A DNA stretch of 64,000 nucleotides from an uncultured Clostridia bacterium (GTDB taxonomy: Bacteria > Bacillota > Clostridia > Lachnospirales > Lachnospiraceae): assembly GCA_947058385.1 (NCBI GenBank), contig CAMSGQ010000015.1, positions 7,692 to 71,691 of the forward strand, given 5' to 3'. The notes below the pieces were generated by a model. That model did no database searches. It saw only the letters and a program-made list of their open reading frames with translations, and had not been told where the DNA came from. Positions 1 to 64,000 of this stretch are shown piece by piece. Both the position numbers and the translations under genes were made by a program. Numbering within the stretch: the stretch's first letter is position 1; the number at the start of each line of letters is the position of its first letter.

Positions 1-604
1 ATTCTCCATAGGAAAACAAATAGCGTAAATCACTCAAATCCTCCTCCAAAATAATTTTTTTTGCAAAATCAAAGGAAGGATCACATCCAGCTAAAATCCG
101 CTTTGCATAGATTACATCACTATAATCACTTAAATACCAATAAACTGCATCAAAGATTTCCTTCTGATTTCCTTCCGTTTCAAATAAATTGTAAAGCTCA
201 ATTAACAACTCACAACCAGATACGACTTCCACAAAATTTCCTTCATAAACATCTGCAATTAATGCTCTAAGCTCAGTATAAACAAAAGACAATAATTGAC
301 CATATTCTTTTCCCAACTTTTGCACTGCATAAGTTGGATTTGCATAACTTTTCGAATATTGTTCTGGTAAAATATCATAATATAATTGTGTATTATATGC
401 CTGATATTCTTCAAAAGAAAATTGCTTTAATTCTCCACTTTGTTTCTTTTCCATCAATTCTTTTATCTGTAAAAGAAATCCTGCCATCTGGTAAAAATAA
501 TCTCGAAATGGCTCTTTTATTGTATCTTCCAATCGAATCATTGTAATCCGTTCCATTGATAATTGATAACGTTCTTCTAATAATTCTTTTTCTTCTATTG
601 TCAT
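1..604 (-). CDS. hypothetical protein, N-terminal 201 codons only (3' end beyond window start); possibly a peptidase-like protein
   Basis: Open frame on minus strand from ATG at 604 to window edge (MTIEEKELLEERYQLSMERITMIRLEDTIKEPFRDYF...), not in ORF track because no stop in window; family not recognised with confidence. Confidence 0.45.
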   Translation of the reverse strand, partial: MTIEEKELLEERYQLSMERITMIRLEDTIKEPFRDYFYQMAGFLLQIKELMEKKQSGELKQFSFEEYQAYNTQLYYDILPEQYSKSYANPTYAVQKLGKEYGQLLSFVYTELRALIADVYEGNFVEVVSGCELLIELYNLFETEGNQKEIFDAVYWYLSDYSDVIYAKRILAGCDPSFDFAKKIILEEDLSDLRYLFSYGE

Positions 605-622
605 TCATTCACCCCATTCTTT

Positions 623-973
623 TTATAAACCCAATAAAAAAAGCATCATCATACTAATTAATACTGCTGAATTTCCAATACTTCCTATCCATGAAAACAA
701 AAAGAAAATCTCCTCTTCCTGAAAACTTCGAATTCCAAAATATAAACCATATCCAGAAAGAAAGATTGCAAGAATACCAAGTACACCAACTTCCAATCCT
801 CCTTCCCCTCTATGCTGAAATGAAATCCAAATGGCTGCTGCACAGGCTAAAATAGCCCCAATAGCAAGCAGCGTAGAGAAAATTCCTCCAACTGACTGAC
901 TTTTATCAGAAAATTTATATTTTTTACGATTTCCACTATTTATTTTATTTTTCAATCGGCATCCCTTTTCCAC
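623..973 (-). CDS. small integral membrane protein (3-4 TM)
   Basis: 116 aa, hydrophobic helices (GGIFSTLLAIGAILACAAAIWI, VGVLGILAIFLSGYGLYFGI). Confidence 0.45.
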   Translation of the reverse strand: MEKGCRLKNKINSGNRKKYKFSDKSQSVGGIFSTLLAIGAILACAAAIWISFQHRGEGGLEVGVLGILAIFLSGYGLYFGIRSFQEEEIFFLFSWIGSIGNSAVLISMMMLFLLGL

Positions 974-1421
974 TCCATTTTCTTACATACTGTGCCATCC
1001 AGAAGAGAAGATAACCAAGTATCCCTCCTATCGTATTTAAAAGTAAATCATCCACATCAAAACTTCCTACTTTATAAATAAGCTGTGTTGTTTCAATTAC
1101 TAAACTAAATAGAAAAGTCAGGCAGGTTACGGTATAACAACTTCTAGTACGTATTGCTAAAAATGGAAGAAAAAATCCAAATGGCATAAGTCCTACTATA
1201 TTTCCTGCTAGATTTAATAAAACTGCTGTAAATCCTAATTGTTCTCTATAGTGCCAAAATCGCCAAATTTCCTTAAATAATACCAAATTATAGCGATACG
1301 TTTTATTTATTTCTGTATGAGTTCGGCCAAACATTTCTGCAAACAATAAAAAATATACCAATACAATTAGATAAACTAAAAAAGCTACCCAACCTGCCAG
1401 CTTCCATTCTCTTCGATTCAC
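945..1421 (-). CDS. VanZ-family membrane protein
   Basis: 158 aa, 4 TM, conserved VanZ-like C-terminal motifs (ETTQLIYKVGSFDVDDLLLNTIGGILGY). Confidence 0.6.
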   Translation of the reverse strand: MNRREWKLAGWVAFLVYLIVLVYFLLFAEMFGRTHTEINKTYRYNLVLFKEIWRFWHYREQLGFTAVLLNLAGNIVGLMPFGFFLPFLAIRTRSCYTVTCLTFLFSLVIETTQLIYKVGSFDVDDLLLNTIGGILGYLLFWMAQYVRKWSGKGMPIEK

Positions 1422-1436
1422 ATTCTATCCCCTTTA

Positions 1437-1670
1437 TCAAAATAATATCTTTGATTTATTTTTTAACAAAGAAGCTCCGGCAACAATAGATATAATTCCT
1501 GTTACAATTCCAGTTACCAAAAGAATGACCCCTATTGTAATACTTGCTGCTCCTGCCCTTCCCATTGTTTTATATGCTTCTTCTCCCATATTCCTACTCC
1601 CTTTCCGATTCCATACCTCTAACTGTTTTTGAGCTTGTTCTTTTTCTTCTTGATTTTCTAATTCTTTCAC
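1437..1670 (-). CDS. small membrane-anchored protein with charged coiled N-terminus
   Basis: 77 aa, KE-rich N-term then TM (ITIGVILLVTGIVTGIISIVAGASLL). Confidence 0.4.
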   Translation of the reverse strand: MKELENQEEKEQAQKQLEVWNRKGSRNMGEEAYKTMGRAGAASITIGVILLVTGIVTGIISIVAGASLLKNKSKILF

Positions 1671-1688
1671 TTTCTACCACTTACTTTC

Positions 1689-2366
1689 TTACTTTAATGC
1701 ACCATACTTTTGATAATAAGCATCAATTGCTGTTTTTATAGTATCGTCGATAATAATCGTTCCTTTATATGGACGATTATAAAGATACTCCATCACTTCT
1801 TCCATCGTTACAATTGCTGTTGTCTCCATCTCATACGTATCCTGAATTTCTGCTAGTGCACTCTTTTCTCCATGCCCACGTTCCATTCTATCTACAGAAA
1901 CTACCAAACCAATAATTTGAATATCGCCTTGTGCTTTTACAATTGGAAGTGTTTCCTGAATTGAAGTTCCAGCTGTTGTAACATCTTCAATAATCAAAAC
2001 ACGATCTCCATCACAGATTGGACTTCCCAGTAAAATCCCAGTATCTCCATGATCTTTTGCTTCTTTTCGGTTGGAACAATAACGAATATCTACCTGATAC
2101 AATTCACTAATTTCCATTGCTGTTGCAACAGAAAGTGGAATCCCCTTATAAGCTGGTCCAAACAATATATCAAACTCCAATCCAAACTTATCTTGAATCG
2201 CCTTAGCATAAAATTCACCTAATTTTTTTAACTGTGCACCTGTACGATAAAATCCCGTATTAATAAAAAATGGCGTCTTTCTACCACTCTTAGTAACAAA
2301 ATCACCAAATTTCAAAACGCCACAATCCACCATAAATCCGATAAAATCCTGCTTATACTGTTCCAT
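1689..2366 (-). CDS. pyrE: orotate phosphoribosyltransferase
   Basis: Near-colinear with E. coli-type PyrE: VLKFGDFVTKSGRKTPFFINTGF, LFGPAYKGIPL, CSNRKEAKDHGDTG, PRPP motif VLIIEDVTTAGTSI. Confidence 0.9.
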   Translation of the reverse strand: MEQYKQDFIGFMVDCGVLKFGDFVTKSGRKTPFFINTGFYRTGAQLKKLGEFYAKAIQDKFGLEFDILFGPAYKGIPLSVATAMEISELYQVDIRYCSNRKEAKDHGDTGILLGSPICDGDRVLIIEDVTTAGTSIQETLPIVKAQGDIQIIGLVVSVDRMERGHGEKSALAEIQDTYEMETTAIVTMEEVMEYLYNRPYKGTIIIDDTIKTAIDAYYQKYGALK

Positions 2367-2530
2367 ATGTCTATACTCCTTATTTTTTTGGCTTTTAACA
2401 GCCTATTTTACATTTTTATGTTATTTTACTTTCTATTATTTTTATTGGTTTGCAATTTCATCGTTTTTTAGTATAGCATTATCTTTTTTAATATTCAAGG
2501 GTTATTAATAACTTCTTTCATAATTTTACC

Positions 2531-3310
2531 TTATTTTAAAATATTCATTTCTTTTTCATAAGCATTACAAATCTCTTCTGCCTTTCCCTGCATCATAATT
2601 TCCCCCTTCTTCATCCATACTGCATGGGTGCAAAGCTTTTTTACTTCATTCAAATTATGGGAAACATACAATAATGTAGTTCCCCTTTTTAGCATCTCAT
2701 TCATCCGTTCTTCACATTTTTTACGAAATTTCATATCTCCCACTGCTAATATTTCATCTACAATTAAAATTTCTGGCTTTACCATAGTAGCAACTGCAAA
2801 TCCCAACCTAGCTTTCATACCAGAAGAATAATTTTTAATTGGGGAATCTAAAAAATCTTCTAACTCTGCAAATGCTACAATTTCATCAAAATGTTCTTTC
2901 ATATATTTTTCTGTATGCCCTAACACACAGCCATTTAAAAATATATTTTCACGTGCAGTCATGTTTCCATCCAACCCTGCCCCTAGTTCAATCAAAGGTG
3001 CCACACTGCCATTGACTTGAATCTTTCCCCGATATGGTTTTATAATTCCACTAATTGCCTTTAGTAAAGTTGATTTCCCTGAACCATTTGCGCCAATAAT
3101 TCCCCAAGCTTCCCCAGTATAAACCTGAAAACTAACATCTTTTACTGCAAGAAACTCCTGAAATAAAAGTTCCTTTTTTATCACCTTTATGATATATTCT
3201 TTTAAGTTATCTATTTTTTGATTTGCCAAATTAAATCGAATTGTCACATGACTGACATCAATTTTAACCGAATGATTTCTCATCTTTTTCCCTCCATACA
3301 ATCTTAGCAC
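2531..3310 (-). CDS. ABC transporter ATP-binding protein, TagH/Wzt-like polysaccharide/teichoic acid exporter
   Basis: Walker A GANGSGKSTLLK, signature YSSGMKARL, Walker B ILIVDEILAVGD; adjacent ABC-2 permease. Confidence 0.8.
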   Translation of the reverse strand: MLRLYGGKKMRNHSVKIDVSHVTIRFNLANQKIDNLKEYIIKVIKKELLFQEFLAVKDVSFQVYTGEAWGIIGANGSGKSTLLKAISGIIKPYRGKIQVNGSVAPLIELGAGLDGNMTARENIFLNGCVLGHTEKYMKEHFDEIVAFAELEDFLDSPIKNYSSGMKARLGFAVATMVKPEILIVDEILAVGDMKFRKKCEERMNEMLKRGTTLLYVSHNLNEVKKLCTHAVWMKKGEIMMQGKAEEICNAYEKEMNILK

Positions 3311-3311
3311 T

Positions 3312-4100
3312 TTAGATATATAAAATAAATTTATCTTGATTTCTTAAAAAAGAAAAAACTCCAATTCCAAGCATAAGAACAGAAGTAACACATCCTGCAA
3401 GAATAATTAAATTTCCAGGTATCCTACCATAATACATTAAGTCTCGAAACTGTCCAATATAAAAATACATAGGATTGAAATGTTTAATAAACCATTGCAT
3501 TTTATCCGATAAAGAATCAATTGGATAAAAAATTGGAGTTAAATACATCCAAGCAGTTGTTAATGCCCCATAAATGTATTGAATATCTCGAAAAAATACA
3601 TTTGCTTGTGCTAAAAATAAACCAAGTCCAAGGCAAAAAATATACAACTGAATAGCGACAAATGGTACCAATAAATTATACCAGCTAAACTGTGCTTTTG
3701 TTACAATCATAACAACAAGTAATGCTCCAATGGAAAAGAAAAAATCCACTAATCCACTTGTTATCTTAGAAAAAGTAAAAATATATTTTGGGACATAAGC
3801 TTTCTTTAAAAATGCAGCATTTCCATCAATTGAAGATAGGGCTTGATGTGTTGACTGATTCATAAAATTAAACATCACTTGTCCAGTAAACAAATACACT
3901 GGAAAATTTTCTATATCTCTTTGAAACATAGTGGAAAATACAACTGTCATTACTATCATAATCATAAGTGGATTTAAAATACTCCATAAATATCCTAATA
4001 CACTTCTTCGATATTTCAATTTAATATCTCTTAAAACTAATTGTTTCAACAGATCTTTATAACGTAAAAAAATTAAAATACGTTTATAATACTTTTCCAT
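3312..4100 (-). CDS. ABC-2 type transporter permease (TagG/Wzm-like)
   Basis: Start moved to MEKYYKR (internal M of 312-aa ORF) giving typical ~260 aa; 6 TM; N-term LVLRDIKLKYRRSVLGYLWSILNP typical of Wzm/TagG. Confidence 0.7.
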   Translation of the reverse strand: MEKYYKRILIFLRYKDLLKQLVLRDIKLKYRRSVLGYLWSILNPLMIMIVMTVVFSTMFQRDIENFPVYLFTGQVMFNFMNQSTHQALSSIDGNAAFLKKAYVPKYIFTFSKITSGLVDFFFSIGALLVVMIVTKAQFSWYNLLVPFVAIQLYIFCLGLGLFLAQANVFFRDIQYIYGALTTAWMYLTPIFYPIDSLSDKMQWFIKHFNPMYFYIGQFRDLMYYGRIPGNLIILAGCVTSVLMLGIGVFSFLRNQDKFILYI

Positions 4101-4177
4101 AAAATTCAACAAGCACAACAACTTTAGCAGAAGAAGTGCTATCCTCCTTTTCCTTTGCATTACAACTAATTGACGCC

Positions 4178-5269
4178 TTATCCAATCCTTTGAAGCATAT
4201 ATTTTTTTGTTGGTTTTTCTATCATAAGATTCATCATAACAGCAAAGCAAATGTTTAAAATAAAAGAAAAAAGAAAAATAAGAAAAAAATTTTTCTCTTT
4301 TATTATCCCATTTTTTATTCCTAAAGTCACAATTCGATTCGCTAATGTCTGTGTCAAATAAAAACTATATTGTAAAGAAGATGCCCACTGAACCAGTTTA
4401 CCCCCCCAAGTTGTACGAGATTTAAAATTAAATTGTGTCATAAATAAAATCAAAATTCCAATATATGGAACTACAATAAAATTATATTGTGTATAATTTC
4501 CTTTTAAAATCTCAAAATACTGATTTACTGCCACAATAAAAAATATCGTAGCAATACTTACTGTAAAACAATTACACCATCTCTCTTTTTCTTTTCTTTT
4601 CAAAAACCATTCAGCCAATAACATCCCTATTACAAATTCTGGTAATCGTATTAAAAAATTAGTATAGTAACTTGCCATACTGCCACCAAACAAAAACTGC
4701 ATCAATCCATGATAAACACTAAGAAAATAACAAATTGCAAAACCAACAATAAAACAATATTTTTTATGTACTACTATTTTCTTTAAAATTATACTAATTA
4801 ATGGAAACAAAAAATATAAAAAAACCATTACTGATATAAACCAAGTTCCCCCATTTCCACAAATATTAAACGTGGTTGGAAAAAAAGTTTGTAAACAAAA
4901 AAATTCACATCCAAGTATAGCAAATACCTTTGGCAATGTATCAGGAAAAGATAATCGAAAACTAAAAATAATCATCAAAAACACAAAATAGGCAGGATAA
5001 ATACAAAAGAATCTTTTCCTATAAAACTTCTTTAAATTATTTTTATCTGAAAAATCGGTTTCTCGATAATGATATTGTAATACAAAACCAGATAACATAA
5101 AAAATCCTACCATAAAGATTGCTCCAACTGAAATAACACGATCCACCATTTCAATTACTATATTTCCATTTAAATGAATACTAAAATGAATGGAAAGATG
5201 AAAAAATGCTATTATCAATGCAAAAATAATTCTCAGCAAATCTAATCCTATCAATTTTTTCATAAACAA
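4178..5269 (-). CDS. acyltransferase family 3 (membrane O-acyltransferase)
   Basis: 363 aa polytopic; N-term LDLLRIIFALIIAFFHLSIH characteristic of Acyl_transf_3. Confidence 0.65.
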   Translation of the reverse strand: MFMKKLIGLDLLRIIFALIIAFFHLSIHFSIHLNGNIVIEMVDRVISVGAIFMVGFFMLSGFVLQYHYRETDFSDKNNLKKFYRKRFFCIYPAYFVFLMIIFSFRLSFPDTLPKVFAILGCEFFCLQTFFPTTFNICGNGGTWFISVMVFLYFLFPLISIILKKIVVHKKYCFIVGFAICYFLSVYHGLMQFLFGGSMASYYTNFLIRLPEFVIGMLLAEWFLKRKEKERWCNCFTVSIATIFFIVAVNQYFEILKGNYTQYNFIVVPYIGILILFMTQFNFKSRTTWGGKLVQWASSLQYSFYLTQTLANRIVTLGIKNGIIKEKNFFLIFLFSFILNICFAVMMNLMIEKPTKKYMLQRIG

Positions 5270-7944
5270 AAATCCCTCTCTTTTATTCCAATTTTCTCAC
5301 AGACACTACTATATATATTTTGCGCTGCATTTTTATGATTTGGAGGAATTAAATATTTTTGTATAAATAAACTTCTCTCTTGATATTTTATATCATTTCC
5401 ATTTATTACAACATCCTCAATAAAAGAACAAATTTCCTCTTTTAAATTCTCTTTTGCATGATACAATATTTCATAATTTTCCTTTCCGTATTCATTCATC
5501 CACACTCTAGCATTTCTTCCCACTGTAAACAACGCTGGTTTATTTACAGCCGTATATTCTCCTATAAATGAAATACTATCAAATATCATTGCATCTGATG
5601 TTAAAAATAAATCAATAAATTCTCCCTCTTCTAACTGTCCATTTTCAAGTTCTGCCCATTTCTGATAATATTCTTCCATTGTTTCCTTTCCCCACCGTTT
5701 TTCCAACTTTGGTTTTAACATAGGATGGGGCTTAAATGCGATCTGTATCTCATCTTTATATTTCTCTGCTATCTCAAACATAATATTTTTTAATTCATAA
5801 AAAGCATCAAATTGATATTGCCAAGCAGGAGTATTATCTTCATGATGGGGTGCCCATATAATACGCTTTTTTCTTTTTTCACTTTTTTTCCATCCATCAA
5901 CGGGCTGATATCCTTTTTCCCAAATTACATCTAATTTTGGAGAACCTGATACAATTACATTTTTTCCTTTATTGCTCATTTCTTGTTCTGCAATTTTTTT
6001 ATGAATTGGTGTGGCTAAAAAAAATCCATCTACCAGATTATTTAATTCAAAATTCATTGCTCGTTTATCCTCCGCCACATAAAACCCGTATGGTACAAGA
6101 AATGTCATTTTATCAGAAAACTTGGTAATATAGAAATTATTTTGAAAATGAGGCTTCCAAAATTTTGTATAAAATATAATGTCTGGATTAAGCTCCTTTC
6201 TAACATCGAAAAATCTATCTGTTTCCTTATCATATCCTTTTACTACTCGATATCCTTGTCTTTCTAACTCTTGATAGGTCTCTTCATGATAAGCAATCAT
6301 TGCTTCTTTTCCCTGTGAAACAAACGGTTTTATAACTACAAACGGCTTAAACTCTTTGCTTTGTTCAAATATATGATAGAGTTCTCCAAACAACCAACAA
6401 CTAATTCGAGATACAAAAAGACAGACAACAATTTTTTCCCCTTTTTTCCACTTATCCACTAAAGCTTTATGGCTTTTCTTTTTTCTTATAGAAAAATCCC
6501 TCTTTCCCTTTTCTATCCGCAATTTTTGCCAAACTTTTTTCCATTTATTTTTCAATAAAAATTCGATCCGTAAATTTTCATTTACCAATCGAAGCTTTGC
6601 TATATGGATTCGAAACAAATATAGTCCATATTCTCCTTTTCCTTTTTTTGAAACCCGAACCAAATCATGACGGCTAATTGCAAATTTTTTTTTCTTTAAA
6701 ACAGGATTTTTCTTTCCTACTTTTTTATTAGCAGGATCTTCATCCGAAAATAATTCCAATTCTCCTAGTTCATCACTATGTAAATCCAATAAGGTAAACT
6801 CTTCTAATCTACGTAACACATGCCGAAACCGATACCCTTGTTCAATCGCCTCATTTGAAGCGGAAACAATTTCACAACGTCTGCTTTCATCTGATAGTAA
6901 AATCTTACACTTCTCTCTTAATTCCATTTCAGAAGAAAAGGTAGGTAACTTTACTTTAGGAAAATAATTACGAATATCTGCCTTTTCCTCTGTCATCAAA
7001 CATGCTCCAGATGCCATAATATCACAAACCCGAAAAGAAAACCCATTTTGCGCTTGGATATGATTAGTACTTAAAGAAATCTTAGAATGATTATAAAAAT
7101 CCTCATTTTCTTTTAAAGTCAAGACAGAAGTTCTATTATAACATAATTCTACTTCTGGAAAATACTTCATACAATCAATATTCCAATAAGCCCCCCTTAT
7201 TTCTAAATCCAAATCAACAATACTTCTTAAATAATTAATTCTCCTTAATCCACTAATTTCATGTGCAGCTCGATTCAAGTCTCCCAAATTAAGTGATTTT
7301 TGTGGTTGCATATGTCCTTGATAAATAATTTCATGACTTGGATAAAAAGGAAGTTCTGTAAATTTTTTAATGACATTTTTTGCTATTTTTATATCTTCTT
7401 CCGAAGGATTTCTCTGCAAAAATTCATGTGAAAAATTATATCCTTTCCATAACCAATTTGTTCCTAAAAAACTAATATTATGTGTTTTTTCTATCTCTAT
7501 ATGTTGAATTTCTGTAAAAAAAGGAATCAAACAGATCTGATTTTCTTTTACCTCAAATATCTCCTGTAACAATTCCTGACCAGCTGTTTGATTTACAACA
7601 AATAAATATCGATCCAAATTTTCTTTCAAAAAATTTTTCCCTTTATACAATAAGGGAGAATCCACATCATATATCACAATTGGACAATCTACAATTTGAG
7701 AAATATCCCAGAAATTATTACAAAATAAAACACATAAATCTGGACAAAACGCAATTAGCTTTTCCTTATACTCATTTGGTATTTGACCCTTAAATTCTCT
7801 TCCAACTGTCTTGTGTTGATAACACAAAACATTATTCCCTGCATCCTGTAACCCTTTTAAAAAAGCTTCAAAAAAAGGAGGCATAGCATTAAAGTCTTCT
7901 TTTCTTCTTCCAAAATTATATAGTGCAATAAATACATTTGCCAT
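5260..7944 (-). CDS. fusion protein: CgeB-like glycosyltransferase domain + CDP-glycerol glycerophosphotransferase (TagF/TagB-like) domain
   Basis: ORF 5260..8046 (928 aa); start probably MANVFIALYNFG at 7944 (avoids overlap with upstream SDR). N-half FSFRVCDIMASGACLMTEE (CgeB/GT1-like); C-half FLVPYGFYVAEDK...IIWAPHHE...FKPHPM (Glyphos_transf-like). Confidence 0.6.
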   Translation of the reverse strand: MANVFIALYNFGRRKEDFNAMPPFFEAFLKGLQDAGNNVLCYQHKTVGREFKGQIPNEYKEKLIAFCPDLCVLFCNNFWDISQIVDCPIVIYDVDSPLLYKGKNFLKENLDRYLFVVNQTAGQELLQEIFEVKENQICLIPFFTEIQHIEIEKTHNISFLGTNWLWKGYNFSHEFLQRNPSEEDIKIAKNVIKKFTELPFYPSHEIIYQGHMQPQKSLNLGDLNRAAHEISGLRRINYLRSIVDLDLEIRGAYWNIDCMKYFPEVELCYNRTSVLTLKENEDFYNHSKISLSTNHIQAQNGFSFRVCDIMASGACLMTEEKADIRNYFPKVKLPTFSSEMELREKCKILLSDESRRCEIVSASNEAIEQGYRFRHVLRRLEEFTLLDLHSDELGELELFSDEDPANKKVGKKNPVLKKKKFAISRHDLVRVSKKGKGEYGLYLFRIHIAKLRLVNENLRIEFLLKNKWKKVWQKLRIEKGKRDFSIRKKKSHKALVDKWKKGEKIVVCLFVSRISCWLFGELYHIFEQSKEFKPFVVIKPFVSQGKEAMIAYHEETYQELERQGYRVVKGYDKETDRFFDVRKELNPDIIFYTKFWKPHFQNNFYITKFSDKMTFLVPYGFYVAEDKRAMNFELNNLVDGFFLATPIHKKIAEQEMSNKGKNVIVSGSPKLDVIWEKGYQPVDGWKKSEKRKKRIIWAPHHEDNTPAWQYQFDAFYELKNIMFEIAEKYKDEIQIAFKPHPMLKPKLEKRWGKETMEEYYQKWAELENGQLEEGEFIDLFLTSDAMIFDSISFIGEYTAVNKPALFTVGRNARVWMNEYGKENYEILYHAKENLKEEICSFIEDVVINGNDIKYQERSLFIQKYLIPPNHKNAAQNIYSSVCEKIGIKERDFCL

Positions 7945-7990
7945 ACAATCCACCTCAAACCAATTATTATTTTTTACTAAAACTTCAAAT

Positions 7991-9058
7991 TCATAAAATT
8001 CTTGAAACAACATTCCCCTCTTCCAATATTTGAATCGTCCTAACAATTGCTTCTTCTATCCCAAACTGAGCCCTCCATCCAAGTGCTTCTAATTTATCCG
8101 TTGAAAGAACTGCACAATTCATTTTATTTTGATATTCTTCCCCCTGCTTCTCTCTTTCCATTCTCACTAATACCCCTGCCTTTAACGCAATTTTTTCTGC
8201 AAACTCCCGAATCGATACCCGATTGCTCATATTCGAAACATTATAAACCTCTCCATCCACTCCTTTTGTTAATAAGCTACAAATTCCACTCACACTGTCA
8301 CTCACATAACAATACGACCGAATCTGCTTTCCCTCTGTATGTAACACAATATCTTGTTTTTCCACTGCTTTCTTTATAAATACCGCATGAATCCGACTAT
8401 CTTTTATCTGAAACGTAGAACCAAATGTATGTGATAGCCTTGCAATTACAATTGGAATATTCCACTGTTTAAAATAAGCCATACATAAATTTTCAGCTGC
8501 CCTTTTACTAACTGGATATGCATTCCTTACACAACGACTATCCATATATCCGCTTTCTTCTTCCTTCCAAGCAAACCCATTCTCTCCCGTTTCTTCTCCA
8601 ATCCCATACACTTCTCCAGTCGATATATAAATCATTTTTTCCTTAACAAACTCACGGGCATATCTTAAAAGATAAACTGCACTAAGCAAGTTTCCTTCTG
8701 CTGTTTCAACTGGACTTTCTTGAAACTTTTTTGGATCTGCATTACCTGCTAAATGAATGAGATAATCCACTTCTACTTGAAAAGAAATCTCCTCTTTTGC
8801 ATCATAAGGCAAAAAAGAAATATATTCTTTTTCTCCAAACCTTTGCTTTATTTTCTCTTTCTCTCTGCCACATAAGAATAACTGACAATGATACTGATAT
8901 GCTTCATTTAGATAAATCAACACATCCACGAAATGTGATCCAATACTTCCTGTTGCCCCTGTTATAAGAAAACTTTTTCCATATAATTGGCTGACTGATA
9001 AAATATTTTTTTTCACTGTCTCTAAATCTTCTCTATATAATTCACTCCAATTCTCCAT
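7991..9058 (-). CDS. NAD(P)-dependent SDR-family epimerase/dehydratase/reductase (candidate reductase half of a split Bcs1-type CDP-ribitol synthase)
   Basis: Rossmann ITGATGSIGSHFVDVL, catalytic Y..K region (YPVSKRAAE). Confidence 0.7.
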   Translation of the reverse strand: MENWSELYREDLETVKKNILSVSQLYGKSFLITGATGSIGSHFVDVLIYLNEAYQYHCQLFLCGREKEKIKQRFGEKEYISFLPYDAKEEISFQVEVDYLIHLAGNADPKKFQESPVETAEGNLLSAVYLLRYAREFVKEKMIYISTGEVYGIGEETGENGFAWKEEESGYMDSRCVRNAYPVSKRAAENLCMAYFKQWNIPIVIARLSHTFGSTFQIKDSRIHAVFIKKAVEKQDIVLHTEGKQIRSYCYVSDSVSGICSLLTKGVDGEVYNVSNMSNRVSIREFAEKIALKAGVLVRMEREKQGEEYQNKMNCAVLSTDKLEALGWRAQFGIEEAIVRTIQILEEGNVVSRIL

Positions 9059-9083
9059 TTTATAGTTTCTCCAATCTTTTCTT

Positions 9084-9794
9084 TTATTTTAACCAGCCAG
9101 CCTTTTTCTCTGTTAATAACGCTTTAAAAATTTCAATATCTTCCACAGTTGTTAATTTAATATTTTTTTCTGATCCCAATGACAAATATAATTTTTCTCC
9201 AAGCTCTACAAACATTGTACAAGTCGCAATCGAAGAAAAAATTCCCTGTTTTAATGCCTCTTTATGTGCCCAAACTAGTTTCCCCAATGTAGCCGCCTGT
9301 GGAGTCTGTGTTCTTTTCAAATTATCACGTGGTACTTGTACCTCTGATGTACTACCATCTTTCGTCTTTAACATCGCTTCTGCACAGGGAATAACAGAAA
9401 CAGCATTTCCAAACTGTGTACATACCCTAATACAATCCGAAATAATCTCTTCTGACACCATTGGCCGAATCGCATCATGAATTAAAACAATATCTTCCTC
9501 TTTATGAATTTTTTTTATCTCATTAATCCCATTTCGAATTGACTCTTGTCCATTTTCTCCACCAGATACAATGCTTTCTAATTTATCTATTCCAAACTGC
9601 TTACAATAAGCTCTTAGTATTTCATGCCATCCTTCCAAGCATACTACTACAATACTATCAATATTGGGATGTTTTTGAAATGCTTCTAAAGTATAAATAA
9701 TCACTGGTTTATCATAGACATTTAAAAACTGTTTTGGAATATCTTGGTGCATCCGTTGCCCAGAACCTCCTGCAATTACTAACGCAATATTCAT
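9084..9794 (-). CDS. IspD/TarI-family cytidylyltransferase (likely ribitol-5-phosphate cytidylyltransferase)
   Basis: 236 aa, N-term LVIAGGSGQRM...PKQF typical of IspD/TarI. Confidence 0.75.
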   Translation of the reverse strand: MNIALVIAGGSGQRMHQDIPKQFLNVYDKPVIIYTLEAFQKHPNIDSIVVVCLEGWHEILRAYCKQFGIDKLESIVSGGENGQESIRNGINEIKKIHKEEDIVLIHDAIRPMVSEEIISDCIRVCTQFGNAVSVIPCAEAMLKTKDGSTSEVQVPRDNLKRTQTPQAATLGKLVWAHKEALKQGIFSSIATCTMFVELGEKLYLSLGSEKNIKLTTVEDIEIFKALLTEKKAGWLK

Positions 9795-9806
9795 CTTTTT
9801 CTCTCC

Positions 9807-10805
9807 TTATCGCTCAATTAATTCAATTAAAAATGAATTTGCTAGTGCTAAAAAGCAAATTCTTTTTTTAAAATATACTGACTCTTTTAATGGAGATACT
9901 ACCTTTGCTCTGCTTCGTTCGAATATTTCTATCGCTTTTTCTATATTTCCAACAAAAAATGCAACATGATAAAGATGGATATGGTTCTTTTGATAAAATT
10001 CTAATGTTGTACAATTTGGTAAGTTTTCCAAAAGTTCTAATCTTGGAAAATTTTCGCAATTTCCATACCCTTTGCCAATCAAAAATTGCCCTTTTACTCC
10101 TTGTTCTAAATCTTGAAAGACACTTCCCTCACGAATATATCCTAAAATTTTATAGGAAAATATTTCCCGTTCCAGTTCTTTTGTTGCTACTCCAATATGA
10201 TGAAATTCAAACTCTCCAATTGCACAGCGCATATTTCTTACAAAAATCTTATATGCTTTTCTTTCCAATTCCTCTTGTATCTGATTGTAGTAATACTCTC
10301 TATCTACATACTGCTCCACAGCATGATAAGTTCTTCCATTTAAAATAAAAAAATTTTCTAATCTTCCTCTTGTCTTTTGATGAATAGATTCATGAAACGC
10401 TATCACAGATCGATTTTCTTCTACTGTTCGGCAAAATAATTCTTCTAATCCAATTCGATTAAATGCCGCTTTATAGATTAAGTCAACACTTTCTACTGCT
10501 CCCATTGAGCCCTGTTTGATAACCCATCTTCCCCATTCTGCTTTGTTTCCTTCTCTATCATAGATCCCAATCAATCCTTCTCTTTCTCCTGTTATCTTAT
10601 TTTCAATCACAAAATAATAATCCTCTTTTCGAGTAAAATACGCTTCAATCCACTTTTCCTGCATCAATTGATCGTTTGGTATCTCATGAATATATTGATT
10701 TCTTTCCTTATCCTCTAAACGAACTTCCAGTATAAAAGATGCATCCATAAGTGTAACTGGACGTATTTTATAAGCATATCCTTCTACTGTTATTGTGTGT
10801 TTCAT
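9807..10805 (-). CDS. GNAT-family N-acyltransferase fused to VOC (glyoxalase/methylmalonyl-CoA-epimerase-like) domain
   Basis: Start moved to MKHTITVEGY (10805) so it does not overlap the carrier-protein gene. GNAT-like N-half; C-half HHIGVATKELERE ... HVAFFVGNIEKAIEIF typical VOC. Confidence 0.55.
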   Translation of the reverse strand: MKHTITVEGYAYKIRPVTLMDASFILEVRLEDKERNQYIHEIPNDQLMQEKWIEAYFTRKEDYYFVIENKITGEREGLIGIYDREGNKAEWGRWVIKQGSMGAVESVDLIYKAAFNRIGLEELFCRTVEENRSVIAFHESIHQKTRGRLENFFILNGRTYHAVEQYVDREYYYNQIQEELERKAYKIFVRNMRCAIGEFEFHHIGVATKELEREIFSYKILGYIREGSVFQDLEQGVKGQFLIGKGYGNCENFPRLELLENLPNCTTLEFYQKNHIHLYHVAFFVGNIEKAIEIFERSRAKVVSPLKESVYFKKRICFLALANSFLIELIER

Positions 10806-10849
10806 AAATAAAATCCTTTCTCTTTTCGTAGGCAAAAATTCTTGGACAA

Positions 10850-11071
10850 TTAGGATACCTTTTTTTGTAATGCACAAATAATTTCTGTAATTGTAGTAAT
10901 TTGAGCAAGTTCCTCCTGCTGAAATAAAATCCCATATTCCTCTTCTAATGCTAAAATAATTTCTATATGATTCATAGACCCCCACATCTTTGGTGTATCC
11001 AAATTTTCAAACAATTCTTTTTTTTCTAATTTTGTTATTTCTGTTATAATTTCAATCACTTTTTCTTTCAT
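10850..11071 (-). CDS. acyl/peptidyl carrier protein (PP-binding)
   Basis: 73 aa; WGSMNHIEIILALEEEYGI resembles carrier-protein Ser motif (DltC/ACP-like). Confidence 0.6.
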   Translation of the reverse strand: MKEKVIEIITEITKLEKKELFENLDTPKMWGSMNHIEIILALEEEYGILFQQEELAQITTITEIICALQKKVS

Positions 11072-12653
11072 TTTTTATTCCCTCTATCTCTATTTTTATA
11101 ACGTCCTTTGGCAATATATAATTCATCTCTTGTTCCTGATTGATATATTCCTTAGCATATTGATTTAAAAATTTTTCAGCCGGCGTATTTCTTTCTCCTT
11201 TTTGAAATAAAATCTTTACTTTTTTTAAACCAAACAAATCCTGTGCAATCGAAATAGAACCCAAAACAATGGCATCTTCTATTCCTCTTCCTAACGCCCT
11301 ACAGCTTATAAAACATTCTTCTAAAATCAAGAAATCGGTTGCCTTTTTTATTACACAAACTCCAATTAACCCACTATCGGACAATCGATCCTGTAGATTT
11401 ACTGCTATTACTATCATCTCTTTTCTTTGCATCCGTTCTTTTATTTCCTGAATGGAATACCTTTTATAAGAAAAAATAAATTGATTGGTCTTATTTGCCA
11501 ATTCCGAAATTCGCACTACACTTTCCAAAGGATTACACTGATACTGTAAAGTAATCTGCAAAGATTTTAAATATGCTTCTTTTGATAAGGTTTGTTTTAT
11601 CTTTTGTCGTTTTTGATTTTCTTTGATATCCTCTGAGCGAAGCTGATCCTCTTTCTGCATGGATAATTTCATAAGACCTGGATAATTTGCCAATATCGTA
11701 TTTGTTATCTGCGGATTCTCACTTGCCTGAATCACATGAATATCAGGATACTTTGCTAAAACTGATAAAATTTCTCCAATATTATCATCGATAAATAATA
11801 TACTATCGACATGAATATTTAAAAAATCTGCAATTTTTTCAATCATGCTTGACTTTTCTTCCCAAGAAGCACAGATTAGACTAAAATCCTCTTTTTTAAT
11901 AAGAAAATCTTTCCTTTGATCCAACAATTTCTCTACGTCTTGCTTTTCATTTTTACTTGCAATACAAATAAAAAATCCCTGATTAGCAAAATTTTTTAGC
12001 TGTTTTTGAAAAGAAAGATACGCTTTCGAAACTTCTATCTTTTCTATTCCATCTTCTCCTAAAATCCCTCTATATAAAGTATGATCTAAATCTACAACAA
12101 TCGCCTTTAGCATAGGCTTTAACAGTGCAGGAAGATATCGTAATCCTAAGTCTTTTGCTATCATCATACAGGCCTTTGCACTCAATCTCGTTCCTGATAT
12201 CTTTTCCAAACGTTCATCGAAATAGGCATTTCCTAATATTTCCTCTATTGAGTGAAAATCATAAAAAACCACATGTTGATATTCCATTGTTTTTCCTAAT
12301 AAAAGACACAAAATGGGTCTTTTATAAATAGAAAGCAATGTCTTTAACCGTTCTTTTAAAAATTCCTCTATCGCATCTATTTGATATCGTTTCATATCTA
12401 ACCAAAGAATCAGCATATCCGTATTTGAATTAAGTTGAAAAAAAGACAAACTATCATCATAATCACTATATAAAAAATTTACTTGCATCTTTGCATAATC
12501 AAGATAAGCAGATATCGTATGTTCTACTAATTCAAAAGAATGATTTCGATAAACTTGTATTTGATATCTTTTCTGTTCTTTGGAAGCAGTATAGGTTACT
12601 AATTCCTTTCTGCTTGGTTCTTTTTCAAATAAAAATTTTTGTAATTCCAACAT
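11052..12653 (-). CDS. FkbH-like HAD-superfamily (IIIC) protein with C-terminal acyltransferase-like domain
   Basis: 533 aa; HAD motif I AIVVDLDHTLY; motif IV LFIDDNIGE; size and architecture typical of FkbH-like domain proteins. Confidence 0.6.
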   Translation of the reverse strand: MLELQKFLFEKEPSRKELVTYTASKEQKRYQIQVYRNHSFELVEHTISAYLDYAKMQVNFLYSDYDDSLSFFQLNSNTDMLILWLDMKRYQIDAIEEFLKERLKTLLSIYKRPILCLLLGKTMEYQHVVFYDFHSIEEILGNAYFDERLEKISGTRLSAKACMMIAKDLGLRYLPALLKPMLKAIVVDLDHTLYRGILGEDGIEKIEVSKAYLSFQKQLKNFANQGFFICIASKNEKQDVEKLLDQRKDFLIKKEDFSLICASWEEKSSMIEKIADFLNIHVDSILFIDDNIGEILSVLAKYPDIHVIQASENPQITNTILANYPGLMKLSMQKEDQLRSEDIKENQKRQKIKQTLSKEAYLKSLQITLQYQCNPLESVVRISELANKTNQFIFSYKRYSIQEIKERMQRKEMIVIAVNLQDRLSDSGLIGVCVIKKATDFLILEECFISCRALGRGIEDAIVLGSISIAQDLFGLKKVKILFQKGERNTPAEKFLNQYAKEYINQEQEMNYILPKDVIKIEIEGIKNERKSD

Positions 12654-12666
12654 AAATACGCCACCT

Positions 12667-13770
12667 TTATCTTCTATAATGATTGATTGTTTTTATGACA
12701 TATTCCATCTGAGATTCTGTCATTCCATAATAGATTGGAATACTAAGAATACTGTTGCATAAACGCTCCGTTAAAGGAAATTCCCCTTTTTTAAATTTCA
12801 ATGTCTGATATGCTTTTTGTTTATGAATTGGAATGGGATAATGAATATTGGTTTCGATATTTTGCTCACTTAAATAATTCCTTAATGCATCTCGTTCTTC
12901 ACAGTATAATACAAATAAATGCCAAACACATTGGAACTTTTTATCTTCCTGCAAAGGAAGCCGAATCAATGGATGAGAAATTTCTTCTAAATATCTTTTT
13001 GCGATCCTCTTTCTTTCTTCATTCCAACGATCTAATTGCTCTAATTTTACTAATAAAAAAGCTGCTTGCATTTCATCTAACCTAGAATTTGTCCCCTGGT
13101 AAGTATGGATATATTTTTTTTCTGAACCATAGTTTCTTAACATCCTTACTTTTTTTGCCAATTCCAAATCATTTGTTACAACCATTCCAGCATCTCCTAA
13201 TGCTCCCAAATTCTTTCCTGGATAAAAACTAAATCCTGCAGCATCTCCTAATATTCCAACTTTTTTTCCTTGATACATCGCTCCATGTGCTTGTGCAGCA
13301 TCTTCAATGACTTTTAAATGATAGTTTCTAGCAATTGCAAGAATCGGTTCCATATCAGCCGATCTTCCATATAAATGCACTGCAATAATCGCTTTTGTTC
13401 TATCTGTAATCTTTTCCTCGATTTGTGCTGGATCTATTGTATAACTTTCTTCTTCTGGTTCTACCAATACAGGAATTGCCCCTGTATGGGATACAGCAAG
13501 AGCTGTTGCAATAAATGTATTAGCTGGAAGAATTACCTCATCATTCGCACCAATTCCCATTGCAAGTAAAATAAGATATAAGGCATCCAAACCGGTTCCA
13601 CACCCAATTGCAGCCTCTGCATTACAAAAAGAAGCAAATGCTGTTTCAAATTTTTCTAATTCTTTTCCCATAATAAAACTATTGTTTTGGTACACCTCTA
13701 AAAATTTTTCTTTTATTTGCATTTCGATTTCCTGATGCATTTTCTCCAAGGAGACAAATGGTACTCTCAT
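12667..13770 (-). CDS. DegT/DnrJ/EryC1/StrS-family PLP-dependent sugar aminotransferase
   Basis: 367 aa; [22 protein letters not shown] (PLP-Lys region). Confidence 0.85.
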
Positions 13771-14174
13771 ATTGTCCCTCCCTTTACCATTCCAAGAAAT
13801 TGATCATAATTTCGTATGTAATCAGATTCATCATAATATTCCGATGCCAATACCATTAAAACAGCATCTTCTGAAAAATCATACATTTCACGCCACATAG
13901 AATGGGCAATATATAAACCCTCATAGGGTTTTTCTAATGACACAATTTTCTTTTCTATTCCATTATCAAGAAGAATTTTACAAGATCCATGAATACAAAC
14001 TAAGATCTGCTCTAAACATTTATGTGCATGAAACCCCCGATGAATTCCATCTTTTGTTTCATACATATAATATACCCGCTTAATCTGAAACGGAATATCT
14101 TTTAACTCTTCTAGTGCTACCAGTTGTCCTCTTTCATCACCATGTTGTTGAAACATATATTTTAAAATTTGCAT
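13767..14174 (-). CDS. FdtA/WxcM-like sugar 3,4-ketoisomerase (cupin)
   Basis: 135 aa; [13 protein letters not shown]...[22 protein letters not shown] typical of dTDP-4-keto-6-deoxyhexose 3,4-isomerases. Confidence 0.7.
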
Positions 14175-14192
14175 ATGCCTTATCCTTCCATT

Positions 14193-15137
14193 TCAATTGT
14201 TCTTTTTCCTTCTTTTTTTCCTATAGACACGCAATGCATGAATCGGATAGCGAATTGAAATCAACAGTTGTTTTATTCGATTTTTTTGATACTTTTTTTG
14301 ATAAAAAAGAATTCTCCCTTCTCCTTTATGCCAATATTTCCATTTTTGATAGGAAAACCACCGTTTCAAAGGATATTTTGTATACTTTATAATCTCATTT
14401 CGAAAAATCAAATCGGAATCTTTTTCATACTGTTGATTAAAATTGATGGGTGAACTCATTCCTCCCGACCGATATTGAATCACAATTCGATCCCAAAATT
14501 CAATGTTTTCCCCCTTTCTTGTTAAAGATAAATAAGTAGGATAATCATCAACTAACTGGTATTTTTTACTGCAAATACCATATTTTTTTATATTCTCCCT
14601 ACTTCTAGCTGTACAACAGCCAAATATAAAATTTCCCTTTGTCAATTCCTCAAATAATTGTCTTGCATCTTTTTGCAAAAGAATCTCTACTTGTTCCTTC
14701 GTTGGAAGTAATCCCTGATATTGTTTCATCTCTTTATCATAAACTGCTCGATAAGCTGTTATAATTCCAGAACCCCTTTTTAAAAACTCACAGACCCATT
14801 CTTCTAATACAAGTGCATCATAAAAAATATCATCTCCTGCCAAATGAAAAATATAATTTCCCTTTACATACTGTAATGCAGAATAATAAGATTTTACTGT
14901 TCCTAGATTCGTCTTATTTTGATAAACAACATACTCTTCAATATTTGTCCTCTTTTTCTTTTCTATATAATTTTCTATCTCTTGTAAGGAAAAAGAAGAG
15001 GAAGCATCATCAAAAATCAAATATTGAATTCTTGGATAGGTTTGCATTAAAACAGAATCGATCGTTTCTTTTAAATGCAGACTATAATAAGCAAGTGTAA
15101 TTACGGTTATTAAATCCTTCATTTTTACTCTTTCCAT
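14193..15137 (-). CDS. glycosyltransferase family 2
   Basis: ITVITLAYYS...YLIFDDASS (DXD); start may be MKDL at 15122. Confidence 0.6.
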   Translation of the reverse strand: MERVKMKDLITVITLAYYSLHLKETIDSVLMQTYPRIQYLIFDDASSSFSLQEIENYIEKKKRTNIEEYVVYQNKTNLGTVKSYYSALQYVKGNYIFHLAGDDIFYDALVLEEWVCEFLKRGSGIITAYRAVYDKEMKQYQGLLPTKEQVEILLQKDARQLFEELTKGNFIFGCCTARSRENIKKYGICSKKYQLVDDYPTYLSLTRKGENIEFWDRIVIQYRSGGMSSPINFNQQYEKDSDLIFRNEIIKYTKYPLKRWFSYQKWKYWHKGEGRILFYQKKYQKNRIKQLLISIRYPIHALRVYRKKRRKKNN

Positions 15138-16018
15138 TCTAGATTATACTTCTGATGAAATCCCATATCCTGTTTCCATGCATCCCAAATTGCATCTTTT
15201 ATCAACTGACGTATTTTTTTCTTTTGAAAAATATATCTGATAAAGTAATAACCACTTTGTAAAATGGCCTGCTTCTTTCCCATATGCTGAATATAGGCAT
15301 GAATTTTATTTCTGATATTATAATAAGTTTTCCATGTAAACCCTGTAGTTAAATTGGTATCATGTATTATTTTTATACTAGGTATACAGCAAATTTTTCC
15401 CTGCTTTCTTATTCGATAACTATGTTCACTGTCATCATATGCGATAAAATAATCTCGATTTGGCAAACCCGCCTGTATAAGTGCTTCTTTTGAAAGTGCT
15501 GTTCCAACATAAGAAAAAAGAGTAATAAAAAAAATATCCTTTTTATATTCTTCTTCTGATACTCTCTCTTCTAAAATTCCATACCATTTTTTAATCACTC
15601 GCCTTCGATGCCAAGTATCAATTTTCCCTTTTCTCCAAACACTGCCACAAATTGCTGCTACTTTCTTTTTCTTTAATCGCTCAATCCACTTTTCTAAAAT
15701 TTCGATTCCATCTAATGCAATATAAGCATCATCATCCGCTACCCAAATCCATTCTGCATCCAGATCTTTTGCAAACTGTAATCCTTTATAATATCCGCCA
15801 CTTCCTCCCAAATTTTCTTTTAATATAATACCTTTATGTTGTATTTCTTCTTGTCTTTCCATCCAATCTTCTATATAGTTTGCTGTTCCATCTGTTGAGC
15901 CATTATCTACAACAAGAATATAAGCAGGTTTTCTATTTTGGCTTTCATAGGAATTTAATGCCTTTTTTAATTTTTCTATCCGATTATAAGTAACTATCAC
16001 AACTCCGATTTTATTCAT
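15125..16018 (-). CDS. glycosyltransferase family 2
   Basis: GVVIVTYNR...ILVVDNGSTDGT. Confidence 0.8.
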   Translation of the reverse strand: MNKIGVVIVTYNRIEKLKKALNSYESQNRKPAYILVVDNGSTDGTANYIEDWMERQEEIQHKGIILKENLGGSGGYYKGLQFAKDLDAEWIWVADDDAYIALDGIEILEKWIERLKKKKVAAICGSVWRKGKIDTWHRRRVIKKWYGILEERVSEEEYKKDIFFITLFSYVGTALSKEALIQAGLPNRDYFIAYDDSEHSYRIRKQGKICCIPSIKIIHDTNLTTGFTWKTYYNIRNKIHAYIQHMGKKQAILQSGYYFIRYIFQKKKIRQLIKDAIWDAWKQDMGFHQKYNLEWKE

Positions 16019-16976
16019 AACTTTCTCCTACTAGAAAAAACATCATTCCTGTATAAAAATCACCTAATACACTTCTAAATGAAATATAATTTAAATGAAA
16101 TAAATTATAAAAAAAGAGAGAGAAGATTCTATTTCTTGAATAAAATTCTTTTCGTTTCTTTTGAAAAGCAATCGCTTTCTTTAAATATGGTATCTGCGTA
16201 CGATGTGTCAAGGCTGTTGCCTGTAAGGAGTGTTCTATTTCTGTTATCATATTTTCTCTTTTCTTTTTTCTGGCAGCAGATTTTCTAACAGCAGAAAGGG
16301 AAAATGTGATTCCAACTGTATTTTTTGTATGTAATCGATACCTAGTTAATACGATATTTAGAAAATATAATCCATTGTAGTAGGCTGCCTCTTGATTTAA
16401 TTGCCAATCATGAGGAAGACCTTCCCAATATTTTGAACTACTGATTTGATTCCATAAAACTTTCCTTATCGCCATAGCCATTCCCGGATATTTAGGATGT
16501 CTTAAAAAGGATTTCCAATTTATCTTTTTACTTTTTTGAGAAAAAAATCGATAAAACCAATCTTCTTTTCTTCTCTTTCCATTTTCATCAATAAGCCGAT
16601 ATGCTGTAGACAATGCTAATATATTTGGATAGCGGTCAAAAAAGTTTTTGCAGACTTCTATCTTATTTTTTTCCCAGACATCATCTTGATCTGAGAGAAA
16701 GATCAGATCTCCCTTTGCAAGTCTTAAACCATTCCGAAAATTTTTTGCATATCCTAGTCGCTTTGAATTACAATAAAAATAAATTGCAATCTTTGTTTTT
16801 TTTTGAAAAGAGCGAATAATTTCTGATGTAGAATCCGAAGAATGATCATCACTAATAATAATTTCATCTGGCTGATAAGTCTGATTACAGATAGATTCTA
16901 ATTGTTCTTGTAAATATCGTTCTCCATTATAAGTTGCCATCACAACAGAAATCATGTTTTCTCTCCTTATCTCCAA
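16011..16976 (-). CDS. glycosyltransferase family 2
   Basis: ISVVMATYNGERYL...IIISDDHSSDST. Confidence 0.8.
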   Translation of the reverse strand: MEIRRENMISVVMATYNGERYLQEQLESICNQTYQPDEIIISDDHSSDSTSEIIRSFQKKTKIAIYFYCNSKRLGYAKNFRNGLRLAKGDLIFLSDQDDVWEKNKIEVCKNFFDRYPNILALSTAYRLIDENGKRRKEDWFYRFFSQKSKKINWKSFLRHPKYPGMAMAIRKVLWNQISSSKYWEGLPHDWQLNQEAAYYNGLYFLNIVLTRYRLHTKNTVGITFSLSAVRKSAARKKKRENMITEIEHSLQATALTHRTQIPYLKKAIAFQKKRKEFYSRNRIFSLFFYNLFHLNYISFRSVLGDFYTGMMFFLVGESYE

Positions 16977-17713
16977 TATTTTTTGACTCCATTATATAAA
17001 TGAAGTCCTGTATAAAATAATGCCTGTGATATACTCATTCCCATATAGCGATGCATCCCATAAGTCATCTTTGCTGACTTAAATCGATTTCTTGATTTTC
17101 CCTCTTTGCTTAAACGGTAAGAAACTAATGGTTCATTAATGCCATATGCTTTTTTGTATTTTTTCAAACACTTTAACCAAACCATATAATCCTCATGATA
17201 CTCATCATGTTCCATAGGAAACTCTAATGCAGCCTCTCTTTTTATCAATACAGAAGAACAAACAATGCGATTTCCTTGTAAAAGTTCTTGGTAGGTCAGA
17301 TCGGTTTGTACTGAAATAATTTTATGTAAATCTTCCCCTTGATGGCTATATAATTTTCTTGCAGTATAACAAAGTGCCATCTTTTTTTGTTGCATCAAAG
17401 CCAACTGTTTTTCTAATTTTTCTTGTTCCCACCAATCATCCGCATCCAAAAAAGCAATATACCTTCCTTTTGCTTTCCAAACTCCAATATTTCTTGTTCT
17501 AGCAACTCCTAAATTACTTGCATTTTTTAAATAAATTACTCGGTTGTCCATACAATACTTTTTAACAATATTCTCTGTTTGGTCTTTCGAAGCGTCATCA
17601 ATAATAATCAGTTCTAACTTTACTTTTTGTATTAATACAGATTGTATTGCCTGTTCGATAAATTTTTCTGCATTATAAGCTGGCATAACAACAGAAATTA
17701 GATTCTCTTCCAT
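16967..17713 (-). CDS. glycosyltransferase family 2
   Basis: ISVVMPAYNAEKFI...IIIDDASKDQT. Confidence 0.8.
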   Translation of the reverse strand: MEENLISVVMPAYNAEKFIEQAIQSVLIQKVKLELIIIDDASKDQTENIVKKYCMDNRVIYLKNASNLGVARTRNIGVWKAKGRYIAFLDADDWWEQEKLEKQLALMQQKKMALCYTARKLYSHQGEDLHKIISVQTDLTYQELLQGNRIVCSSVLIKREAALEFPMEHDEYHEDYMVWLKCLKKYKKAYGINEPLVSYRLSKEGKSRNRFKSAKMTYGMHRYMGMSISQALFYTGLHLYNGVKKYWR

Positions 17714-17733
17714 TTTTCTCCTTACTCTTTTTC

Positions 17734-18078
17734 TTATTTTAAATTCATAAAAAATACTCCTACAATAATAAAAGCACCTCCAATCAAAGAAAAAATAGTA
17801 ACTCTTTCATGAAAATATAAGATTGCAATTAGGATTATCATAATATTTGTAATTCCACCTAAGATAGGATAAATATAGCTTAAATCAAATTTAGAAATAA
17901 CAACTGTATACAATAAAAAACTAATGATATAACAGCAATATCCAATAATAGATGGCAAAGTAAACTTTAAATGAGCAATTTGAATCCATATTTTTAGCCC
18001 TTCCTGACTCCCTATTTTCATAAAAGTGATACCCAATATCGAAAATATTAAATACATCAGACAAAATAGATACTTCAT
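17734..18078 (-). CDS. small 4-TM membrane protein, SMR/EamA/ArnE-ArnF-like (candidate lipid-linked sugar flippase subunit)
   Basis: 114 aa, four hydrophobic helices; lies in a glycosylation module. Confidence 0.45.
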   Translation of the reverse strand: MKYLFCLMYLIFSILGITFMKIGSQEGLKIWIQIAHLKFTLPSIIGYCCYIISFLLYTVVISKFDLSYIYPILGGITNIMIILIAILYFHERVTIFSLIGGAFIIVGVFFMNLK

Positions 18079-18429
18079 TTACATTTTCTCCAATTCTCTT
18101 ACTCTTTTTTCCAATATTGCATGGTTTTGTGTTAAATTTCGAATTCGTTCTGTTTGTTTTGAAACAATTGCTGTAAGTGACATAGAGATTAATAATGTAA
18201 AAAAGATTCCCACTAAAAATAACCCATACATTGGCGTTTCAATTCCGACCAATTTAACAAATATTTCTAAAAAGGAAGGAAACAATACCAACATTCCCAT
18301 AATAAAACCAGAAAACAGCCACAGCAAAATATACTTTAATGCTAACATTTTTTTCTTTATAAAATAAAGAATGCACCAAAAATATAAAATTACTACCCCC
18401 CCAAGCAATACTCTTAAGTAATTTGACAT
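18079..18429 (-). CDS. DUF2304-like small membrane protein with C-terminal coiled coil
   Basis: 116 aa; 3 TM then KQTERIRNLTQNHAILEKRVRELEK; commonly adjacent to GtrB-like GT2. Confidence 0.45.
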   Translation of the reverse strand: MSNYLRVLLGGVVILYFWCILYFIKKKMLALKYILLWLFSGFIMGMLVLFPSFLEIFVKLVGIETPMYGLFLVGIFFTLLISMSLTAIVSKQTERIRNLTQNHAILEKRVRELEKM

Positions 18430-18431
18430 TA

Positions 18432-19130
18432 TTATTTCCTCCTATATGTAAAACAGCAAATTATGATAGCAATAGAAACTTTTATCATATAATAAATGGA
18501 TTTTCTTAAATTAATAGAACTTACTCCATTTTGTCTTTCATGCATCACTACTGGTATTTCTTGTATCCTTGCTCCATTTAGACTAGCTGATACAATTGCT
18601 TCTGGCTCTGGATAATCTGATGGATAATCTGATACATAAAACTGAATGTACTTGTGGTTTACTGCACGAAATCCGCTTGTTACATCCTTTATTTTTGCTC
18701 TACAACATAGTTGAATCAATTTACTTAAAAAAGCAATACCTGCTCTTCTTGTTGTGGAGGATTGAAAGCCCTTTTTTTCAAGAAATCTTGATCCAATTAC
18801 AATATCTGCTTTTCCCTCTAAAATTGGCTGTATCGTTTTTCCTATATATGCTGGATCATGCTGCCCATCTCCATCATGTTGAATTGCAATATCATATCCA
18901 TATTTTAAGGCATATTTATAACCTGTCTGTATTACTCCTCCAATTCCCAAATTAATAGGAAGAGAAATAAAATTATAATTATTTTTTTCGCATACCTCAA
19001 TTGTATTATCCTTTGAGCAATCATTTATAATTAAATAATCTATCTCAGGTATTGATTGTTTTAAATTTTTTACTACACTTTCTATATTCTTACTTTCATT
19101 ATAAGCAGGTATAATTGCTAAAACTTTCAT
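18432..19130 (-). CDS. GT2 polyprenyl-phosphate glycosyltransferase (GtrB/DPM1-like)
   Basis: Start moved to MKVLAIIPAYNESKNI (19130), immediately after upstream stop; LIINDCSKDNT DXD. Confidence 0.7.
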   Translation of the reverse strand: MKVLAIIPAYNESKNIESVVKNLKQSIPEIDYLIINDCSKDNTIEVCEKNNYNFISLPINLGIGGVIQTGYKYALKYGYDIAIQHDGDGQHDPAYIGKTIQPILEGKADIVIGSRFLEKKGFQSSTTRRAGIAFLSKLIQLCCRAKIKDVTSGFRAVNHKYIQFYVSDYPSDYPEPEAIVSASLNGARIQEIPVVMHERQNGVSSINLRKSIYYMIKVSIAIIICCFTYRRK

Positions 19131-21010
19131 TGTACATTCATTCTTTCTTCTAGTTTTTCTTTTTGTTGATGAAAATCGAAAAGTGCATAACATATTAAAA
19201 ATGGTGTAATAGCCATAATTGGTAAAGAATAACGAATACTTCCATTTACAGGGCTTGCCATATTTATTAATAAACATAACAACGCTGGTATAAAAAACAC
19301 CAATTTCCTATAATTTTTATTTGTAAAAATAAAGAATACCGCTAAAATTAATAACCAAGTATAACATGCTGGCCGATAAAGCAAATTTATAATTGGAAGT
19401 TTATATTGAATAGAATCAAAATTTTCAATAAGTTTTCTTCCATCCACTCGGTTATCAAGAAAATAAAAATCAAAATCTCCACGGTTTACATAAGAATAAT
19501 TGGTGGCCATTACATAATTACCAATGCTTGTATAGGGAAGACTATTAAGATAAAAATAGCGATATGTACCATGTAGAAAACTTTCTATATAACAAATAGG
19601 ATGTCGCCAAAGTTGCTTCCACCATACAATAAGATATGCTTTTATTTCCTCTGTTGTATTAAAACGCCGGCTTTTTACTGGATCAGAAATATCTGGATTA
19701 TATAGATTTGCTAAGTTCTCGTAATCTAATACTTTCGAAATAATCTCTTTTTCTTTTTCTGTTACATCATTTGGATATTCCTTTACATATCTTGCAGTTT
19801 GTTGAAATGGAACAGATAATGCTTCTCTTATATTTCCTTCTTGAATTCCAAAAACCGAAAGAAAAATAAAATGAAAGACAGCATAAATACCCAATACTCC
19901 AATTAAACTTTCTAACAAATATTTTCTATTTCTTTTAATAAAAAAAACCATACTCAATAAAGTTGGAACTACAATATAGATTCCGTTATTTCTTAATAAA
20001 CAAACCAATAAAGAAGTCGCTACCACTCCTAAGATATGAAGAAAAGAGAACTTTACCTTTGTTATTTCTATATCCATTAAATAAAGAATCCATAAAAGTA
20101 CCGCTAAATAATAAAGGACATCTTTAATTAATGTAATACTATAAATCTGCCAAATACTAAAAAAAGAAAAATATAATAAGATTCCCATTCTCCATTTCCA
20201 TACAATATTCCATTTTTTTAATAAGCAGATACTGTATGCAATAACAGCTGCTCCCACTAGGCTTTGAAACAAAGAATAGAAAAATATTCCTGCATTATCA
20301 CTCCCCCCTATCCATGTTCCAATTTTAAAAATAATCCCCATTATCACGGTAGAAAATACAGGGTGTATATTGCTCCACTCTATACTTCCAATATAAAAGT
20401 CTAACTGTAAAAATCCATCATAAGTTACAACACCAGGATAGAAATAAAATAAATAAGGAATTCGAAATAAAAAATAACATAAAAATGAGAAAATAAAACA
20501 ATGCTTATCTTTTGTGTTATTTTTTAAACAGTTTGTTTTAATTCTATATTTATTATAAAAAATCGATATAGACAACAAAACCATAGAAAAGAAACAAAAA
20601 TATCCTGCCGCAAACAAAAGGGAAAATATAAAATGTTTTAAATTTGAACTTATAAAAGAGATAGTTCCAGCATCTTTTAAACATTTTCCAATCATCATAA
20701 AAATAGAAAAAATACCAGAAAAAATACAATTTATTTTAGATATCTGCCACATATTCTTTTTTAGAAAAAAGAAATAGCATCCTGCTGTTCCAATCGACAA
20801 GAAAGAAGTCTGTAAATCAGAATTTTGTAACAAATAACAAATCTGTGCTACAGCGGCTACAAGCCAAGAATTACTTTCCCCTATTAGATGCTGATAAGTT
20901 TCTTGCATAAGGTTTTTATAAGGAGTGGTAAACGCTAATCCTGTCAAAATTCCCATAAAAACACATAAAATGACAAGACTGCTTTCTCCCATTCTCCTTT
21001 TTTCTTTCAT
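19127..21010 (-). CDS. polytopic membrane protein, probable GT-C-fold glycosyltransferase (YfhO/Gtr-type-specific-like)
   Basis: More than 12 TM helices with loops; start moved to MKEKRRMGESS (21010) with RBS GGAGAG; follows GtrB-like and small membrane-protein genes. Confidence 0.45.
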   Translation of the reverse strand: MKEKRRMGESSLVILCVFMGILTGLAFTTPYKNLMQETYQHLIGESNSWLVAAVAQICYLLQNSDLQTSFLSIGTAGCYFFFLKKNMWQISKINCIFSGIFSIFMMIGKCLKDAGTISFISSNLKHFIFSLLFAAGYFCFFSMVLLSISIFYNKYRIKTNCLKNNTKDKHCFIFSFLCYFLFRIPYLFYFYPGVVTYDGFLQLDFYIGSIEWSNIHPVFSTVIMGIIFKIGTWIGGSDNAGIFFYSLFQSLVGAAVIAYSICLLKKWNIVWKWRMGILLYFSFFSIWQIYSITLIKDVLYYLAVLLWILYLMDIEITKVKFSFLHILGVVATSLLVCLLRNNGIYIVVPTLLSMVFFIKRNRKYLLESLIGVLGIYAVFHFIFLSVFGIQEGNIREALSVPFQQTARYVKEYPNDVTEKEKEIISKVLDYENLANLYNPDISDPVKSRRFNTTEEIKAYLIVWWKQLWRHPICYIESFLHGTYRYFYLNSLPYTSIGNYVMATNYSYVNRGDFDFYFLDNRVDGRKLIENFDSIQYKLPIINLLYRPACYTWLLILAVFFIFTNKNYRKLVFFIPALLCLLINMASPVNGSIRYSLPIMAITPFLICYALFDFHQQKEKLEERMNVQ

Positions 21011-21181
21011 ATTATTTTCTCTCCTTTCAGAAATTCCTCTTTTGGTACTTTTTATTTTTATACCTCTCAGTACAACCGAAATTTCTTTCTTCTTTGTTTC
21101 TGTCAATTATATGAAACGGGCGGTACTGTACCCTCAAATATCATGTAATACATCATATTCTTATCCATAGTCTCCCTGGAT

Positions 21182-21211
21182 TTTATATTGAACAGTAAAA
21201 ATCACTGTCAA
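21182..21211 (-). promoter_or_regulatory. sigma70-like promoter (TTGACA-N18-TATAAA) for the GT-C/GtrB glycosylation operon, located 30 nt beyond the tnpB-like stop
   Basis: Minus-strand reading TTGACAgtgatttttactgttcaaTATAAAat. Confidence 0.4.
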
Positions 21212-21240
21212 TTTTTATTATAAATAACTCATCTAAATTT

Positions 21241-22452
21241 TTATTCTTTCCTATTTTCTTCTTTATAATAGGATAAAAATCTTTTTCCTACATTTCTAGC
21301 GGTATTTAATCCACTATTTCCTTGATGTCCATTCGGGCATAAAAAAAGCTGTCCTCCATAATAATTTTGACTTGGTATATGTCCTGTATTATAACGTTTA
21401 ATTTTTGCACCACATTCATTACAGCAATCTGAAATATGATAAGTTGGAACACGGCTTACAAGAATCCCCTCTGAAAAAGCCTTATATTTTAAATACCGAA
21501 TGACACGTCTGCCAATCCATTCAAAATTATCCGTTTTTAAATACCCCTTTTTCGAAAAATCAATTGTTTTTTGATAATTAGGAATCACAATTATTGTTAC
21601 TCCATTTGCCTTGCAAAACTCTATTATTCTACGACTTGTTCTGTGTGCATAGAATTGATTTAGATTTTCAATTTTTTTCAAGCAATTCTCTTTTTCTTTT
21701 CCTATTTCTCTTTCCCATTTCCTTTTCCATTTTTTCTTTTTTGCTTTTAATTCCAATCCACCTTGAAAAAACATCGTCTTTTCTAAATCACCATTTTTCC
21801 TTAGAATCGCTCCAACTGCAATACTATTATTTCCTGGAAATGATAAAGCAAGTACTTTTTCTACCTCTTTTATTTGCTCTTTTACAGGATGAATTCCTAC
21901 TATTTGTTTTCGAATTGGTATCTGTAAATATGCCTGTTTTTGACTTGCATCAATAATTGGTGATAATACTTCTACATTCTCTGGTAATTGACGCCCAGTA
22001 AAACGATAACGACTCCATTTCCATTTTTCTTTTGTATAAACTTTTAATAAAATAGAATCTTCTTTTCGCTCTTTATACATTCCTTTATAGTAAACTGGAG
22101 CAGCAAAAAAATTTTCTGCTTTAAATAAAATATTGCTTCTTGCCATACCAATTGCACAATTAATGGCAGCTCTTCTAAAATACAATGGGATTACTGGAAA
22201 ATCAATAAAAGGAAAACTGGCTTTTTCTTTCGCTTTTTGCATCTCCTTCGTTCCTATTGTGGCTACTTCTAATTTACGCATTAAATTAAAATTACTTATT
22301 GTAAGCCACTCTGGATATGTAGTTAATAAATCATAATAATGTTTTACTACTTTGTTATATAAAATTCTTGTTTCAAAAAGCCAATCCAAATGCTTATCAT
22401 AAAAACGAAAACGATAGGTTATTGTGATTGTTCCATTCTTTTCTTCTACCAT
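21241..22452 (-). CDS. TnpB (IS200/IS605 OrfB)-like protein with all three RuvC catalytic residues substituted: candidate nuclease-dead, TldR-like RNA-guided regulator
   Basis: 403 aa; N-term YRFRFY...RILYNKVV (OrfB N-term); RuvC-I position VLALSFPGNNSIAVG lacks Asp; RuvC-II TIIVIPNYQ lacks Glu; zinc-finger CCNECG...CPNGH followed by NSGLNTARNV instead of D.D.NAA.NI. Confidence 0.75.
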   Translation of the reverse strand: MVEEKNGTITITYRFRFYDKHLDWLFETRILYNKVVKHYYDLLTTYPEWLTISNFNLMRKLEVATIGTKEMQKAKEKASFPFIDFPVIPLYFRRAAINCAIGMARSNILFKAENFFAAPVYYKGMYKERKEDSILLKVYTKEKWKWSRYRFTGRQLPENVEVLSPIIDASQKQAYLQIPIRKQIVGIHPVKEQIKEVEKVLALSFPGNNSIAVGAILRKNGDLEKTMFFQGGLELKAKKKKWKRKWEREIGKEKENCLKKIENLNQFYAHRTSRRIIEFCKANGVTIIVIPNYQKTIDFSKKGYLKTDNFEWIGRRVIRYLKYKAFSEGILVSRVPTYHISDCCNECGAKIKRYNTGHIPSQNYYGGQLFLCPNGHQGNSGLNTARNVGKRFLSYYKEENRKE

Positions 22453-22482
22453 ATGAAATTCCTTTTTTAGTTTCCTATTGTT

Positions 22483-22515
22483 ACTCTATGTTTTCATAAA
22501 GTATGCTACTCTATG
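22483..22515. repeat. 29-nt palindromic hairpin element (13-bp stem, 3-nt loop), copy 1, ~30 nt upstream of the tnpB-like start
   Basis: gttttcataaagtaTGCtactctatgaaaac. Confidence 0.7.
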
Positions 22516-22521
22516 AAAACA

Positions 22522-22558
22522 AAAATTCTCCATTAAAAATAGAGAATTTTTGTTTTTT
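22522..22558. terminator. bidirectional terminator-like hairpin (9-bp stem) with flanking A/T tracts
   Basis: aaaattctc-cattaaaaata-gagaatttt followed by tgtttttt. Confidence 0.4.
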
Positions 22559-22568
22559 GACCAAAAAA

Positions 22569-22656
22569 TTGACGATCCATTTCTTATTTTTTCTTTTCTT
22601 TCAATAGAGATTTTGTTATCAAATCAATCCTTGTTTTTGACGATTTTTTTGACGAT
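22569..22656 (+). repeat. three copies of TTGACGAT (two as tandem 13-mer tttttgacgattt) in the tnpB-like/pyrD intergenic region
   Basis: 22569-76, 22637-44, 22649-56. Confidence 0.6.
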
Positions 22657-22910
22657 TTATTTTTATTTAAAAAAACGGGAAAAGGGAAACACTTTTATTT
22701 GAATATTTTTTGAATATAGATTCTTCTAAATTAAGAAACAATAGATAGCACTCTCTGCAAATTATTCGACAATAAATGTCATTGCCAATAAATAATTTTT
22801 GAAAAAAATATAAAGCTTTTTTACTATTTGGAGATTGGAACAACAAAATATCTACTATTTTCCAATCTCCATCAAAAATCGTCATTTCTTTTTACAAAAA
22901 GAATTCTCTC

Positions 22911-22939
22911 TTGACAAATCCCTTAAGAAAGGTTATCAT
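22911..22939 (+). promoter_or_regulatory. near-consensus sigma70 promoter on plus strand (TTGACA-N17-TATCAT) reading into the copy-2 hairpin and antisense to the pyrD 3' end
   Basis: ttgacaaatcccttaagaaaggttatcat; also part of the inverted repeat TTGACA...TGTCAA. Confidence 0.45.
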
Positions 22940-22969
22940 GTCAAACAGAGATATAACCCAATCAAACTT

Positions 22970-23000
22970 ATTTTCATAGAGTAGCATACTCTACGAAAAC
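22970..23000. repeat. 29-nt palindromic hairpin element, copy 2 (2 mismatches to copy 1), immediately after the pyrD stop
   Basis: ttttcatagagtaGCAtactctacgaaaac. Confidence 0.7.
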
Positions 23001-23001
23001 T

Positions 23002-23904
23002 CTATTTTACACATCCTACTAACTCTCCAATCTCATTTACCCCATGTTTTTTCATATACTGTTCTATTCCTTCTATAACTTCCAAAGTAGCAGTAGGACA
23101 AAAGAAATTTGCTGTTCCAACAGAAACTGCTGTCGCACCAGCTAGTATAAATTCTATCGCATCTTCTGCTGTTTGGATTCCTCCCATTCCAATCACGGGA
23201 ATCTTTACTGCATTTGCTGCCTCGTAAACCATACGTACTGCCACTGGTTTTATTGCTGGCCCTGATAAGCCACCTGTCTTATTTGCTAAGGCAAATGTTC
23301 TCTTTTCAATATCAATTTTCATTCCAGTCAATGTATTAATCAAAGACAACGCATCTGCTCCCCCTGCCTCTGCTGCCTTTGCCATATCTGCAATACTAGT
23401 AACATTTGGACTTAATTTCATAATAATTGGCTGTTTTGCACGTTTTTTCAATTCTTTTGTAATCGCTTCTACTGCTTTTGCATCTTGTCCAAAAGCAATT
23501 CCCCCTTCTTTTACATTTGGACAAGAAATATTGATTTCCATTAGATCAATTTCTTCTTCTGCAAGACATTCTACTACTTCACAATAATCTTCTGTTGTCT
23601 TTCCACATACATTTACAATAATCTTTGTATCATATTGTTTTAAAAATGAAATATCTCTCTTTCGAAATACATCGATTCCTGGATTTTGCAGTCCAATTGC
23701 ATTTAACATTCCACCATAAGTTTCCGCAATTCTTGGTGTTGGATTTCCAGGCCACGGTACATTTGCTACCCCTTTTGTCACAACTGCTCCTAATCGATTT
23801 AAATCTACAAAATCACAATATTCTGCTCCCGATCCAAATGTTCCAGAAGCTGTCATAACTGGGTTTTTTAATTCTACACCTGCAATGTTTACTTTCGTAT
23901 TCAT
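23002..23904 (-). CDS. pyrD: dihydroorotate dehydrogenase catalytic subunit (class 1B)
   Basis: MNTKVNIAGVELKNPVMTASGTFG...; FMN-binding TIM barrel motifs. Confidence 0.9.
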   Translation of the reverse strand: MNTKVNIAGVELKNPVMTASGTFGSGAEYCDFVDLNRLGAVVTKGVANVPWPGNPTPRIAETYGGMLNAIGLQNPGIDVFRKRDISFLKQYDTKIIVNVCGKTTEDYCEVVECLAEEEIDLMEINISCPNVKEGGIAFGQDAKAVEAITKELKKRAKQPIIMKLSPNVTSIADMAKAAEAGGADALSLINTLTGMKIDIEKRTFALANKTGGLSGPAIKPVAVRMVYEAANAVKIPVIGMGGIQTAEDAIEFILAGATAVSVGTANFFCPTATLEVIEGIEQYMKKHGVNEIGELVGCVK

Positions 23905-24686
23905 TAAAGTTCCACCTCCTCCGCATCAAAAACTGGCCCATCTTTACAAATCCGCTTATTATGTACATGGGAATGTTCATCTACTTCCTTTGATTGACAG
24001 ACACAAGCCAGACATGCGCCTATTCCACAAGCCATCTTTTCTTCCAGAGAAATCTGTGCTGGAATTCCTTTTTCTTTTGCATAACTTTGTACTGCCCGAA
24101 GCATTGGTGTTGGCCCACAAGCATAGATCTGTTCTGCTTCAAAATGTTTTCCTTGAATTACATCTAATACATTTCCTTTGATTCCTGCACTTCCATCTTC
24201 TGTTGAAATAGAAACCGTTCCATACTGTTTTAATTCTTCTATCAAAAATAATTCTTTTCCATTTCGATACCCTAATATAATTTCTTTCTCTCCCTGCAGT
24301 CTTTTTGCAAGTTCCAACAATGGTGGAATTCCAATTCCTCCTCCAATTAGATATGCCTTTTTATGTTCTTTTAATCGATACCCGTTCCCTAAAGGCCCCA
24401 TAATATCCAATCTATCACCACTCTTGTAAGAGGAAAACTCTTTTGTTCCCTCTCCCACAATCCGATAAACCACTCGGAGCCTGTTCTGTTCTTTTTCTAC
24501 TTCACAGATACTAATTGGTCTTGGAAGAAGTCTAGAACCTTCTTTACAATAGATAGAAAGGAACTGCCCTGGCTGCGCAGCTTTCGCAATAGATTCTGTT
24601 TGGAACCAAATACTATAAATATTGGTTGCAATTTTATCTTGTTTTATAATAACTGCCTGTTCTTTCCATTTCCATTGATTCTCCAT
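23904..24686 (-). CDS. pyrK: dihydroorotate dehydrogenase electron-transfer subunit
   Basis: FAD/NAD-binding ferredoxin-reductase fold plus C-terminal 2Fe-2S Cys motif (CGIGACLACV); overlaps pyrD start by 1 nt. Confidence 0.85.
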   Translation of the reverse strand: MENQWKWKEQAVIIKQDKIATNIYSIWFQTESIAKAAQPGQFLSIYCKEGSRLLPRPISICEVEKEQNRLRVVYRIVGEGTKEFSSYKSGDRLDIMGPLGNGYRLKEHKKAYLIGGGIGIPPLLELAKRLQGEKEIILGYRNGKELFLIEELKQYGTVSISTEDGSAGIKGNVLDVIQGKHFEAEQIYACGPTPMLRAVQSYAKEKGIPAQISLEEKMACGIGACLACVCQSKEVDEHSHVHNKRICKDGPVFDAEEVEL

Positions 24687-24728
24687 ATCAACATTTTCCT
24701 TTCCATTTTATTTCTGTATCTCTATCTT

Positions 24729-25652
24729 TTATTTCGAAAGTGCTTCATTAATGTCAGTAATCATGTCTATTACTGCTTGACGTGCTGCATCTGCATAATG
24801 CTCCTCGCCAAACAAAGCATACTTTTCATTTTTATAAGCTGCAATAATTCCCCGAGAAGAATTTACAATAGCTCCCAATCCATCTTTATGGAAATAATGT
24901 ACCAAATCTTGTGCTTTTCCGCCTTGTGCTCCATATCCTGGTACCAAAATATAAGTTTTTGGCATTAACTTGCGAAGAACTTTTCCCATCTCTGGATAAG
25001 TAGCCCCTACTACAGCACCAATATAACTATACGTTTCTCCCATATGTGCCTCTCCCCATTTGGCCACTTGTTCCCCCACTAATTCATACAAAGGTTTGCC
25101 ATCAACCAGTTTGTCCTGAAATTCTCCACTAGAAGGATTTGATGTCTTAACTAAAATAAATAATCCCTTTTTTTCCTCTTTACATACATCTAAAAATGGC
25201 TGAACTCCATCTGTACCAAAATAAGGATTTACTGTAGCAAAATCCTCATTAAAAACAGAATATCTTTTATTTCCTATCTGTACTTTTCCTAAATGGGCTT
25301 CTGCATAAGCAGCAGAAGTTGAGCCAATATCTCCTCTCTTTATATCTCCAATTACTACTAATCCTTTTTCTTTTGCGTAGGCACAAGTCTTTTGAAATAC
25401 TTTTAATCCTTCCAGTCCAAACTGTTCATACATTGCAATCTGTGGCTTTATTGCAGGAATCAAATCAAAAGTCGCATCAATAATTCCTTTATTAAACTGC
25501 CAAGCTGCTTCCGCTGCCGCTTCTAACGTCTCTCCCATTTCTGCAAATACTTTACTGCAAATTTCTTTTGGAATATAATTCATCATTGGATCTAAGCCTA
25601 CTACAATTGGTGCATTTGTCTTTCTAATTTTTGCTACTAATTGGTTAATCAT
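24729..25652 (-). CDS. pyrF: orotidine 5'-phosphate decarboxylase (type 2)
   Basis: 307 aa; VVGLDP...GDIKRGDIGST motifs. Confidence 0.8.
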   Translation of the reverse strand: MINQLVAKIRKTNAPIVVGLDPMMNYIPKEICSKVFAEMGETLEAAAEAAWQFNKGIIDATFDLIPAIKPQIAMYEQFGLEGLKVFQKTCAYAKEKGLVVIGDIKRGDIGSTSAAYAEAHLGKVQIGNKRYSVFNEDFATVNPYFGTDGVQPFLDVCKEEKKGLFILVKTSNPSSGEFQDKLVDGKPLYELVGEQVAKWGEAHMGETYSYIGAVVGATYPEMGKVLRKLMPKTYILVPGYGAQGGKAQDLVHYFHKDGLGAIVNSSRGIIAAYKNEKYALFGEEHYADAARQAVIDMITDINEALSK

Positions 25653-25768
25653 TCTTTTTCTCCTTTTGCCTTTTATTCTATTTTTAACATTTTAGCATAA
25701 AGAAAGTATCCATTCAAGAAATCCCAAAAAATTATTTTAAAAAATAGATTTCCTTAAATAAATTAATT

Positions 25769-26020
25769 TTACTTAAACAGCCTTTGATATCGTTTTTTTA
25801 CTTTATTATATTCCTCTTCCGTTACAGGTTCTTCATTTATAAAATAGGTAGTTTCCTCTATATGCTCTAATCCAAAAGAAAGACTCTGTTCTATCTCTCC
25901 CTCTTTATAATCATAGATTATTCTTTCTGAATAATACCCCCAAATCCTCCAAAAGTTCCACTTACATACTTCCATTCCACTACAAAACAATAGTAATATC
26001 AATAAAATATAGTTTATCAT
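25769..26020 (-). CDS. small exported/membrane-anchored hypothetical protein
   Basis: 83 aa, N-terminal hydrophobic segment. Confidence 0.35.
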   Translation of the reverse strand: MINYILLILLLFCSGMEVCKWNFWRIWGYYSERIIYDYKEGEIEQSLSFGLEHIEETTYFINEEPVTEEEYNKVKKRYQRLFK

Positions 26021-26047
26021 TTAGCCTCCACTTTTACACAATTTTTC

Positions 26048-26659
26048 TTAATAAAAAACATTTTCTTCTGAAATCACCTGATAATGTCCATCTTTATACT
26101 CTATAATAATGACATTGCAATTCTTCTGAAACCCACCTGACCAAAATTGTTCTTTTCCATGTTGCTTTACATACATCATAATTGCCTTATTAATGGCTCC
26201 ATGCGCCACAATCATAATACGTTCCAATCCCTTTTTTTCTAATGGCTCAATTTCATCTTGCATAAAGCCCGCTGCTCTTTTTCCAGCATCTTCTAATCGT
26301 TCTCCTCCTTCTGCCGGAACATACAGCCCAGGTTCTTCAAAAAACTGATTTACCAATTTTCTTTCCTTCTCTGTCATCTGTTCCATAATCTTTCCTTCCA
26401 ACACGCCAAACCCTATTTCTCGAATCCTTTTATCTTGAACTACGGTAATCGGTCTTCCAGCCATAATCCATTCTGCTGTTTCATAAGCCCTTTTTAACGT
26501 ACTAGCATATACAACATCAAATCTTACTTTCCAAAGATTCTTTCCTGTTTCCTTTGCCAAACGCCGTCCTTCCTCATTTAATTCAATATCAGAAGTACCC
26601 TGAAGCCGTTTTTCCTTATTCCAAACAGTTTCCCCATGTCGTACCAAATAAATCTCCAT
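26048..26659 (-). CDS. histidine phosphatase family protein (phosphoglycerate-mutase-like)
   Basis: LVRHGETVWN catalytic RHG motif. Confidence 0.8.
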   Translation of the reverse strand: MEIYLVRHGETVWNKEKRLQGTSDIELNEEGRRLAKETGKNLWKVRFDVVYASTLKRAYETAEWIMAGRPITVVQDKRIREIGFGVLEGKIMEQMTEKERKLVNQFFEEPGLYVPAEGGERLEDAGKRAAGFMQDEIEPLEKKGLERIMIVAHGAINKAIMMYVKQHGKEQFWSGGFQKNCNVIIIEYKDGHYQVISEENVFY

Positions 26660-26748
26660 TTTCTTATTCCATCCTTTCCCTTTTGTCTATCCTATCATAA
26701 CACAATCCATTCTTATTGCAAACAAAATCATAAAAGATTCTTTACAGA

Positions 26749-26776
26749 GTAAAAAGACGGCACTTTTTCAGTGCCG
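26749..26776 (-). terminator. rho-independent terminator after the XRE regulator gene
   Basis: cggcact-ttttc-agtgccg stem-loop followed by T-tract on minus strand. Confidence 0.5.
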
Positions 26777-26998
26777 CCCTAACAATTTTTCATTTTCATC
26801 CTCAACATATTCAAGAATATCCCCTGGTTGACATTCTAAGACTTTACAAATTGCATTTAATGTGCTAAAACGAACAGCCTTTACTTTTCCTGTTTTCAAG
26901 TAAGAAAGATTAACATTAGATATACCAACCTCTGCCGCTAAGTCATTAAGCCGCATTTTTCTGTCCGCCAGCACTCGATCAAGCCGAATAATAATCAT
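26768..26998 (-). CDS. XRE-family HTH transcriptional regulator
   Basis: 76 aa; LNDLAAEVGISNVNLSYLKTGK Cro/C1-type HTH. Confidence 0.8.
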   Translation of the reverse strand: MIIIRLDRVLADRKMRLNDLAAEVGISNVNLSYLKTGKVKAVRFSTLNAICKVLECQPGDILEYVEDENEKLLGRH

Positions 26999-27621
26999 AA
27001 TGTGTGATCCACCTCATCCTGCAAATGCACCCCATAATGGATGATATATGCAGCTACAATAAAAGCAATGCTGGGAATAAGTTTATAAAACATAGTCTGC
27101 CCTGTAGAAATGGACATTCGACCATCAGATACAAGGTTGATAAACCAGCAAATCAACAGTTTAATAAATGGAACAAAAACAGCCACTGAAAATTGGAGAA
27201 GCCCATAATAAAGCAAATAGGAGGAGTTTTGTTCTGTGAAAATTTGCTCTTTATTTATATTGGAAAATACACGGCTCAAAAACCAGAAAGCCAAAATCAT
27301 AGGAACTACATGAACAGCATATATGAGAGAAAGTCCTATTTGAATTGTCAGCTCAATCTGATCATTGTCATTCGTCCATACATGAATATTATCGCCCAAA
27401 TAAACTGTCATACTGCGGGAATGTGAGTTGTGATTTTCTTCGGCATAAATTGCTCGTTCAAATATTCCCATTTTTGTATGTAAACAAAAAGTTTGTCTTC
27501 CCATAAAACTAAGGATCGTACATAGAATATAAAAGCAGATTACAAAATAACAAGCAAATTTCATAAAACAAGCAGCAGGTTTCGCAAATTCTTTCTTTGT
27601 GAGTTTTTGAATAAATTTCAT
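26995..27621 (-). CDS. DUF2975-like membrane protein (usual partner of small XRE regulator)
   Basis: 208 aa, 4 TM; 4-nt overlap with downstream XRE gene. Confidence 0.5.
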   Translation of the reverse strand: MKFIQKLTKKEFAKPAACFMKFACYFVICFYILCTILSFMGRQTFCLHTKMGIFERAIYAEENHNSHSRSMTVYLGDNIHVWTNDNDQIELTIQIGLSLIYAVHVVPMILAFWFLSRVFSNINKEQIFTEQNSSYLLYYGLLQFSVAVFVPFIKLLICWFINLVSDGRMSISTGQTMFYKLIPSIAFIVAAYIIHYGVHLQDEVDHTL

Positions 27622-27735
27622 TGTTTATCACCTCAAACTTATGATAGCAAAAAATTTCAAATTTGTCAATAATATTTTAATGACAAACATTAAATTATTA
27701 TTGATAAACTTGATATTCGAAAGAAAGTCACTACT

Positions 27736-27776
27736 AAAAAATGGCGTACCTCAACTAAGCACGCCATTTTTTATTA
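27736..27776 (-). terminator. bidirectional rho-independent terminator downstream of trpS
   Basis: aaaaatggcgt-13 nt loop-acgccattttt. Confidence 0.6.
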
Positions 27777-27804
27777 ATATAAAGATGTACTATCTATTGT
27801 TCTA

Positions 27805-38847: not shown

Positions 38848-38882
38848 AAAAAAAATTCTCTGTAAATATAATATTTACAGAG
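38848..38882 (-). terminator. rho-independent terminator downstream of tRNA-Leu
   Basis: Perfect 12-bp inverted repeat ctctgtaaatat/atatttacagag followed by T8 on minus strand. Confidence 0.75.
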
Positions 38883-38899
38883 AACGCCCCTGCCAAGAG

Positions 38900-38982
38900 T
38901 GCCGCAGGCCGGACTTGAACCGGCACGAGGTCGCCCCCGCTAGATTTTGAGTCTAGTGCGTCTGCCATTCCGCCACTGCGGC
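38900..38982 (-). tRNA. tRNA-Leu (anticodon CAA), class II with long variable arm
   Basis: Minus-strand GCCGCAGTGGCGGAATGGCAGACGCACTAGACTCAAAATCTAGCGGGGGCGACCTCGTGCCGGTTCAAGTCCGGCCTGCGGCA; anticodon loop CUCAAAA; T-loop GGTTCAAGTCC. Confidence 0.8.
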
Positions 38983-39087
38983 AATTTCCTAACACTTGAT
39001 TAGTCTATCATAGATACCATCTCTTGTCAACTCTTTTTTTGAAAAATTTGTATTTTTTTGTTCTTTTTCAACTATATCACCAAAAAG

Positions 39088-39711
39088 CTATTTTATTGTA
39101 ACAGAACTAGAACGCTCCTGTTTTGAAAAAATACAGCCACAATATTCCTGTCGATAAAGTCCATACTCCTTTGAAAGTACAATCGAACGCTGATATCCAT
39201 TTTTCTTTTTAAAATCAGAAAAAAGATATGGCACACCATATTCCTTTGAAAGCATACTTCCAATTTGATTTAATTTTTCTGCATTTTTTAAAGGACTAAT
39301 ACTTAATGTTGTTGTAAAATAATCAAATCCTTTCTCTTGTGCGATTTTGGCAGTTTCTCGAAGCCGTAACTCATAACAGCGAAAACAGCGCTCTCCACCT
39401 TCTTTTATTTTCTCCACTCCCTTTACCGTAGTAAAAAAATCTTCTGGTTTATACTCTCCTTCTAAAAAATGTACTGGATTAGAAAAAGGCATAGCAGAAA
39501 TCAATCGTTTCTCTTCCTCCACTCGGTACTGATACTCTTCTATAGGAAAAATATTTGGATTAAAATAAAACACAGTAATCTCAAAATATTTTGATAAATA
39601 TTCCAACACATAGCTAGAACAAGGAGCACAACAACTATGTAAAAGAATATGTGGTTGTCCTTGTATTTTTTCTAATATTTGTTCAAACACTCTTTGGTAG
39701 TTCTCGGTCAT
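39088..39711 (-). CDS. queH: epoxyqueuosine reductase QueH (DUF208)
   Basis: LLHSCCAPCS motif; start set at MTENYQ with RBS GGAGGAAAAGGAA. Confidence 0.8.
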   Translation of the reverse strand: MTENYQRVFEQILEKIQGQPHILLHSCCAPCSSYVLEYLSKYFEITVFYFNPNIFPIEEYQYRVEEEKRLISAMPFSNPVHFLEGEYKPEDFFTTVKGVEKIKEGGERCFRCYELRLRETAKIAQEKGFDYFTTTLSISPLKNAEKLNQIGSMLSKEYGVPYLFSDFKKKNGYQRSIVLSKEYGLYRQEYCGCIFSKQERSSSVTIK

Positions 39712-39842
39712 TTCCTTTTCCTCCAATAATAAAAAATGCACATTTCATTGGCTTGTACCAAAAAAGGAATCTTTGTAAAAATATTGTTTTAGCTCAAACA
39801 AAGATTCCATCTTGTTATAGACATCAAAATCCAAAATTAAAT

Positions 39843-41336
39843 TTAGGAAATTCCATAAAGCTTCTTATATTTTTCTTTTAAGTAGATAATAAAATAATCT
39901 GGATTAAACTCTTCTTTTGTTGTTTCTTTTAAAATTTCCCGTGCTTCCTTAAATGCCCCATATTGATGCACATGTTGATGTAAAAATTCTCGAATTGCTT
40001 TTATATTTCCTTTCGAAAGCTCCTCTTCCACATTGATTTCTTTCTGCATCTTTGCATAAATCTGAGCAGCAAATGCATTTCCAAGTGCATAAGATGGAAA
40101 ATATCCCATACTTCCCATAGACCAATGTACATCCTGCAAAATTCCAACGGTATCATTTTCTGGTGTGATTCCTAGATATTCTTGATATTTTTCATTCCAA
40201 AGCCGAGGTAATTCTTCTACTTCTACTTCCCCATTTATCATTAATTTTTCCAACTCATAGCGTACCATAATATGCAAACAGTAAGTCAATTCATCTGCCT
40301 CTGTCCGAATTTCATCTGCCTGAACTCGATTGATTGCTGCTACAAACTGATCGAGTGAAACTTCTTTTAATTGTTTTGGAAACAATTCTACTAACTTCCC
40401 ATAAATAGGTACCCAAAATGCTCGGCTTCTTCCAATCATATTTTCCATAAACCGAGACTGGGATTCATGTATTCCACAAGAAGCTCCCTCTCCAAGTATC
40501 GTTTGTGTATATTGATCCTCTATTCCCTGCTCATAAATTGCATGTCCACTCTCATGGATAGTAGAAAAAATCGCACTTGCTAAATTTTCTTCATAATAAT
40601 GTGTTGTAATTCGCACATCATGATTATGCCAAGAAGTTGTAAATGGATGTTCACTCTCCGCCATAACGCCACGGTTAAAATTAAATCCAATATACTCCGC
40701 TAAAAAGCGATTAAATTCTTTTTGTTTTTCAATTTCATACTTTTGATGTAAAAAGGAATCTTCTATCTGTGGTTGTTTTTGAATCTTTTGAAGAAGAGGA
40801 ATTAACTCCTTTTTTAATTTATCAAAAAAAATATCCAATACCTCTACTGGAAATGTTTCCTCATAATCATCTAACAGTACATCATATCCTGTCTGTTCTT
40901 TGGTTGAACCATAAGAGGCAAACTTTTTGTTATATGCAATAATCTCCTTTAAATAAGGTGCAAAGATTGAAAAATCATTCTCTTTTTTCGCTTTCTGCCA
41001 TGCTTTTTGTGACTTTGACTGTAATTCCGCATAAGCTCGCTTCTCCTCTTTTGGAATTGCTTCTGTCTTTCTTAAACTCTTTTTGATTTTACGAATAATT
41101 GCCTGTTCTTTTTCTTCTCCTTCTTTTGCTTCAAATTTTTCTAAAATCTTCTTTACCTCTGGATTGGTAAGACAAAGAAAATCTTCCTCCGCTAAAATAC
41201 CAATTACTTTTGCTGTCTGTTCTCCTGCTTCTTTTGGTGCAAGGGTCGCATTATCCCAATCAAATAAAGCAAGCGCTGTCTGTAATGCCATATGTTTTTC
41301 TAAATAAGGCATCAATTGTTCAAAAATTTGACTCAT
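39843..41336 (-). CDS. carboxypeptidase, M32 (Taq) family
   Basis: 497 aa; HESGHAIYEQG zinc motif. Confidence 0.85.
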   Translation of the reverse strand: MSQIFEQLMPYLEKHMALQTALALFDWDNATLAPKEAGEQTAKVIGILAEEDFLCLTNPEVKKILEKFEAKEGEEKEQAIIRKIKKSLRKTEAIPKEEKRAYAELQSKSQKAWQKAKKENDFSIFAPYLKEIIAYNKKFASYGSTKEQTGYDVLLDDYEETFPVEVLDIFFDKLKKELIPLLQKIQKQPQIEDSFLHQKYEIEKQKEFNRFLAEYIGFNFNRGVMAESEHPFTTSWHNHDVRITTHYYEENLASAIFSTIHESGHAIYEQGIEDQYTQTILGEGASCGIHESQSRFMENMIGRSRAFWVPIYGKLVELFPKQLKEVSLDQFVAAINRVQADEIRTEADELTYCLHIMVRYELEKLMINGEVEVEELPRLWNEKYQEYLGITPENDTVGILQDVHWSMGSMGYFPSYALGNAFAAQIYAKMQKEINVEEELSKGNIKAIREFLHQHVHQYGAFKEAREILKETTKEEFNPDYFIIYLKEKYKKLYGIS

Positions 41337-41418
41337 TCTAAACTCCCTTCCTTTTAGGAAAACCGGAAAACAACTCTCTGTTTTCCGGTTTCCTATCTTT
41401 TTAAAAATATTTCCTATT

Positions 41419-41904
41419 TTAAAAGTATTTCTTACTTCCCCAAAGATTATTCCTCTTTAAGTCTAAATATTCATTATATGCTTTTTCTAAAATCTGCTTT
41501 TCATTCGAAAATTTTAATAAGTGGTAAGCCTCATGAAATTTATAATAACCCGAATCCATGAAAAACTCTTCCCGCTGCGGTTTGCTGTAATAGCTGTCTG
41601 ACATCATTAGATACCAGTGTACATCTTTCTCTACCATATCAGCAGGAGTCGCAAACGTATATTGGCTTTTTCCTACATATTTGATTATATTTCCCTTTAC
41701 GCCTGATTCCTCTAATACTTCACGTAGTGCAGTTTCTTTATACTCTTCTCCAGCTTCTACAGTTCCTTTTGGTAATACCCATCCCTCATATTTATTCTTA
41801 TAGTTTTTATATAAGAGTAAAATCTTACCTCGAAAAATAACCACACCGCCACAGCTCGTTGCTTCAATCATTGCAATTCCTCCTGTCCTTTGGTGTGAAA
41901 CCAA
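41419..41904 (-). CDS. NUDIX hydrolase
   Basis: Nudix box GWVLPKGTVEAGEEYKETALREVLEESG. Confidence 0.8.
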   Translation of the reverse strand: MVSHQRTGGIAMIEATSCGGVVIFRGKILLLYKNYKNKYEGWVLPKGTVEAGEEYKETALREVLEESGVKGNIIKYVGKSQYTFATPADMVEKDVHWYLMMSDSYYSKPQREEFFMDSGYYKFHEAYHLLKFSNEKQILEKAYNEYLDLKRNNLWGSKKYF

Positions 41905-41968
41905 AACTAGGATAAGTATACCTCAATTGACAGAATTATGCAAGTCAATCCAAAAATATGTGAAAAAT

Positions 41969-44746
41969 TTACGTATCCATTTCGGATTCTTTTAATGTAT
42001 ACCATACTTTAAAAATTTCTCCTGCTATCGAAGCTGCCTTTTTACTTCCAGCTCCTCCCTCCTCTACAATTACACTTACTACAATTTCTGGTTTTTCTAC
42101 TGAAGAAAATCCCACAAACCAAGAGTGCGCTTCTTTCTTTGGATCCCATTCTGCCGTACCTGTCTTTCCGGCTACTGAATATTTTTCCAATCTAGCACGA
42201 TATCCTGTTCCTTCTGTTACACACAAAGTCATCCATTCCGTCAGCTGTTTTGCTTCCTGTTCACTAATGGGTACTTGATAACGTTGAGGGCGATATTTTT
42301 TTATGGTATTCCCATGTACATCTGTAATTCGATCTACTAAATAAGGTTTCATCATAACACCACCATTTGCAATGGTTGCTGTTATCATTGCCTGATGAAG
42401 TGGTGTTATCTCCACCGTACCCTGTCCGATTGCAGTTTGCATAATCTCCCATTCAGGAGAACTATCCTTTAATTGAAATTGACTTGATACATATGATAAT
42501 GCAACTGGTAAATCTTGATTAAACAAAAATTTTTCACACAGTTTTGAAAACTGTTCTATCGAAAGCTCTAAACCAATTTTTGCAAAAGCACCATTGCAAG
42601 ACTTCGCAAAAGCCGTTTCAAATGAAATAGTTCCATGTACAGTTTGGTTTGAACATTGAATTGTTGCTCCATTATGTTGGTAAGAACCAGTACAATCATA
42701 AGAAAACTTTGAAATCTGATCTGGAAACTCTTTTAAATATTCTAATGCAGTTAAAATCTTAAATGTAGAACCAGGTGGATAACGTCCTTGCGTAGCACGG
42801 TTTAATAGATAGCTCTGTTCTCCATCTGAATCATCTGCAAGTGATTCCCAGATAGCTTCTATTTCGTTTGGATTATAATCTGGCTTCGAAACCATAGCAA
42901 GAATTTTTCCAGTCGATGGCTCCATCACTACAATAGCCCCTTTTTGGCCTTCCAATTCCTCAGAAGCTGCTTTTTGAAGCGTATAATTTAAAGTCGTAAT
43001 CAGTTGATTTCCCTTATCTTTTTCCCCTCTTAATTCATGTCCTATTTTTTCATAAATAGGTTCATCTGATGTTAAAAGCTGAAAGTTATAGATTTTTTCC
43101 AATCCATCTTTTCCACTCTGTGAATACCCTACTACATGGGAAAATAAATTCTCAAATGGATAAACTCTTTGCTCTGTTCCATCCTCCTTTGTTTCTGTCT
43201 TTGCAATCACTTTTCCATCTGCCGTAAGAATTGTACCACGTACCACCTTTTTTGCGAAATCCTCCTGCCGCAGATTATAAGGATTGTTGATAACATCTTT
43301 ACTCTCTGCAAAAAGAAAATAACCAAGATAACACGGCATTAATAGAAATAGTCCTGTAAATAGATACATAACAAAATAAAGTTCTTGATTCCAACTTGTT
43401 TTTCCCGATAAAATTCTTAGTCTTTCATCATCTGTATGTTTTTGTTCTTCCTCCCCTTTTCCTAGCCCTAGTTCTAATTCTGAAATATATAGTCCCTGTA
43501 CAATTCCATACATTACAAGTGAACTTAGCATTGAACTTCCGCCACAACTTACAAATGGAATTGTTACCCCCGTAGATGGAATTAGTTTCATTGCTCCGCC
43601 AATTGTTAAAAATACCTGTATTCCATACTCACAAGCAAGCCCTAACGCCATATAACGATAAAAATGACTGTGCATCTGAATCGCTATATTTAAAATCAAA
43701 AGCAGACATCCTAAACAGATAAAAATAACACAGACTGCAACCAACCCGCCCAATTCTTCTGCAATTGCTGAGAAGAAAAAGTCCTCTTCTACAACTGGTA
43801 TCTGGGAAGGAGAACCTTTATTTAATCCTACTCCTAACCAGCCTCCTGTTCCGATTGCAAAAAGAGACTGTGCAATCTGATACCCTTTACTTTCAATTAC
43901 AGACCAGGGATCAATCCACGCTGTTACACGAGTCTGAATATGGGAAAATGTCTGATAAGCCAGATAGGAAGCACCTGCTCCCGCTAATAACCCGCCAAAT
44001 AAATAAATCGGTCTTTTTGTAGCTACATAGACCATAAATACAAATACCAATGAAAAAATCAATGCACTTCCCAAATCAGTCGATGCCACTAAAATTAAAA
44101 TATGCACAGCTGCTAAAATTCCTGTCTTTATTACCTGCTTCCAATCATCTCTTACTTCAAACATAGCAGCAATAAAAAATACATAACTAATTTTTACAAA
44201 TTCAGAAGGTTGAAAAGAAACACCAAGTAATGCAATCGAAAGTTTAGCTCCATAACTGGTTTCTGCCAAAATCAAAACTACCAAAAGTAACACTACCCCA
44301 GCAATTCCATAAAGCCATGCAAACTTTCTTAACGATTTCCACTTTTTCATAATATATGGAATCGCTGCCATAAAAAGTGTTCCTAATGCTAAAATCAAAA
44401 ACTGTCGGTTTGCTTTTCCAATAGAAAGTCTTGCCAGCACAAGAAACCCTATCACCATTAGCATACAAACTAAACTAGTTAATAATCTAGAAGCTGCTGG
44501 ATAAGCAATATGAAATAATGTTTCTAACAAAATTAAATAAACTAATTCCGCCCCATATAAAAGGATTAGATTCTCATTTCCTGTAGAAAGAAATAAAGAA
44601 AAAAACCCAAGAAAATGTACCATAAACAGGCAAATATTTAATATTGTTACTTTTCTTTTTTTATAATAAGCAAAAGAATAATACGTATATACCATCATCA
44701 GCAAAATAATCAGATATTTTGACAGCTCTTGCATCAGACTAACCAT
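41969..44746 (-). CDS. single-chain fusion of SEDS glycosyltransferase (FtsW/RodA) and class B penicillin-binding protein transpeptidase
   Basis: 925 aa. N-half polytopic with SEDS motifs FQPSEFVK and ASTDLGSA. C-half has pedestal domain plus transpeptidase motifs STFK (SxxK), SCN (SxN), KTGTAE (KTG). Confidence 0.8.
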   Translation of the reverse strand: MVSLMQELSKYLIILLMMVYTYYSFAYYKKRKVTILNICLFMVHFLGFFSLFLSTGNENLILLYGAELVYLILLETLFHIAYPAASRLLTSLVCMLMVIGFLVLARLSIGKANRQFLILALGTLFMAAIPYIMKKWKSLRKFAWLYGIAGVVLLLVVLILAETSYGAKLSIALLGVSFQPSEFVKISYVFFIAAMFEVRDDWKQVIKTGILAAVHILILVASTDLGSALIFSLVFVFMVYVATKRPIYLFGGLLAGAGASYLAYQTFSHIQTRVTAWIDPWSVIESKGYQIAQSLFAIGTGGWLGVGLNKGSPSQIPVVEEDFFFSAIAEELGGLVAVCVIFICLGCLLLILNIAIQMHSHFYRYMALGLACEYGIQVFLTIGGAMKLIPSTGVTIPFVSCGGSSMLSSLVMYGIVQGLYISELELGLGKGEEEQKHTDDERLRILSGKTSWNQELYFVMYLFTGLFLLMPCYLGYFLFAESKDVINNPYNLRQEDFAKKVVRGTILTADGKVIAKTETKEDGTEQRVYPFENLFSHVVGYSQSGKDGLEKIYNFQLLTSDEPIYEKIGHELRGEKDKGNQLITTLNYTLQKAASEELEGQKGAIVVMEPSTGKILAMVSKPDYNPNEIEAIWESLADDSDGEQSYLLNRATQGRYPPGSTFKILTALEYLKEFPDQISKFSYDCTGSYQHNGATIQCSNQTVHGTISFETAFAKSCNGAFAKIGLELSIEQFSKLCEKFLFNQDLPVALSYVSSQFQLKDSSPEWEIMQTAIGQGTVEITPLHQAMITATIANGGVMMKPYLVDRITDVHGNTIKKYRPQRYQVPISEQEAKQLTEWMTLCVTEGTGYRARLEKYSVAGKTGTAEWDPKKEAHSWFVGFSSVEKPEIVVSVIVEEGGAGSKKAASIAGEIFKVWYTLKESEMDT

Positions 44747-44761
44747 ACTACTACCTCCCTC

Positions 44762-47013
44762 TTACTCAATCCCCCGTTTCAAATGCCCTCTTGTAAATGC
44801 AAAAGGTTCCTCTGAAAATAAAATACCCTTTTGATACGCCTGAATAAATTTTGTAAGAATCTCTGTTACCTCTTTTACAGATTCCAGTGTAAAATCCAGC
44901 CGTATTGCACTAGGTAAAATTCGATCCACTTCTTTTTTTACACTTAAAAGAGAAAGTGGTTTACAATTATATATTTTATTATAGCAAAATTTACACCTAT
45001 TTTTTATTGTAAATTCATTGTTATAACGATCGGTTAAAAGAAGCGTTCCAGATTTGCAAGAACATCCTTTTAAATTTTTCATCGTACATTGTGCTGATAC
45101 CATCATTGGTAAGTAGCCATATACCATTAACTCACTTCTTTTATCTGCAATTTGTGCCAGCTCTCTTCCATTTAACTCTAAAGGAAGGGTTATTTGTTCT
45201 ACATTCCACTGTTTTTCAAATACCTGCATACTTTCCGAATTAAATCCATAAAGAGAAGAATCCAATCGAATCGGTATTTCTTTTTCTTTTCTTTTTTCTT
45301 TTAGAAAAGAAAATTCATCTAAATTTCTTGCTACAAATCCATCAATTCCTGCCTGTAACAATGATTGATATTCTTGTTCTAACCAATTCTTTGTCGTATC
45401 TCGAAAAATAGGTGGAAGCATATAATAAAACTTTTGATTTGGAAACCGTTTTTTATAACTTTTTACATCATCTGTTGAAAATTCACTTGCATCTAAATAA
45501 ATCGAAGAAATTTCTGTAAATTTTGTTACTGCTTCTACATATTCTTTTTTTTCTAAATAGACATTTATTTTATATTGACAAGCAGATTTTAATTCTCTTT
45601 TTTTATTTTTTATTTCCTTTAAATAAATCTCTTTTTGACTTTCTTCTCGATAAAATGGTTGCAGATATGCTGCCGTTAGTTGTTCTAATGCTGTTCTTCG
45701 CAATTCATTTAATTCTGTTATAGAAATAAAACTCTTTCCATCTGTTTCTATTAAAAGATTAGAAAAAGAAAATGGCGTTTTTCTGGTTTTTTCTATTTGT
45801 TTTGCAATATTTTCTTTTGTCATAGGCTGCTTTTCTGCCAAAGCAACCTCTTTTCCAAATACAGTAACACTTTGGTTTTGAAATTGAACAGTAAGTTTTG
45901 CCTTTTCTTTCGAATATATTCTTATTGTTCCATCAATTGCTTCCTTTGGCTCTACAGAGAGAAATTCTTTTCGAACTGCTTCAAAAAGTTCTTGATTTTT
46001 CTCCTCACTTTCTGCTTCTTTTCCCTGAAGAAACATCATATCTTTTCCGTTCTTTTCTATATAATATCCTTTTGTAAATCCACCCCGATTATAAAGATCA
46101 TATAAAATTTTCTTATCCTTATCAGATACAGCAAATCCCTCTCTTCCATGCTCAATATAAATATCTAGATATTTGCGATAAACACTGACTACACCTGCTG
46201 TATATTCCGGCTTTTTCATCCTGCCTTCAATTTTAAGAGAATAGACACCTGCTTCTAAAATATCTGGTAAAAGTTCTATACTGCACAAATCCTTTGGACT
46301 TAATTGATAAGGTTCCTCCTTACGGTTCCATCTTTTTTTCTGTTCTTTCTCTTTTACCTGATAGGGAAGACGGCAAGGCTGTGCACAACGTCCTCGATTT
46401 CCACTTCTTCCTCCTGCCAAACTACTAAATAAACACTGTCCCGAATAGCAGTAACAAAGTGCTCCATGTATAAAACTTTCTATTTCTAAAGATTCTAACC
46501 CTTCTGTATGATGAATCTTTTGGATCTCCTCCAAGGAAAGTTCTCTTGCAGTTACAATTCGTACAGCTCCCATTTCTTTTAAAAGTTTTGCTCCATAAGG
46601 CCCCATCAAAGTCATCTGTGTACTAGCATGAATAGGAAGCTTGGGAAAATACTTTTGAATAAAAGAAAATACTCCAATATCCTGCACAATTACTGCATCT
46701 AATCCCTGTTGATAAAAAGGAAGTAAATAAGAATATAGTTTTTCCTGCATCTCTTGTTCTTTTAATAATGTATTAACTGTTAAATATAATTTTCTACCAT
46801 GAAGATGAACAAAATCAATTGCAGATTTTAAGGTTTCTGTATCTAGGTTGTTGGCATATGCTCTTGCACCAAACAGATTTCCCCCTAAATAAACCGCATC
46901 AGCACCTGCCAAAACAGCCGCCACCATCGTTTCATAGGAGCCAGCTGGTGCTAACAATTCTGCTTTTTTTGCATAACATGCCTGATACCTTTGACTTTTA
47001 TATAACTCCATTC
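44762..47013 (-). CDS. U32-family peptidase (collagenase-like) with C-terminal DUF3656-like region
   Basis: LLAPAGSYE...GADAVYLGGNLFGARA; start set at MELYKS (RBS GAGG) because a hairpin occupies the longer N-terminal extension. Confidence 0.8.
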
Positions 47014-47048
47014 TTTTTTCCTCAATCTTTTCTTTTTTCTCTATAAAG

Positions 47049-47084
47049 AATGTCATGTCTTCTTTCTGGGAATGACATGACATT
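47049..47084 (-). promoter_or_regulatory. 11-bp-stem hairpin between zapA stop and U32 peptidase start (attenuator/terminator-like)
   Basis: aatgtcatgtc-14 nt-gacatgacatt. Confidence 0.35.
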
Positions 47085-47092
47085 TTCTATCC

Positions 47093-47557
47093 TTATTTAT
47101 CCTGATTTTCATTCTTATCCTGCCCATCTTTGCTTCTTTTTTCATTTTGTACTTTTCTAGTATGTGTTTTCTCTGCTTCTAAACGAATAATCGTTTTTTC
47201 CTGTTCGCTTACTGTCTTTCGAAGAGCTTCTAATTCCAGCTCTTCCTCCTCCATTCGAAGTTTTAGTCCTACTAATTCATGTTTTAAATTCGAAATCTCC
47301 TTATTGCGCTCTTCTAATTCTAAACTTGCTGTATCTGCATTTTTCTTTGCTTTATAATAATCATCTGCTACATTGAGATACATCAGGATATTCTGCACCT
47401 CTCGGTTCTGACGTTTATATCCCTCTGCCATTCGTACCTCAGAAAGTTTTGCATTAATATATGCAGCAACTTTATTTAGGTATTCGGGGTCTTCGTATCC
47501 GCTTAATGTATATACTTTTCCGTCAATAACCACCTGTACATTATTCTTTAGTGCCAT
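47093..47557 (-). CDS. zapA: cell division protein ZapA
   Basis: VQVVIDGKVYTLSGYEDPEYLNKVAAYINAKL ZapA fold, C-terminal coiled coil. Confidence 0.6.
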   Translation of the reverse strand: MALKNNVQVVIDGKVYTLSGYEDPEYLNKVAAYINAKLSEVRMAEGYKRQNREVQNILMYLNVADDYYKAKKNADTASLELEERNKEISNLKHELVGLKLRMEEEELELEALRKTVSEQEKTIIRLEAEKTHTRKVQNEKRSKDGQDKNENQDK

Positions 47558-47693
47558 CCAATATCCTCTCCCTGCATTATTCCTTTGTTATCATTAAACT
47601 TTATTATAATCAATTTCAGAAAAAAGCACAAGCATTTTATGAGAGGATTTTGTTTACCAAGATTCTCCAGTTTATAGTTCTATTCTGTTTTTT

Positions 47694-48686
47694 CTATTTT
47701 TTTAGTCCAAGATGTTGATAAGCCAAATCTGTTACAATTCTTCCACGAGGCGTCCTCTGTAAAAATCCATTTTGAATAAGATACGGTTCAATTACTTCTT
47801 CTAATGTTCCAGCATCTTCTCCTAAAGCTGCTGCCAATGTATCTAATCCGCAAGGACCTCCTGTAAATTTTTGAATTAAAGTAATTAAAAACATCCGATC
47901 GCTATTATCTAGTCCATATTTATCCACTTCCAGCAAATCCAACGCAAAATTTGCCACCTCTTCTGTAATAACTCCATGATATTTTACCTGTGCAAAATCT
48001 CGCACCCGCTTTAAAAGCCGATTTGCCAATCGAGGTGTGCCACGACTTCTTCTTGCCATCTCCATTGCACCCGCAGCCTCAATTTCTACTTGCAATACCC
48101 TAGCAGAACGCATTAAAATTGTCTGCAATTCCTGCGGTGTATAAAATTCTAATCGATGAATCACGCCAAATCGATCCCGAAGCGGTGCCGTTAAAAGTCC
48201 AGCTCTGGTTGTAGCACCTACCAAAGTAAATTTAGGTAAATCTAATCGGATGGATCGTGCTGTTGCGCCTTTTCCAATCACAATATCAATTGCAAAATCC
48301 TCCATTGCCGGATAAAGCACTTCTTCTACTTGTCGATTTAACCGATGAATTTCATCAATAAATAATACATCTTTTTCTTGAAGATTATTTAAAATCGCCG
48401 CCAGCTCTCCTGGTTTTTCAATCGCAGGTCCAGAAGTAATCTTCATATTGGTTCCCATCTCATTTGCGATAATTCCAGCTAAAGTTGTTTTTCCAAGTCC
48501 AGGAGGACCATAAAATAATACATGGTCTAGTGGTTCTTTCCGGCTTTTCGCTGCTTCAATATATACTTTTAAATTTTCCTTTGCTTTTGCTTGACCAATA
48601 TAATCTGCCAAAAGCTGTGGCCTTAGATGATTTTCCACACTATTATCTTCTTCTGTTCGCTCTGTTGTTATCATTCTCTTTGCCAT
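47694..48686 (-). CDS. ruvB: Holliday junction DNA helicase RuvB
   Basis: [14 protein letters not shown] Walker A, 330 aa. Confidence 0.95.
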
Positions 48687-48703
48687 ATAGAAATCCTTTC
48701 ATC

Positions 48704-49309
48704 CTACCGACTCATCTTTTTTAAAGAAGCCTTTAACAAAGTTTCCACTGTCATATCCTCTGTTACTGTTACAGCACGAACGGCACGAAGTGCATCAGTT
48801 GGACTATATCCCAAAGCAGTCAGTGCTTGCACTGTCTCATTTTGTATCTCTTTTGTCTGTCCAACATCTTTTGCTTCTTTTGCCAACTTTTGTTCAAATA
48901 CCTCTTCTAATTTTAATTTATCCTTTAACTCAATTACCATCTTTTGTGCTGTTTTACTGCCAATTCCTGGTGCTTTTGCAATCGTTTTTGCATCTCCTGC
49001 CAACACTGCAAACCGTAAATCATCTACAGAAATTGTAGAAAGAATAGCCAACGCTCCTTTTGGGCCAATTCCACTTACTCCCAAAAGAAGCCGAAATACT
49101 GTGATATCTTCTTTTTCTAAAAATCCATATAAATCTAAAATATCTTCTCTGATATAGAGATAGGTAAAAATCTGTATCTCACTTCCTATTGCTGGAAGCA
49201 TAGTAACCACAGTAGCAGGTACCTTTATCAAATAACCGATTCCATGATTTTCCACCACAACAAAATCTATTCCTACTTCTTTTAACTCACCTTTTATAAA
49301 AGAAATCAT
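48704..49309 (-). CDS. ruvA: Holliday junction DNA helicase RuvA
   Basis: MISFIKGEL...GIGYLIKVP, HhH motifs, ~200 aa, upstream of ruvB. Confidence 0.9.
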   Translation of the reverse strand: MISFIKGELKEVGIDFVVVENHGIGYLIKVPATVVTMLPAIGSEIQIFTYLYIREDILDLYGFLEKEDITVFRLLLGVSGIGPKGALAILSTISVDDLRFAVLAGDAKTIAKAPGIGSKTAQKMVIELKDKLKLEEVFEQKLAKEAKDVGQTKEIQNETVQALTALGYSPTDALRAVRAVTVTEDMTVETLLKASLKKMSR

Positions 49310-49487
49310 TGAAACTCTCCTTATGCTCTTTTTAATCCAATCTATTAAAAGTAATCGAACATAGATACGATTGTAACAGATCTTCCTCTATCTGGCAAGC
49401 ATTTTAATACCCAGTTCCATTGCTCTATCTATCATTTTATTTCATAAACCAAAGCCCTCCTTTTTTCCTTATTATTTGTCTTATTTA

Positions 49488-49736
49488 TCACCAAGTAACT
49501 TTTTGATCTTTATGTGTATAATTTTTCATTTGTATTATTAAATCTGATAAAATTTTTTTATAATATTCCTTTTGTTTTTCGTTTAGTTGATTTGTCTTTA
49601 AACATTTTTCAAAAACTTTTTGAAATTCTTTTAAATTTTCCTGTGCTGCATCTTTATAATTATTAGATTGATTTATCTGTATCTTCTGCAAAATTGTTTC
49701 TAATTCAGAATTTTTCTTATTAAAAAATGGAAACAC
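49488..49736 (-). CDS. hypothetical small protein
   Basis: 82 aa, K/Q-rich, no recognised motif. Confidence 0.3.
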   Translation of the reverse strand: MFPFFNKKNSELETILQKIQINQSNNYKDAAQENLKEFQKVFEKCLKTNQLNEKQKEYYKKILSDLIIQMKNYTHKDQKVTW

Positions 49737-49775
49737 TCGGATCCCTCCAATTTAGTTTTATTTTTTAGTACAATA

Positions 49776-49806
49776 TAAAAACTCGGAGAGAAGTCTTTCT
49801 CTCCGA
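49776..49806 (-). terminator. rho-independent terminator (9-bp GC-containing stem + T-tract)
   Basis: cggagagaa-gtct-ttctctccg; minus strand followed by TTTTTAT. Confidence 0.55.
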
Positions 49807-50157
49807 AAATATTCTTTATTTTATTATTTTATTCCATTATATAAATAAGGAAAGATTTTTTCAACCCTATTTTTATAAATTTTTCAACTAAAAACTTAGT
49901 ATTAAATATATTAAAAGAAAAAATTTATTCGAATAAATTTTCATAAAACCATTTTTTCCATTTTCCAAAAAATAGTGATTCTAAATGAAACCACCTTAAT
50001 TTCTAACTTTCAACATTTATAAATCGAAAATCCCTTAACATTATTACTGTAAAGGAATTTTCTTATTCGTTTATTTATGATCCTACAATTGATGTAATCA
50101 ATTTTGGTATATAATTACTCAAAGCAGAAGCAGTCATAACCAGAGCAAACAAATAAC

Positions 50158-50454
50158 TTATTGAGTTCCATAAATACCCGACGTAACCGCTGCATTTGTA
50201 CTAATATAAGCCAAAGCTGTTGTTAGGCTTGCCTCTGGAAAACTCCAGTGTACTACACTGTATCCCATTTCTCCCCAATCAGGTCCTCCAGATGCAACCA
50301 GCGTTGCATAAAATGCAAGAATGATACCAAAAATGCATACTGTAATTCCCTTTTCTACTTTTGAGTAAACCCCTTTTGAAAAGTAGCAATACATTAGAAC
50401 CGCCAACATAATTAAAGCACCAATCTTCCAGTTTATTCCAAACAACAAGTTCAT
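50158..50454 (-). CDS. small membrane protein (possible frameshift/extension to ~50066)
   Basis: 98 aa with TM helices; adjacent frame continues ...NSISYLFALVMTASALSNYIPKLITSIVGS. Confidence 0.4.
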   Translation of the reverse strand: MNLLFGINWKIGALIMLAVLMYCYFSKGVYSKVEKGITVCIFGIILAFYATLVASGGPDWGEMGYSVVHWSFPEASLTTALAYISTNAAVTSGIYGTQ

Positions 50455-50556
50455 ACCTGCCCCAGTTCCAGAAATATTACCCAGTGTAAAAAATAAGCAA
50501 GCCTGCTTTATTAATTGAAAGGGAAAGCTGTTAAACAGCTTACCTTTCTTATCTAA

Positions 50557-51975
50557 CTACTTATTTTCTGTTTGAGGCAAACTAATCCGAACAAATCTTC
50601 GCAAAAATTCTCGTCCATTAAACGGAAACAACGGATAAAGATAACTTTTTCCAGAAAGCGTTCGGTTTTGACAAACACAAAAAATCGTAAATAATACTCC
50701 AAAAGCATAACCCCAAACCTGAAATACTTGCGTAAGTAATAATGTAATCAATCGCATAAACTTAAGTGCAAAACCTAATTCAAAACTAGGCTGCGAATAA
50801 TTTGCCAATACTACAAACGCCATATAAAGCATAGATTCCGAATTAAACCATCCTGACTGTACCGCATAATCCCCTAATACCAAACCAGCAATTACACTTA
50901 ATGGGGTACTCAGCATATTAGGTGTATTTACTGCCGCAAGCCGTAAACCGTCAATTGCAAATTCTAAAATAATCAACTGCCAAATTAAAGGGACTTGTAT
51001 TTCCTCTGCTGGAAAAATAAATGCCAACCACTCTGGCACCCATTCTGGATTTTTCATAAGAAGCAGCCAAGTAGGCGTTAATATCATCGTTAGTATCGTA
51101 ATTAAAAATCGTGACAGCCGAAGATAAGTTCCTGTAACAGGAGGAAAATAATAATCATCTGCTTCCTCTAAAATATCAAACACAGAACAAGGTAAAATCA
51201 TAGCAGATGGAGAATTATCTACCAAAACGGCAATTCCGCCTTCTAATATAGAGGCAGCAGCCGTATCCGGTCGTTCTGTATATTTATATTTTGGAAATGG
51301 ATTCCACCATCCTCTTCTATAAAGACATTCTGCCAAACTTTCCTGATTCATTGTCAATGAATCAATATCAATCCCATTAATTCGTTGAATCAGCCCCTCT
51401 AAAAACTCTTGATCCACTCGATCCCTCATATAACAAACCGCAATATCTGTTTTTGAAGAACGTCCTACTGTATAGATTTCATTTGTCAATTCTATACTTC
51501 GAATCCGACGACGAATTAAAGCAGTATTAGACACAATCGTTTCCACAAAACCATCTCGTGAGCCACGCATCACTCTGTCTTTTTCTGGTTCTTCTACCCC
51601 TCTAGCAGGATAGGATCGACAATCAATCAAATATGCCTTTGTATATCCTTCTATAAATAAAACCACCACACCAGAAAGTACATTTTTTATAATAATATCC
51701 TCCGCCTCTTCCATTTCAACTTCCATATGAGATAGATATTCTTTTGAAAATTCCTCTGCATTCGATGGCATATTTTCTTTTTTTATACTAACAAAAGAAG
51801 CTGTCAATTTTTGCATCAGATCATCTTTTACAAAACCATTGATAAAAAAATAAACAGATTCTCGTCCACCAATTAAAAATTCTTTATATAAAACATCAAA
51901 GCTGTCCTCTGTACGTAAAAGCTTTTTGAACCGATTAAAAGTGTTTTGAAAATCGGTTTTGTTTGTTTCACTCAT
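50557..51975 (-). CDS. GerA-family spore germination protein (A-subunit-like; SpoVAF/GerAA-like), orphan
   Basis: 472 aa; N-terminal soluble GerA domain, C-terminal 5-6 TM; no B/C germinant receptor subunits adjacent. Confidence 0.65.
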   Translation of the reverse strand: MSETNKTDFQNTFNRFKKLLRTEDSFDVLYKEFLIGGRESVYFFINGFVKDDLMQKLTASFVSIKKENMPSNAEEFSKEYLSHMEVEMEEAEDIIIKNVLSGVVVLFIEGYTKAYLIDCRSYPARGVEEPEKDRVMRGSRDGFVETIVSNTALIRRRIRSIELTNEIYTVGRSSKTDIAVCYMRDRVDQEFLEGLIQRINGIDIDSLTMNQESLAECLYRRGWWNPFPKYKYTERPDTAAASILEGGIAVLVDNSPSAMILPCSVFDILEEADDYYFPPVTGTYLRLSRFLITILTMILTPTWLLLMKNPEWVPEWLAFIFPAEEIQVPLIWQLIILEFAIDGLRLAAVNTPNMLSTPLSVIAGLVLGDYAVQSGWFNSESMLYMAFVVLANYSQPSFELGFALKFMRLITLLLTQVFQVWGYAFGVLFTIFCVCQNRTLSGKSYLYPLFPFNGREFLRRFVRISLPQTENK

Positions 51976-52149
51976 CTCTTCTCACCCTCTCCTTACTATT
52001 TCTTATTGATAAAAGATAGTATCTTCTCATTTTCTTAAAATATTCATACCTTAATTTTAATCTTTACTAGAAAATTTATCGTTCACTCTTGAGAAAAAGA
52101 AAAAAATTCACTATAATACAATCAAAATTTATTCCTATGAGGTGAGAAT

Positions 52150-53238
52150 ATGATTGAACAAGATCAACAAACCATAACCCATTCCATTTCTCCTGCACTC
52201 CTTCCAGCTCCTGCTCAAGAAGTTCTATTCTTTGCAATTGAAACAACAGGACTCTCTTTTGAACATTCGTTCCTCTATCTAATTGGTTGTATCTATTACA
52301 AGGAAAATAACTGGCATCTGCTACAATTCTTTAGTGATCATCCAGAAAAAGAAGCAGATTTACTTCGTTCCTTTTTTTCCTTTGCATCCAATTATCACTA
52401 TCTTATTCACTATAATGGTGATCACTTTGCACTTCCATTCTTAAAAAAAAGAGCCGCAAAACAAAATATTCCTGTTTCTCTTCCATCTGAATCAATTGAT
52501 TTATATAAAGAACTACGCCCTTTCCAATCCTTACTTAATCTAACAACTATGAAACAAAAAAACTTAGAAAACTATTTACACTTTTCTAGAAAAGATACAC
52601 ATACCAGTAAAGAACAAATTAAACAATATAAAATCTACTTAAATACAAAGGAACATAACCTATTGTCTTCCCTTTTATTACATAACAAAGAAACGTTAAA
52701 AGGGCTCCTTTTTATTTTATCTCTTAGGACACTTCCTCTTTTAAAAAAAGGACATTTTCACATTCAAAAAACAATTTGCCAGTCCTTTTCTCTTCTTACT
52801 GGTGAACAAACACTTTTTGTTACACGCCTGCTTCCGTTCTCCCCTCTTCTTGTTCCTATCTATTATCAAAATGAATTTTGCACAATTACAACCCAAATGG
52901 ATCATAGTATTCAAATTAAAATACCTGTCTTTACTGGAACACTAAAATACTTTTATTCTAACTATAAAGATTATTATTATCTTCCAGAAGAAGACTATGC
53001 CATTCACAAAAGTGTCGCCTCTTATGTCGATACCTCTCACCGTATAAAAGCCAAAAAAAGTACCTGTTATACCAAAAAGAACAGTCACTTTTTAATTCAG
53101 CCAACACCCCTTTATACACCAAAATTTAAACAAAATTATAATGATATTTACAGCTATTTTGAACTAACAGAAGAATTTCTAAATTCCCTTGCCAAACAAA
53201 AAGATTATTTTACAATTTTACTTTCACAATTTTTATAA
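52150..53238 (+). CDS. DnaQ/YprB-like RNase-H-fold exonuclease-domain protein, first catalytic Asp replaced by Ala
   Basis: 362 aa; FFAIETTGL (Exo I-like but A for D), YNGDHFALPFL (Exo II-like); only plus-strand gene in region. Confidence 0.5.
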   Translation: MIEQDQQTITHSISPALLPAPAQEVLFFAIETTGLSFEHSFLYLIGCIYYKENNWHLLQFFSDHPEKEADLLRSFFSFASNYHYLIHYNGDHFALPFLKKRAAKQNIPVSLPSESIDLYKELRPFQSLLNLTTMKQKNLENYLHFSRKDTHTSKEQIKQYKIYLNTKEHNLLSSLLLHNKETLKGLLFILSLRTLPLLKKGHFHIQKTICQSFSLLTGEQTLFVTRLLPFSPLLVPIYYQNEFCTITTQMDHSIQIKIPVFTGTLKYFYSNYKDYYYLPEEDYAIHKSVASYVDTSHRIKAKKSTCYTKKNSHFLIQPTPLYTPKFKQNYNDIYSYFELTEEFLNSLAKQKDYFTILLSQFL

Positions 53239-53320
53239 AATATGATTCTTTACTAAAAAAAGGACTATAACAAAATTATCACATTCTGTTATAGTCCTTG
53301 CCTTTTAAAACAATAAGCAA

Positions 53321-54103
53321 TTACTTTATCTTTTTATAGAAAAACGATTTATAAGACTCATAATTTAATTCTCGATATTTAATAATCTGCTCTGTACTTC
53401 CAACAAAAAGATAGCCTCCTATCCGTAAAGTTGCATTAAACTTACGATAAATTTCCTCTTTTGCTTCCTCTGTAAAATAGATTAATACATTTCGGCAGAG
53501 AATCAAATCAAAGTTTGTTGGATAAGTATCTTTTAATAAATTATGTTGTTTAAATTGTACGCATTTTTTAATATCATTACTAATTTGAAATGCCGAATTT
53601 CCAACTGAAGTAAAATATTTACTTACAAAGTCTTTTGGTAAGCCTGCTAAGCTTTTTTGCGTATAAAGCCCTGTTTGTGCTTTTTCAAGAACCTGTTTAT
53701 CAATATCCGTTGCCATAATTGAAATATTAGAAAGTGGCATATACTTTCCAAGTACCATTGCTAATGTATAAGGCTCATCTCCAGTAGAACAAGCAGCACT
53801 CCAAATCTTTAATCGCCCTGTTGCATTTTTCATCAAAATTGGTAAAATTTCATTTTCCAATACTTTCCACTGTTCTGGATTCCGGTAAAACTCTGAAACA
53901 TTAATTGTCAGGTAATTAATAAATTCTTCTAATAAATCTTCCTGTTTTTTAATTGCTGCAACATAATCCTCATATCCAGAAAACTTATTTTTTGCAATCA
54001 GTGAATCAATTCTTCGTTTCATCTGACGCTCTTTATACGCATTTAAATCAATTTTGGTTAAAGAAAATACTTGTGTTTTAAACTGCTCATAATTCATTGC
54101 CAT
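53321..54103 (-). CDS. cheR: CheR-type protein-glutamate O-methyltransferase
   Basis: N-terminal CheR all-alpha domain plus SAM-MTase fold (LKIWSAACSTGDEPYTLAM). Confidence 0.75.
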   Translation of the reverse strand: MAMNYEQFKTQVFSLTKIDLNAYKERQMKRRIDSLIAKNKFSGYEDYVAAIKKQEDLLEEFINYLTINVSEFYRNPEQWKVLENEILPILMKNATGRLKIWSAACSTGDEPYTLAMVLGKYMPLSNISIMATDIDKQVLEKAQTGLYTQKSLAGLPKDFVSKYFTSVGNSAFQISNDIKKCVQFKQHNLLKDTYPTNFDLILCRNVLIYFTEEAKEEIYRKFNATLRIGGYLFVGSTEQIIKYRELNYESYKSFFYKKIK

Positions 54104-54218
54104 TCCAATAGGCTCCTCCCTTTTCGATACAGTATAAAGTTGCAATTAATAAAAACCCGCAGTTATCCTTGCCGGAACTTTCTAGAATCCGACTATCAAC
54201 TGCGGGAGAGTGATTGTT

Positions 54219-55301
54219 TTATTCTTCTGCCGGAACAGCTTCCTCTGCCGGAGTTTCCAAAACTTTCATACTTAAACTAATCTTCTTTTCTGCTTCATTA
54301 AAATCTACAATTTTAGCTTTAATTGCCTGTCCAACTTTTAAGACATCGGATGGTTTTTCTACATGTTCTTTTGAAATTTGGGAAACATGAAGTAACGCAT
54401 CTACACCAGATTCTAACTCTACAAAAGCTCCAAAATCTGTCATTCTAGCAACTTTACCTTCTACCACATTTCCAACTGCATACTTCTTAGCAGCATCTGT
54501 CCATGGATTTGCTTCTGGAAATTTCAAACTTAATGCTACTTTATCTCCACTGATATCCTTGATAAATGCTTTTACTGTATCACCAACTTTAAATACCTTC
54601 TTTGGACTTTCCACACGTCCCCAAGACATCTCTGAAATATGAAGCAAACCATCTGCTCCACCTAAATCAATAAAGGCTCCAAAATCTGTTACATTTTTAA
54701 CTGTTCCTTCAATTGTCATACCAACTGAAATTCTTTCAAATAATTCTCTTTGCAGTTCTGCTTTCTTTGCAAGTAAGAGTTGTTTTCTATCGCCAATAAT
54801 CCTTCTTCTTTTTGGATTAAATTCACTAATTACAAATTCAATCTCTTGTCCTGCATATTTTTCTAAATTCTTTTCATACGTATCCGATACTAAACTTGCT
54901 GGAATAAAAACACGTGTTTCATCTACTACAACACTTAAACCACCATCTAATACCTGCGCAACAGTTGCTGTTAATACTTCTTTATTGTTATAAGCATCTT
55001 CTAATTTCTTATTTCCTTTTTCGGCTGCTAACTTCTTATAAGAAAGCAATACCTGCCCCTCACCATCATTAACTTTCATAACCTTTACTTGCATCGTATC
55101 GCCAACGGAAACCATTGTCGTAAGGTCTGCATTTGGAACATTTGTATATTCACTTCTTGTAATAATGCCATCAGCCTTATAGCCTATATTTAAGACAATT
55201 TCATCTTCCTTAACACTGATTACAGTACCTTCGACTACCTCCCCATTTCTGATTGTTTTAAATGATTCTTCCAACATTTGTTCAAAACTTAATTCTGACA
55301 T
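54219..55301 (-). CDS. rpsA: 30S ribosomal protein S1 (four S1 domains)
   Basis: Repeated S1 motifs; downstream of ispH as usual in Clostridia. Confidence 0.85.
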   Translation of the reverse strand: MSELSFEQMLEESFKTIRNGEVVEGTVISVKEDEIVLNIGYKADGIITRSEYTNVPNADLTTMVSVGDTMQVKVMKVNDGEGQVLLSYKKLAAEKGNKKLEDAYNNKEVLTATVAQVLDGGLSVVVDETRVFIPASLVSDTYEKNLEKYAGQEIEFVISEFNPKRRRIIGDRKQLLLAKKAELQRELFERISVGMTIEGTVKNVTDFGAFIDLGGADGLLHISEMSWGRVESPKKVFKVGDTVKAFIKDISGDKVALSLKFPEANPWTDAAKKYAVGNVVEGKVARMTDFGAFVELESGVDALLHVSQISKEHVEKPSDVLKVGQAIKAKIVDFNEAEKKISLSMKVLETPAEEAVPAEE

Positions 55302-56139
55302 TAGTATGAACCTCCTCGATAATATTATTTGGGGTGGAAGCCCCTGCTGTAATACCTACGCAACCCATGGACTTCAATTTATCAAAATCCAAATCAACAA
55401 GTGTCTGTATATAGTAAGTATTTTTACATTCCTTTTTACATATTTCATACAGCTTTTGCGTATTCGAACTGCTTTTACCGCCAATCACAATCATAGCGTC
55501 TACTTCAGAAGCAATCTGCTTTGCTTCTGTCTGCCGTTCTTCTGTCGCATTGCAAATTGTATTACGGACAACTATATCATAACCCTTTTTTGAAATAATT
55601 TCAACTAAATCTTTAAATTTCGTATAATGAAAAGTAGTTTGTGAAACAATACAGACTTTTTTCTCCTTCTCCACTACAAATTCCATTGCTTGTTGTTTAT
55701 TTTCAATAATTACAGGTGTTGTTTTACACCATCCTTTAATCCCCTCTACTTCTGGATGTTTATCATTTCCAATTACTACAATTTGATAGCCTTCTTCACT
55801 ATACTTTGCTACAATCTGATGAATCTTCTTTACAAATGGACAAGTAGCATCTACAACTGTAATCCCCTTCTCTTGCAATTTATCATAAATTCGCTTTTCT
55901 ACTCCATGAGAACGAAGTACAACAATTCCTTCTGTCAGCTTTTCTAAATCCTCTTCTCCATGCAACACTTTCACACCCTTTTTTTCTAAATCACATACCA
56001 CTTCTTCATTATGAATTAATGGGCCATATGTATAAATGGCTGAATGTACAAAAGGATCCTCCAATTTTTGATATACGGCTTCTACCGCTTTTTTTACTCC
56101 AAAACAAAATCCCGCTGATTTTGCCACTTTTACTTCCAT
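55282..56139 (-). CDS. ispH: 4-hydroxy-3-methylbut-2-enyl diphosphate reductase
   Basis: MEVKVAKSAGFCFGVKKAV; three conserved Cys. Confidence 0.9.
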   Translation of the reverse strand: MEVKVAKSAGFCFGVKKAVEAVYQKLEDPFVHSAIYTYGPLIHNEEVVCDLEKKGVKVLHGEEDLEKLTEGIVVLRSHGVEKRIYDKLQEKGITVVDATCPFVKKIHQIVAKYSEEGYQIVVIGNDKHPEVEGIKGWCKTTPVIIENKQQAMEFVVEKEKKVCIVSQTTFHYTKFKDLVEIISKKGYDIVVRNTICNATEERQTEAKQIASEVDAMIVIGGKSSSNTQKLYEICKKECKNTYYIQTLVDLDFDKLKSMGCVGITAGASTPNNIIEEVHTNVRIKF

Positions 56140-56202
56140 AAAATCGATTCCTCACATTTTCCATAAACTTCCAAATGACTTGTCTTTCAAATTTTTATCG
56201 GC

Positions 56203-56868
56203 TTATTTTGTATTTTCCTTAATAGCCAGAATGGAATTTATCACTTCCTCAATGGTTTGATTGGAACTATCAATCAAAACAGCATCCTCTGCCTGACGAA
56301 GAGGTGCAAATTCACGATTTTTATCTCGCTCGTCTCGTTCTTCCATATCTCTTTTTATTTCATCATAATCACTTTTTATCCCCTTCTCTTTTAATTCCAG
56401 ATAACGGCGATCGGCACGGGCTTTGACACTTGCTGTTAGATAAATTTTAATATCTGCATCTGGAAGTACATATGTTCCAATATCCCGTCCATCCATAATA
56501 ACATCATTTATCTTAGCAAGTTCTCTCTGTAACTCTACTAATTTTAACCGAACTTCTGGATAAATACTAATAGCAGAGGCCATTCTTCCAACTGCTTCTT
56601 CCCTTAAAAAGGAGGTAACATTCTCTCCATTTAAAATCACTTGTTGCATACCATCTTTATATTCAATTGCAACTTTTACTTTCTGACAAGCTCCCACAAT
56701 CGCAACCTGATCGGTTGCTGCAAATCCAAGTCGAAGAAAATATAATGCCATTGCACGATACATTGCACCAGTATCTACATAAATATATTCTAATCTTTTT
56801 GCTAATTCTTTCGCTATTGTACTTTTGCCAGCTCCTGCTGGTCCATCGATTGCAATATTATATTTCAT
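56203..56868 (-). CDS. cmk: cytidylate kinase
   Basis: NIAIDGPAGAGKST P-loop; start moved to MKYNIAIDG. Confidence 0.85.
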   Translation of the reverse strand: MKYNIAIDGPAGAGKSTIAKELAKRLEYIYVDTGAMYRAMALYFLRLGFAATDQVAIVGACQKVKVAIEYKDGMQQVILNGENVTSFLREEAVGRMASAISIYPEVRLKLVELQRELAKINDVIMDGRDIGTYVLPDADIKIYLTASVKARADRRYLELKEKGIKSDYDEIKRDMEERDERDKNREFAPLRQAEDAVLIDSSNQTIEEVINSILAIKENTK

Positions 56869-56920
56869 AACATTCTCCATTTTTCTTATTTTATTCATTT
56901 TTATAAAAACCACTCTTTTT

Positions 56921-58150
56921 TTATTGGATTGCATTTGCTGCTGCATAAGCAGTAGACCAAGCAATCTGTAAGTTAAATCCTCCTGTCAATGCATCTAAAT
57001 CCAATACCTCTCCAATAAAGTAAATCCCTTTTACTAGTTTCGATTCCATACTAGCAGGTGTTATTTCTGAAACTGCCACTCCTCCACGAGTAATAATTGC
57101 TTCTGAAAAGCCCCGATAACCAATTAAGGTAAATTGAAAATCTTTTAGTGTTTCTACTATCTTTATTCTTTCCGTTTTTGTGATTTCATTTACTTTTTTC
57201 TCAAAAGAAATCTCCATATAATCAAGTACAATAGGAACCATCTTCCGAGGAAGCAAAGTATCCATAACATTCTTTATCTGTTTCTTTTGATTTACTTCAA
57301 ACTCCCGAAGAATTCTTGCTTCTAATTGTTTTTTGTCAAGTGCTGGCTTTAAATCAATAGAAAGTTTCAATTCTCCCTTTTCCATTTCCTCACTTACTAA
57401 ACTGCTTGCGCTTAATATCACTGGCCCACTTACACCAAAATGAGTAAATAGCATTTCTCCAAATTCCGAATAAATCGACTTTTTTCCGCTATAAATCGTA
57501 ACCCGAATATTTTTAAGTGAAATTCCTTGCAGCTTTTCTACCCAAGCTTCTTTTACAATAAATGGCACCAATCCTGGTTTTAATTTTGTAACAGTATGTC
57601 CCATCTTTTTTGCAAACTGATAACCGTCTCCCGTTGATCCGGTGGAAGGATAGGAAATTCCTCCAGTTGCAATGAATACTGCATCTGCCTTTACTACTTG
57701 TCGATTTGACAGACGAATCCCACTGCAATGCCCTTTTTCTACTAATACTTCTTCCACTTGTGTATGCAAATGTATCTTTACTCCCAAATGCTGCATCTTT
57801 CTTTGCAAAGTAAAAATAACATCCGAAGCTTTATCCGATTCTGGAAATACCCTTCCGCCACGTTCTGTCTTTATTCTAAGTCCAAGCTCTGTCAAAAAAT
57901 TCATCATATCATAATTATGAAATCCATAAAAAGCACTGTAAAGAAATTTTGGATTTCCAACCACATTGGCAAATAATGTATCCATATCACAGGCATTTGT
58001 AATATTACAACGTCCTTTTCCAGTAATATAAAGCTTTTTTCCTAATTTTTCATTTTTTTCAAAAACCTGAACCTCATGACCATTTTTAGCTGCAACGATA
58101 GCAGCTAACATCCCCGCTGCGCCGCCTCCTACAATTAATACTTTGCTCAT
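56921..58150 (-). CDS. HI0933/BaiN-family NAD(FAD)-utilising flavoprotein
   Basis: VLIVGGGAAGMLAAI...GKGRCNITN. Confidence 0.8.
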   Translation of the reverse strand: MSKVLIVGGGAAGMLAAIVAAKNGHEVQVFEKNEKLGKKLYITGKGRCNITNACDMDTLFANVVGNPKFLYSAFYGFHNYDMMNFLTELGLRIKTERGGRVFPESDKASDVIFTLQRKMQHLGVKIHLHTQVEEVLVEKGHCSGIRLSNRQVVKADAVFIATGGISYPSTGSTGDGYQFAKKMGHTVTKLKPGLVPFIVKEAWVEKLQGISLKNIRVTIYSGKKSIYSEFGEMLFTHFGVSGPVILSASSLVSEEMEKGELKLSIDLKPALDKKQLEARILREFEVNQKKQIKNVMDTLLPRKMVPIVLDYMEISFEKKVNEITKTERIKIVETLKDFQFTLIGYRGFSEAIITRGGVAVSEITPASMESKLVKGIYFIGEVLDLDALTGGFNLQIAWSTAYAAANAIQ

Positions 58151-58165
58151 TCTCCTTCTCCTTAT

Positions 58166-59074
58166 TTATTCATCAAGCTCCTGTTTTGCTGCCTGTATCT
58201 CGTCATTATTATAAATTTGATATTCATCCCATATTTGCTCTAATCTTTCTAAATTTTGAACCACTTCGCCCCGCCTTTTTATACAAAGTGCAACCACTAA
58301 TGCATTAATTACACTTAATGGAGCAACCAAAGAATCCACAATCGAAGCCATATCACTTTTTGCCAATAAACTATAAGTCGCATATAGATTCATTGGAGAA
58401 TTTGAGCTATCTGTTAAAGCAACCACTTTTGCCCCCTGGTGATTTGCAAATTCCAATGCTTTTAATGTTCGCATAGAATAACGTGGAAAACTAATTCCAA
58501 TCATCACATCTCTTTCTCCTATCCGAAGCATCTGCTCAAATAACTCGCTTGAATTACTGCTTTGTAAAATCCGAACATCTTCCAATATTAAATTTAAATA
58601 AAATCCAAGAAAATTAGCAAGTGGTGCACAACTTCGAATTCCAATAATATAAACGGTCTTTGCATTAAGAATTGTATCCACAGTTTGTCCAAATACATTT
58701 TTATCAATTGTATCCAACGTTATCTTTATTTTCTCTATATCTGCACTTAACACAGAATCTAATACATCTGTTTCTGAAAGAATTCCAGATGTCATTTCCA
58801 TTCGCTGAATGGAATTTAATTTTTGCTTTATATACTCCTTTAGTGCTCTTTGAAATTCTGGATATCCTTTATATCCAAGACTAATTGCAAACCGTACAAC
58901 TGTTGATTCACTTACTCCAACTACTTCTCCTAATTTTGCCGCAGTTAAAAAAGCAGCTTTATTGGAATGTTTTTCAATATAACGTAAAATCATCCTCTGT
59001 CCTTTACTTAGTCTTTTCTTCTTATCTTGCACCTTTTCTTGTATTCTTTTTTGTATATCATATTGTGGTTCCAT
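58166..59074 (-). CDS. MurR/RpiR-family transcriptional regulator (HTH + SIS)
   Basis: N-terminal HTH_6, C-terminal SIS domain. Confidence 0.75.
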   Translation of the reverse strand: MEPQYDIQKRIQEKVQDKKKRLSKGQRMILRYIEKHSNKAAFLTAAKLGEVVGVSESTVVRFAISLGYKGYPEFQRALKEYIKQKLNSIQRMEMTSGILSETDVLDSVLSADIEKIKITLDTIDKNVFGQTVDTILNAKTVYIIGIRSCAPLANFLGFYLNLILEDVRILQSSNSSELFEQMLRIGERDVMIGISFPRYSMRTLKALEFANHQGAKVVALTDSSNSPMNLYATYSLLAKSDMASIVDSLVAPLSVINALVVALCIKRRGEVVQNLERLEQIWDEYQIYNNDEIQAAKQELDE

Positions 59075-59121
59075 TTTTTCTACTCCCTACAAAATCGTTT
59101 ACTTTTTTCATCCTATGTTAG

Positions 59122-60105
59122 TTAATCAAAAATTTTCATCAATTCATAAACCCTAACTTTTGTCATCTCTGCTGCTTTTTGATTCATAACCATTGGTTGT
59201 ATTGATCCTCCTTCATGTTCTGCTCCTGCTTTTGCAATCTCTTGCTCCTTTAAAGCAATCCATTTTAATTGTTCAGCAGTTAGAATTTTCATCGTTTCTG
59301 TATCCTGTGTCTGTTTTAAAACTTCCCATACTCGATTTAGCAAAGAGTCCCACAAATCGTACAGCTCTTTTGTTTTTTCATTATATTCTAATTGAGTAAG
59401 AATATCATTTGTTATTGATTCCTCTAAAGATGCTGCACTTGTTTCATTATAAGTAATTATTTTTTTTAGCTCATCAATTACATGATAACTTGAAAATCCA
59501 AATTGGCTAACTTCATTATTTAAGACATAAAATGGAAGTTTTCTATCCTTTTCTTTTCCTTCGTCCATCCAACTTCCTTGCACCCACATTTGAACTTCTT
59601 TTGAAAGTTCTGTATATGGTGTTCCAGGCAAATAAATTAAAATATTTTGTGTGTTCTCTAATCCATAGGCATCTGTATAGCGATACAACATCTCATCCTT
59701 AATCTCTTCTGTACCTGCTTCTTTTTCATATTCTATCTGAGCAATCTGTACAGAATACGTAAATTCATTTACTTTTACTGGTTGTGTAAACTGACCATGA
59801 AACTTACACTGATAAGCTACACCTTTATAATTTTCTCCTACTTCTGCATCATGATCCAAATATTCTCCAGAAAAATTTCCATTTTCATGAATCATTAAAA
59901 CAGTTCTCCAAGCACCTGCACCACTAGAAAAATAAAATTCAAAATTCTTAAGATCTGCAAAAGAAAACTCATTTTTTTCCAAAACTAATTCTTGTATAAC
60001 CTTAGTTTCTGTATTCCCTACTGTATTTTGAGTTGTTTCTTGTTTTTGATTTCTGCAACTGCATATGATAAACACCATACTTCCAATTAATATAAACCTT
60101 ATCAC
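59122..60105 (-). CDS. lipoprotein with C-terminal DUF1311 (LprI-like) domain
   Basis: Lipobox FIICSC; C-terminal LNRVWEVL...QLKWIALKE...GGSIQP pattern. Confidence 0.55.
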   Translation of the reverse strand: MIRFILIGSMVFIICSCRNQKQETTQNTVGNTETKVIQELVLEKNEFSFADLKNFEFYFSSGAGAWRTVLMIHENGNFSGEYLDHDAEVGENYKGVAYQCKFHGQFTQPVKVNEFTYSVQIAQIEYEKEAGTEEIKDEMLYRYTDAYGLENTQNILIYLPGTPYTELSKEVQMWVQGSWMDEGKEKDRKLPFYVLNNEVSQFGFSSYHVIDELKKIITYNETSAASLEESITNDILTQLEYNEKTKELYDLWDSLLNRVWEVLKQTQDTETMKILTAEQLKWIALKEQEIAKAGAEHEGGSIQPMVMNQKAAEMTKVRVYELMKIFD

Positions 60106-60184
60106 TTTTATCTTTTTCCTCTCCTTTTTCTAAACTCCAGAAGTATCATACCATAACTATTTCTTAAATTCCATTCTTTTTTAA

Positions 60185-60219
60185 TAATTAAAAAAGAGGA
60201 GTTTTTTCAGACTCCTCTT
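60185..60219 (-). terminator. rho-independent terminator after hydA
   Basis: aagaggagt-8 nt-actcctctt followed by T-tract on minus strand. Confidence 0.55.
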
Positions 60220-60244
60220 AAACTTTTTCTTCTATTTCCATCTT

Positions 60245-64000: not shown

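Follow-up and report, generated by a model that had tools for sequence, protein, structure and literature searches.

In the window, by which we mean the whole 64,000-nt stretch analysed, pyrF-pyrK-pyrD and pyrE are co-oriented (every gene between 600 and 30500 lies on the minus strand), with some 20 kb of glycopolymer genes and a TnpB-like gene between them. Why do such genes split the pyr cluster, and what controls them? The answer we favour, with a probability of about 0.85, is that a strain-variable, wall teichoic acid-like island entered between pyrD and pyrE, that it is phase-variable through a promoter switch, and that the empty strains arose by deletion. As a variable island the locus is ordinary; its control module is unusual and widespread.

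Gene content of the island and its predicted polymer

Pfam and NCBIfam families match the gene list of the earlier note and add an FkbH-domain protein that had no name there. Its figure of ~18.5 kb agrees with the glycan-gene stretch alone, about 18.6 kb. The genes, all on the minus strand and assigned by Pfam unless stated otherwise, are:

1689-2366, minus: pyrE, orotate phosphoribosyltransferase (TIGR00336, 154.6 bits against a cutoff of 106.8)
2531-3310, minus: TagH/Wzt-like ABC ATPase (Pfam and NCBIfam, score under equivalog cutoffs)
3312-4250, minus: ABC-2 permease, partner in the ABC exporter (Pfam and NCBIfam, score under equivalog cutoffs)
4178-5269, minus: Acyl_transf_3 membrane acyltransferase
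5260-8046, minus: fusion of a CgeB-like glycosyltransferase (Glyco_trans_1_2, PF13524) with a TagF-like Glyphos_transf domain (PF04464), 928 aa
7991-9058, minus: SDR
9084-9794, minus: IspD/TarI-like cytidylyltransferase (NF001183, ribitol-5-P cytidylyltransferase, 157 bits against a cutoff of 166)
9807-10985, minus: GNAT+glyoxalase protein
10850-11071, minus: ACP-like 73-aa ORF (ACP call made by eye from the translation)
11052-12653, minus: FkbH-domain protein (also TIGR01686 FkbH, 286 bits)
12667-13770, minus: DegT aminotransferase
13767-14174, minus: FdtA 3,4-ketoisomerase
14193-17713, minus: four genes for family-2 glycosyltransferases (GT2)
17734-18429, minus: small SMR/EamA-like membrane protein and DUF2304
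18432-19277, minus: fifth GT2 gene
19127-21010, minus: DUF6020, polytopic protein
23002-23904, minus: pyrD
23904-24686, minus: pyrK
24729-25652, minus: pyrF

The island product would be a surface glycopolymer resembling wall teichoic acid. Its chemistry is read from family names, with the TagH, TarI and IspD scores all under the NCBIfam equivalog cutoffs. GT2 enzymes and the TagF-like phosphotransferase would assemble the polymer in the cytoplasm, using an activated alditol together with an N-acylated 3-amino-3,6-dideoxyhexose. Export would fall to a TagGH/Wzm-Wzt-type ABC transporter, and outside the membrane the polymer would be O-acylated and glycosylated further. The SDR and the IspD/TarI-like protein are a candidate pair for CDP-alditol synthesis. 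Two further candidate modules are one for acyl decoration (GNAT+glyoxalase, ACP-like and FkbH proteins, 9807-12653) and one for lipid-linked sugar decoration (SMR-like protein, DUF2304, GT2 and DUF6020, 17734-21010). DUF6020 has zero matches among solved structures, so "GT-C" stays a provisional label, suggested by its neighbours: the GT2 gene here and, in L196, an equivalent GT2 fused to GtrA_DPMS_TM that adjoins DUF6020.

The island shares with the tag/tar loci of wall teichoic acid (TagGH, TagF, TarIJ) an ABC-2 exporter pair, a Glyphos_transf polymerase domain, and a cytidylyltransferase with a reductase-like SDR. In contrast to those loci, the TagF domain forms a fusion with a CgeB-like glycosyltransferase (closest non-self homologues at 57% identity) and an SDR takes the place of a zinc alcohol dehydrogenase as reductase partner. 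Within the island we found no TagO, TagA, TagB or LCP genes, and neither a priming transferase nor an LCP ligase; amino-sugar, FkbH/ACP and DUF6020 modules are additional.

The acyltransferase gene holds a poly-G tract at 4401-4407, G7 in the window and G8 in L011. In L011 the called product has 288 aa rather than some 361-363 aa, and L018 and L019 share the 288-aa call.

Presence, absence and origin of the island

Adjacency of pyrD and pyrE is the ancestral state. The gap between them is under 300 bp in 44 of 59 related Lachnospiraceae genomes from many genera, and 152 bp in the closest relative, the sister species L021, where the pyrD stop is followed after ~25 nt by the conserved pyrE promoter. 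None of 80 related loci has homologues of island genes adjoining pyrD. Within the species, contigs encoding identical PyrD or PyrE occur both with and without the island: of 22 contigs with the same PyrD, eight carry it, seven have pyrE 630 bp downstream and seven are broken at the repeat; for PyrE, the island is present in 18 of 23 and absent in five. Island G+C is 0.304 against 0.345 in the rest of the window (per-gene Mann-Whitney p = 1e-6), and codon usage is shifted, with a codon-frequency correlation to the flanks of r = 0.943 where baselines reach 0.98-0.99. The inserted, variable surface-glycan island proposed in the earlier note is thereby borne out.

Two features locate the island against its flanks:

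2572-22973, minus: strict island, 20.4 kb, replaced by a 396-bp relic in same-species island-free contigs (blastn of L002, L003 and L009 against the window)
2470-2498, minus: pyrE promoter-like site, TTGAAT, 17-nt spacer, TATACT, with TG extension (promoter scan; conserved in L021 by alignment)

In the three island-free contigs the flanks are 99.3-99.9% identical to the window, with breakpoints at 22974 and 2571. Their allele stops within the pyrD-side repeat described below, half of which is kept, and lacks 53 nt including the promoter. It then retains ~110 nt at roughly 88-90% identity (87.6% across an 89-nt BLAST match) and the final 40 nt of the ABC-ATPase ORF. Because half a repeat and this 3' end are kept, the allele is demonstrably a deletion derivative with relics of both island ends, not a virgin site. 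The relic is ~10% diverged while the flanks differ by less than 0.5%, which points to a history more complex than one recent deletion, with recombination from a diverged allele.

That the empty allele derives from a deletion would also suit an island ancestral at this place and lost repeatedly, a remnant of old synteny, as would the extra genes between pyrD and pyrE in 13 of the 59 other genomes. Yet the cargo of those 13 expanded gaps is unrelated (0 tblastn matches to the island; inspection by eye shows ORFs for an ATPase, an alcohol dehydrogenase, a MATE transporter, a symporter and a kinase, among others). The L021 spacer has no homology to the island ends except for the pyrE promoter, and the nearest homologous cassette, at 56% identity, lies in a different genomic context. 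With the widespread adjacency and the deviant composition, these observations make ancestry with repeated loss improbable. We favour insertion: in an uncultured Lachnospiraceae lineage, the island would have entered the stretch of at most 25 bp that separates the stop codon of pyrD from the promoter of pyrE, and island-free strains would have arisen later by deletion, leaving relics of both ends. Entry upstream of that conserved promoter-like site leaves pyrE its own promoter, so the split is probably harmless to it.

Variable cassettes between housekeeping genes are familiar from the pneumococcal cps locus (between dexB and aliA) and the E. coli O-antigen locus (between galF and gnd). The likeness lies in conserved flanks of >99% identity around a glycan cassette that is low in G+C and varies from strain to strain; such flanks offer homology for cassette replacement by recombination. 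Unlike in those loci, we see here either the island or a decayed relic, with no alternative cassettes, and the flanks are pyrimidine biosynthesis genes.

An invertible promoter at the head of the island

The elements between the TnpB-like gene and pyrD are:

22490-22522, no strand: IR-R, lox-like palindromic arm beside the TnpB-like gene (conserved upstream of homologues by alignment)
22523-22967, no strand: invertible segment, 445 bp (flipped product in L106; homologous segment inverted between L002 and L003)
22968-23000, no strand: IR-L, arm beside pyrD (also scores as a terminator-like hairpin after pyrD)
22911-22939, plus: best sigma-70-like promoter in the region, TTGACA, 17-nt spacer, TATCAT (scan, 11/12 matches)

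The earlier note took paired palindromic hairpins as marking the pyrD-proximal boundary of an inserted or variable island. The pair is real, but its arms are the inverted repeats of a promoter segment that occurs in both orientations. Over their 33 nt the arms are 91% complementary; no such pair was expected in shuffled sequences. In the window the strong promoter is directed away from the island, and a weaker promoter-like site (22788-22761, 10/12 matches) faces it. Contig L106 is the exact flipped product: the -10 of the promoter adjoins IR-R and reads into the ATG of the TnpB-like gene, the -35 being lost at the contig end. The flipped state is represented by this one assembled contig (5 samples), against 22 in the window orientation.

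A paralogous switch lies just outside the window, downstream of purD. Its segment is 65-70% identical to the one described here, and the 22911-22939 promoter falls in the best-conserved part common to both. Between L002 and L003 it is inverted (618 nt, 97.4% identity) between collinear flanks. It sits directly upstream of a GT2 cluster, with no TnpB-like gene.

Could the repeats have produced the inversions and the presence/absence alleles as artefacts of assembly? The analysis worked on metagenome-assembled contigs, many of which end at or close to the repeats. However, two mismatches between IR-L and the reverse complement of IR-R leave them no long exact word in common for a chimeric join, and the L106 repeat sequence has exactly the half-sites predicted from a crossover at the repeat centre. 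Moreover, three different modules are inverted independently in assemblies from different studies and assemblers, and island-free contigs, from several samples, extend at least 10 kb on both sides of the junction. An artefact is hardly credible.

Island expression would thus be phase-variable, the 445-bp segment between 31-33-nt lox-like inverted repeats carrying the strong promoter. A tyrosine recombinase encoded elsewhere in the genome would flip the segment in trans; no recombinase gene was found in the 64-kb window. In the window state the promoter faces pyrD and the island would be OFF; when flipped, it would read through the proximal repeat into the TnpB-like gene, the structured RNA and the glycan operon. 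This assignment of ON and OFF is suggested by the consensus promoter match and by homology to the paralogous switch; the weaker site that faces the island in the window state and the promoter-like sequence at 21182-21211 speak against it.

The lox-like switch sites read TTTTCRTAGAG...CTCTATGAAAA.

A nuclease-dead TnpB-like gene and its structured RNA

The flipped promoter would reach the following elements, in order:

21241-22452, minus: TnpB/Cas12f-like gene, intact, nuclease-dead, 403 aa (PDB sequence and family alignments, AlphaFold2, Foldseek)
21182-21211, minus: promoter-like sequence TTGACAGTGA...TATAAA (alignment, by eye; the scan tool did not report it)
21060-21180, minus: structured RNA-like element, omega-RNA-like scaffold (alignments and a covariation test over 84 loci)
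21123-21128 and 21068-21073, minus: RNA helix arms CAGTAC and GTACTG, with tail AGAGGTAT at 21060-21067

The TnpB-like gene had been called degenerate; we find it intact and conserved, and its family heads glycan loci in many Lachnospiraceae. The protein has lost at least two RuvC catalytic residues while retaining the fold: its AlphaFold2 model (pLDDT 84) matches AsCas12f and TnpB in Foldseek with E-values of 1e-14 to 1e-10. Identical copies are indexed in 71 blocks of the sequence collection. Across 202 homologues (29-74% identity), the RuvC-II and RuvC-III positions hold invariant non-catalytic residues and the zinc ribbon is kept. This pattern in the alignments is that of purifying selection for a presumed non-nuclease function. 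The RNA element shows covariation: the paired 6-mer pattern occurs in 72 of 84 loci where 2.0 are expected, with 11 compensatory variants.

Could the gene and hairpins instead be decayed IS200/IS605-type remains, marking a mobile-element insertion at the pyrD-proximal junction? The TnpB/Cas12f fold, the palindromes known at the ends of IS200/IS605 elements, the low island G+C and the split gene in L007 (ORFs of 160 and 177 aa) would agree with this. The intact ORF and its conserved family do not, and both palindromes lie upstream of the gene, bounding a segment that inverts. The island ends also lack tnpA, integrase, target-site duplication and att-like direct repeats, and unrelated glycan loci elsewhere are headed by the same architecture. 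We regard such remains as very improbable and read the gene as part of the switch-controlled module.

TnpB-like nuclease-dead repressors, TldR, are known from fliC-, csrA- and oppF-associated clades (10.1101/2023.11.30.569447, 10.64898/2026.09.22.753285), and dCas12f-sigmaE activators are a related system (PMC13472631). Our family shares with them the TnpB/Cas12f fold, a deteriorated RuvC triad, no transposase association, a new conserved gene neighbourhood, and an RNA scaffold directly downstream with a strongly conserved 3' end. Unlike them, it retains the zinc ribbon and C-terminus, and its neighbourhood is an invertible promoter with glycan genes; a search for a guide target of the RNA found none, and neither guide/target pair nor TAM was identified. 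A search of part of the TldR supplementary dataset gave no match to its signature peptides.

Another reading is that the switch controls the dead TnpB-like gene only, and that protein and RNA repress or modulate a glycan operon with its own constitutive promoter; the window state would then be "regulator OFF" rather than "island OFF". Characterised TldR proteins are indeed repressors (10.1101/2023.11.30.569447). The promoter-like sequence between the TnpB-like stop and the RNA element is conserved in L193 and L194 and would be able to drive the glycan genes whatever the switch state; by eye, L131 and L143 have a promoter-like TTGACC...TA(C/G)TAT after the RNA tail. Yet that internal sequence is missing in L110 and L113, and the lack of a guide target found argues against this reading. 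Furthermore, the paralogous switch directly heads a GT2 cluster, which implies direct promoter control of glycan genes in this genome. We therefore consider a regulator-only switch unlikely, if a tenable alternative, and prefer the promoter reading through into the glycan operon.

Recurrence of the control module

A close precedent for the arrangement is in Bacteroides capsular polysaccharide loci, which, going by PMC11685472 and the reference lists of PMC11602134, have invertible promoters and UpxY/UpxZ as first genes. In both systems an inverted-repeat-flanked promoter lies upstream of a long surface-glycan operon whose first gene or genes are regulatory, not biosynthetic, several such loci occur per genome, and the recombinase can act in trans. 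In the present case the host is a Lachnospiraceae Firmicute, and the segment is bounded by palindromic, lox-like repeats (TCG-N7...N7'-CGA). Some loci encode a tyrosine recombinase inside the segment, and the first gene is a dead TnpB/Cas12f-like gene with a structured RNA instead of a NusG paralogue.

Within the Clostridia, the RecV-type tyrosine-recombinase switches of Clostridioides difficile (cwpV, flgB, cmrRST) likewise have short inverted repeats round a small regulatory segment upstream of surface-structure genes, and one recombinase serves several switches in trans. They differ in repeat sequence, have no TnpB-like gene, and carry a terminator-forming leader where the segment here carries a promoter. 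We found no description in the literature of a flippable promoter, a dead TnpB/Cas12f-like gene and a structured RNA together at sugar-polymer loci.

The module recurs at glycan loci in various gut Lachnospiraceae. Those of the homologues (29-74% identity) show the same architecture, with the inverted-repeat pair upstream of the ATG in 41 of 67. In those 41 the end of the proximal arm is 18-61 nt from the ATG, except in L110 and L112, where the distance is 117 nt. Glycan genes are present in all ten neighbourhoods inspected, and in nine directly downstream of the TnpB-like gene; in the exception, L108, the glycan genes are upstream and an uncharacterised ORF follows downstream. Some invertible segments contain a tyrosine recombinase gene: those of L151, L155, L139 and L180 encode Phage_integrase-family recombinases, and in L156, L174, L178 and L181 the 2.8-kb L151 segment has the opposite orientation.

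The island at the pyrD-pyrE junction

All genes from about 600 to 30500 of the window lie on the minus strand. Searches with Pfam and NCBIfam agree with the gene list of the earlier note, in which a glycopolymer locus splits the pyr cluster; the remainder of the window outside the island holds housekeeping genes.

Genes of the island (window 2572-22973) and of its pyr flanks, in transcription order.
24729-25652, minus: pyrF (Pfam), upstream side of the island
23904-24686, minus: pyrK (Pfam), upstream side of the island
23002-23904, minus: pyrD (Pfam), upstream side of the island
21241-22452, minus: TnpB-like gene, first gene of the island
19127-21010, minus: DUF6020 gene, second gene of the island
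17734-19277, minus: GT2 gene, DUF2304 gene and small SMR-like membrane protein
14193-17713, minus: four further GT2 genes
12667-14174, minus: FdtA and DegT
11052-12653, minus: FkbH-domain protein (TIGR01686, 286 bits)
10850-11071, minus: ACP-like ORF of 73 aa
9807-10985, minus: GNAT-glyoxalase protein
9084-9794, minus: IspD/TarI-like cytidylyltransferase
7991-9058, minus: SDR
5260-8046, minus: fusion of a CgeB-like glycosyltransferase with a TagF-like domain, 928 aa
4178-5269, minus: Acyl_transf_3
2531-4250, minus: ABC-2 permease with a TagH/Wzt-like ATPase, last genes of the island before pyrE
1689-2366, minus: pyrE (TIGR00336, 154.6 bits for a cutoff of 106.8), downstream side of the island

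Related genomes were compared through a PyrD scan with one genome per species, yielding 80 loci, 59 of which hold both pyrD and pyrE. On PyrD sequence the organism is placed as an uncultured Lachnospiraceae, with its closest relative, a sister species (locus L021; L-numbers are contigs and loci compared with the window), at 88% PyrD identity. The gap between pyrD and pyrE is below 300 bp in 44 of the 59 loci and 152 bp in the closest relative, and the order pyrF-pyrK-pyrD-pyrE-VanZ is conserved across related loci; the two genes are thus ancestrally adjacent, as the earlier note had supposed. None of the 80 loci has a homologue of the island adjoining pyrD. Aligned with the window, the ancestral spacer of the closest relative consists of the pyrD stop codon, ~25 nt and then a conserved pyrE promoter-like site (TTGAAT, 17-nt spacer, TATACT; window 2498-2470). 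The alignment places the entry of the island within those 25 nt, with pyrE retaining its own promoter-like site.

At this ancestrally closed junction, the island is variable within the species. Among the 22 contigs with an identical PyrD, 8 carry the island, 7 have pyrE 630 bp downstream of pyrD and 7 end at the pyrD-side repeat of the switch described below; an identical PyrE is found with the island in 18 contigs and without it in 5. The strain-to-strain variability proposed for the interval is therefore real. When island-free contigs are compared with the window by blastn, the breakpoints fall at 22974 and 2571, between flanks that are 99.3-99.9% identical, and a 396-bp filler stands in place of 20.4 kb.

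Composition sets the island apart as well. Its G+C content is 0.304 versus 0.345 for the rest of the window (per-gene test, p = 1e-6), and codon frequencies of island and flanks correlate at 0.943, compared with 0.98-0.99 within each set. For the TagF fusion, the closest homologues reach only 57% identity. Another organism carries a cassette of almost the same genes, at 56% identity, in a different genomic context (L196). We discarded an integrase-mediated island, as there is no integrase and no direct repeats bracket 2572-22973; the pyrD stop codon is on one side of the island and the promoter-like site of pyrE on the other. An IS-borne island was dropped too, in view of the missing tnpA and flanking direct repeats. 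Variable glycan cassettes between housekeeping genes are well known, and taken alone this one is ordinary.

The pyrD-pyrE junction appears to be a recurrent insertion site in Lachnospiraceae. It holds 1.5-8.8 kb of unrelated genes in 13 of the 59 genomes, and the gap in L036 is 855 bp; the expanded or widened gaps are those of L036, L037, L042, L043, L065, L067, L075, L077, L084, L090, L092, L093, L094 and L096. By eye, their cargo includes an AAA ATPase, an iron alcohol dehydrogenase, an NlpC/P60 protein, a MATE transporter, an M20 amidohydrolase, a sodium:alanine symporter and a histidine kinase.

An invertible segment with a putative promoter ahead of the island

Two 33-nt repeat arms, 22490-22522 on the TnpB-like side and 22968-23000 on the pyrD side, are 91% complementary and stand 445 nt apart; none are expected by chance. 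Each is made of two half-sites of 11-13 nt, paired as in lox or FRT sites, and their asymmetric centres, TGC and GCA, establish that they are inverted relative to each other. The pattern of the repeat site in the window species is TTTTCRTAGAG-N7-CTCTATGAAAA. The best-matching sigma-70-like site in 21000-23100 (TTGACA, 17-nt spacer, TATCAT; 11/12 consensus matches) lies on the plus strand at 22911-22939, inside the segment and near one arm, in the stretch best conserved with a paralogous switch. In the window this site is directed at pyrD, away from the island.

The flipped junction is present in one contig, L106, while 22 other contigs covering the region have the window orientation. L106 occurs in 5 samples and has a length of 27.9 kb, equal to that of contigs spanning the island. 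It opens with window 22928-22970 in plus orientation, followed by the repeat and then by window 22522 downwards, so that the TATCAT box, ~35 nt ahead of the repeat, is directed into the TnpB-like ATG. In the repeat of L106, the inner half-site is the one expected for a crossover at the repeat centre. We considered a chimeric assembly as the source of L106 and dropped it, since the junction sequence fits recombination at that centre. The switch thus exists in two orientations, and the "paired palindromic hairpins" that the earlier note took for marks of the island boundary bound an invertible segment with a promoter-like site. Where this site stands in the segment leads us to infer that the window orientation is the OFF state for the island.

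No site-specific recombinase is encoded in the window, where all ORFs of at least 120 aa are assigned to other families. Inside the invertible segment, a 72-aa ORF called at 22667-22885 is probably not a gene: it matches no family, and the conserved promoter-like stretch lies partly within it. The invertible segments also contain the direct-repeat motifs CGTCA-N7-8-GGTCA and CGTCAA (window 22555-22577 and 22630-22655; 20300-20410 in L002, an island-free contig), which are conserved in the window, its paralogue and two TnpB-like homologue loci, L193 and L194, and may be accessory or arm-type recombinase-binding sites.

The entire 549-bp spacer is 65-70% identical to the one between purD and a second GT2 cluster, just past window coordinate 1. 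This paralogous switch inverts as well: 618 nt between 42-nt repeats are inverted, at 97.4% identity, between the otherwise collinear island-free contigs L002 and L003. The segment, ~610 bp long (L002 19876-20485), follows purD and heads the second GT2 cluster directly, with no TnpB-like gene; the sister species shares a conserved part of it (L021 11580-11679). The adjoining spacer holds only short ORFs of 43-80 aa, none a recombinase.

The switch also bears on the origin of the island-free allele. Downstream of pyrD, this allele equals the window sequence as far as the middle of the first palindrome. It lacks the next 53 nt, which comprise the second half of the palindrome and the promoter-like site of the switch; past this gap, ~110 nt can be aligned at roughly 88-90% (87.6% over an 89-nt BLAST match) before the similarity decays. 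At the other end, the last 40 nt of the ABC-ATPase ORF are kept, stop codon included. By these remnants the island-free allele is a deletion derivative. Divergence is much greater in the relic than in the flanks, and the probable source of the allele is therefore an already diverged form of the island rather than a recent clean excision.

The TnpB-like protein

A database search returned 202 homologues of the TnpB-like protein, 400-450 aa long, in Lachnospiraceae. In phmmer alignments to Cas12f/TnpB structures, the position of the RuvC-II glutamate is taken by proline (Pro291; IIVIPNY versus IQMEDL) and that of the RuvC-III aspartate by glycine (NSGLNTARNV versus NADYNAARNI). Across homologues, the latter column holds Gly, Ser or Ala within the motif GNSxLNTAxN. 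In the window's clade, the RuvC-I region, assigned by eye, has the sequence FPGNN. Among aligned homologues with 41-74% identity, VVPNY and GNSxLNTAxN are kept invariant or nearly so, with no change at the Cys and His residues of the zinc ribbon. The earlier note had called the gene degenerate; its ORF is intact, and the motifs at the former RuvC-II and RuvC-III positions are conserved among homologues. The gene is intact and conserved and, judged from these residues, nuclease-dead.

The AlphaFold2 model of the protein (pLDDT 84.1, pTM 0.69) matches AsCas12f in Foldseek with E = 1.6e-14 and TM 0.57-0.62, ISDra2 TnpB with E = 1.4e-10, and also other Cas12f proteins, ISFba1 TnpB and a dCas12f.

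An IS200/IS605 transposon was set aside as an identity for the gene. It disagrees with the lack of tnpA, the single copy in the window and the position of both palindromes on one side of the gene, and the substituted RuvC-II and RuvC-III residues disagree with the catalytically competent TnpB of such an element. What we find are several hallmarks of TldR proteins: a TnpB/Cas12f fold, at least two of the three RuvC D-E-D residues replaced and the replacements conserved in the clade, no association with a transposase, a new conserved neighbourhood, and a scaffold-like RNA element downstream of the gene.

In another contig of the same species (L007 6233-7444), the TnpB-like gene is split into two ORFs of 160 and 177 aa, by either occasional inactivation or an assembly error.

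A structured RNA downstream of the TnpB-like gene

The 230-nt spacer 3' of the TnpB-like stop codon is more conserved than the protein itself. The blocks GGGTACAG(T/C)ACCGCC(C/T)GTT and GTTGT(A/G)CTGAGAGGTATAAA are common to loci whose proteins are only 45% identical. Between homologues we recognize one pattern: a 6-mer followed by C(G/A)CC and, 30-220 nt further on, its exact reverse complement followed by the conserved tail (G/A/C)(A/G)AG(T/G)T(A/T)T. It is found in 72 of 84 homologue loci, compared with a mean of 2.0 and a maximum of 6 for shuffled sequences. Eleven distinct 6-mers occupy the helix, each with its own exact complement (GAATAC, GAGCAC, TAGCAC, GAATAT, GAACAC, GGATAC, CAGCAC, CAGTAC, CATCAC, CAGTAT and GGATAT): the covariation is strong. 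This complementary 6-mer test with its shuffling control was used in place of RNAalifold, whose consensus for five sequences was weak (-10.8 kcal/mol) and did not include the long-range helix.

In the window, the helix arms lie at 21123-21128 and 21068-21073 and the tail ends at 21060; the predicted 3' end of the scaffold is ...AGAGGTAT. The position of the RNA and its conserved 3' end agree with omega-RNA and TldR guide scaffolds (10.1101/2023.11.30.569447). Past the tail, the sequence is A-rich and runs into the DUF6020 ribosome-binding site.

Rfam gave no match at E ≤ 1 in window 1-30000, be it to an omega-RNA family, a PyrR site or a T-box. Guides may be only 9-16 nt long. The 3' region of the TnpB-like gene (21330-20990) was compared with ~84 kb of the same genome, made up of the window plus some 20 kb next to it; the matches were no longer than 14-18 nt, with E ≥ 0.17. 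For 36 distinct homologue loci, the 22-nt stretch past the tail was compared with its own locus, where the exact matches, of 10-12 nt, had no consistent position. All these matches are at chance level, and neither comparison yielded a convincing guide target.

A conserved promoter-like sequence at 21182-21211, after the TnpB-like stop codon, points to a less likely alternative, in which the switch would govern the TnpB-like regulator rather than the glycan operon. In the reading that we prefer, the flipped promoter would serve both.

Recurrence of the module

A metagenome scan with the alignment of the TnpB-like family led to 80 loci, of which 67, having at least 700 nt upstream, were analysed. 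A strict regular expression for the window repeat recovers close relatives only, and each locus was instead searched for inverted repeats of any sequence. Of the 67 loci, 41 have such a pair, 17-27 nt long and with at least 95% identity. The proximal arm ends 18-61 nt before the ATG (117 nt in the homologue loci L110 and L112), the arms are palindromes with the common form TCG-N7...N7'-CGA, and the segments between them measure 106 to 2753 nt. Assemblies often break just upstream of TnpB-like homologues, as expected for invertible repeats.

In some loci the segment carries its own recombinase. Tyrosine recombinases with Phage_integrase and SAM-like N-terminal domains lie in the long segments of L151 (3600-4814), L155, L139 (2021-3130) and L180. 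L156, L174, L178 and L181 have the 2.8-kb segment of L151 in the opposite orientation, at 99.5% identity. The same recombinase-carrying segment (L151 2166-4961) is missing from L166, which keeps a single repeat, and the same repeats enclose different cargo in L155, L159, L165 and L167.

Glycan genes occur in all ten TnpB-like neighbourhoods inspected, directly downstream in nine. They include GT2 or GT4 genes with ABC exporters, CapD-like dehydratases, Fkp, DegT and ManC. In the locus L108, the sugar-nucleotide genes are upstream and the downstream ORF, of 513 aa, is uncharacterised. The order of repeats, dead TnpB-like gene, structured RNA and glycan genes is conserved. In one other species, the module follows purD, the place of the paralogous switch in the window's genome. 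Homologues at 29-74% identity come mostly from human-gut metagenomes. The control module is unusual and widespread.

A TnpB-like and glycan locus, 99.5% identical in L110 and L111, has purD as its neighbour in one contig and an unrelated adh_short gene in the other, with a breakpoint near 4611, close to the distal repeat; the difference may stem from recombination between switches at different loci or from a strain rearrangement. The cassette of L196 homologous to the island (56% identity) has no TnpB-like gene. There, a 192-aa ORF of the Phage_integrase family (2131-2709) stands between two divergent glycan operons, which may represent a different kind of switch.

Proposed glycopolymer pathway and mechanism

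The exporter pair matches PF01061 and PF00005, with the TagH/Wzt models as best NCBIfam matches, below their equivalog cutoffs. The Glyphos_transf domain is found with E = 2.8e-9, and the TarI-like model scores 157 bits for a cutoff of 166, its partner being an SDR. Neither DUF6020 nor the TagF fusion matches a solved structure. A priming transferase of the TagO/WecA type and an LCP ligase are absent from both island and window.

We propose that the enzyme acting on the 445-bp segment is a tyrosine recombinase with its gene elsewhere. Once flipped, the promoter would transcribe the TnpB-like gene, the RNA and the operon. The product would be an ABC-exported, teichoic-acid-like polymer with alditol phosphate and an N-acylated 3-amino-3,6-dideoxyhexose, O-acylated by Acyl_transf_3 and glycosylated outside the membrane via GT2, the small membrane proteins and DUF6020. 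Priming and ligation enzymes would be supplied from elsewhere in the genome.

Adjoining FdtA and DegT, the FkbH-domain protein, the 73-aa ACP-like ORF and the GNAT-glyoxalase protein (9807-12653) form a trio that recurs in the L196 cassette, which suggests an unusual N-acyl group on the amino sugar, for instance a glycerate-derived one. A poly-G tract at 4401-4407 in Acyl_transf_3 is G7 in the window, leaving a 363-aa ORF intact; it is G8 in L011, with a called product of 288 aa, and the contigs L018 and L019 have the same 288-aa call and one gap. The tract may represent either a homopolymer sequencing error or another phase switch, of the slipped-strand type, acting on O-acylation.

Possible role of the ribonucleoprotein

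By analogy with TldR and dCas12f systems, the TnpB-like protein may be an RNA-guided regulator. We give a probability of roughly one in three (0.35) to the reading that the dead TnpB/Cas12f-like protein and its RNA constitute a new clade of TldR-like RNA-guided regulators wired to a DNA-inversion switch. A flip would then turn on the regulator together with its glycan operon, and the ribonucleoprotein would act on DNA or RNA in one of three candidate roles. It could ensure that, of the several phase-variable glycan loci in a Lachnospiraceae genome, only one is expressed at a time, and so be a functional counterpart of UpxY/UpxZ in Bacteroides; it could act on the leader of its own operon; or it could bias the switch itself.

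Gut Bacteroides are well known for their phase-variable capsules, which shape phage resistance and immune recognition. To our knowledge, they are far less known in Lachnospiraceae, which make up a large share of the human and animal gut flora. The window provides a concrete case of a probably phase-variable glycan locus in this family, checkable against sequence.

Both components of the module have precedents. Invertible promoters ahead of glycan loci are well known, Bacteroides being the best-known case (PMC11685472, PMC11602134). Nuclease-dead TnpB derivatives include fliC-, csrA- and oppF-associated repressors (10.1101/2023.11.30.569447, 10.64898/2026.09.22.753285), and dead Cas12f derivatives include sigma-E-linked activators (PMC13472631). 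Our literature search returned no paper in which a TnpB-like protein is tied to polysaccharide loci or an invertible promoter, and none on invertons at Lachnospiraceae glycan loci; the TldR papers mention neither glycan loci nor inversion. In the part of the TldR dataset that was examined, no signature peptides of the window's TnpB-like family occur. The module adds a new neighbourhood, between a switch and glycan genes, to those in which exapted TnpB proteins are found. It offers a specific, testable link between DNA inversion and an exapted RNA-guided protein, joining two regulatory principles so far studied apart.

Other features of the window

The same Rfam search (window 1-30000, E ≤ 1) finds no PyrR-binding leader before pyrF or pyrE and no T-box ahead of the TrpRS/TyrRS-family gene at 27805-28953. 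At 30780-35024, an 811-aa protein with an MVP_shoulder (vault-like) domain, seldom met in bacteria, adjoins a 596-aa PilM/FtsA/MreB-like ATPase.

Follow-up and report, generated by a model that had tools for sequence, protein, structure and literature searches.

Sequence analysis of a compact five-gene cassette from an uncultured Clostridia bacterium suggests that it on balance probably directs synthesis of dTDP-3-(glyceroylamino)-3,6-dideoxyhexose (N-glyceroyl Fuc3N or Qui3N) for a wall glycopolymer, using an FkbH-like protein, a dedicated acyl carrier protein (ACP), a VOC domain and a GNAT N-acyltransferase. An earlier note on this DNA had predicted an N-glyceroyl 3-amino-3,6-dideoxyhexose, and that prediction is well supported, at the level of sequence, by profile matches, the carrier serine, an FdhC-like GNAT, a recurring gene set and a correlation in Campylobacter jejuni. 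No experimental characterisation of the cassette was found in a literature search, and the product of FdtA-bearing cassette loci, here and in other organisms, is a predicted one.

Organisation of the locus

The window analysed here is the whole stretch of 64,000 nucleotides. Gene calls fill positions 9807-14174, as first described, with five tightly packed minus-strand genes, most likely co-transcribed as one operon with two converging halves. These genes and their neighbours are as follows.

14193-17713, minus strand: four family-2 glycosyltransferases, directly upstream and in the same direction (PF00535, E 3e-15 to 3e-34)
13767-14174, minus strand: FdtA/QdtA-type dTDP-4-keto-6-deoxyglucose 3,4-ketoisomerase (135 aa, PF05523)
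12667-13770, minus strand: QdtB/FdtB-type PLP-dependent dTDP-3-keto-6-deoxyhexose 3-aminotransferase, DegT (367 aa, PF01041)
11052-12653, minus strand: FkbH-like protein (533 aa, TIGR01686)
10850-11071, minus strand: dedicated acyl carrier protein (73 aa, Ser32 in W-G-S-M)
10302-10805, minus strand: GNAT domain of the fusion, residues ~1-168 (Acetyltransf_3), predicted dTDP-3-amino-3,6-dideoxyhexose N-acyltransferase
9807-10217, minus strand: VOC (glyoxalase I/methylmalonyl-CoA-epimerase-like) domain of the fusion, residues ~197-332 plus stop (Glyoxalase_4)
9084-9794, minus strand: IspD/TarI-like cytidylyltransferase, downstream context (2531-9794)
7991-9058, minus strand: SDR, downstream context
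5260-8046, minus strand: GT1-like plus TagF-like 928-aa transferase, downstream context
4178-5269, minus strand: Acyl_transf_3, downstream context
3312-4250, minus strand: ABC-2 permease, downstream context
2531-3310, minus strand: ABC ATPase, downstream context

The setting is a cell-wall polysaccharide locus of a gut-type Firmicute, for which the four upstream glycosyltransferases would provide the polymer-assembly context, and the downstream gene order (2531-9794) is repeated on other contigs. The usual FdtC acetyltransferase had been noted as missing and indeed no Hexapep match, the mark of an FdtC/QdtC-type left-handed beta-helix acetyltransferase, was found in any gene between 2531 and 21106. 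Reading by eye through the listed ORFs of at least 180 aa in the 25.6-64 kb part of the window revealed neither rmlA nor rmlB, and the locus genes covered by the domain scan contained no rmlA/rmlB-type domain.

The sugar half of the cassette

The genes for FdtA and DegT overlap by 4 nt, and their assignment as an FdtA-like ketoisomerase and a DegT aminotransferase is borne out by their closest solved relatives. FdtA (PF05523, E 1.6e-50) is most similar to FdtA 2PA7 (157 bits), followed by QdtA 4ZU7 (136 bits), and the catalytic His pair of its RGFHAHK motif is kept in the alignment with 2PA7. Whether the product would be Fuc3N or Qui3N (galacto or gluco) is not readable from the FdtA sequence. 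The top solved relative of DegT (PF01041, E 9e-118) is QdtB 3FRK, matched end to end (residues 1-365 versus 1-364, E 7.6e-145), and in the translation the PLP lysine lies within an S-F-Y-P-G-K motif.

The FkbH-like protein and its carrier

The FkbH-like HAD protein with a DLDHTLY motif (residues 188-194) recognised at first reading scores well above the cut-offs of both TIGR01686 (286.3 bits versus 146.65, with positions 2-320 of the 323 in the profile matched) and the HAD-IIIC model TIGR01681 (68 bits versus 35.75). It has three parts, namely an SGNH/flavodoxin-like N-terminal region (~1-175), a HAD-IIIC phosphatase (~183-330) and an acyl-transfer domain with a GNAT-like fold which bears Cys451. 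The C-terminal acyltransferase domain of FkbH is hence present, with TIGR01686 matched end to end and C451 kept; this residue, which lies in an S-C-R motif, is the one Cys that all six aligned proteins share, and is presumably the conserved C-terminal Cys reported as the acyl-S-enzyme site of OzmB. The window protein, ZmaN (zwittermicin cluster), a FabH-linked Streptomyces FkbH and the C. jejuni homologue all have the same HAD residues D188, D190, T192, S233, K234/K267 and D289-D290, and all of these residues except S233, which is nearly so, are invariant in 36 FkbH family members. Because the phosphatase residues are invariant in these 36 members, a doubly phosphorylated acyl-phosphate substrate appears likely, for which 1,3-bisphosphoglycerate (1,3-BPG) is the obvious candidate.

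It is conceivable, but in our view quite improbable, that this FkbH subfamily loads some other acyl group from a different phosphorylated acyl donor, its likeness to FkbH reflecting a shared mechanism only. Identity to the biochemically studied ZmaN and Streptomyces FkbH is only ~25-26%, numerous invariant residues are specific to the subfamily (e.g. Y194, D201, R247, D249, K388, R398 and R488) and the window protein carries the additional, putatively SGNH/flavodoxin-like, N-terminal domain, all of which would fit such a donor. Against it, three Arg of the acyl-transfer domain, together with its TNQ, D422 and SCR motifs, do not differ between PKS/NRPS-type and glycan-type FkbH proteins. The two retained active sites call for an acyl phosphate that is at the same time a phosphate monoester, and 1,3-BPG is the sole common metabolite of that kind; in Campylobacter, the FkbH homologue is correlated with an acyl group derived from glycerate.

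The gene for the putative carrier starts 20 nt before the end of the FkbH gene. The free-standing carrier protein of the earlier note stands as regards its position beside FkbH and its serine, whilst the domain profiles lend it less: PF00550, the PP-binding profile, reaches 16.8 bits (gathering score 20.8), PF14573 17.3 bits (threshold 32) and the top NCBIfam ACP model 29.6 bits (threshold 71), all below threshold, with a weak match to NF002148 (E 4e-7). Far from being absent, the carrier serine is conserved, Ser32 aligning with an invariant Ser in 73/73 carrier proteins linked to the cassette or encoded beside FkbH homologues, and the Trp two residues ahead is likewise invariant (73/73), giving a motif W-[D/x]-S-[L/M], after which H/R-[IV]-E is conserved. 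Ser32 is thus the predicted site of phosphopantetheine attachment.

The GNAT-VOC fusion

The GNAT fused to a VOC/epimerase-like domain, as originally described, is recovered by matches to Acetyltransf_3 (E 4e-12) and Glyoxalase_4 (E 1.3e-8). We place the start of this protein at ATG 10805, giving 332 aa, because the family length is ~326 aa and independent gene calls on other contigs agree; position 10985 is not the true start, and the 392-aa ORF from GTG 10985, which runs into the carrier gene, was rejected as over-extended. The top PDB sequence match of the GNAT domain is FdhC 5KTA (E 3e-13, ~26% identity), and FdhC structures 5KTC/5KTA also occupy Foldseek ranks 1-2 with the predicted fold (TM-score 0.78-0.81 on target). 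For the VOC domain the closest solved relative is the Clostridium acetobutylicum Ni-glyoxalase I 3HDP, and H203, E257, H280 and E328/E331, which make up an H/E/H/E metal site, are invariant in 38 homologues. Orthology with methylmalonyl-CoA epimerase was considered and rejected (TIGR03081, 28.2 bits versus a cut-off of 114.95). The VOC step is probably C2 epimerisation of glyceryl-ACP, a role which we infer, like the glyceroyl identity of the acyl group, from the residues, domains and linkage read in the sequence.

Spread of the cassette

The cassette is widespread. The 79 related loci, from many phyla, have FkbH-ACP-VOC as their conserved core, with the ACP present in 72 and the VOC in 63 of the 79 (33 fused to GNAT, 30 free), and the set of five genes turns up together in different phyla. 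Culturable bacteria that carry it include E. coli MARGA_3, Vibrio ruber DSM 16370 and Enterocloster aldenensis. Where a GNAT-VOC fusion locus extends at least 5 kb upstream, FdtA was present without exception, the linkage count being restricted to such loci. N-acyltransferase partners of the core are interchangeable, with GNAT, LbH/PglD-like and Antibiotic_NAT folds represented, and elsewhere a DegT-GNAT fusion (P0298) and GNAT-methyltransferase fusions exist; methyltransferases recur beside the cassette or fused to GNAT.

This distribution bears on the donor of the acyl group. The nearest characterised GNATs, FdhC and PseH, use CoA donors, and the window GNAT could in principle draw on a CoA thioester to N-acetylate or N-acylate the amino sugar, in which case FkbH, ACP and VOC would serve some separate decoration of the polymer or its lipid anchor. 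We consider this hardly probable, since the VOC, everywhere a partner of FkbH-ACP, is covalently joined to the GNAT in the 33 fusion loci, the genes FkbH-ACP-GNAT/VOC stand in a fixed order with translational coupling, and the core is always accompanied by some N-acyltransferase and an aminotransferase. Gene context thus favours acyl-ACP rather than acyl-CoA as the GNAT donor.

It also alters the standing of the VOC, which had been implied to be an optional extra and instead accompanies this FkbH subfamily almost constantly. PKS-type FkbH systems work without a VOC, and its near-obligatory presence here could mean that the group finally transferred is something other than plain glyceroyl. A glycerate-derived alternative, in which the VOC starts from the enediolate of glyceryl-S-ACP and eliminates the 3-hydroxyl or rearranges the thioester and the GNAT transfers a pyruvoyl, 2-hydroxyacryloyl or lactoyl-type group, would also fit the kinship with 3HDP, a true glyoxalase I of the same enediolate chemistry. 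We nevertheless regard it as unlikely: the cassette encodes no reductase for a lactoyl product, the C. jejuni product keeps both glycerate oxygens as O-methyl ethers with a VOC present and apparently required, and the recurrent methyltransferases fit free hydroxyls on the acyl group.

Proposed pathway

In the favoured glyceroyl pathway RmlA/RmlB, encoded outside the window, would supply dTDP-4-keto-6-deoxyglucose, which FdtA would convert to the 3-keto sugar and the QdtB/FdtB-type enzyme would transaminate to dTDP-3-amino-3,6-dideoxyhexose, the activated form of a rare sugar (Fuc3N or Qui3N). In the converging half the FkbH-like enzyme would take 1,3-bisphosphoglycerate to form an acyl-S-Cys451 intermediate, its HAD domain would strip the 3-phosphate, and D-glyceryl would be handed to the Ser32-phosphopantetheine of the dedicated carrier. 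The metal-dependent VOC would then act on the 2-hydroxyacyl thioester, most likely by C2 epimerisation through a metal-bound enediolate, and the FdhC-like GNAT would move the acyl group onto the sugar 3-amino group to give dTDP-3-(glyceroylamino)-3,6-dideoxyhexose, which neighbouring glycosyltransferases would build into an ABC-transporter-exported wall glycopolymer. The substrate of FkbH and the use of the ACP as GNAT donor are, again, our deductions from these genes.

More tentatively, FkbH-ACP-VOC may be a 'glyceroyl-donor' module that is mobile and spans phyla, and may supply the genetic basis so far missing for N-glyceroyl sugars generally, including the C. jejuni dimethylglyceroyl-Pse, possibly the Tannerella forsythia Pse5Am7Gra and, here, a Fuc3N/Qui3N derivative, a generalisation we think somewhat doubtful. 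If true, it would entail two new activities, a GNAT that draws on an acyl carrier protein, not CoA, to acylate a nucleotide sugar, and a VOC metalloenzyme epimerising a carrier-bound 2-hydroxyacyl (glyceryl) thioester.

Comparison with known systems

The isomerase and aminotransferase are homologous to those of the routes to dTDP-Fuc3NAc and dTDP-Qui3NAc (FdtA/FdtB/FdtC of Aneurinibacillus thermoaerophilus; QdtA/QdtB/QdtC of Thermoanaerobacterium thermosaccharolyticum), which share a Gram-positive surface glycan setting, but in place of FdtC/QdtC the window has the GNAT-VOC fusion, its own carrier and FkbH for the N-acyl step. FdhC of Acinetobacter nosocomialis O12 (5KTA/5KTC) is likewise a GNAT adding a hydroxyacyl group (3-hydroxybutanoyl) to dTDP-Fuc3N, although it is a free 188-aa protein using an acyl-CoA donor, whereas the window GNAT is fused to a VOC and lies beside an ACP and an acyl-ACP-forming enzyme.

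PKS/NRPS-type FkbH systems share the TIGR01686 match above cut-off, the HAD motifs, the S-C-R Cys and an ACP next door, but are separated from the window protein by ~25% identity, by its glycan locus and by its nearly obligatory VOC partner; there the acyl-ACP goes on to (methoxy)malonyl-ACP by oxidation or enters a tetronate by condensation, whilst here it is predicted to end as an amide on a nucleotide sugar. Methylmalonyl-CoA epimerase and the C. acetobutylicum Ni-glyoxalase I (3HDP/2QH0) have the same single-chain VOC fold and His/Glu/His/Glu metal site, and act on thioesters or hemithioacetals via an enolate or enediolate. The substrate of the window VOC would instead be a carrier-bound 2,3-dihydroxyacyl thioester, and we know of no VOC enzyme acting on such a compound.

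In C. jejuni the homologues are cj1302 (FkbH, 39% identity to the window protein over ~500 aa) and cj1301 (VOC), the FkbH gene adjoining VOC, ACP and methyltransferase genes. Strain 11168, in which both are intact, makes N-(2,3-di-O-methylglyceroyl)-Pse (PMC7099621; PMC3068675), whilst strains 12664, where cj1302 is a pseudogene, and 12661, which naturally lacks cj1301, do not make dimethylglyceroyl-Pse (PMC7099621). This gene-glycan link is correlative, the strains differing at other genes and the acyltransferase belonging to another family, and no direct test of genes in the cj1299-cj1302 region was found in the accessible literature. NCTC 11168 differs in its sugar, pseudaminic acid, in its acyltransferase candidates, which come from the Antibiotic_NAT family plus Cj1295, and in encoding in addition an O-methyltransferase, FabH2 and a second ACP; yet its flagellin-glycosylation genes cj1299-cj1302 resemble the window in bringing together the same FkbH subfamily, a WxS-type ACP and a VOC, free in C. 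jejuni, side by side.

Organisation of the glycopolymer locus

The window has a G+C content of ~32% and a strong strand bias, the minus strand carrying nearly all genes, and a single long co-directional glycopolymer locus spans it from 22.4 kb down to 2.5 kb, with the five-gene cassette in its middle section.

Table. Layout of the glycopolymer locus in the direction of transcription, followed by other features of the window
Locus, upstream end: DUF6020 membrane protein, then GtrB-like GT2, DUF2304 and SMR-like protein
Locus, middle: four further GT2 genes, then the five-gene cassette (9807-14174, minus strand; FdtA, DegT aminotransferase, FkbH-like protein, carrier protein, GNAT-VOC)
Locus, after the cassette: IspD/TarI-like cytidylyltransferase and SDR, then a 928-aa GT1-like plus TagF-like transferase
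Locus, downstream end: Acyl_transf_3 protein, then an ABC-2 permease/ATPase pair
21241-22452, minus strand: TnpB-like protein, 403 aa
30780-33215, minus strand: vault-like protein, 811 aa
33234-35024, minus strand: actin-like ATPase, 596 aa

Genes of the cassette overlap or lie no more than 44 nt apart and are therefore almost certainly co-translated. The identical locus with the same gene calls, including the 73-aa and 332-aa products, was present on 16 contigs that stem from several sequencing runs, and the nearest relative in the genome collection was an uncultured Lachnospiraceae MAG whose FkbH protein shares 67% identity.

Downstream of the cassette, the IspD/TarI-like cytidylyltransferase, SDR and TagF-like phosphotransferase occupy positions 5260-9794 of the minus strand. 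An IspD-SDR pair also lies 3-5 kb 3' of the FkbH cassette in unrelated phyla, including Enterocloster, Elusimicrobiales and Mailhella (loci L003, L012, L017, L031 and L034), with a TagF-like phosphotransferase ahead of the pair in L012. This recurrence across phyla suggests that an alditol-phosphate, probably ribitol-phosphate, travels with the N-acyl sugar as one glycan module.

The TnpB-like gene lies at the upstream edge of the locus, a position kept on other contigs of the same locus; its product has a Cas12f1-like TNB domain (E 8e-8) and is recorded as PF27142. Elsewhere in the window, the vault-like protein matches the major-vault-protein shoulder (PF11978, E 5e-21) and vault repeat (PF17795, E 4e-6), an unusual gene in a Firmicute, and directly upstream of it lies the actin-like ATPase, with PilM/FtsA/MreB matches.

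Isomerase and aminotransferase

The FdtA-like isomerase and DegT aminotransferase named in the earlier note were both recovered by profile search (PF05523, E 1.6e-50 and PF01041, E 9e-118 respectively), and by homology such a pair is the established route to a dTDP-3-amino-3,6-dideoxyhexose. The isomerase retains the RGFHAHK motif and best matches FdtA 2PA7 (157 bits vs. 136 bits for QdtA), whilst the aminotransferase best matches QdtB 3FRK (E 7.6e-145), aligned end to end. Since the first best fits the galacto route and the second the gluco route, the product could be either Fuc3N or Qui3N. The proposal that the usual FdtC acetyltransferase has been replaced agrees with a domain scan, which found no FdtC/QdtC-type hexapeptide acetyltransferase in the locus. 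No rmlA or rmlB was recognised among ORFs of at least 180 aa at 25.6-64 kb, inspected by eye, or among the domain-scanned genes of the locus; these genes adjoin the cassette in about one-third of the related loci described below.

FkbH-like protein and carrier protein

Assignment of the HAD protein to FkbH held up in a profile search, the protein scoring 286 bits against TIGR01686 (cut-off 147) over the whole profile, with a further match to HAD-IIIC. It belongs to a large family of ~530-aa proteins (>1,100 matches found) sharing ~50% identity across Firmicutes, Proteobacteria, Spirochaetes and others; a PDB sequence search returned as its only match the uncharacterised BF1531 fragment 3SLR. 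Two reference FkbH sequences for comparison were obtained by tblastn against plasmids, one from B. thuringiensis pBMB400 and one from Streptomyces. The pBMB400 HAD-IIIC gene neighbours hybrid NRPS/PKS, flavin oxidoreductase, ABC exporter and NRPS genes, and we take it to be ZmaN as these neighbours fit the zmaK-zmaQ order, whilst the neighbours of the Streptomyces gene are a FabH-like gene and an ACP.

In a six-way alignment the HAD motifs D188/D190/T192, S233-K234-N235, K267 and D289-D290 were identical, as were three Arg, T389-N390-Q391, D422 and N489. C451, within S-C-R, was the only invariant cysteine and is presumably the acylation site, by analogy to OzmB and otherwise from its conservation. 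Both active sites are retained, as suits a substrate combining an acyl phosphate with a phosphate monoester. The compound indicated is 1,3-bisphosphoglycerate, which FkbH enzymes are established to use (PMC7489565).

The carrier protein fell just under the Pfam and NCBIfam thresholds, but its claimed identity gains from Ser32, which aligns with a Ser invariant in 73/73 carriers beside FkbH homologues and lies two residues after a Trp invariant in the same set.

GNAT-VOC fusion

GNAT and Glyoxalase_4 domains were matched within one protein, as the earlier note had claimed. Its gene starts at ATG 10805 and encodes 332 aa; the GTG start of a 392-aa ORF is wrong. The GNAT half is most like FdhC, which transfers 3-hydroxybutanoyl to dTDP-Fuc3N; sequence (E 3e-13) and Foldseek with a pLDDT-92 model agree on this. 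The VOC half is closest to the C. acetobutylicum Ni-glyoxalase I, and its residues H203, E257, H280 and E328/E331 are invariant across 38 homologues.

Two other assignments for the VOC half were rejected. A true methylmalonyl-CoA epimerase orthologue was ruled out by score (28 bits vs. 115), and a domain serving only for structure or binding, as in BlmB (2ZW4), was ruled out because the metal ligands are invariant, free VOCs substitute in 30 loci and the glycan is missing from a natural C. jejuni strain that has no VOC.

Distribution of related cassettes

Scanning a single genome for each species gave 79 related loci, whose content was scored by BLAST with the window proteins as queries. The carrier protein was present in 72 of these and the VOC in 63, GNAT-fused in 33 and free-standing in 30; FdtA occurred in 41/79 and a DegT protein of at least 38% identity in 36/79. 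FdtA was seen in 28 of the 33 GNAT-VOC fusion loci, the other five all having <5 kb of upstream sequence.

Where the GNAT is missing, the FkbH-ACP-VOC core is found with a PglD-like hexapeptide transferase (loci L044 and L069); its companions in Campylobacter are instead a gene of the Antibiotic_NAT type and one for a Cj1295-like protein. DegT-GNAT (P0298) and GNAT-methyltransferase (P0313) fusion proteins were also found, and in eight loci a methyltransferase gene comes next after the VOC. Such a distribution is that of an FkbH-ACP-VOC module serving as acyl donor and coupled to interchangeable N-acyltransferases.

Only one of 5,426 complete E. coli genomes, MARGA_3, has the full set, which lies between galF and gnd in an O-antigen cluster of the wzm/wzt type. 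This locus (L082, chromosome positions 1877626-1898834) comprises rfbBADC, FdtA, FkbH-ACP-GNAT/VOC, an 849-aa GT1-like plus FkbM-methyltransferase protein and DegT. A search of the 5,426 genomes for an E. coli O-antigen of solved structure with the cassette gave none, the sole carrier MARGA_3 having no known structure; its cluster offers a tractable model for the cassette chemistry. Other strains that have the cassette and can be grown in culture include Vibrio ruber DSM 16370 (L019), Mixta tenebrionis BIT-26 (L026), Enterocloster aldenensis (L017) and Lachnoanaerobaculum sp. ICM7 (L006).

A second cassette type, seen in Campylobacter, Helicobacter and Gastranaerophilales (L039, L040, L043, L056-L060, L063, L067, L074 and L079), has a free VOC and a FabH-like, a FabG-like and a second ACP gene adjoining FkbH, and could carry out a two-carbon extension of the glyceryl unit before transfer. 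In four Oscillospiraceae/Faecalibacterium loci (L004, L009, L010 and L023) the VOC is fused to another N-terminal region of ~150 aa that matches no Pfam family and barely, if at all, resembles a GNAT, and a Cj1295-like DUF4910 protein stands in place of FdtA.

N-glyceroyl sugars in Campylobacter and other bacteria

The flagellin of C. jejuni NCTC 11168 bears 7-acetamido-5-(2,3-di-O-methylglyceroyl)amino pseudaminic acid (PMC3068675), and dimethylglyceroyl-Pse has also been detected as the CMP-sugar (2026 preprint). The 11168 glycosylation island includes cj1302, which encodes an FkbH domain, and the 'epimerase' gene cj1301. In the C. jejuni loci of our scan this pair takes the form of a 520-aa FkbH protein, 39% identical to the window protein, whose gene comes after those of a VOC, a methyltransferase and a carrier protein of the WxS type. 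Sacher et al. reported cj1302 to be a pseudogene in strain 12664 and cj1301 to be absent from strain 12661, and dimethylglyceroyl glycans were shown by 11168 and by neither of the other two; they drew no connection between cj1301/cj1302 and the glycan, and the strains differ in other genes too (PMC7099621). Even so, this absence is what would be expected if FkbH and VOC were both needed for a glycerate-derived N-acyl group.

Further N-glyceroyl sugars occur in T. forsythia (Pse5Am7Gra; PMC5378307) and Pragia fontium. For T. forsythia the genetic basis of the N-glyceroyl group was named a major open challenge in 2017 (PMC5378307), and several ORFs inside its Pse locus were left unassigned and set aside as irrelevant (PMC6120980).

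Proposed pathway and its alternatives

Taken as a whole, a pathway to an N-glyceroyl 3-amino-3,6-dideoxyhexose is the reading we favour, with some confidence. FdtA and the aminotransferase would first form dTDP-Fuc3N or dTDP-Qui3N. FkbH would then convert 1,3-bisphosphoglycerate into glyceryl-S-Cys451, its HAD domain removing the 3-phosphate, and the glyceryl unit would be handed to the carrier protein. There the VOC metal site would hold the 2-hydroxy thioester as an enediolate, most simply with inversion at C2, before the fused GNAT moved the acyl group onto N3 of the sugar. Close homology underlies the predicted sugar synthesis and GNAT transfer, family membership and conserved residues the predicted loading of the carrier, and chemical reasoning the proposed C2 inversion. 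That the sugar is a 3-amino-3,6-dideoxyhexose is very probable and the acyl group is probably glyceroyl, whilst an epimerase function for the VOC is put forward only tentatively.

The VOC might instead turn the glyceryl unit into another acyl group such as pyruvoyl or lactoyl, which we regard as unlikely; improbable, and about equally so, are an FkbH-like protein taking another acyl-phosphate substrate and a CoA-dependent GNAT with FkbH, ACP and VOC in an unrelated role. Against these three jointly, the Campylobacter product keeps both glycerate oxygens, a reductase is absent from the cassette, the GNAT and VOC are covalently fused and the gene order is fixed.

Pathogens such as C. jejuni and T. 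forsythia carry N-glyceroyl amino sugars on their flagella and S-layers, and some O-antigens contain them too; the locus and its 79 relatives provide glycobiologists with a concrete, directly testable gene set for the open N-glyceroyl question. They would allow genome-based prediction of N-glyceroyl and O-methyl-glyceroyl epitopes in gut commensals, in O-antigens of Enterobacterales (one E. coli strain) and elsewhere, with uses in serotyping, prediction of phage receptors and vaccine antigens, and enzymatic synthesis of unusual nucleotide sugars.

We know of no experimental study of the FkbH-ACP-GNAT/VOC cassette, and none was found in the full-text literature on FkbH with FdtA, polysaccharide, O-antigen, carrier protein or HAD-IIIC. 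All of the part families are already known, as are N-acyl variants of Fuc3N/Qui3N as a theme; the novelty lies in combining a polyketide-type glyceryl-ACP generator with a VOC enzyme and a GNAT acting on a nucleotide sugar, which links a building-block enzyme of the polyketide type to the tailoring of glycans.

Follow-up and report, generated by a model that had tools for sequence, protein, structure and literature searches.

The window, by which we mean the whole 64-kb stretch of DNA analysed here, contains a gene for a nuclease-dead TnpB/Cas12f-like protein that is located between pyrD and a glycan biosynthesis operon. It is accompanied by a structured RNA at its 3' side and by an invertible DNA segment at its 5' side. 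The coordinates of all features are given in Table 1.

Table 1. Features at the dead-TnpB locus, in positions of the window.
Feature	Position	Strand	Remarks
Glycan biosynthesis operon	2531..21010	-	co-directional, downstream of the gene; DUF6020, GT2, DUF2304, further GT2 genes, others
A-rich tail	21036..21059	-	directly 3' of the scaffold, at the TnpB-type guide position; precedes RBS and ATG (21008-21028) of the first glycan gene
Conserved structured RNA, scaffold-like	21060..21211 (about)	-	~150-180 nt; directly 3' of the gene; no Rfam match
Long-range helix P1 of the RNA	5' strand within 21119-21132, 3' strand within 21060-21077	-	
SL3 of the RNA	21138-21158	-	
SL2 of the RNA	21164-21180	-	
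SL1 of the RNA	21188-21211	-	
TTAGATGAGTTAT motif	21224..21236	-	coding strand; recurs in many homologous loci, leader position varies
Nuclease-dead TnpB/Cas12f-like protein gene	21241..22452	-	intact ORF, 403 aa; RuvC D/E/D replaced by S/P/G; CCCH zinc finger retained
Proximal recombination site	22490..22520	.	palindromic lox-like inverted repeat, 12-13-nt arms, short central spacer; 37 nt upstream of the start codon
Terminator-like hairpin and U-rich stretch	22520..22551	-	faces the gene in the OFF orientation
Two pairs of GTCAA direct repeats	22552-22576 and 22633-22656	-	
Invertible segment, 449 nt	22521..22969	.	OFF orientation in the window
Promoter TTGACA-17-TATCAT	22911..22939	+	11/12 consensus positions; inside the invertible segment
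Distal recombination site	22970..23000	.	inverted relative to the proximal site; abuts the pyrD stop codon

The first-pass annotation had claimed an intact ORF of 403 aa, and this ORF is present with all motifs quoted for it in place. In Pfam, the Cas12f1-like TNB zinc-finger domain (PF07282, E 8e-8) is the sole match of the protein, while the NCBIfam model guided_TnpB gives 37.6 bits versus a cut-off of 100 and NCBIfam Cas12f2 matches far under its cut-off. The AF2 model (pLDDT 82.9, pTM 0.69) was compared with solved structures using Foldseek, which returned full-length AsCas12f (8j12) with an E of 6e-15 and a TM of 0.59, TnpB 8h1j with a TM of 0.53-0.58, and the dCas12f structure 9n9c as a further structural neighbour. 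As modelled, the protein has the full Cas12f/TnpB fold, which consists of bilobed WED/REC, RuvC and zinc finger (TNB). In pairwise and profile alignments with solved Cas12f/TnpB structures, the RuvC Glu column is occupied by P within "IIVIPNY" and the third RuvC Asp column by G within "GNSGLNTARN", and the first RuvC Asp column holds S. Throughout the clade, the three columns contain S/A/C/Y/L/V, P/S/A/T and G/A/V/Y, respectively, and no acidic residue; distant relatives (21-26% identity) retain VDL, FEHL and NADxNA at these positions. The claimed replacement of all three catalytic residues is therefore, by alignment, true for the window protein as well as for the entire family. An alignment of 34 family members has 54 invariant columns, none of which is an Asp, and it contains no D/E/D residues at offset positions; one Glu is invariant, namely E62, and its place in the N-terminal helical region puts it upstream of all three motif positions. 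The residues of the CCCH zinc finger do not vary. The homologues are full-length and not fragmented pseudogenes, and no tnpA-like recombinase motif is present in any ORF of the window, just as the first-pass annotation had stated that tnpA is absent. Its suggestion of a retained non-nuclease function is thereby supported in so far as the protein is a TnpB/Cas12f homologue that has a dead nuclease, is not part of a transposon and is under selection. A repeat search in 15000-29000 of the window detected no CRISPR array, which argues against a type V-F CRISPR-Cas12f system.

The protein family is compact, with about 100 clusters at 50% identity (E<=1e-30), some entries being fragmentary, and the public assembly collection lists the exact window protein in 71 of its blocks. 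The module of gene and RNA is carried by Lachnospiraceae, Eubacterium, Acetivibrio, Blautia and Anaerotruncus, and cultured carriers include Eubacterium callanderi FD, Anaerotruncus colihominis DSM 17241 and Blautia schinkii DSM 10518. Up to 8 diverged paralogues of the module are present per genome, and these copies are 35-65% identical to one another. In the source annotations, family members are labelled "transposase". Among the relatives that retain the DED triad, IS607-type TnpBs are the nearest; one of them, P0193, is encoded directly downstream of an IS607-type serine recombinase (HTH_17+Resolvase TnpA). In such IS607-family tnpA-tnpB elements the omega-RNA is likewise encoded at the 3' end of tnpB. 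The small serine recombinases that adjoin the module in the Frisingicoccus clade are of the resolvase/invertase type with an N-terminal catalytic domain.

A scaffold had been predicted beyond the stop codon of the gene, and a conserved structured RNA with a co-varying helix P1 was indeed found at the predicted place. P1 encloses two hairpins and the linker CAAAGAAG, and the 3' end of the RNA reads ...CUGAGAGGUAU. Across 56 loci, 99.7% of the cells of P1 are paired, compared to at most 57% in slid controls, and all pairs (6/6) show compensatory changes. In the RNA alignment of a subclade, 34 pairs are predicted, 15 of which have compensatory changes. Every detected instance of the RNA (72/72) adjoins the gene and is co-oriented with it, with 0 instances elsewhere in about 0.8 Mb of sequence. 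A metagenome search for the RNA that was not conditioned on the protein gave one match only, and since the gene is adjacent there too, this is a weak test. In L043, L044, L050 and L057 the RNA is located upstream of the gene and not at the omega-RNA position. Rfam gave no match for the RNA at gathering and at permissive thresholds, but only chance hairpin matches. The RNA motif is not recognisable next to the nearest DED-intact relative, and homology to a known omega-RNA or sgRNA is not shown. Judged from covariation, this predicted RNA is a new and well-supported RNA family. The sequence TTGACA-N18-TATAAA, which had been read as promoter of the glycan operon, is present 29 nt past the stop codon, from 21211 downward. 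However, it is identical with SL1 of the RNA. Since this stem shows covariation in L001-L004, L022 and L039 and lacks conservation in the -35 box, the designation as a promoter was rejected. The actual switch is found at the other end of the gene, where it consists of the invertible promoter.

The segment upstream of the gene is an inverton that carries a promoter and occurs in both orientations in natural populations. In the window the promoter is directed away from the gene, and once inverted it is directed into it. The latter state is realised in L083, a public contig encoding the identical protein, in which the 449-nt segment is flipped to ON with the crossover inside the site. The window and L080-L082/L084 share the same orientation and L083 has the opposite one, with the protein being identical throughout and the junction lying exactly at the site. 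Among 58 loci with at least 1 kb of upstream flank, 33 have an inverted site pair, although among these pairs, each the first found at its locus, a few are inverted repeats of another kind; moreover, 21 of 79 contigs end a short way upstream of the gene. The half-sites are common to the loci of one genome. In the window, the central spacer reads TGC versus GCA between the distal and the proximal site; in general it is locus-specific and the same in both partners. Tyrosine recombinase genes are located inside the segment in L059, L060, L061 and L077, on opposite strands in L059 and L061, and next to the segment in L064. Since motif scans of all ORFs detected no recombinase in the 64-kb window, the cognate recombinase of the window locus is presumably encoded elsewhere. 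The GTCAA repeats recur within invertible segments in many clades, where they may serve the recombinase as accessory or arm-type sites, and the 72-aa ORF within the segment has no Pfam match. The palindromes were also considered as IS200/IS605 ends or CRISPR repeats, which was rejected because they form an inverted pair upstream of the gene with a locus-specific spacer, occur in both orientations and enclose tyrosine recombinase genes in relatives.

Polysaccharide genes follow the module in 60+ loci, and the module is almost always located at the operon head. Pfam matches on 119 downstream ORFs comprise 22 GT2, 20 GT1/GT4, 15 sugar-nucleotide dehydratases/epimerases, 13 Bac_transf and 9 Polysacc_synt_2. 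The linkage to a glycan operon that was first noted for the window is by these matches consistent for surface-glycan operons across the family, and the position of the gene suggests that the protein may gate glycosylation.

If the protein acted like a TldR, a pair of guide and target would be expected, but none was found in the window or in the paralogous loci, for which the search covered about +/-6 kb around each locus. The 20 nt past the scaffold are A-rich, vary from one related locus to another and extend into the RBS of the next gene; in L002 the ATG follows the scaffold after 5 nt. When the 16-20 nt past the scaffold were compared with loci of the same genome, only homologous tails matched. 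The whole RNA region was compared with the upstream or inverton regions of its own locus and with those of sister loci, and in both cases matches were not above the between-genome control. Guides of 10 nt showed no enrichment nearby within each locus and no consistent flanking motif. The only extra guide match in the window, at 44267-44287 within an ORF, contains 3 mismatches and is therefore probably due to chance. Since no guide-target pair was found, DNA binding in trans as well as an action in cis have to be considered.

Our leading explanation, which we give about an even chance of being correct, is that the nuclease-dead protein arose from an IS607-type TnpB by exaptation and forms, together with its cognate RNA, a TldR-like regulatory module of a phase-variable surface-glycan operon. 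An IS607-type TnpB would have lost its nuclease and been exapted, and the structured RNA would be derived from, or be a substitute for, the omega-RNA scaffold. Inversion of the tyrosine-recombinase type between the two lox-like sites would flip the 449-nt segment. In the ON state, transcription from the promoter of the segment would then cross the proximal site and take in the dead-TnpB gene, the RNA and the glycan genes, and in the OFF state, which is that of the window, the terminator-like hairpin faces the gene. The protein is assumed to bind the RNA and to act as a TldR-like, RNA-dependent DNA-binding regulator without cutting, with the head of its own operon or competing paralogous loci as likeliest control points. 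Since its production would be confined to the ON state of its own locus, the dead TnpB would tie this state to the control of glycan-locus expression. We infer the protein-RNA complex, its DNA binding, the regulatory output and the identity of the target; the characterised nuclease-dead relatives of TnpB/Cas12 all act by RNA-guided DNA binding, e.g., TldR (10.1101/2023.11.30.569447) and dCas12f-sigmaE (PMC13472631). Its retention at the head of many such operons across gut Clostridia makes the module a probable, so far undescribed regulator of surface variation that depends on an RNA.

TldRs are TnpB-like nuclease-dead repressors, for which fliC-, oppF- and Clostridial flagellin/csrA-associated clades are described. 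Like TldRs, the window family descends from TnpB and has a RuvC domain that is dead clade-wide, with at least two catalytic residues mutated. It is likewise no longer part of a transposon and is stably linked to one class of host, i.e., non-transposon, genes with an adjacent conserved structured RNA. Both are connected with variation of surface structures, which is flagellin for TldR and glycans for the window module. Hence, the module family is most likely a new TldR-like clade. It differs from the TldRs in being a separate, highly diverged lineage (cf. the 37.6 bits with guided_TnpB against the cut-off of 100) with an IS607-type ancestor, and in retaining the C-terminal zinc finger, which is truncated in TldR. 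Furthermore, it is tied to polysaccharide operons and invertible promoters, has many paralogues per genome, shows no recognisable guide or promoter target, and has the RNA 5' of the gene in some clades. The dCas12f-sigmaE system of Bacteroidota shares the nuclease-dead miniature type V/TnpB fold and the association with operons for envelope functions, and it uses a guide RNA. In contrast, the window gene has neither a sigma factor nor an HTH partner gene adjacent to it, the host belongs to a different phylum, and a CRISPR-like repeat or a G TAM target is not evident here. The literature searched, with the TldR paper's list of 506 outside that search, holds no account of a module of dead TnpB and RNA.

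It is possible, though rather doubtful, that the dead TnpB acts in cis instead, by binding the scaffold in the leader of the operon mRNA and acting at the level of RNA or elongation without guide-directed DNA targeting. This could happen via processive antitermination, via occlusion or exposure of the RBS of the next gene, or via mRNA protection. Processive antitermination is used in other polysaccharide operons by UpxY, LoaP and the EAR element. In polysaccharide-linked loci the RNA always shares the transcription unit, with the switch promoter before it and the biosynthetic genes after it, which holds for its 3' as well as its 5' position relative to the gene, and the next RBS or ATG follows only 5-45 nt past the end of the scaffold. 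The negative searches for guide-target pairs also fit an action in cis, and so does the fact that the module takes the place of the locus-specific NusG paralogues in Bacteroides capsule operons (PMC11685472). However, such a mode is without known precedent among TnpB/Cas12 relatives, and no leader terminator that would require antitermination was identified. Moreover, in the Frisingicoccus clade the RNA stands at the end of a surface-protein operon and is not a leader, since a terminator or the promoter of another gene comes after it, and in L045 and L042 a promoter separates the RNA from the operon.

We consider it improbable that the protein-RNA complex is an accessory of the switch, which would bias or lock the inversion at or near the recombination sites by a FimE-like, orientation-dependent control. 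The module does accompany inverted sites in very different clades, with tyrosine as well as Hin-like serine recombinases. In L045 and L042 the cassette of gene and RNA lies wholly inside the invertible segment, a frequent place of invertase genes, and the arrangement in the window predicts expression of the protein in one orientation only. On the other hand, matches of the RNA to the sites or to the invertible segment are not above chance, and in some loci (e.g., L057, L043, L012) module and operon are present with no detectable inverted pair.

Very improbable, and largely refuted, is a decaying or selfish insertion-sequence remnant that has no host function and stands beside glycan genes by chance. 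The descent from an IS607-type TnpB, the multiple copies per genome and the label of the family in the sources are in line with it. Yet the window locus, with its dead nuclease in a fixed chromosomal position, has neither an adjacent tnpA nor element ends nor near-identical copies as in IS607 or IS200/IS605 elements. At 35-65% identity, the paralogues are not recent transposition products; all copies are full length with many invariant residues, their position at the operon head and their orientation are constant across several bacterial families, and the RNA is conserved with covariation. Finally, that the protein is still a nuclease with relocated catalytic residues is hardly conceivable, because all three canonical positions are lost and the family has no invariant Asp and only E62 as invariant Glu, even though a relocation of one catalytic residue is documented in some TnpB and Fanzor proteins (10.1101/2023.11.30.569447) and an Asp occurs close to motif I ("FPD") or motif III ("LDYF") in some members of the clade, where the window subclade reads "FPG" and "GNSG" with no Asp nearby.

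Returning to the TldR-like regulatory module, the layout with multiple paralogues points to regulators connected in a network and not to one that acts singly. Only tentatively, we propose that in gut Clostridia the paralogous modules of dead TnpB and RNA form a genome-wide set with up to eight or more members, in which each one would be made only when its own promoter is ON, and that they would jointly choose which phase-variable surface glycan, or in one clade which LPXTG surface protein, is expressed. Similarly, Bacteroides has many polysaccharide loci per genome, each behind a promoter flipped by a recombinase and each starting with its own regulator paralogue and a leader element. However, upxY/upxZ encode a NusG paralogue and its inhibitor and not a TnpB-fold protein with an RNA, and the recombinase is a serine recombinase (Mpi), so that the likeness is one of position and logic only. 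In hin-fljBA of Salmonella, an invertible promoter drives both the gene of a surface antigen and a regulator that acts on the competing antigen, and the flipped segments of L059-L061 and L077 include the recombinase gene in the manner of hin. In contrast to that system, a tyrosine recombinase is the probable enzyme here, another kind of regulator is involved, and the surface structure is a glycan and not flagellin.

To our knowledge, nuclease-dead TnpB regulators have so far been known for flagellin and peptide-transporter genes, and we know of little on how capsules are regulated in abundant gut Firmicutes. The module ties the dead-TnpB principle to phase variation by DNA inversion and to the diversity of capsules and exopolysaccharides in these bacteria, and the cultured carriers allow direct testing. 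If a guide rule is found, the ~400-aa protein and its scaffold could become a programmable DNA-binding tool. Should the complex work in cis on the leader RNA of its own operon instead of binding DNA through a guide, this would be a mode so far unknown for any TnpB/Cas12 relative. The set of paralogous modules, if true, would be a Firmicutes counterpart to the UpxY/UpxZ hierarchy of Bacteroides, made from a transposon nuclease.

The 403-aa ORF contains all of the motifs that the first-pass annotation had quoted from it, and its sole sequence match at a curated threshold is Pfam PF07282, the C-terminal Cas12f1-like TNB zinc finger (E 8e-8); the NCBIfam models guided_TnpB (37.6 bits, cut-off 100) and Cas12f2 (66, cut-off 450) are matched weakly. 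A confident AlphaFold2 model built from the family alignment of 34 sequences (pLDDT 82.9, pTM 0.69) resembles full-length Cas12f and TnpB structures, namely AsCas12f (8j12, E 6e-15, TM 0.59), TnpB (8h1j, TM 0.53-0.58), OsCas12f, CnCas12f and dCas12f (9n9c), so that the protein has the complete Cas12f/TnpB fold and not just the zinc finger. When the protein is aligned to solved Cas12f/TnpB chains, the RuvC Glu position is the P of IIVIPNY and the third Asp position the G of GNSGLNTARN. Across the whole clade the three triad positions read S/A/C/Y/L/V, P/S/A/T and G/A/V/Y, respectively, in a same-family alignment with distant hits; VDL, FEHL and NADxNA are retained in distant relatives at 21-26% identity, aligned with the window protein, the family and remoter hits. 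The earlier claim that the D-E-D residues are replaced is thus borne out, and the RuvC nuclease can be assumed to be dead, its loss appearing ancient. No Asp is invariant among the 34 aligned members, and the sole invariant Glu, E62, belongs to the N-terminal helical region, ahead of all three motif positions; the CCCH zinc ligands and 50 further positions are invariant. A relocation of the catalytic residues is therefore very unlikely, and the protein is under purifying selection. The family is compact: searching 1.84 billion representative proteins with a profile gave 100 clusters at E<=1e-30, 331 at 1e-10 and 1,114 at 1e-3. The gene of P0193, the nearest relative with an intact triad, lies directly behind an HTH_17+Resolvase gene, the IS607 tnpA-tnpB arrangement, and the module of dead-TnpB gene and adjoining RNA is a distinct IS607-derived lineage.

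Features of the window discussed in the text
Feature	Position	Strand
Glycan operon	21010 down to about 2531	(-)
First operon gene	19127-21010	(-)
Conserved structured RNA	about 21060-21211	(-)
Copy of TTAGAYGAGTTRT	21224-21236	(-)
TnpB-like ORF, 403 aa, predicted nuclease-dead	21241-22452	(-)
31-nt palindromic site, proximal	22490-22520	
31-nt palindromic site, distal, inverted relative to proximal	22970-23000	
GTCAA direct repeats	22552-22576 and 22633-22656	(-)
72-aa ORF	22667-22885	(-)
Near-consensus promoter TTGACA-17-TATCAT, between the sites	22911-22939	(+)
tRNA gene	38900-38982	(-)
925-aa ORF	41969-44746	
Sequence resembling the post-scaffold tail	44267-44287	(+)

The core 'GGUACAGCACCGCC ... 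CAAAGAAAA ... GUUGUGCUGAGAGGUAU' immediately follows the stop codon, on its 3' side, in nearly all of the homologous loci. In a 56-sequence alignment 99.7% of the cells of a long-range helix are paired and compensatory double changes occur in 6/6 of its pairs (49 cells vs 9.1 in shuffles), whereas pairing drops to at most 57% when the partner is slid by 1-3 columns. Alignment within a subclade further resolves a hairpin with a GGAAAC loop, a 12-bp stem and, inside the long helix, two hairpins, for a total of 34 pairs, 15 with compensatory changes. In the window and every fetched locus, a scan of both strands for pattern plus pairing gave 72 instances, all adjoining a family gene and on its strand, and a family gene also lies beside the single metagenome match from an unconditioned RNA search. 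The window RNA matches no Rfam family; at gathering threshold a single tRNA gene is all that Rfam identifies in the window. In an architectural variant the RNA is upstream of the gene (homologue loci L043, L044, L050, L057). What had been annotated as a TTGACA-N18-TATAAA promoter is instead stem-loop 1 of the RNA, the stem of which co-varies in L001-L004, L022 and L039, where the -35 hexamer is unconserved. Two short elements also recur in the leaders. The 13-nt motif TTAGAYGAGTTRT, always on the coding strand at varying positions, precedes the gene in L012, L025, L031, L036 and L072, follows the RNA in L021, L023, L037, L038, L041 and L063, and may act in the leader, for instance as a pause or factor-recruitment site. 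The conserved TAGGRAAY, preceded by a small hairpin, differs in position between clades, being found in 5' UTRs after the proximal site (L001, L002, L005, L006, L011, L013, L016, L017, L024) or after the RNA (L048, L051, L066, L071).

The central spacers of the two palindromic sites, TGC and GCA, are mutual reverse complements. In the window the promoter between them is directed away from the dead-TnpB gene, which is faced by a hairpin plus U-run at the opposite segment end. Public contigs with the exact 403-aa protein end at one or the other site, and in L083 (SRR33871996), which encodes the identical protein, the segment has the opposite orientation, with the junction exactly at the site, and its promoter reads into the gene; the window switch is therefore in the OFF state. 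This design recurs across the family: of 58 loci whose upstream flank reaches 1 kb or more, an inverted site pair was detected in 33 (a few of the pairs found first being other inverted repeats), and 21/79 contigs stop just upstream of the gene. Half-sites are common to the loci of one genome and the central spacer is locus-specific and the same in both partners, as would be expected for lox-like sites. A tyrosine recombinase gene (Pfam Phage_integrase) lies within the flipped segment in L059, L060, L061 and L077, the L059 and L061 copies being on opposite strands; no recombinase of any kind was detected in the 64-kb window. In L045 and L042 (L045:5912-7549, L042:28-1674) the inverted repeats enclose the complete gene-plus-RNA cassette and an outward-facing promoter (TTGTCA-17-TATACT), which in L045 would be directed by a flip at the divergent operon starting at L045:5874. 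Invertible segments further contain paired GTCAA direct repeats (consensus CCGTCAAATTTCTGGTCA) in two sets about 80-90 nt apart, whose conservation extends from Lachnospiraceae to Eubacterium (L008:5756-5875, L011:5779-5904 and upstream regions of L048, L051, L069 and L071), which may be accessory or arm-type invertase binding sites. In L006, L008 and L011 the invertible segments hold two nested, mutually inverted copies of a ~325-nt element (L006:2262-3176, L008:4530-5706, L011:4932-5727; third copy at L006:5-256). Each copy has 32-nt terminal inverted repeats, spaced 261 nt from one another, and the copies look like MITE insertions within the switch. The 72-aa ORF inside the window segment, a gene call in public assemblies, has no Pfam match and may be spurious or a remnant.

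The homologues are diverged paralogues, several in each genome (7 and 6 in two Lachnospiraceae MAGs, 8 in an Acetivibrio MAG, 4 in Eubacterium callanderi FD). Among 119 ORFs directly downstream of family genes, Pfam assigned 22 to GT2, 20 to GT1/GT4, 15 to sugar-nucleotide dehydratases/epimerases, 13 to Bac_transf and 9 to Polysacc_synt_2, and polysaccharide families likewise follow the gene in distant clades. The window operon begins with a gene previously described as GT-C-like, which encodes a multi-pass membrane protein (627 aa), its family match being DUF6020; genes for a GT2, a DUF2304 and a small SMR-like membrane protein follow, and this start is a GtrB-type lipid-linked glycosylation set, not a classical Wzx/Wzy capsule start. 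In Frisingicoccus the module comes after an LPXTG-type surface-protein gene near a Hin-like serine recombinase. L070:780-7342 holds two tandem cassettes, each ordered as the C-terminal end of a gene for an LPXTG-type surface protein, dead TnpB and RNA, with a 203-aa serine recombinase gene between them, which suggests that Frisingicoccus has a surface-protein variation system built on the same module.

Guide-RNA-directed DNA binding, the mode of action of every dead TnpB/Cas12 relative characterised so far (10.1101/2023.11.30.569447; PMC13472631), is the leading model, to which we give about an even chance. The sequence after the scaffold, where a guide is expected, is A-rich and variable and runs into the RBS of the next gene, and comparisons with each locus itself, with its sister loci (about 6 kb on either side) and with the window gave no guide target, in tests that guides of 9-11 nt would escape. 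Elsewhere in the window, the 21-nt tail that follows the scaffold has a single look-alike (3 mismatches; 0.03 matches expected from shuffles), which lies antisense within the 925-aa ORF and is probably due to chance. In the main rival model the module acts in cis on the leader RNA of its own operon and causes antitermination or else controls translation or the stability of the mRNA. The position of the RNA agrees with this in most clades, Frisingicoccus being the exception. It is also possible that the module controls the promoter switch itself.

The module shares with TldRs its origin, the dead nuclease, the lack of transposon context and the adjoining scaffold RNA. However, the published TldR clades are tied to oppF, fliC and Clostridial flagellin/csrA (10.1101/2023.11.30.569447), whereas the module is linked to phase-variable surface-glycan operons, and the searched literature makes no mention of polysaccharide loci or invertons with a TnpB-like gene. 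What is new is a distinct IS607-derived lineage with a new RNA family, tied to phase-variable surface-glycan operons and present as many paralogues per genome.

Follow-up and report, generated by a model that had tools for sequence, protein, structure and literature searches.

Paired palindromes upstream of a glycopolymer operon in an uncultured Clostridia bacterium as the probable core sites of an invertible promoter switch

What is the role of two palindromes that lie between pyrD and a TnpB-like gene in the chromosome of an uncultured Clostridia bacterium? The stretch of DNA that we analysed, called the window here, is 64 kb long (64,000 nucleotides). A preliminary description made from the sequence had likened the palindromes to the hairpins of IS200/IS605, PATE or REP-like elements, and had offered relic transposon ends, a small antisense RNA unit or a regulatory target as explanations. 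The last of these pointed in the right direction, although the comparisons that the description preferred did not. We are confident that the palindromes, termed IR-A and IR-B, serve as the inverted pair of core sites in an inverton, a DNA inversion switch that precedes a glycopolymer operon. The switch most likely turns this surface sugar-polymer operon on and off, and the window holds the OFF state of the invertible promoter. The features are collected in Table 1.

Table 1. Positions in the window of the switch, its parts and the neighbouring genes
Feature	Position	Strand	Remarks
Glycopolymer operon, 18 genes, ~19-20 kb	2531-21106	-	genes on same strand
Conserved structured RNA-like element after the TnpB-like gene	21060-21240	-	core 21060-21133, GGGTACAGYACCGCC ... 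GTTGTRCTGAGAGGTAT
TnpB/Cas12f-like gene, predicted nuclease-dead, 403 aa, first after the switch	21241-22452	-	PF07282, NCBIfam guided_TnpB/Cas12f2
Proximal recombination site IR-A (copy 1)	22490-22520	.	GTTTTCATAAAGTATGCTACTCTATGAAAAC
IR-A core	22492-22518		TTTCATAAAGTA-TGC-TACTCTATGAAA
Bidirectional terminator-like hairpin, non-promoter end of interior	22516-22556	.	folding
Invertible interior, 453 bp, OFF orientation in window	22519-22971	.	junctions in L019, L006
Direct repeats CGTCAA-N6-7-(G/C)GTCA	22554-22582, 22634-22662	-	nearest copy 39 nt from IR-A
72-aa ORF inside interior	22667-22885	-	annotated by gene callers
Sigma-70-type promoter TTGACA-17-TATCAT	22911-22939	+	11/12 consensus positions
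Distal recombination site IR-B (copy 2)	22970-23000	.	
IR-B core	22972-22998		TTTCATAGAGTA-GCA-TACTCTACGAAA
pyrD (dihydroorotate dehydrogenase B), upstream neighbour	23002-23904	-	

Both palindromes are real. IR-B lies exactly where it had been placed, with 1 nt between the end of the site and the pyrD stop codon. The position of IR-A required correction from 22483-22515; it is upstream of the TnpB-like gene as described, but at 37 nt from the ATG (start at 22452) rather than 30 nt. The sites are near-palindromes of 27-31 nt, and the 13-bp stem with a 3-nt loop proposed earlier agrees with the 13-15-bp stem and 3-nt loop that we obtain for each by folding. As single-stranded DNA these folds have z scores of -4.6 to -7.5, and none of 200 shuffled sequences folded equally well. 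The two copies are indeed alike, but they are mutually inverted rather than direct, with TGC at the centre of one and GCA at that of the other. The inverted arms of the pair comprise 33 nt with 91% complementarity, 445 nt apart. Searching the 64 kb for the 29-mer with up to 3 mismatches returned IR-A and IR-B as the sole matches, and none at all in 100 shuffles. Elements of the REP/BIME kind are found in high copy number scattered between genes; here there are two copies in 64 kb.

Does the segment between the sites invert? In public assemblies of the same locus the 453-bp interior is found in both orientations, which come from different samples or contigs. In L001 and others it is oriented as in the window, while the ON state is represented at this locus by two contigs, L006 and L019. 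In L019, a SPAdes contig, window positions 21105-22519 are joined to the flipped segment 23000->22526. In L006, a Logan contig present in 5 samples, positions 22928-23000 of the plus strand are joined to 22519->18241, giving the order promoter, site, RBS and ATG of the TnpB-like gene. In each case the recombinant junction maps within IR-A, and apart from the hybrid site the sequence is 100% identical to the window. The 31-mers at the junctions span unique flanks on both sides of the 20-nt shared core, so that artefacts of the assembly graph are impossible. The flipped junction was retrieved on the TnpB side only; no contig carrying the reciprocal junction, of pyrD with the flipped interior, was retrieved. 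The same switch logic is seen in a paralogous pair, L023 (ON) and L024 (OFF). The locus thus has an inverted-repeat pair, both orientations between the same flanks and an outward-reading promoter inside, as an inverton should, and we infer that the switch is reversible within a single clone.

The promoter that had been recognised in the interior is indeed there, and is presumably active. It stands ~30 nt from IR-B and reads outward. That it is antisense to pyrD is true of the OFF orientation; this is not a fixed role, since the promoter flips. In L020, L032, L035 and L036 the block cTCTTGACAaat..TATgATgtcaaacag likewise stands ~29 nt from one of the sites, so that it is kept in this place in five TnpB-type invertons. 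In the reference assemblies of these invertons the promoter faces away from the operon in 5 of 5, which fits a state that is mostly OFF. The terminator-like hairpin, previously set at 22522-22558, is likewise confirmed with slightly different limits; it folds with -13 to -15 kcal/mol (z -5.5 to -6.7), and no counterpart is kept in the other invertons compared. The direct repeats are more widely shared. Across the family one copy of the CGTCAA-type motif occurs at a fixed 38-50 nt from one site, and the motif matched 153 times inside the interiors of invertons but 0 times in 839 kb elsewhere. The repeats are candidates for accessory or arm-type binding sites.

The interior had been called a noncoding segment of 450 bp. 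An ORF called within it runs counter to that wording, but it is probably not a gene, and the substance of the description stands. The ORF was rejected as a gene because it has no match in Pfam or NCBIfam and no homologue beyond this one species; it is degraded in the relic locus L009.

Are these sites peculiar to this locus? The exact 29-mer is local, which the preliminary description had reckoned a point against its own reading, and the exact 20-mer core gave no match in a metagenome scan; but the site belongs to a family with variable central triplets, TTTCATAGAGTA-NNN-TACTCTATGAAA, that is widespread in gut Clostridia and occurs almost always as inverted pairs. A genome scan found 12 loci in 4 Clostridia genomes, and a metagenome scan with the degenerate family pattern found at least 120. 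No stray site with up to 6 mismatches was present in ~260 kb. Among the matches listed, the central triplets are reverse-complementary in 92 of 96 pairs, in ~18 triplet classes, and co-vary within pairs only. Arms of 12 bp around a matched asymmetric centre are what is expected of the core site of a tyrosine recombinase, and a centre of odd length can never be symmetrical. The two sites of L032 are exact reverse complements, although each is itself an imperfect palindrome, and among the matches listed site A agrees on average with the reverse complement of site B at 25.4 positions out of 27. Such agreement favours a recombination site of double-stranded DNA over a single-stranded DNA hairpin. 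At a common sister locus with GAT/ATC centres, the 68 metagenome contigs among the matches listed divide into 33 in the reference orientation and 35 flipped; the flanks are identical in both orientations, and some contigs are 100% identical in sequence. A literature search with the site sequence returned irrelevant matches only, and the family is barely characterised.

The conservation of the sites bears on the possibility that they are RNA elements of chance similarity, copy 2 being the pyrD terminator and copy 1 a stem in a 5' UTR, with the promoter making an antisense RNA. On its minus strand IR-B does score as a weak, terminator-like structure for pyrD, although its T-tail is poor; the promoter does face pyrD in the OFF state, and transcripts of the ON state would carry the site as a stem-loop in their 5' UTR. 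Yet the site sequence is kept across unrelated loci and genomes whatever the neighbours, with triplets that co-vary only within pairs. The distal neighbour differs from locus to locus (pyrD, purD, aldose epimerase, U32 peptidase), so that an antisense role specific to pyrD cannot explain the conservation. We therefore consider this explanation very unlikely, and the earlier suggestion of a small antisense RNA unit directed against pyrD is not upheld; antisense transcription into pyrD is possible as a side effect of the OFF state.

Returning to the inversion switch, which enzyme might operate it? Homologous tyrosine recombinases (PF00589 + PF14659) are encoded beside or between sites in at least 26 loci, and the recombinase gene is itself often flanked by two sites. 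No tyrosine recombinase was matched in the 64-kb window, and no Hin-like serine recombinase in the window or in any locus examined. A tyrosine recombinase is presumably the enzyme of the switch in this genome too. Could the two orientations instead be fixed strain polymorphisms, arising by rare RecA-mediated recombination or template switching at short inverted repeats? The orientations are indeed seen across samples rather than within a clone, and the window lacks a recombinase. However, a shared core of 20 nt is very short for RecA, the flipped and unflipped alleles are otherwise 100% identical, and the sister locus is divided almost evenly among the contigs listed. The conserved architecture, in which the matched centres are of odd length and the accessory motif keeps a constant distance of ~40 nt, also speaks against polymorphism, as does the physical linkage of recombinase genes to the sites. 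This explanation appears to us extremely improbable.

The first gene after the switch encodes a protein of the TnpB/Cas12f fold. An AF2 model (pLDDT 84, pTM 0.73) gave AsCas12f and TnpB ternary complexes as its best Foldseek matches, with E values of 1e-15 to 1e-9. On alignment to the Cas12f chains the glutamate of RuvC-II is replaced by proline (IVIPNY) and the aspartate of RuvC-III by glycine (NSGLNTARN), and the same two replacements emerge against what we take to be the sequence of ISDra2 TnpB. Motif position suggests a D to S change in RuvC-I. The family consensus, IVVPNY and GNxALNTAKNI, likewise lacks the RuvC residues. With its catalytic triad lost, the protein is predicted to be nuclease-dead. 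The exact protein is encoded on 23 contigs, throughout in the same context, and its homologues head polysaccharide operons in every homologous locus examined; the MAG MGBC128194 contains three loci led by such genes. The TnpB-like gene of L012 is disrupted by 14 clustered substitutions, mostly to A, on a contig at 6x coverage, which is probably sequencing error.

Could the palindromes be subterminal hairpins of the IS200/IS605 or PATE-like kind, relics of the transposon that brought in tnpB and single-stranded targets of a Y1 TnpA? This reading is largely refuted and has scarcely any probability left: they resemble LE/RE ends in being imperfect palindromes beside a TnpB-family gene, they fold as clean hairpins, and in other genomes the same hairpin recurs ~50 nt before the start of TnpB homologues, but both copies are upstream of the gene with none downstream even at up to 6 mismatches, no tnpA adjoins (the genes on either side are pyrD and DUF6020), the two copies do not flank the TnpB-like gene as LE and RE hairpins would, the exact protein occurs in one chromosomal context and not in several, its family always heads polysaccharide operons and has lost the RuvC residues, the same sites surround promoters of unrelated genes with no TnpB nearby, and the pairs are inverted, with matched centres and segments that invert. 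Placement, copy number, orientation and behaviour all differ from those of IS200/IS605 ends, and together with the apparently dead nuclease they tell against the original likening to IS200/IS605, PATE and REP elements and to transposon relics.

The TnpB-like gene is followed by a conserved RNA-like element, after which come a tract rich in A and the RBS of the gene that follows. The element recurs in 8 distinct TnpB-like loci; one of them, L161, lacks an inverton. An Rfam scan of the window at the gathering threshold gave one tRNA and nothing else, and an E-value scan of 20900-23100 gave hairpin matches at chance level only (Yfr10, SpR14). RNAalifold did not recover the long-range helix of the element. 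A hand-specified P1 helix of 7 bp was 98% paired, compared with 14-52% in slid controls, with one compensatory change in two related sequences; the evidence for this helix is weak. When 11-mers of the 24 nt after the RNA were compared with all loci of the same genome as possible guide targets, only self matches and A-rich low-complexity matches were returned. The operon beyond, presumably co-transcribed, encodes DUF6020, five GT2, DUF2304, FdtA, DegT, GNAT and IspD-like proteins, an epimerase, a TagF-like Glyphos_transf protein, an acyltransferase, and an ABC-2 permease and ATPase. It is missing in strains L009-L011. The order of dead-TnpB gene, RNA and glycosyltransferase/ABC-2 operon recurs in all homologous loci examined.

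How might the switch work? A trans-encoded tyrosine recombinase would bind both 12-bp arms of each site, and strand exchange across the asymmetric TGC/GCA centre would flip the interior of 453 bp. With the switch OFF, transcription from the promoter would run antisense into the end of pyrD, in the direction leading away from the operon, and the terminator hairpin would stand directly before the TnpB-like gene, insulating it against read-through from the pyr genes. In the ON state the promoter would lie ~30 nt outside IR-A and read through the site, the RBS and the TnpB-like gene into the ~19-kb operon, leading to phase-variable production of a surface glycopolymer, while the hairpin, now just after pyrD, would end the pyr operon. 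More tentatively, the dead TnpB-like protein and the downstream RNA may form an RNP regulator, made only in the ON state, that coordinates several phase-variable glycopolymer loci; we think this rather unlikely as it stands. By analogy, such an RNP could silence sister loci, as an RNA-guided counterpart of Bacteroides UpxZ, or could act in cis, as a factor for antitermination or translation of the long operon transcript, in the manner of UpxY or EAR.

Invertible-promoter switches are already known as a kind. The capsular polysaccharide promoters of Bacteroides are inverted in an Mpi-dependent manner, with UpxY and UpxZ encoded by the leading genes. As there, short inverted repeats surround a promoter segment before a long polysaccharide operon, several such loci occur per genome with most OFF, and the first gene encodes a regulator-like non-enzyme. 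Here, in contrast, the host is a Firmicute (Clostridia), the promoter is of the sigma-70 TTGACA/TATAAT type, each site is a palindrome of 27 bp whose 3-nt centre varies, a tyrosine rather than a serine recombinase is the candidate enzyme, and a seemingly dead TnpB/Cas12f-like protein with a structured RNA takes the place of the NusG-like UpxY and of UpxZ. E. coli fimS (FimB/FimE) and the RecV switches of C. difficile are short segments of promoter or 5' UTR inverted by tyrosine recombinases; the fim repeats are 9 bp, those of RecV are ~20 bp and non-palindromic, and RecV is encoded far from its targets. Accessory protein sites inside the element, which are candidates here, and a recombinase that may be distant are points in common, whereas the sites here are complete palindromes of two arms, and the gene of the recombinase often lies between two of them. 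The core sites loxP, FRT and dif have inverted arms and a short asymmetric centre that sets orientation and is matched between partners. The present sites share the two inverted arms around a matched asymmetric centre; unlike those, the visibly variable centre is only 3 nt, within a conserved GTA...TAC.

Similar by description is inverton group 139 of the hCom2 survey, with tyrosine "invertase group 35", of which 32 of 33 are from Clostridia, with repeats of ~26 nt and interiors of ~200 bp (PMC11892184). In nearly all of them a tyrosine recombinase is encoded no more than 5 kb away, and flipping in culture was shown by reads (PMC11892184). The likeness is one of description, as the repeat motif is given only in figures, with no motif text in the supplements; the matching of central triplets, the accessory repeats and the TnpB-like leader are not described in that survey (PMC11892184). 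The leader itself resembles TldR and dCas12f-sigmaE in its TnpB/Cas12f fold, loss of RuvC residues, immobility, conserved association with non-transposon genes and a conserved non-coding RNA directly downstream (10.1101/2023.11.30.569447; PMC13472631; PMC10691335). The described clades are linked to oppF/dppD, fliC/flgL, csrA, rpoE, SpoIIE or RHH genes (10.1101/2023.11.30.569447; PMC13472631; PMC10691335). None is tied to polysaccharide operons or invertons, and no guide-target match was found here among the loci of the same genome. The leader gene appears to be undescribed.

The site can now be searched for by sequence, as TTTCATAGAGTA-NNN-TACTCTATGAAA together with a presumably accessory CCGTCAA repeat that lies ~40 nt inward from one end, and it comes with a candidate family of tyrosine invertases whose gene is often inside a flippable cassette. 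Matching of the 3-nt centre may stop different switches in one genome from recombining together. In annotation, the label "transposase" should be avoided for such genes, as should "IS ends" and "terminators" for palindromes of this kind. Evasion of phages and immunity by gut Bacteroides relies centrally on phase-variable surface polysaccharides; the comparable systems of gut Clostridia and Lachnospiraceae, which are abundant, have hardly been characterised. If the RNP reading were true, the leader would represent a new clade of the TldR type, would be the first regulator guided by RNA to be coupled to a switch that works by DNA inversion, and would extend the functions of exapted TnpB to the choice of capsule or cell-wall glycan.

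Folding and mutual arrangement bear out the two hairpins flagged in the preliminary description. The proximal site, IR-A, before the TnpB-like gene and the distal site, IR-B, just past the pyrD stop codon both form stem-loops with z of -4.6 to -7.5, far more stable than shuffled controls. The 29-mer, at up to 3 mismatches, is found at only 2 places in the 64-kb window and at none in 100 shuffles. The two sites are mutually inverted, with loops TGC and GCA and 33-nt arms of 91% complementarity. The promoter and terminator-like hairpin noted earlier between the copies are likewise present. The ORF in the interior gave no family match, and no homologue outside its own species.

Features of the switch and the adjoining genes in the window
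Feature	Position	Strand	Remarks
Near-palindrome IR-A	22490-22520		13-15-bp stem, 3-nt loop
Near-palindrome IR-B	22970-23000		13-15-bp stem, 3-nt loop
Promoter TTGACA-17-TATCAT	22911-22939	+	near-consensus; predicted
Terminator-like hairpin	22516-22556	both	bidirectional, strong; from folding
Direct repeats CGTCAA/GGTCAA	22554-22582, 22634-22662		within interior
Repeat-motif variant TCGTCAA-N6-GGTCA	39 nt from IR-A
72-aa ORF	inside interior		family and homologue searches
pyrK-pyrD	23002-24686	-	flanking genes
TnpB-like gene, 403 aa	21241-22452	-	followed by DUF6020 and further genes
RNA-like element GGGTACAGYACCGCC...variable hairpins...GTTGTRCTGAGAGGTAT	21060-21240	-	conserved; directly downstream of TnpB-like gene
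Glycopolymer cluster	2531-21106	-	same-strand genes in one cluster

A scan of one genome per species found 12 loci matching TTTCATAGAGTANNNTACTNTANGAAA in four Clostridia/Lachnospiraceae genomes, and a metagenome scan with a slightly different pattern gave at least 120 loci. Sites were paired allowing up to 6 arm mismatches. Among the matches listed they are nearly always paired and inverted, 200-1650 bp apart, with one pair at ~3.2 kb. The arms are conserved and the 3-nt centre varies between loci. Within a pair the centres are reverse-complementary in 92 of the 96 pairs listed (44 of 48 distinct pairs, in ~18 triplet classes), and site A is identical to the reverse complement of site B at 25.4 of 27 positions overall among the same matches. 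In locus L032 each site is the exact reverse complement of its partner, though neither is a perfect palindrome. The matched centres and the agreement of A with the reverse complement of B indicate conservation of a double-stranded site, with two arms around an asymmetric centre that agrees from one partner to the other. A single-stranded DNA transposon hairpin is not built in this way, and the earlier reading of the pair as relic transposon ends has been dropped. Two arms and an asymmetric, partner-matched centre are shared with core sites of the lox/dif type.

Sites of this family really do invert. A locus with GAT/ATC centres and a 401-bp interior is common in human-gut metagenomes, flanked by a U32 peptidase gene on one side and by genes for a 184-aa protein, an Alg14-like protein and GT28 on the other. 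Among 68 contigs the interior is in the reference orientation in 33 and the opposite one in 35, with the flanks the same, and several of the flipped contigs match the reference at 100% identity.

Several variants of these switches were observed. At the GAT/ATC inverton of L064, the first gene after the switch (8949-9503) encodes the 184-aa protein (MGRRPADLSGRKFGMLTAKY...), followed by the Alg14-like and GT28 genes. This protein has no Pfam or NCBIfam match and is another leader gene of a switched polysaccharide locus, without family assignment. CAT/ATG alleles of the GAT/ATC locus exist (L094, L099, L140), as do pairs with centres one position apart, CAT with ATC or GAT with ATG (L056 at 10360/10788, L075, L139), which may be locked or hybrid switches. 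An identical interior with a site of the same centre (GAT) occurs in L021, L028, L029 (MAG MGBC128194) and L159. Three contigs of MAG MGBC128194 stop ~70 nt into the identical interior, and two continue into distinct TnpB-like/polysaccharide loci. Either loci share a single promoter segment or inversion broke the assembly. In MAG Po218_bin30 (L023, L024, L025) the family also switches non-polysaccharide surface genes, encoding lipoproteins with Flg_new/GLUG repeats and a thiol-activated-cytolysin-like protein. These invertons are ~200 bp, lack the CCGTCAA motif and lie beside a shorter recombinase.

Both orientations are found at the present locus. The contigs compared were those encoding an exactly identical TnpB-like protein, and all have the same chromosomal context. 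In a Logan contig from 5 samples (L006), the + strand of 22928-23000 is fused within the site to 22519 downward, upstream of the gene. In a SPAdes contig from another sample (L019), a junction links window 21105-22519 to 23000->22526, with the interior inverted throughout at 100% identity save for two positions that make the site a hybrid. The exact core common to IR-A and IR-B is only 20 nt, so that a 31-mer spanning the flipped junction needs real reads; the junction is therefore not a graph artefact. No contig among those retrieved carries the reciprocal junction on the pyrD side.

The genes flanking the switch all lie on the - strand. In the orientation of the window (OFF), the promoter is aimed at the pyrD 3' end, with the terminator hairpin standing before the TnpB-like gene. 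After flipping, the promoter is followed by ~30 nt, the site, 37 nt with a ribosome binding site, and the TnpB-like ATG. The promoter end cTCTTGACAaat...TATgATgtcaaacag, with ~29 nt to the site, is kept in five TnpB-type invertons. The promoter is directed away from the operon in 5 of 5 reference assemblies of TnpB-type invertons, the pattern expected if such loci are usually OFF.

A direct-repeat motif, C(C/G)GTCA(A/G)-N5-8-(G/C)GTCA (also written more narrowly as CCGTCAA-N6-7-GGTCA), has 153 matches inside inverton interiors and none in 839 kb outside. It is present in most interiors, as in L064 (8496-8896). One copy keeps a fixed distance of 38-50 nt to just one of the sites. The motif is probably an accessory or arm-type binding site. 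The ~200-bp invertons tied to the shorter recombinase of the L025 type lack it.

Among the matches listed, a tyrosine recombinase (PF00589 and PF14659) adjoins or sits between the sites in 26 loci. In L025 a site overlaps the 3' end of the recombinase gene and is followed by a 201-bp inverton; L030 is another site-linked recombinase locus. In about a dozen distinct loci among those matches the gene lies between two sites ~1.4 kb apart, and the invertase gene would itself be a flippable cassette. Inverted sites with matched centres bracket it in L031 (5240-6682), L057, L061, L074, L076, L079, L150, L151, L154, L157 and L158. The site-linked recombinases share 33-61% mutual identity; none reaches a specific NCBIfam cut-off, and they appear broadly Xer-like. 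Hin-like serine recombinases were absent from every locus searched. There is no recombinase gene within the 64-kb window, and the enzyme would thus act in trans. RecV in C. difficile acts in trans.

The 403-aa protein matches PF07282, with NCBIfam guided_TnpB and Cas12f2 below cut-off. Its AlphaFold model (pLDDT 84) matches AsCas12f and TnpB ternary complexes over the full length, with E of 1e-15 to 1e-9. Aligned with Cas12f chains, the RuvC-II Glu is replaced by Pro (IVIPNY) and the RuvC-III Asp by Gly. The family has >200 members, all with PF27142 and PF07282, the few named ones being Lachnospiraceae, and in these places the family consensus reads IVVPNY and GNxALNTAKNI. Judged by these residues, the leader is a predicted dead TnpB/Cas12f-like protein. 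Its gene heads a glycosyltransferase/ABC-2 operon in all loci examined (the window, L021, L022/L036, L029, L032, L035, L159 and L161), and one MAG carries three such loci. Within nt 481-567 of the coding sequence in L012/L017 (ERZ12802742), 14 substitutions crowd into 90 nt, almost all of them to A or G->T, and split the ORF into 160-aa and 177-aa pieces; coverage of the contig is only 6x, which makes sequencing error probable. Several fragments of 160-200 aa are also present in the 90% cluster of the protein.

The structured RNA-like element comes directly after every TnpB-like gene. It is found in 8 distinct loci (those named are the window, L021, L022, L029, L032, L035, L036 and L161, the last without an inverton) and is absent from the non-TnpB invertons examined. 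Its closing helix has one compensatory pair, its 3' tail extends into the ribosome binding site of the gene downstream, and Rfam offers no match. No guide-target match was found for it. The element could serve as an omega-RNA-type scaffold or act in cis as a leader of the gene that follows.

The genes of the cluster encode DUF6020, five GT2 glycosyltransferases, DUF2304, FdtA, a DegT aminotransferase, GNAT, an IspD-like cytidylyltransferase, an epimerase, a TagF-like glycerophosphotransferase, an acyltransferase, and an ABC-2 permease and ATPase. The predicted pathway is of the wall-teichoic-acid or polysaccharide type. Compared with window 2531-22970, other strains of the same species (L009-L011) lack the 20-kb operon together with the TnpB-like gene and most of the switch. 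After pyrD they carry a half-site (GTTTTCGTAGAGTATGCTACT|TTAAG...), then a degraded remnant of the interior, the final ~30 nt of the ABC ATPase gene, and pyrE; this has the look of a deletion or replacement, one of whose ends fell within the recombination site. L034 shares the TnpB-like gene and operon with L032; compared with L032 (upstream of 8612), it is missing the promoter end as well as the distal site, and its neighbour upstream is another one. A locked-OFF deletion or a rearrangement at the switch may explain this. Within the 1.45-kb interior of L032, a short repeat that also appears elsewhere on the contig is present in inverted-repeat copies.

With high confidence, the locus is best explained as an inverton of the tyrosine-recombinase type that controls a glycopolymer operon led by the TnpB-like gene, here OFF. 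The mechanism is an invertible-promoter phase-variation switch, of a kind well known; the closest functional parallel is provided by the Bacteroides capsule loci, and the closest enzymatic ones by the fimS and RecV tyrosine-recombinase switches. The hCom2 survey (PMC11892184) describes a Clostridia-dominated 'inverton group 139' with inverted repeats of ~26 nt, tightly linked to the tyrosine 'invertase group 35'. Judged by its description, group 139 is probably the present site family. The TnpB surveys and the papers on TnpB-like nuclease-dead repressors (10.1101/2023.11.30.569447, PMC13472631, PMC10691335) tie dead clades, in their main texts, to opp/dpp, flagellin/csrA, rpoE, SpoIIE and RHH genes; these main texts contain none tied to polysaccharide operons or invertons. 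The matched odd-length centre of the sites, the fixed-distance accessory repeats and the recombinase cassettes flanked by their own sites appear not to have been described before. The same appears true, above all, of a dead TnpB/Cas12f-plus-RNA module leading switched operons, and what the dead TnpB-like protein does is the lead of greatest interest.

Follow-up and report, generated by a model that had tools for sequence, protein, structure and literature searches.

A natural SEDS-class B PBP fusion gene at a conserved Lachnospiraceae locus that occurs in fused and split forms

Results

Genes and domains at the locus

The 64-kb window of DNA analyzed here carries an open reading frame at positions 41969..44746 (like all other features given with coordinates below, on the minus strand) that encodes a fused SEDS-bPBP peptidoglycan synthase candidate of 925 amino acids plus a stop codon. 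The ORF list and a script agree that this frame begins with ATG, has one terminal stop and contains no internal stops. Pfam searches with the 925-residue protein return FTSW_RODA_SPOVE at residues 91-417 (2.6e-55), PBP_dimer_2 at 503-581 (3.2e-11) and Transpeptidase at 603-912 (1.2e-62), all three exceeding their gathering thresholds, such that PF01098, PF21922 and PF00905 follow one another in a single unbroken ORF of the ~900-950 aa size class. A preliminary description of this DNA had proposed one chain that joins a SEDS protein to a class B transpeptidase, and the single ORF with its three colinear domains confirms this proposal. A chance origin is far excluded, since a 925-codon ORF in DNA of 33-37% GC carries three significant colinear domains. 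The AlphaFold2 (AF2) model of the synthase (mean pLDDT 87.2, pTM 0.72) has an arrangement of 3+10+1 helices, with disorder confined to the linker between the two enzymes.

Inspection of the 60 nt upstream of the gene reveals a strong Shine-Dalgarno sequence, GAGGGAGG (44754..44761), located 7 nt 5′ of the synthase ATG. The stop codon of the preceding gene, which encodes a U32-family peptidase-like protein of 773 aa (44762..47083), lies at 44762-44764, leaving only 15 nt before the synthase start codon and making it likely that the two genes are co-transcribed. Another 9 nt separate the U32 gene from zapA (47093..47557; 154 aa; PF05164, 4e-17), and a NUDIX hydrolase gene lies downstream of the synthase (41419..41904, with public gene calls starting at the ATG at 41871 to give 150 aa). 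The order ruvA-ruvB-zapA-U32-[SEDS/bPBP]-NUDIX is conserved across Lachnospiraceae, as judged from 80 representative loci, where U32 is found at 74, zapA at 69 and NUDIX at 59. Neither the NUDIX nor the U32 neighbor receives an NCBIfam equivalog name.

As had been stated earlier, zapA and the U32 gene are both directly upstream of the synthase on the same strand. The description of this region as a zapA division cluster is correct on the presence of zapA but claims too much for the context, as the cluster is not of the dcw type: zapA is the sole division gene of the ruvA-ruvB-zapA-U32-synthase-NUDIX array, and no dcw genes occur within the 64-kb window. Likewise, tblastn searches of the window with both halves of the protein match only the synthase itself, with no second SEDS or PBP gene. 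Scans of positions 41300-49500 for promoters and terminators give counts no higher than in shuffled sequences. The sole notable promoter-like site, a 10/12 match to an extended -10 element, is upstream of ruvA.

The SEDS half and its N-terminal extension

The protein begins with an extension of 86 residues (44489..44746), recognized by hydropathy and by AF2 (pLDDT 83-96 in 10-residue blocks). Helices are predicted at residues 2-30, 33-55 and 59-81, ahead of SEDS TM1, with a KKRK loop (29-32) between the first two. This three-helix extension is present at 74 of the 80 loci, in fused and split forms alike, and is missing from the two Coriobacteriales loci.

The SEDS (FtsW/RodA/SpoVE) glycosyltransferase core with its 10 transmembrane helices occupies residues 87-420 (43487..44488), as delimited by PF01098, structure-sequence alignment and the AF2 helices. 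The PF01098 match reaches 188.3 bits (cutoff 26.4) and covers profile positions 6-348 of 356. AF2 places the core helices at 87-107, 109-135, 143-160, 180-198, 202-221, 225-243, 246-266, 334-357, 361-385 and 403-434, and loop elements at 268-331 form the large extracellular loop between TM7 and TM8. This half aligns end to end with the RodA proteins of E. coli (8tj3_B) and T. thermophilus (6bar_A), and also over its full length with solved FtsW.

The acidic and basic residues essential to SEDS enzymes are all in place: E182 and K185 in the PSEFVK motif (residues 180-185; 44192..44209), D224 in the DLGSA motif (residues 224-228; 44063..44077), and D322 in the EEDFFF segment of extracellular loop 4 (codon at 43781..43783). 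The last of these corresponds in the alignment to D262 of E. coli RodA, and replacing D262 by alanine abolishes polymerase activity (PMC6207328). P180 is invariant along with E182 and K185, as are L225, G226 and A228 along with D224.

The linker and the class B PBP half

A linker predicted to be cytoplasmic (residues 421-455; 43382..43486) connects the two enzymes, and is recognized by variable alignment columns, low pLDDT and purine content. It is hydrophilic, being rich in E, K, D and R, and it varies among homologues in both length and sequence. AF2 confidence drops below 50 at residues 434-439 and 446-448, and no other 60-nt stretch of the gene is as rich in purines as the linker DNA (80% purine vs a gene mean of 54%). 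A bPBP-type transmembrane helix follows at residues 456-486 (43289..43381), supported by hydropathy and AF2, and would return the chain to the outside. The model places this helix at 454-486, with blocks over 461-480 at pLDDT 96 and 93.

Beyond the membrane, a juxtamembrane NNPYN motif and a short PBPA-type pedestal (PBP_dimer_2) span residues 487-602 (42941..43288), where PF21922 scores 43.8 bits (cutoff 27) and matches to M. tuberculosis PBPA, 4MNR and 4JBF begin at residue ~500. The canonical long pedestal, PF03717 (PBP_dimer), reaches only 16.7 bits vs 24.4, with no stretch passing. Thus, the earlier view that the PBP retains its own transmembrane segment and pedestal as a linker is correct for the bPBP helix, whereas the pedestal that is kept is the short PBPA type.

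The D,D-transpeptidase domain (residues 603-912; 42011..42940) matches PF00905 at 212 bits, and the periplasmic half of the synthase superposes on the Coriobacteriia structures 4MNR and 4JBF with TM-scores of 0.88-0.90 normalized to those entries. Its three motifs are STFK (SxxK; 42758..42769), which provides the nucleophile Ser660 and Lys663, SCN (SxN; residues 716-718; 42593..42601) and KTG (residues 861-863; 42158..42166). In this regard the protein has the makings of a class B PBP: an SxxK/SxN/KTG transpeptidase, a single transmembrane helix followed by a non-catalytic pedestal (PF21922, 503-581), and no GT51 family among the Pfam matches of the 925-aa protein.

Together, the five motifs that had been reported as intact are at their expected sites (PSEFVK 180, DLGSA 224, STFK 660, SCN 716 and KTG 861). 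Catalytic residues of both halves are invariant in sets of 16 and 63 fused homologues (42-83% identity), the larger set retaining E182, K185, D224, D322, S660, K663, S716, N718, K861, T862 and G863 throughout.

The scores against NCBIfam equivalog models fall short in every instance: 205 vs 337.5 for FtsW (TIGR02614), 172.4 vs 336.7 for RodA (TIGR02210), 152 vs 448.8 for SpoVE (TIGR02615), and 286.6 vs 455 for PBP2/MrdA (TIGR03423, pbp2_mrdA), of which only profile positions 184-592 are matched. With all of these cutoffs missed, the synthase cannot be placed with any of the named pairs that serve division, elongation or sporulation.

Fused and split forms in Lachnospiraceae

A comparison with related genomes, as suggested in the preliminary description, reveals that both forms occur at this locus. 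Nine of the 80 representative loci are fused and 71 are split, with the split ORFs usually overlapping. The best 120 protein homologues are all full-length and classed as fused (118 with all three Pfam domains and two without PF21922), but these matches were chosen for full length, which biases the sampling of fused and split forms. Fused homologues are found down to 42% identity. Cultured examples exist of each state, with L. phytofermentans carrying a fused gene (one ORF of 974 aa) and Lacrimispora amygdalina a split one (441 + ~490 aa).

The split pairs, among them those of Lacrimispora amygdalina DSM 12857 and of Hominiventricola, Jingyaoa and Roseburia MAGs, are orthologous to the 925-aa synthase. 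They have in common with it the ruvA-ruvB-zapA-U32-...-NUDIX synteny, the N-terminal extension and the PBPA-type pedestal, and are 45-52% identical to it over the best segment (up to 65% over the SEDS half). Where the synthase has one ORF they have two, which in most cases overlap in different frames.

Junctions were analyzed in full for 69 of the split loci, and take the form either of an overlap or of an in-frame stop followed by ATG after 3-6 nt. At 45 of these loci the bPBP gene is in a different frame from the SEDS gene and the two share an obligatory overlap of 11-140 nt; at one more the overlap is 4 nt, and four loci differ from the fusion by an in-frame stop alone. Relative to the SEDS gene, the bPBP frame is +1 in 58 of the 69, and the overlap tract is purine-rich with few stops. 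Fused and split states interleave among relatives: clustering at 65-70% identity gives 3-6 clusters that contain both, and a neighbor-joining tree requires 19 changes by parsimony, implying at least about six independent transitions between the two states, a number made approximate by a tree that lacks support values, by the selection of full-length hits and by possible frameshift errors in MAGs.

Discussion

A probable one-chain bifunctional synthase

We conclude, with a probability of roughly 0.88, that the 925-aa gene is a genuine one-chain bifunctional peptidoglycan synthase, representing the fused form of a SEDS-bPBP pair at a conserved Lachnospiraceae locus. Both enzymatic activities are inferred from the sequence. 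Specifically, the SEDS module, with its 10 transmembrane helices and three lineage-specific ones, would polymerize lipid II into glycan at the outer face of the membrane by using the constellation of E182/K185, D224 and D322. The flexible linker of ~35 residues, predicted to be cytoplasmic, would then lead into transmembrane helix 456-486, which, by analogy with RodA-PBP2, is assumed to pack on the SEDS core at TM8/9. Outside the membrane, the short PBPA-type pedestal would position the transpeptidase, such that Ser660 could cross-link the nascent strand. We infer that the rationale for fusion is stoichiometry: one chain would hard-wire a 1:1 ratio and co-assembly, which split relatives presumably achieve through tightly overlapping and possibly translationally coupled genes. 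In this reading, the fusion originated when the barrier of frame or stop was lost within the purine-rich junction, a tract with few stops in which every frame encodes hydrophilic residues, and events of this kind have recurred in the family.

Several other explanations for this gene must be weighed. With two ORFs present at 71 of the 80 representative loci, and with a low-complexity, purine-rich junction that is a plausible site for indel errors, a spurious indel in sequencing or assembly might have joined two adjacent genes. This reading is effectively refuted by the distribution of the fused form. The identical, intact 925-aa protein is found on 23 contigs, and the eight displayed among these each derive from a separate sequencing run or sample, so the stop or frameshift between the halves that had been named as grounds for rejecting the fusion is not borne out. 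Furthermore, the 90%-identity cluster of the synthase has 28 members, every relative whose SEDS half is 80% or more identical is fused (twelve entries from distinct 90% clusters), and a cultured isolate carries a fused orthologue too. A gene that is truly fused could nonetheless yield separate mature enzymes, either by cleavage of the linker after membrane insertion or through an internal start for the bPBP half. The disorder of the linker (pLDDT <50) and an SD-like element in its DNA, GGGGAGGAAG, are compatible with this idea, as is the legend to S5 Fig of one study, according to which a minor fraction of an engineered RodA-PBP2 fusion is cleaved on purification (PMC6207328). Internal initiation is rejected as a candidate, given that no in-frame ATG, GTG or TTG occurs from about residue 430 to M460, which itself lies inside the transmembrane helix, and that the ATGATG after the SD-like element opens a different frame, which meets a stop after five codons. 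Moreover, engineered fusions work as single chains and fused genes persist across deep divergence, to 42% identity, and we consider separation into two mature enzymes improbable.

Still less probable is that one half is a degenerate, non-catalytic scaffold, with the SEDS portion serving as a mere anchor or the PBP portion as a mere activator. Scores under all equivalog cutoffs and a pedestal that is truncated relative to canonical bPBPs could be read in this way. Against this, the invariance in 63 homologues extends to all catalytic residues of both halves, and the closest solved homologues, which are A. parvulum proteins, were deposited as acyl-enzyme complexes with many beta-lactams.

If the one-chain synthase is accepted, might split relatives make the same product by ribosomal frameshifting in the overlap tract? 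If true, then the gene in the window would be the hard-wired form of a product made by the whole family, with the locus acting as a regulated switch between the one-chain and two-chain forms. The codons before the SEDS stop, inspected in the +1-offset loci, have no slippery motif in common (of the CUU UGA kind, for example), and for this reason frameshifting is retained as no more than a low-probability reading, one we judge to be very unlikely.

Relation to known fusions

The statement that SEDS proteins and bPBPs are always encoded separately is too strong. Natural single-ORF SEDS-PBP fusions have already been noted (Nygaard 2023; PMC10449877), and a 2025 survey catalogues exactly the SEDS-PBPA_dimer-TPase domain order (PMC12516126). 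With natural fusions documented in both of these sources, the novelty implied earlier is unsupported. No Lachnospiraceae-specific report of such a fusion was found in the literature searched.

The nearest counterparts in architecture come from Coriobacteriia. One of these, as depicted in Fig 5B of the survey, is the 931-aa fused SEDS-PBPA_dimer-TPase protein of Senegalimassilia faecalis, whose gene is placed by the survey's account between Ser/Thr kinase and phosphatase genes (PMC12516126). Crystal structures of the periplasmic half of fusion-like proteins from this class date from 2013-14. The top PDB matches to the synthase, 4MNR and 4JBF, each represent the soluble half of a Coriobacteriia protein with close similarity to fusions of this kind, and belong to a series of Atopobium parvulum and Eggerthella lenta entries named 'peptidoglycan glycosyltransferase' (PDB 4JBF, 4N1X, 4RA7, 4MNR and others). 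Similarly, a fused ORF from Collinsella matches 4jbf at 2.7e-149, from just past its transmembrane helix. The Coriobacteriia fusions (913-939 aa at two loci) have the same order of SEDS domain, transmembrane helix, PBPA-type pedestal and transpeptidase as the synthase, but they are only 33-34% identical to it. In addition, the Coriobacteriales loci are without the ruvAB-zapA-U32 context, and the N-terminal extension there consists of two hydrophobic segments unrelated in sequence to the three-helix extension of the synthase. The PBPA of M. tuberculosis (3UN7, 3LO7) likewise has the short PF21922 pedestal and transpeptidase fold (E 4e-46, TM-score 0.84-0.86), at 28-29% identity. In actinobacteria the PBPA/RodA pair is encoded by two separate genes in a kinase/phosphatase operon.

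Engineered RodA-PBP2, SpoVE-SpoVD and FtsW-PBP3 fusions are functional (PMC10449877; PMC6207328). They have the same connectivity as the synthase, leading from the SEDS C-terminus through a short flexible cytoplasmic linker to the N-terminal transmembrane helix of the bPBP, and demonstrate that the two enzymes can be joined covalently and still retain their activities and work in vivo. They rely on synthetic GGGS or TSGSGSGS linkers and carry the canonical long pedestal with its MreC-binding head, whereas the synthase is natural and has a native linker of ~35 residues and a truncated pedestal. A natural single ORF with the SEDS domain N-terminal to the bPBP, as in the synthase, is also known from Rhodococcus jostii RHA1, whose 947-aa GTase-pedestal-TPase protein appears in Fig 7 of the survey (PMC12516126) and is cited as the natural example elsewhere (PMC10449877). 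By the survey's description, it differs from the synthase in its canonical PBP_dimer pedestal and mreB-flanked gene.

Cellular role and significance

The cellular role of the one-chain synthase is suggested by conflicting hints from sequence: linkage to zapA points to division, and the PBP2/PbpA-like character of the protein to elongation. One possibility is that the synthase is dedicated to the septum, as a partner of ZapA and the Z-ring, and is not an elongation-type or accessory enzyme of the RodA/PbpA kind. The location of zapA two genes upstream at 69 of 80 loci is in keeping with this possibility, as is the SEDS half, for which the highest scores are those of the FtsW model (205 bits vs 172 bits for RodA) and of solved FtsW. 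Conversely, the PBP half is most similar to the PBP2/MrdA and PBPA types, no dcw genes accompany the synthase in the window, and gene order is weak evidence in an operon that includes ruvAB and genes for a U32 protein and a NUDIX hydrolase. We therefore view a septal role as tentative and somewhat doubtful.

The architecture of this synthase is already known, and the new part is comparative, namely the existence of fused and split forms at one Lachnospiraceae locus. A natural covalent synthase offers independent evolutionary evidence that SEDS and bPBP act as a 1:1 unit through the geometry of the SEDS C-terminus and the bPBP transmembrane helix, and provides a native single-chain target for structures of the PBPA-type class with its short pedestal, which has received little study. 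Other natural fusions and engineered ones have already served to make both of these points. Likewise, the suggestion that the protein would be useful as a natural locked complex is reasonable, but engineered fusions already fill that role. In addition, the locus draws attention to a third, zapA-linked type of SEDS-bPBP pair in Firmicutes that are abundant in the gut. It holds fused, in-frame-stop and long-overlap forms side by side, and the cultured species L. phytofermentans (fused) and Lacrimispora amygdalina (split) make a convenient system in which to weigh the costs and benefits of fusion.

The synthase is encoded by a single uninterrupted open reading frame

The fused SEDS-bPBP synthase, which joins an FtsW/RodA/SpoVE-type glycosyltransferase (SEDS) to a class B transpeptidase (bPBP), appears in the ORF listing of the window as a single ATG-initiated ORF of 925 amino acids (41969-44746, minus strand). 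A script finds one terminal stop codon and zero internal stops, and the three Pfam matches, each well over threshold, are colinear: FTSW_RODA_SPOVE (residues 91-417, 2.6e-55), PBP_dimer_2, a short 'PBPA-type' pedestal (residues 503-581, 3.2e-11), and Transpeptidase (residues 603-912, 1.2e-62). These results bear out the uninterrupted ORF proposed in the preliminary description. Between the ATG and the stop codon at the end of the preceding gene there are 15 nt, and a strong ribosome-binding site (GAGGGAGG) is located 7 nt 5′ of it. Some public assemblies carry an 884-aa version starting at M42 (codon at window 44623), inside the second N-terminal helix. These calls look like gene-caller differences, because the 925-aa start has the strong ribosome-binding site.

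A hidden stop codon or frameshift between the two halves would make the fusion an artefact. The evidence speaks against this. A protein identical over all 925 aa occurs on 23 contigs, and the eight listed each derive from a different sequencing run or sample. Those contigs share the order ruvB-zapA-U32-synthase-NUDIX-M32-QueH wherever the contig is long enough. Moreover, the 90%-identity cluster of the synthase has 28 members, and relatives at least 80% identical over the SEDS half are all fused and fall into several distinct clusters. The identical copies, the cluster and the fused relatives together argue against an artefact.

Both halves retain their catalytic motifs. Specifically, the 925-aa sequence contains all five motifs that had been named from sequence alone, namely PSEFVK (residue 180), DLGSA (224), STFK (660), SCN (716) and KTG (861). 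In alignments of 16 and 63 fused homologues, with identities down to 42%, residues E182, K185, D224 and D322 of the SEDS half and S660, K663, S716, N718, K861, T862 and G863 of the bPBP half are invariant. A full-length alignment of the SEDS half with the solved RodA proteins of E. coli (8tj3_B) and T. thermophilus (6bar_A) places D322 (in EEDFFF) opposite D262 of E. coli RodA, whose D262A mutation abolishes polymerase activity (PMC6207328).

An AlphaFold2 model built with the 63 fused homologues is confident (mean pLDDT 87.2, pTM 0.72). It places three N-terminal helices (2-30, 33-55 and 59-81) before a SEDS core of ten helices, in which TM7 and TM8 are joined by the large loop. Next, a long helix (454-486) forms the predicted membrane anchor of the bPBP, followed by the pedestal and the transpeptidase. 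The bPBP has kept its own membrane helix and pedestal, as described earlier. The modelled topology is self-consistent in that the SEDS C-terminus is predicted to be cytoplasmic and the bPBP helix to run from inside to outside, the same connectivity as in engineered RodA-PBP2 fusions (SEDS C-terminus inside, then the bPBP helix outward).

Related loci share an N-terminal extension

Scanning a single genome for each species yields at least 598 related loci. The best 80 of these are nearly all from Lachnospiraceae, with two from Coriobacteriales, and represent genera including Roseburia, Blautia, Lacrimispora, Lachnoclostridium and Acetatifactor. A three-helix N-terminal extension (residues 1-86; window 44489-44746, minus strand), confidently modelled by AlphaFold2, is found at 74 of these best 80 loci, in fused and split Lachnospiraceae alike. 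The 16-sequence alignment shows no variation at residues Y20, Y64 and Y82, and in the 63-sequence alignment these three, together with Y11 and H44, almost never vary. In contrast, the Coriobacteriales have a different, shorter and unrelated segment in this place. This lineage-specific extension may be mildly new.

Similar fusions and their soluble halves are already known

The natural SEDS-bPBP fusion reported in the preliminary description is real and was correctly interpreted, but fusions of this kind are already known. Natural single-ORF SEDS-PBP fusions are acknowledged by Nygaard et al., and a 2025 survey (PMC12516126) counts 117 InterPro proteins with a bPBP TPase and a SEDS GTase in one chain. 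The same survey describes a 931-aa Senegalimassilia faecalis protein with a GTase + PBPA_dimer + TPase architecture, which is exactly that of the synthase. The fusion itself would not surprise a specialist.

The best PDB matches to the periplasmic half are 4MNR, a 'D,D-transpeptidase domain of peptidoglycan glycosyltransferase from Eggerthella lenta' released in 2013, and a set of Atopobium parvulum entries that includes 4JBF, 4N1X and 4RA7 (released 2013-14, several with beta-lactams). After these comes M. tuberculosis PBPA. TM-scores against 4MNR and the A. parvulum entries are 0.88-0.90. In Collinsella, a fused ORF has a match to 4jbf at 2.7e-149 that begins just past the ORF's membrane helix. 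Therefore, these crystal structures most likely represent the soluble parts of proteins that are naturally fused. Versions from Coriobacteriales differ from the synthase in being only 33-34% identical to it and in occurring without the ruvAB-zapA-U32 context.

Fused and split forms among relatives

Comparison with related genomes, as had been proposed, reveals both states. Only nine of the best 80 of at least 598 loci carry both halves in one ORF, and 71 carry them as two ORFs; 69 of the 78 loci in which both halves are near-complete are split. Cultured examples are Lachnoclostridium phytofermentans KNHs2131 (fused, one 974-aa ORF) and Lacrimispora amygdalina DSM 12857 (split, ORFs of 441 and about 490 aa).

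The ORFs of out-of-frame split loci usually overlap, and the bPBP frame is +1 relative to SEDS at 58 of the 69 split loci. At 46 of the 69, every possible bPBP start lies upstream of the SEDS stop codon, giving a minimum obligatory overlap of 4 nt at one locus and 11-140 nt at the other 45. Examples, in each locus's own coordinates, are L058 (~9337-9419), L036 (~9286-9431) and L050 (~9154-9293). Gene overlaps of this length are unusual for bacteria, and their presence in many split relatives may be mildly new. No slippery motif common to the split junctions was seen. At four of the 69 split loci the halves are in frame with a stop codon between them. At two of them only a TAG intervenes, and an in-frame ATG comes 6 nt after it at L003 (9321-9332) and 3 nt after it at L024 (8795-8803); judging by these junctions, a single point mutation would fuse either pair.

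With the full protein as query, a database search returns 988 relatives, of which the best 120 are full-length and fused. All three Pfam domains are present in 118 of these and two are without PF21922; the named organisms among the 120 are Agathobacter and Acetatifactor. A search with the SEDS half returns 5722 relatives, and among the newly listed matches nearly every one is a separate protein of 410-480 aa carrying the N-terminal extension. At 55-65% SEDS-half identity, 17 split and 6 fused clusters are mixed. Fused and split forms are likewise interleaved in a neighbour-joining tree of 197 sequences, with at least 19 parsimony changes in a tree that has no support values and draws on biased sampling. 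Single-linkage clustering gives a more conservative count: no cluster at 75% identity or more is mixed, whereas three contain both states at 70% and six at 65%. We conclude that these sequences record at least about six independent transitions between the two forms. Such recurrent fusion and fission at one conserved locus may be mildly new.

The linker (residues 421-455) varies in length and sequence in the homologue alignment, and its pLDDT falls below 50 only at residues 434-439 and 446-448. Its DNA includes the 60-nt stretch of the gene with the highest purine content (80% versus a mean of 54%). A purine tract is free of stop codons and encodes K/E/R/G whichever frame is read, and so a 1-nt indel or stop loss could interconvert the fused and split forms, which would be a simple cause of the transitions. 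We infer from the junction sequence that such a change would spare both enzymes. The linker DNA also holds a Shine-Dalgarno-like GGGGAGGAAG (window ~43426-43456, minus strand), and 15 nt after it lies a ATGATGAAAGAC that is out of frame and runs into a stop five codons on. At the equivalent place, the bPBP gene of split relatives begins ATGAAAG... The site and its out-of-frame ATGATGAAAGAC may be a vestige of a former bPBP start.

A working model for the synthase

On sequence evidence, a SEDS-bPBP pair that is conserved in Lachnospiraceae is present here in its fused form. Homology and the engineered fusions indicate that it is likely a single-chain, bifunctional peptidoglycan synthase in which the bPBP helix would pack on the SEDS core. 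The SEDS module would polymerise lipid II, and the tethered PBPA-type transpeptidase would cross-link its product. Fusion would fix a 1:1 stoichiometry that relatives presumably attain through tightly overlapping genes. As to its cellular role, the SEDS half scores best with FtsW and the gene is linked to zapA; the best scores of the bPBP half are with PBP2/MrdA and PBPA. The synthase reaches none of the NCBIfam equivalog cutoffs.

Gene neighbourhood

The same-strand neighbours are, in order, ruvA, ruvB, zapA, a gene for a 773-aa U32-family protein, the synthase gene, and genes for a NUDIX hydrolase and an M32 carboxypeptidase, then queH and polA. Gaps of just 9 and 15 nt across zapA, U32 and the synthase suggest that the three are co-transcribed, and a promoter and terminator scan around the synthase performs no better than on shuffled sequence. 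The synthase does lie downstream of zapA and U32, as first described, but 'division cluster' overstates this context because zapA is the sole division gene. Searches with both halves detect no second SEDS or PBP gene elsewhere in the 64-kb window.

Synteny around the synthase is strongly conserved. Among the best 80 of at least 598 loci, U32 is the most constant neighbour, directly upstream at 74, with zapA near the synthase at 69, ruvB at 64 and NUDIX downstream at 59. The U32-family protein (44762-47083, minus strand) has two U32 stretches and DUF3656, and its best NCBIfam match, the tRNA uridine(34) hydroxylase TrhP, scores 208, far below the cutoff of 534. The NUDIX gene (41419-41904, minus strand), which has no NCBIfam equivalog match, is 62-89% identical across the 59 Lachnospiraceae loci that carry it (at least 75% in 55), a strong conservation for a gene beside a cell-wall synthase, whereas the adjoining synthase and U32 genes are only about 28-67% identical among the best 80 loci. 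On the scale of the window, the minus strand holds 47 of the 51 ORFs that reach 150 aa, and all 2-kb bins have a negative GC skew (-0.20 to -0.39); the window as a whole appears to belong to one replichore, its genes co-oriented with replication.
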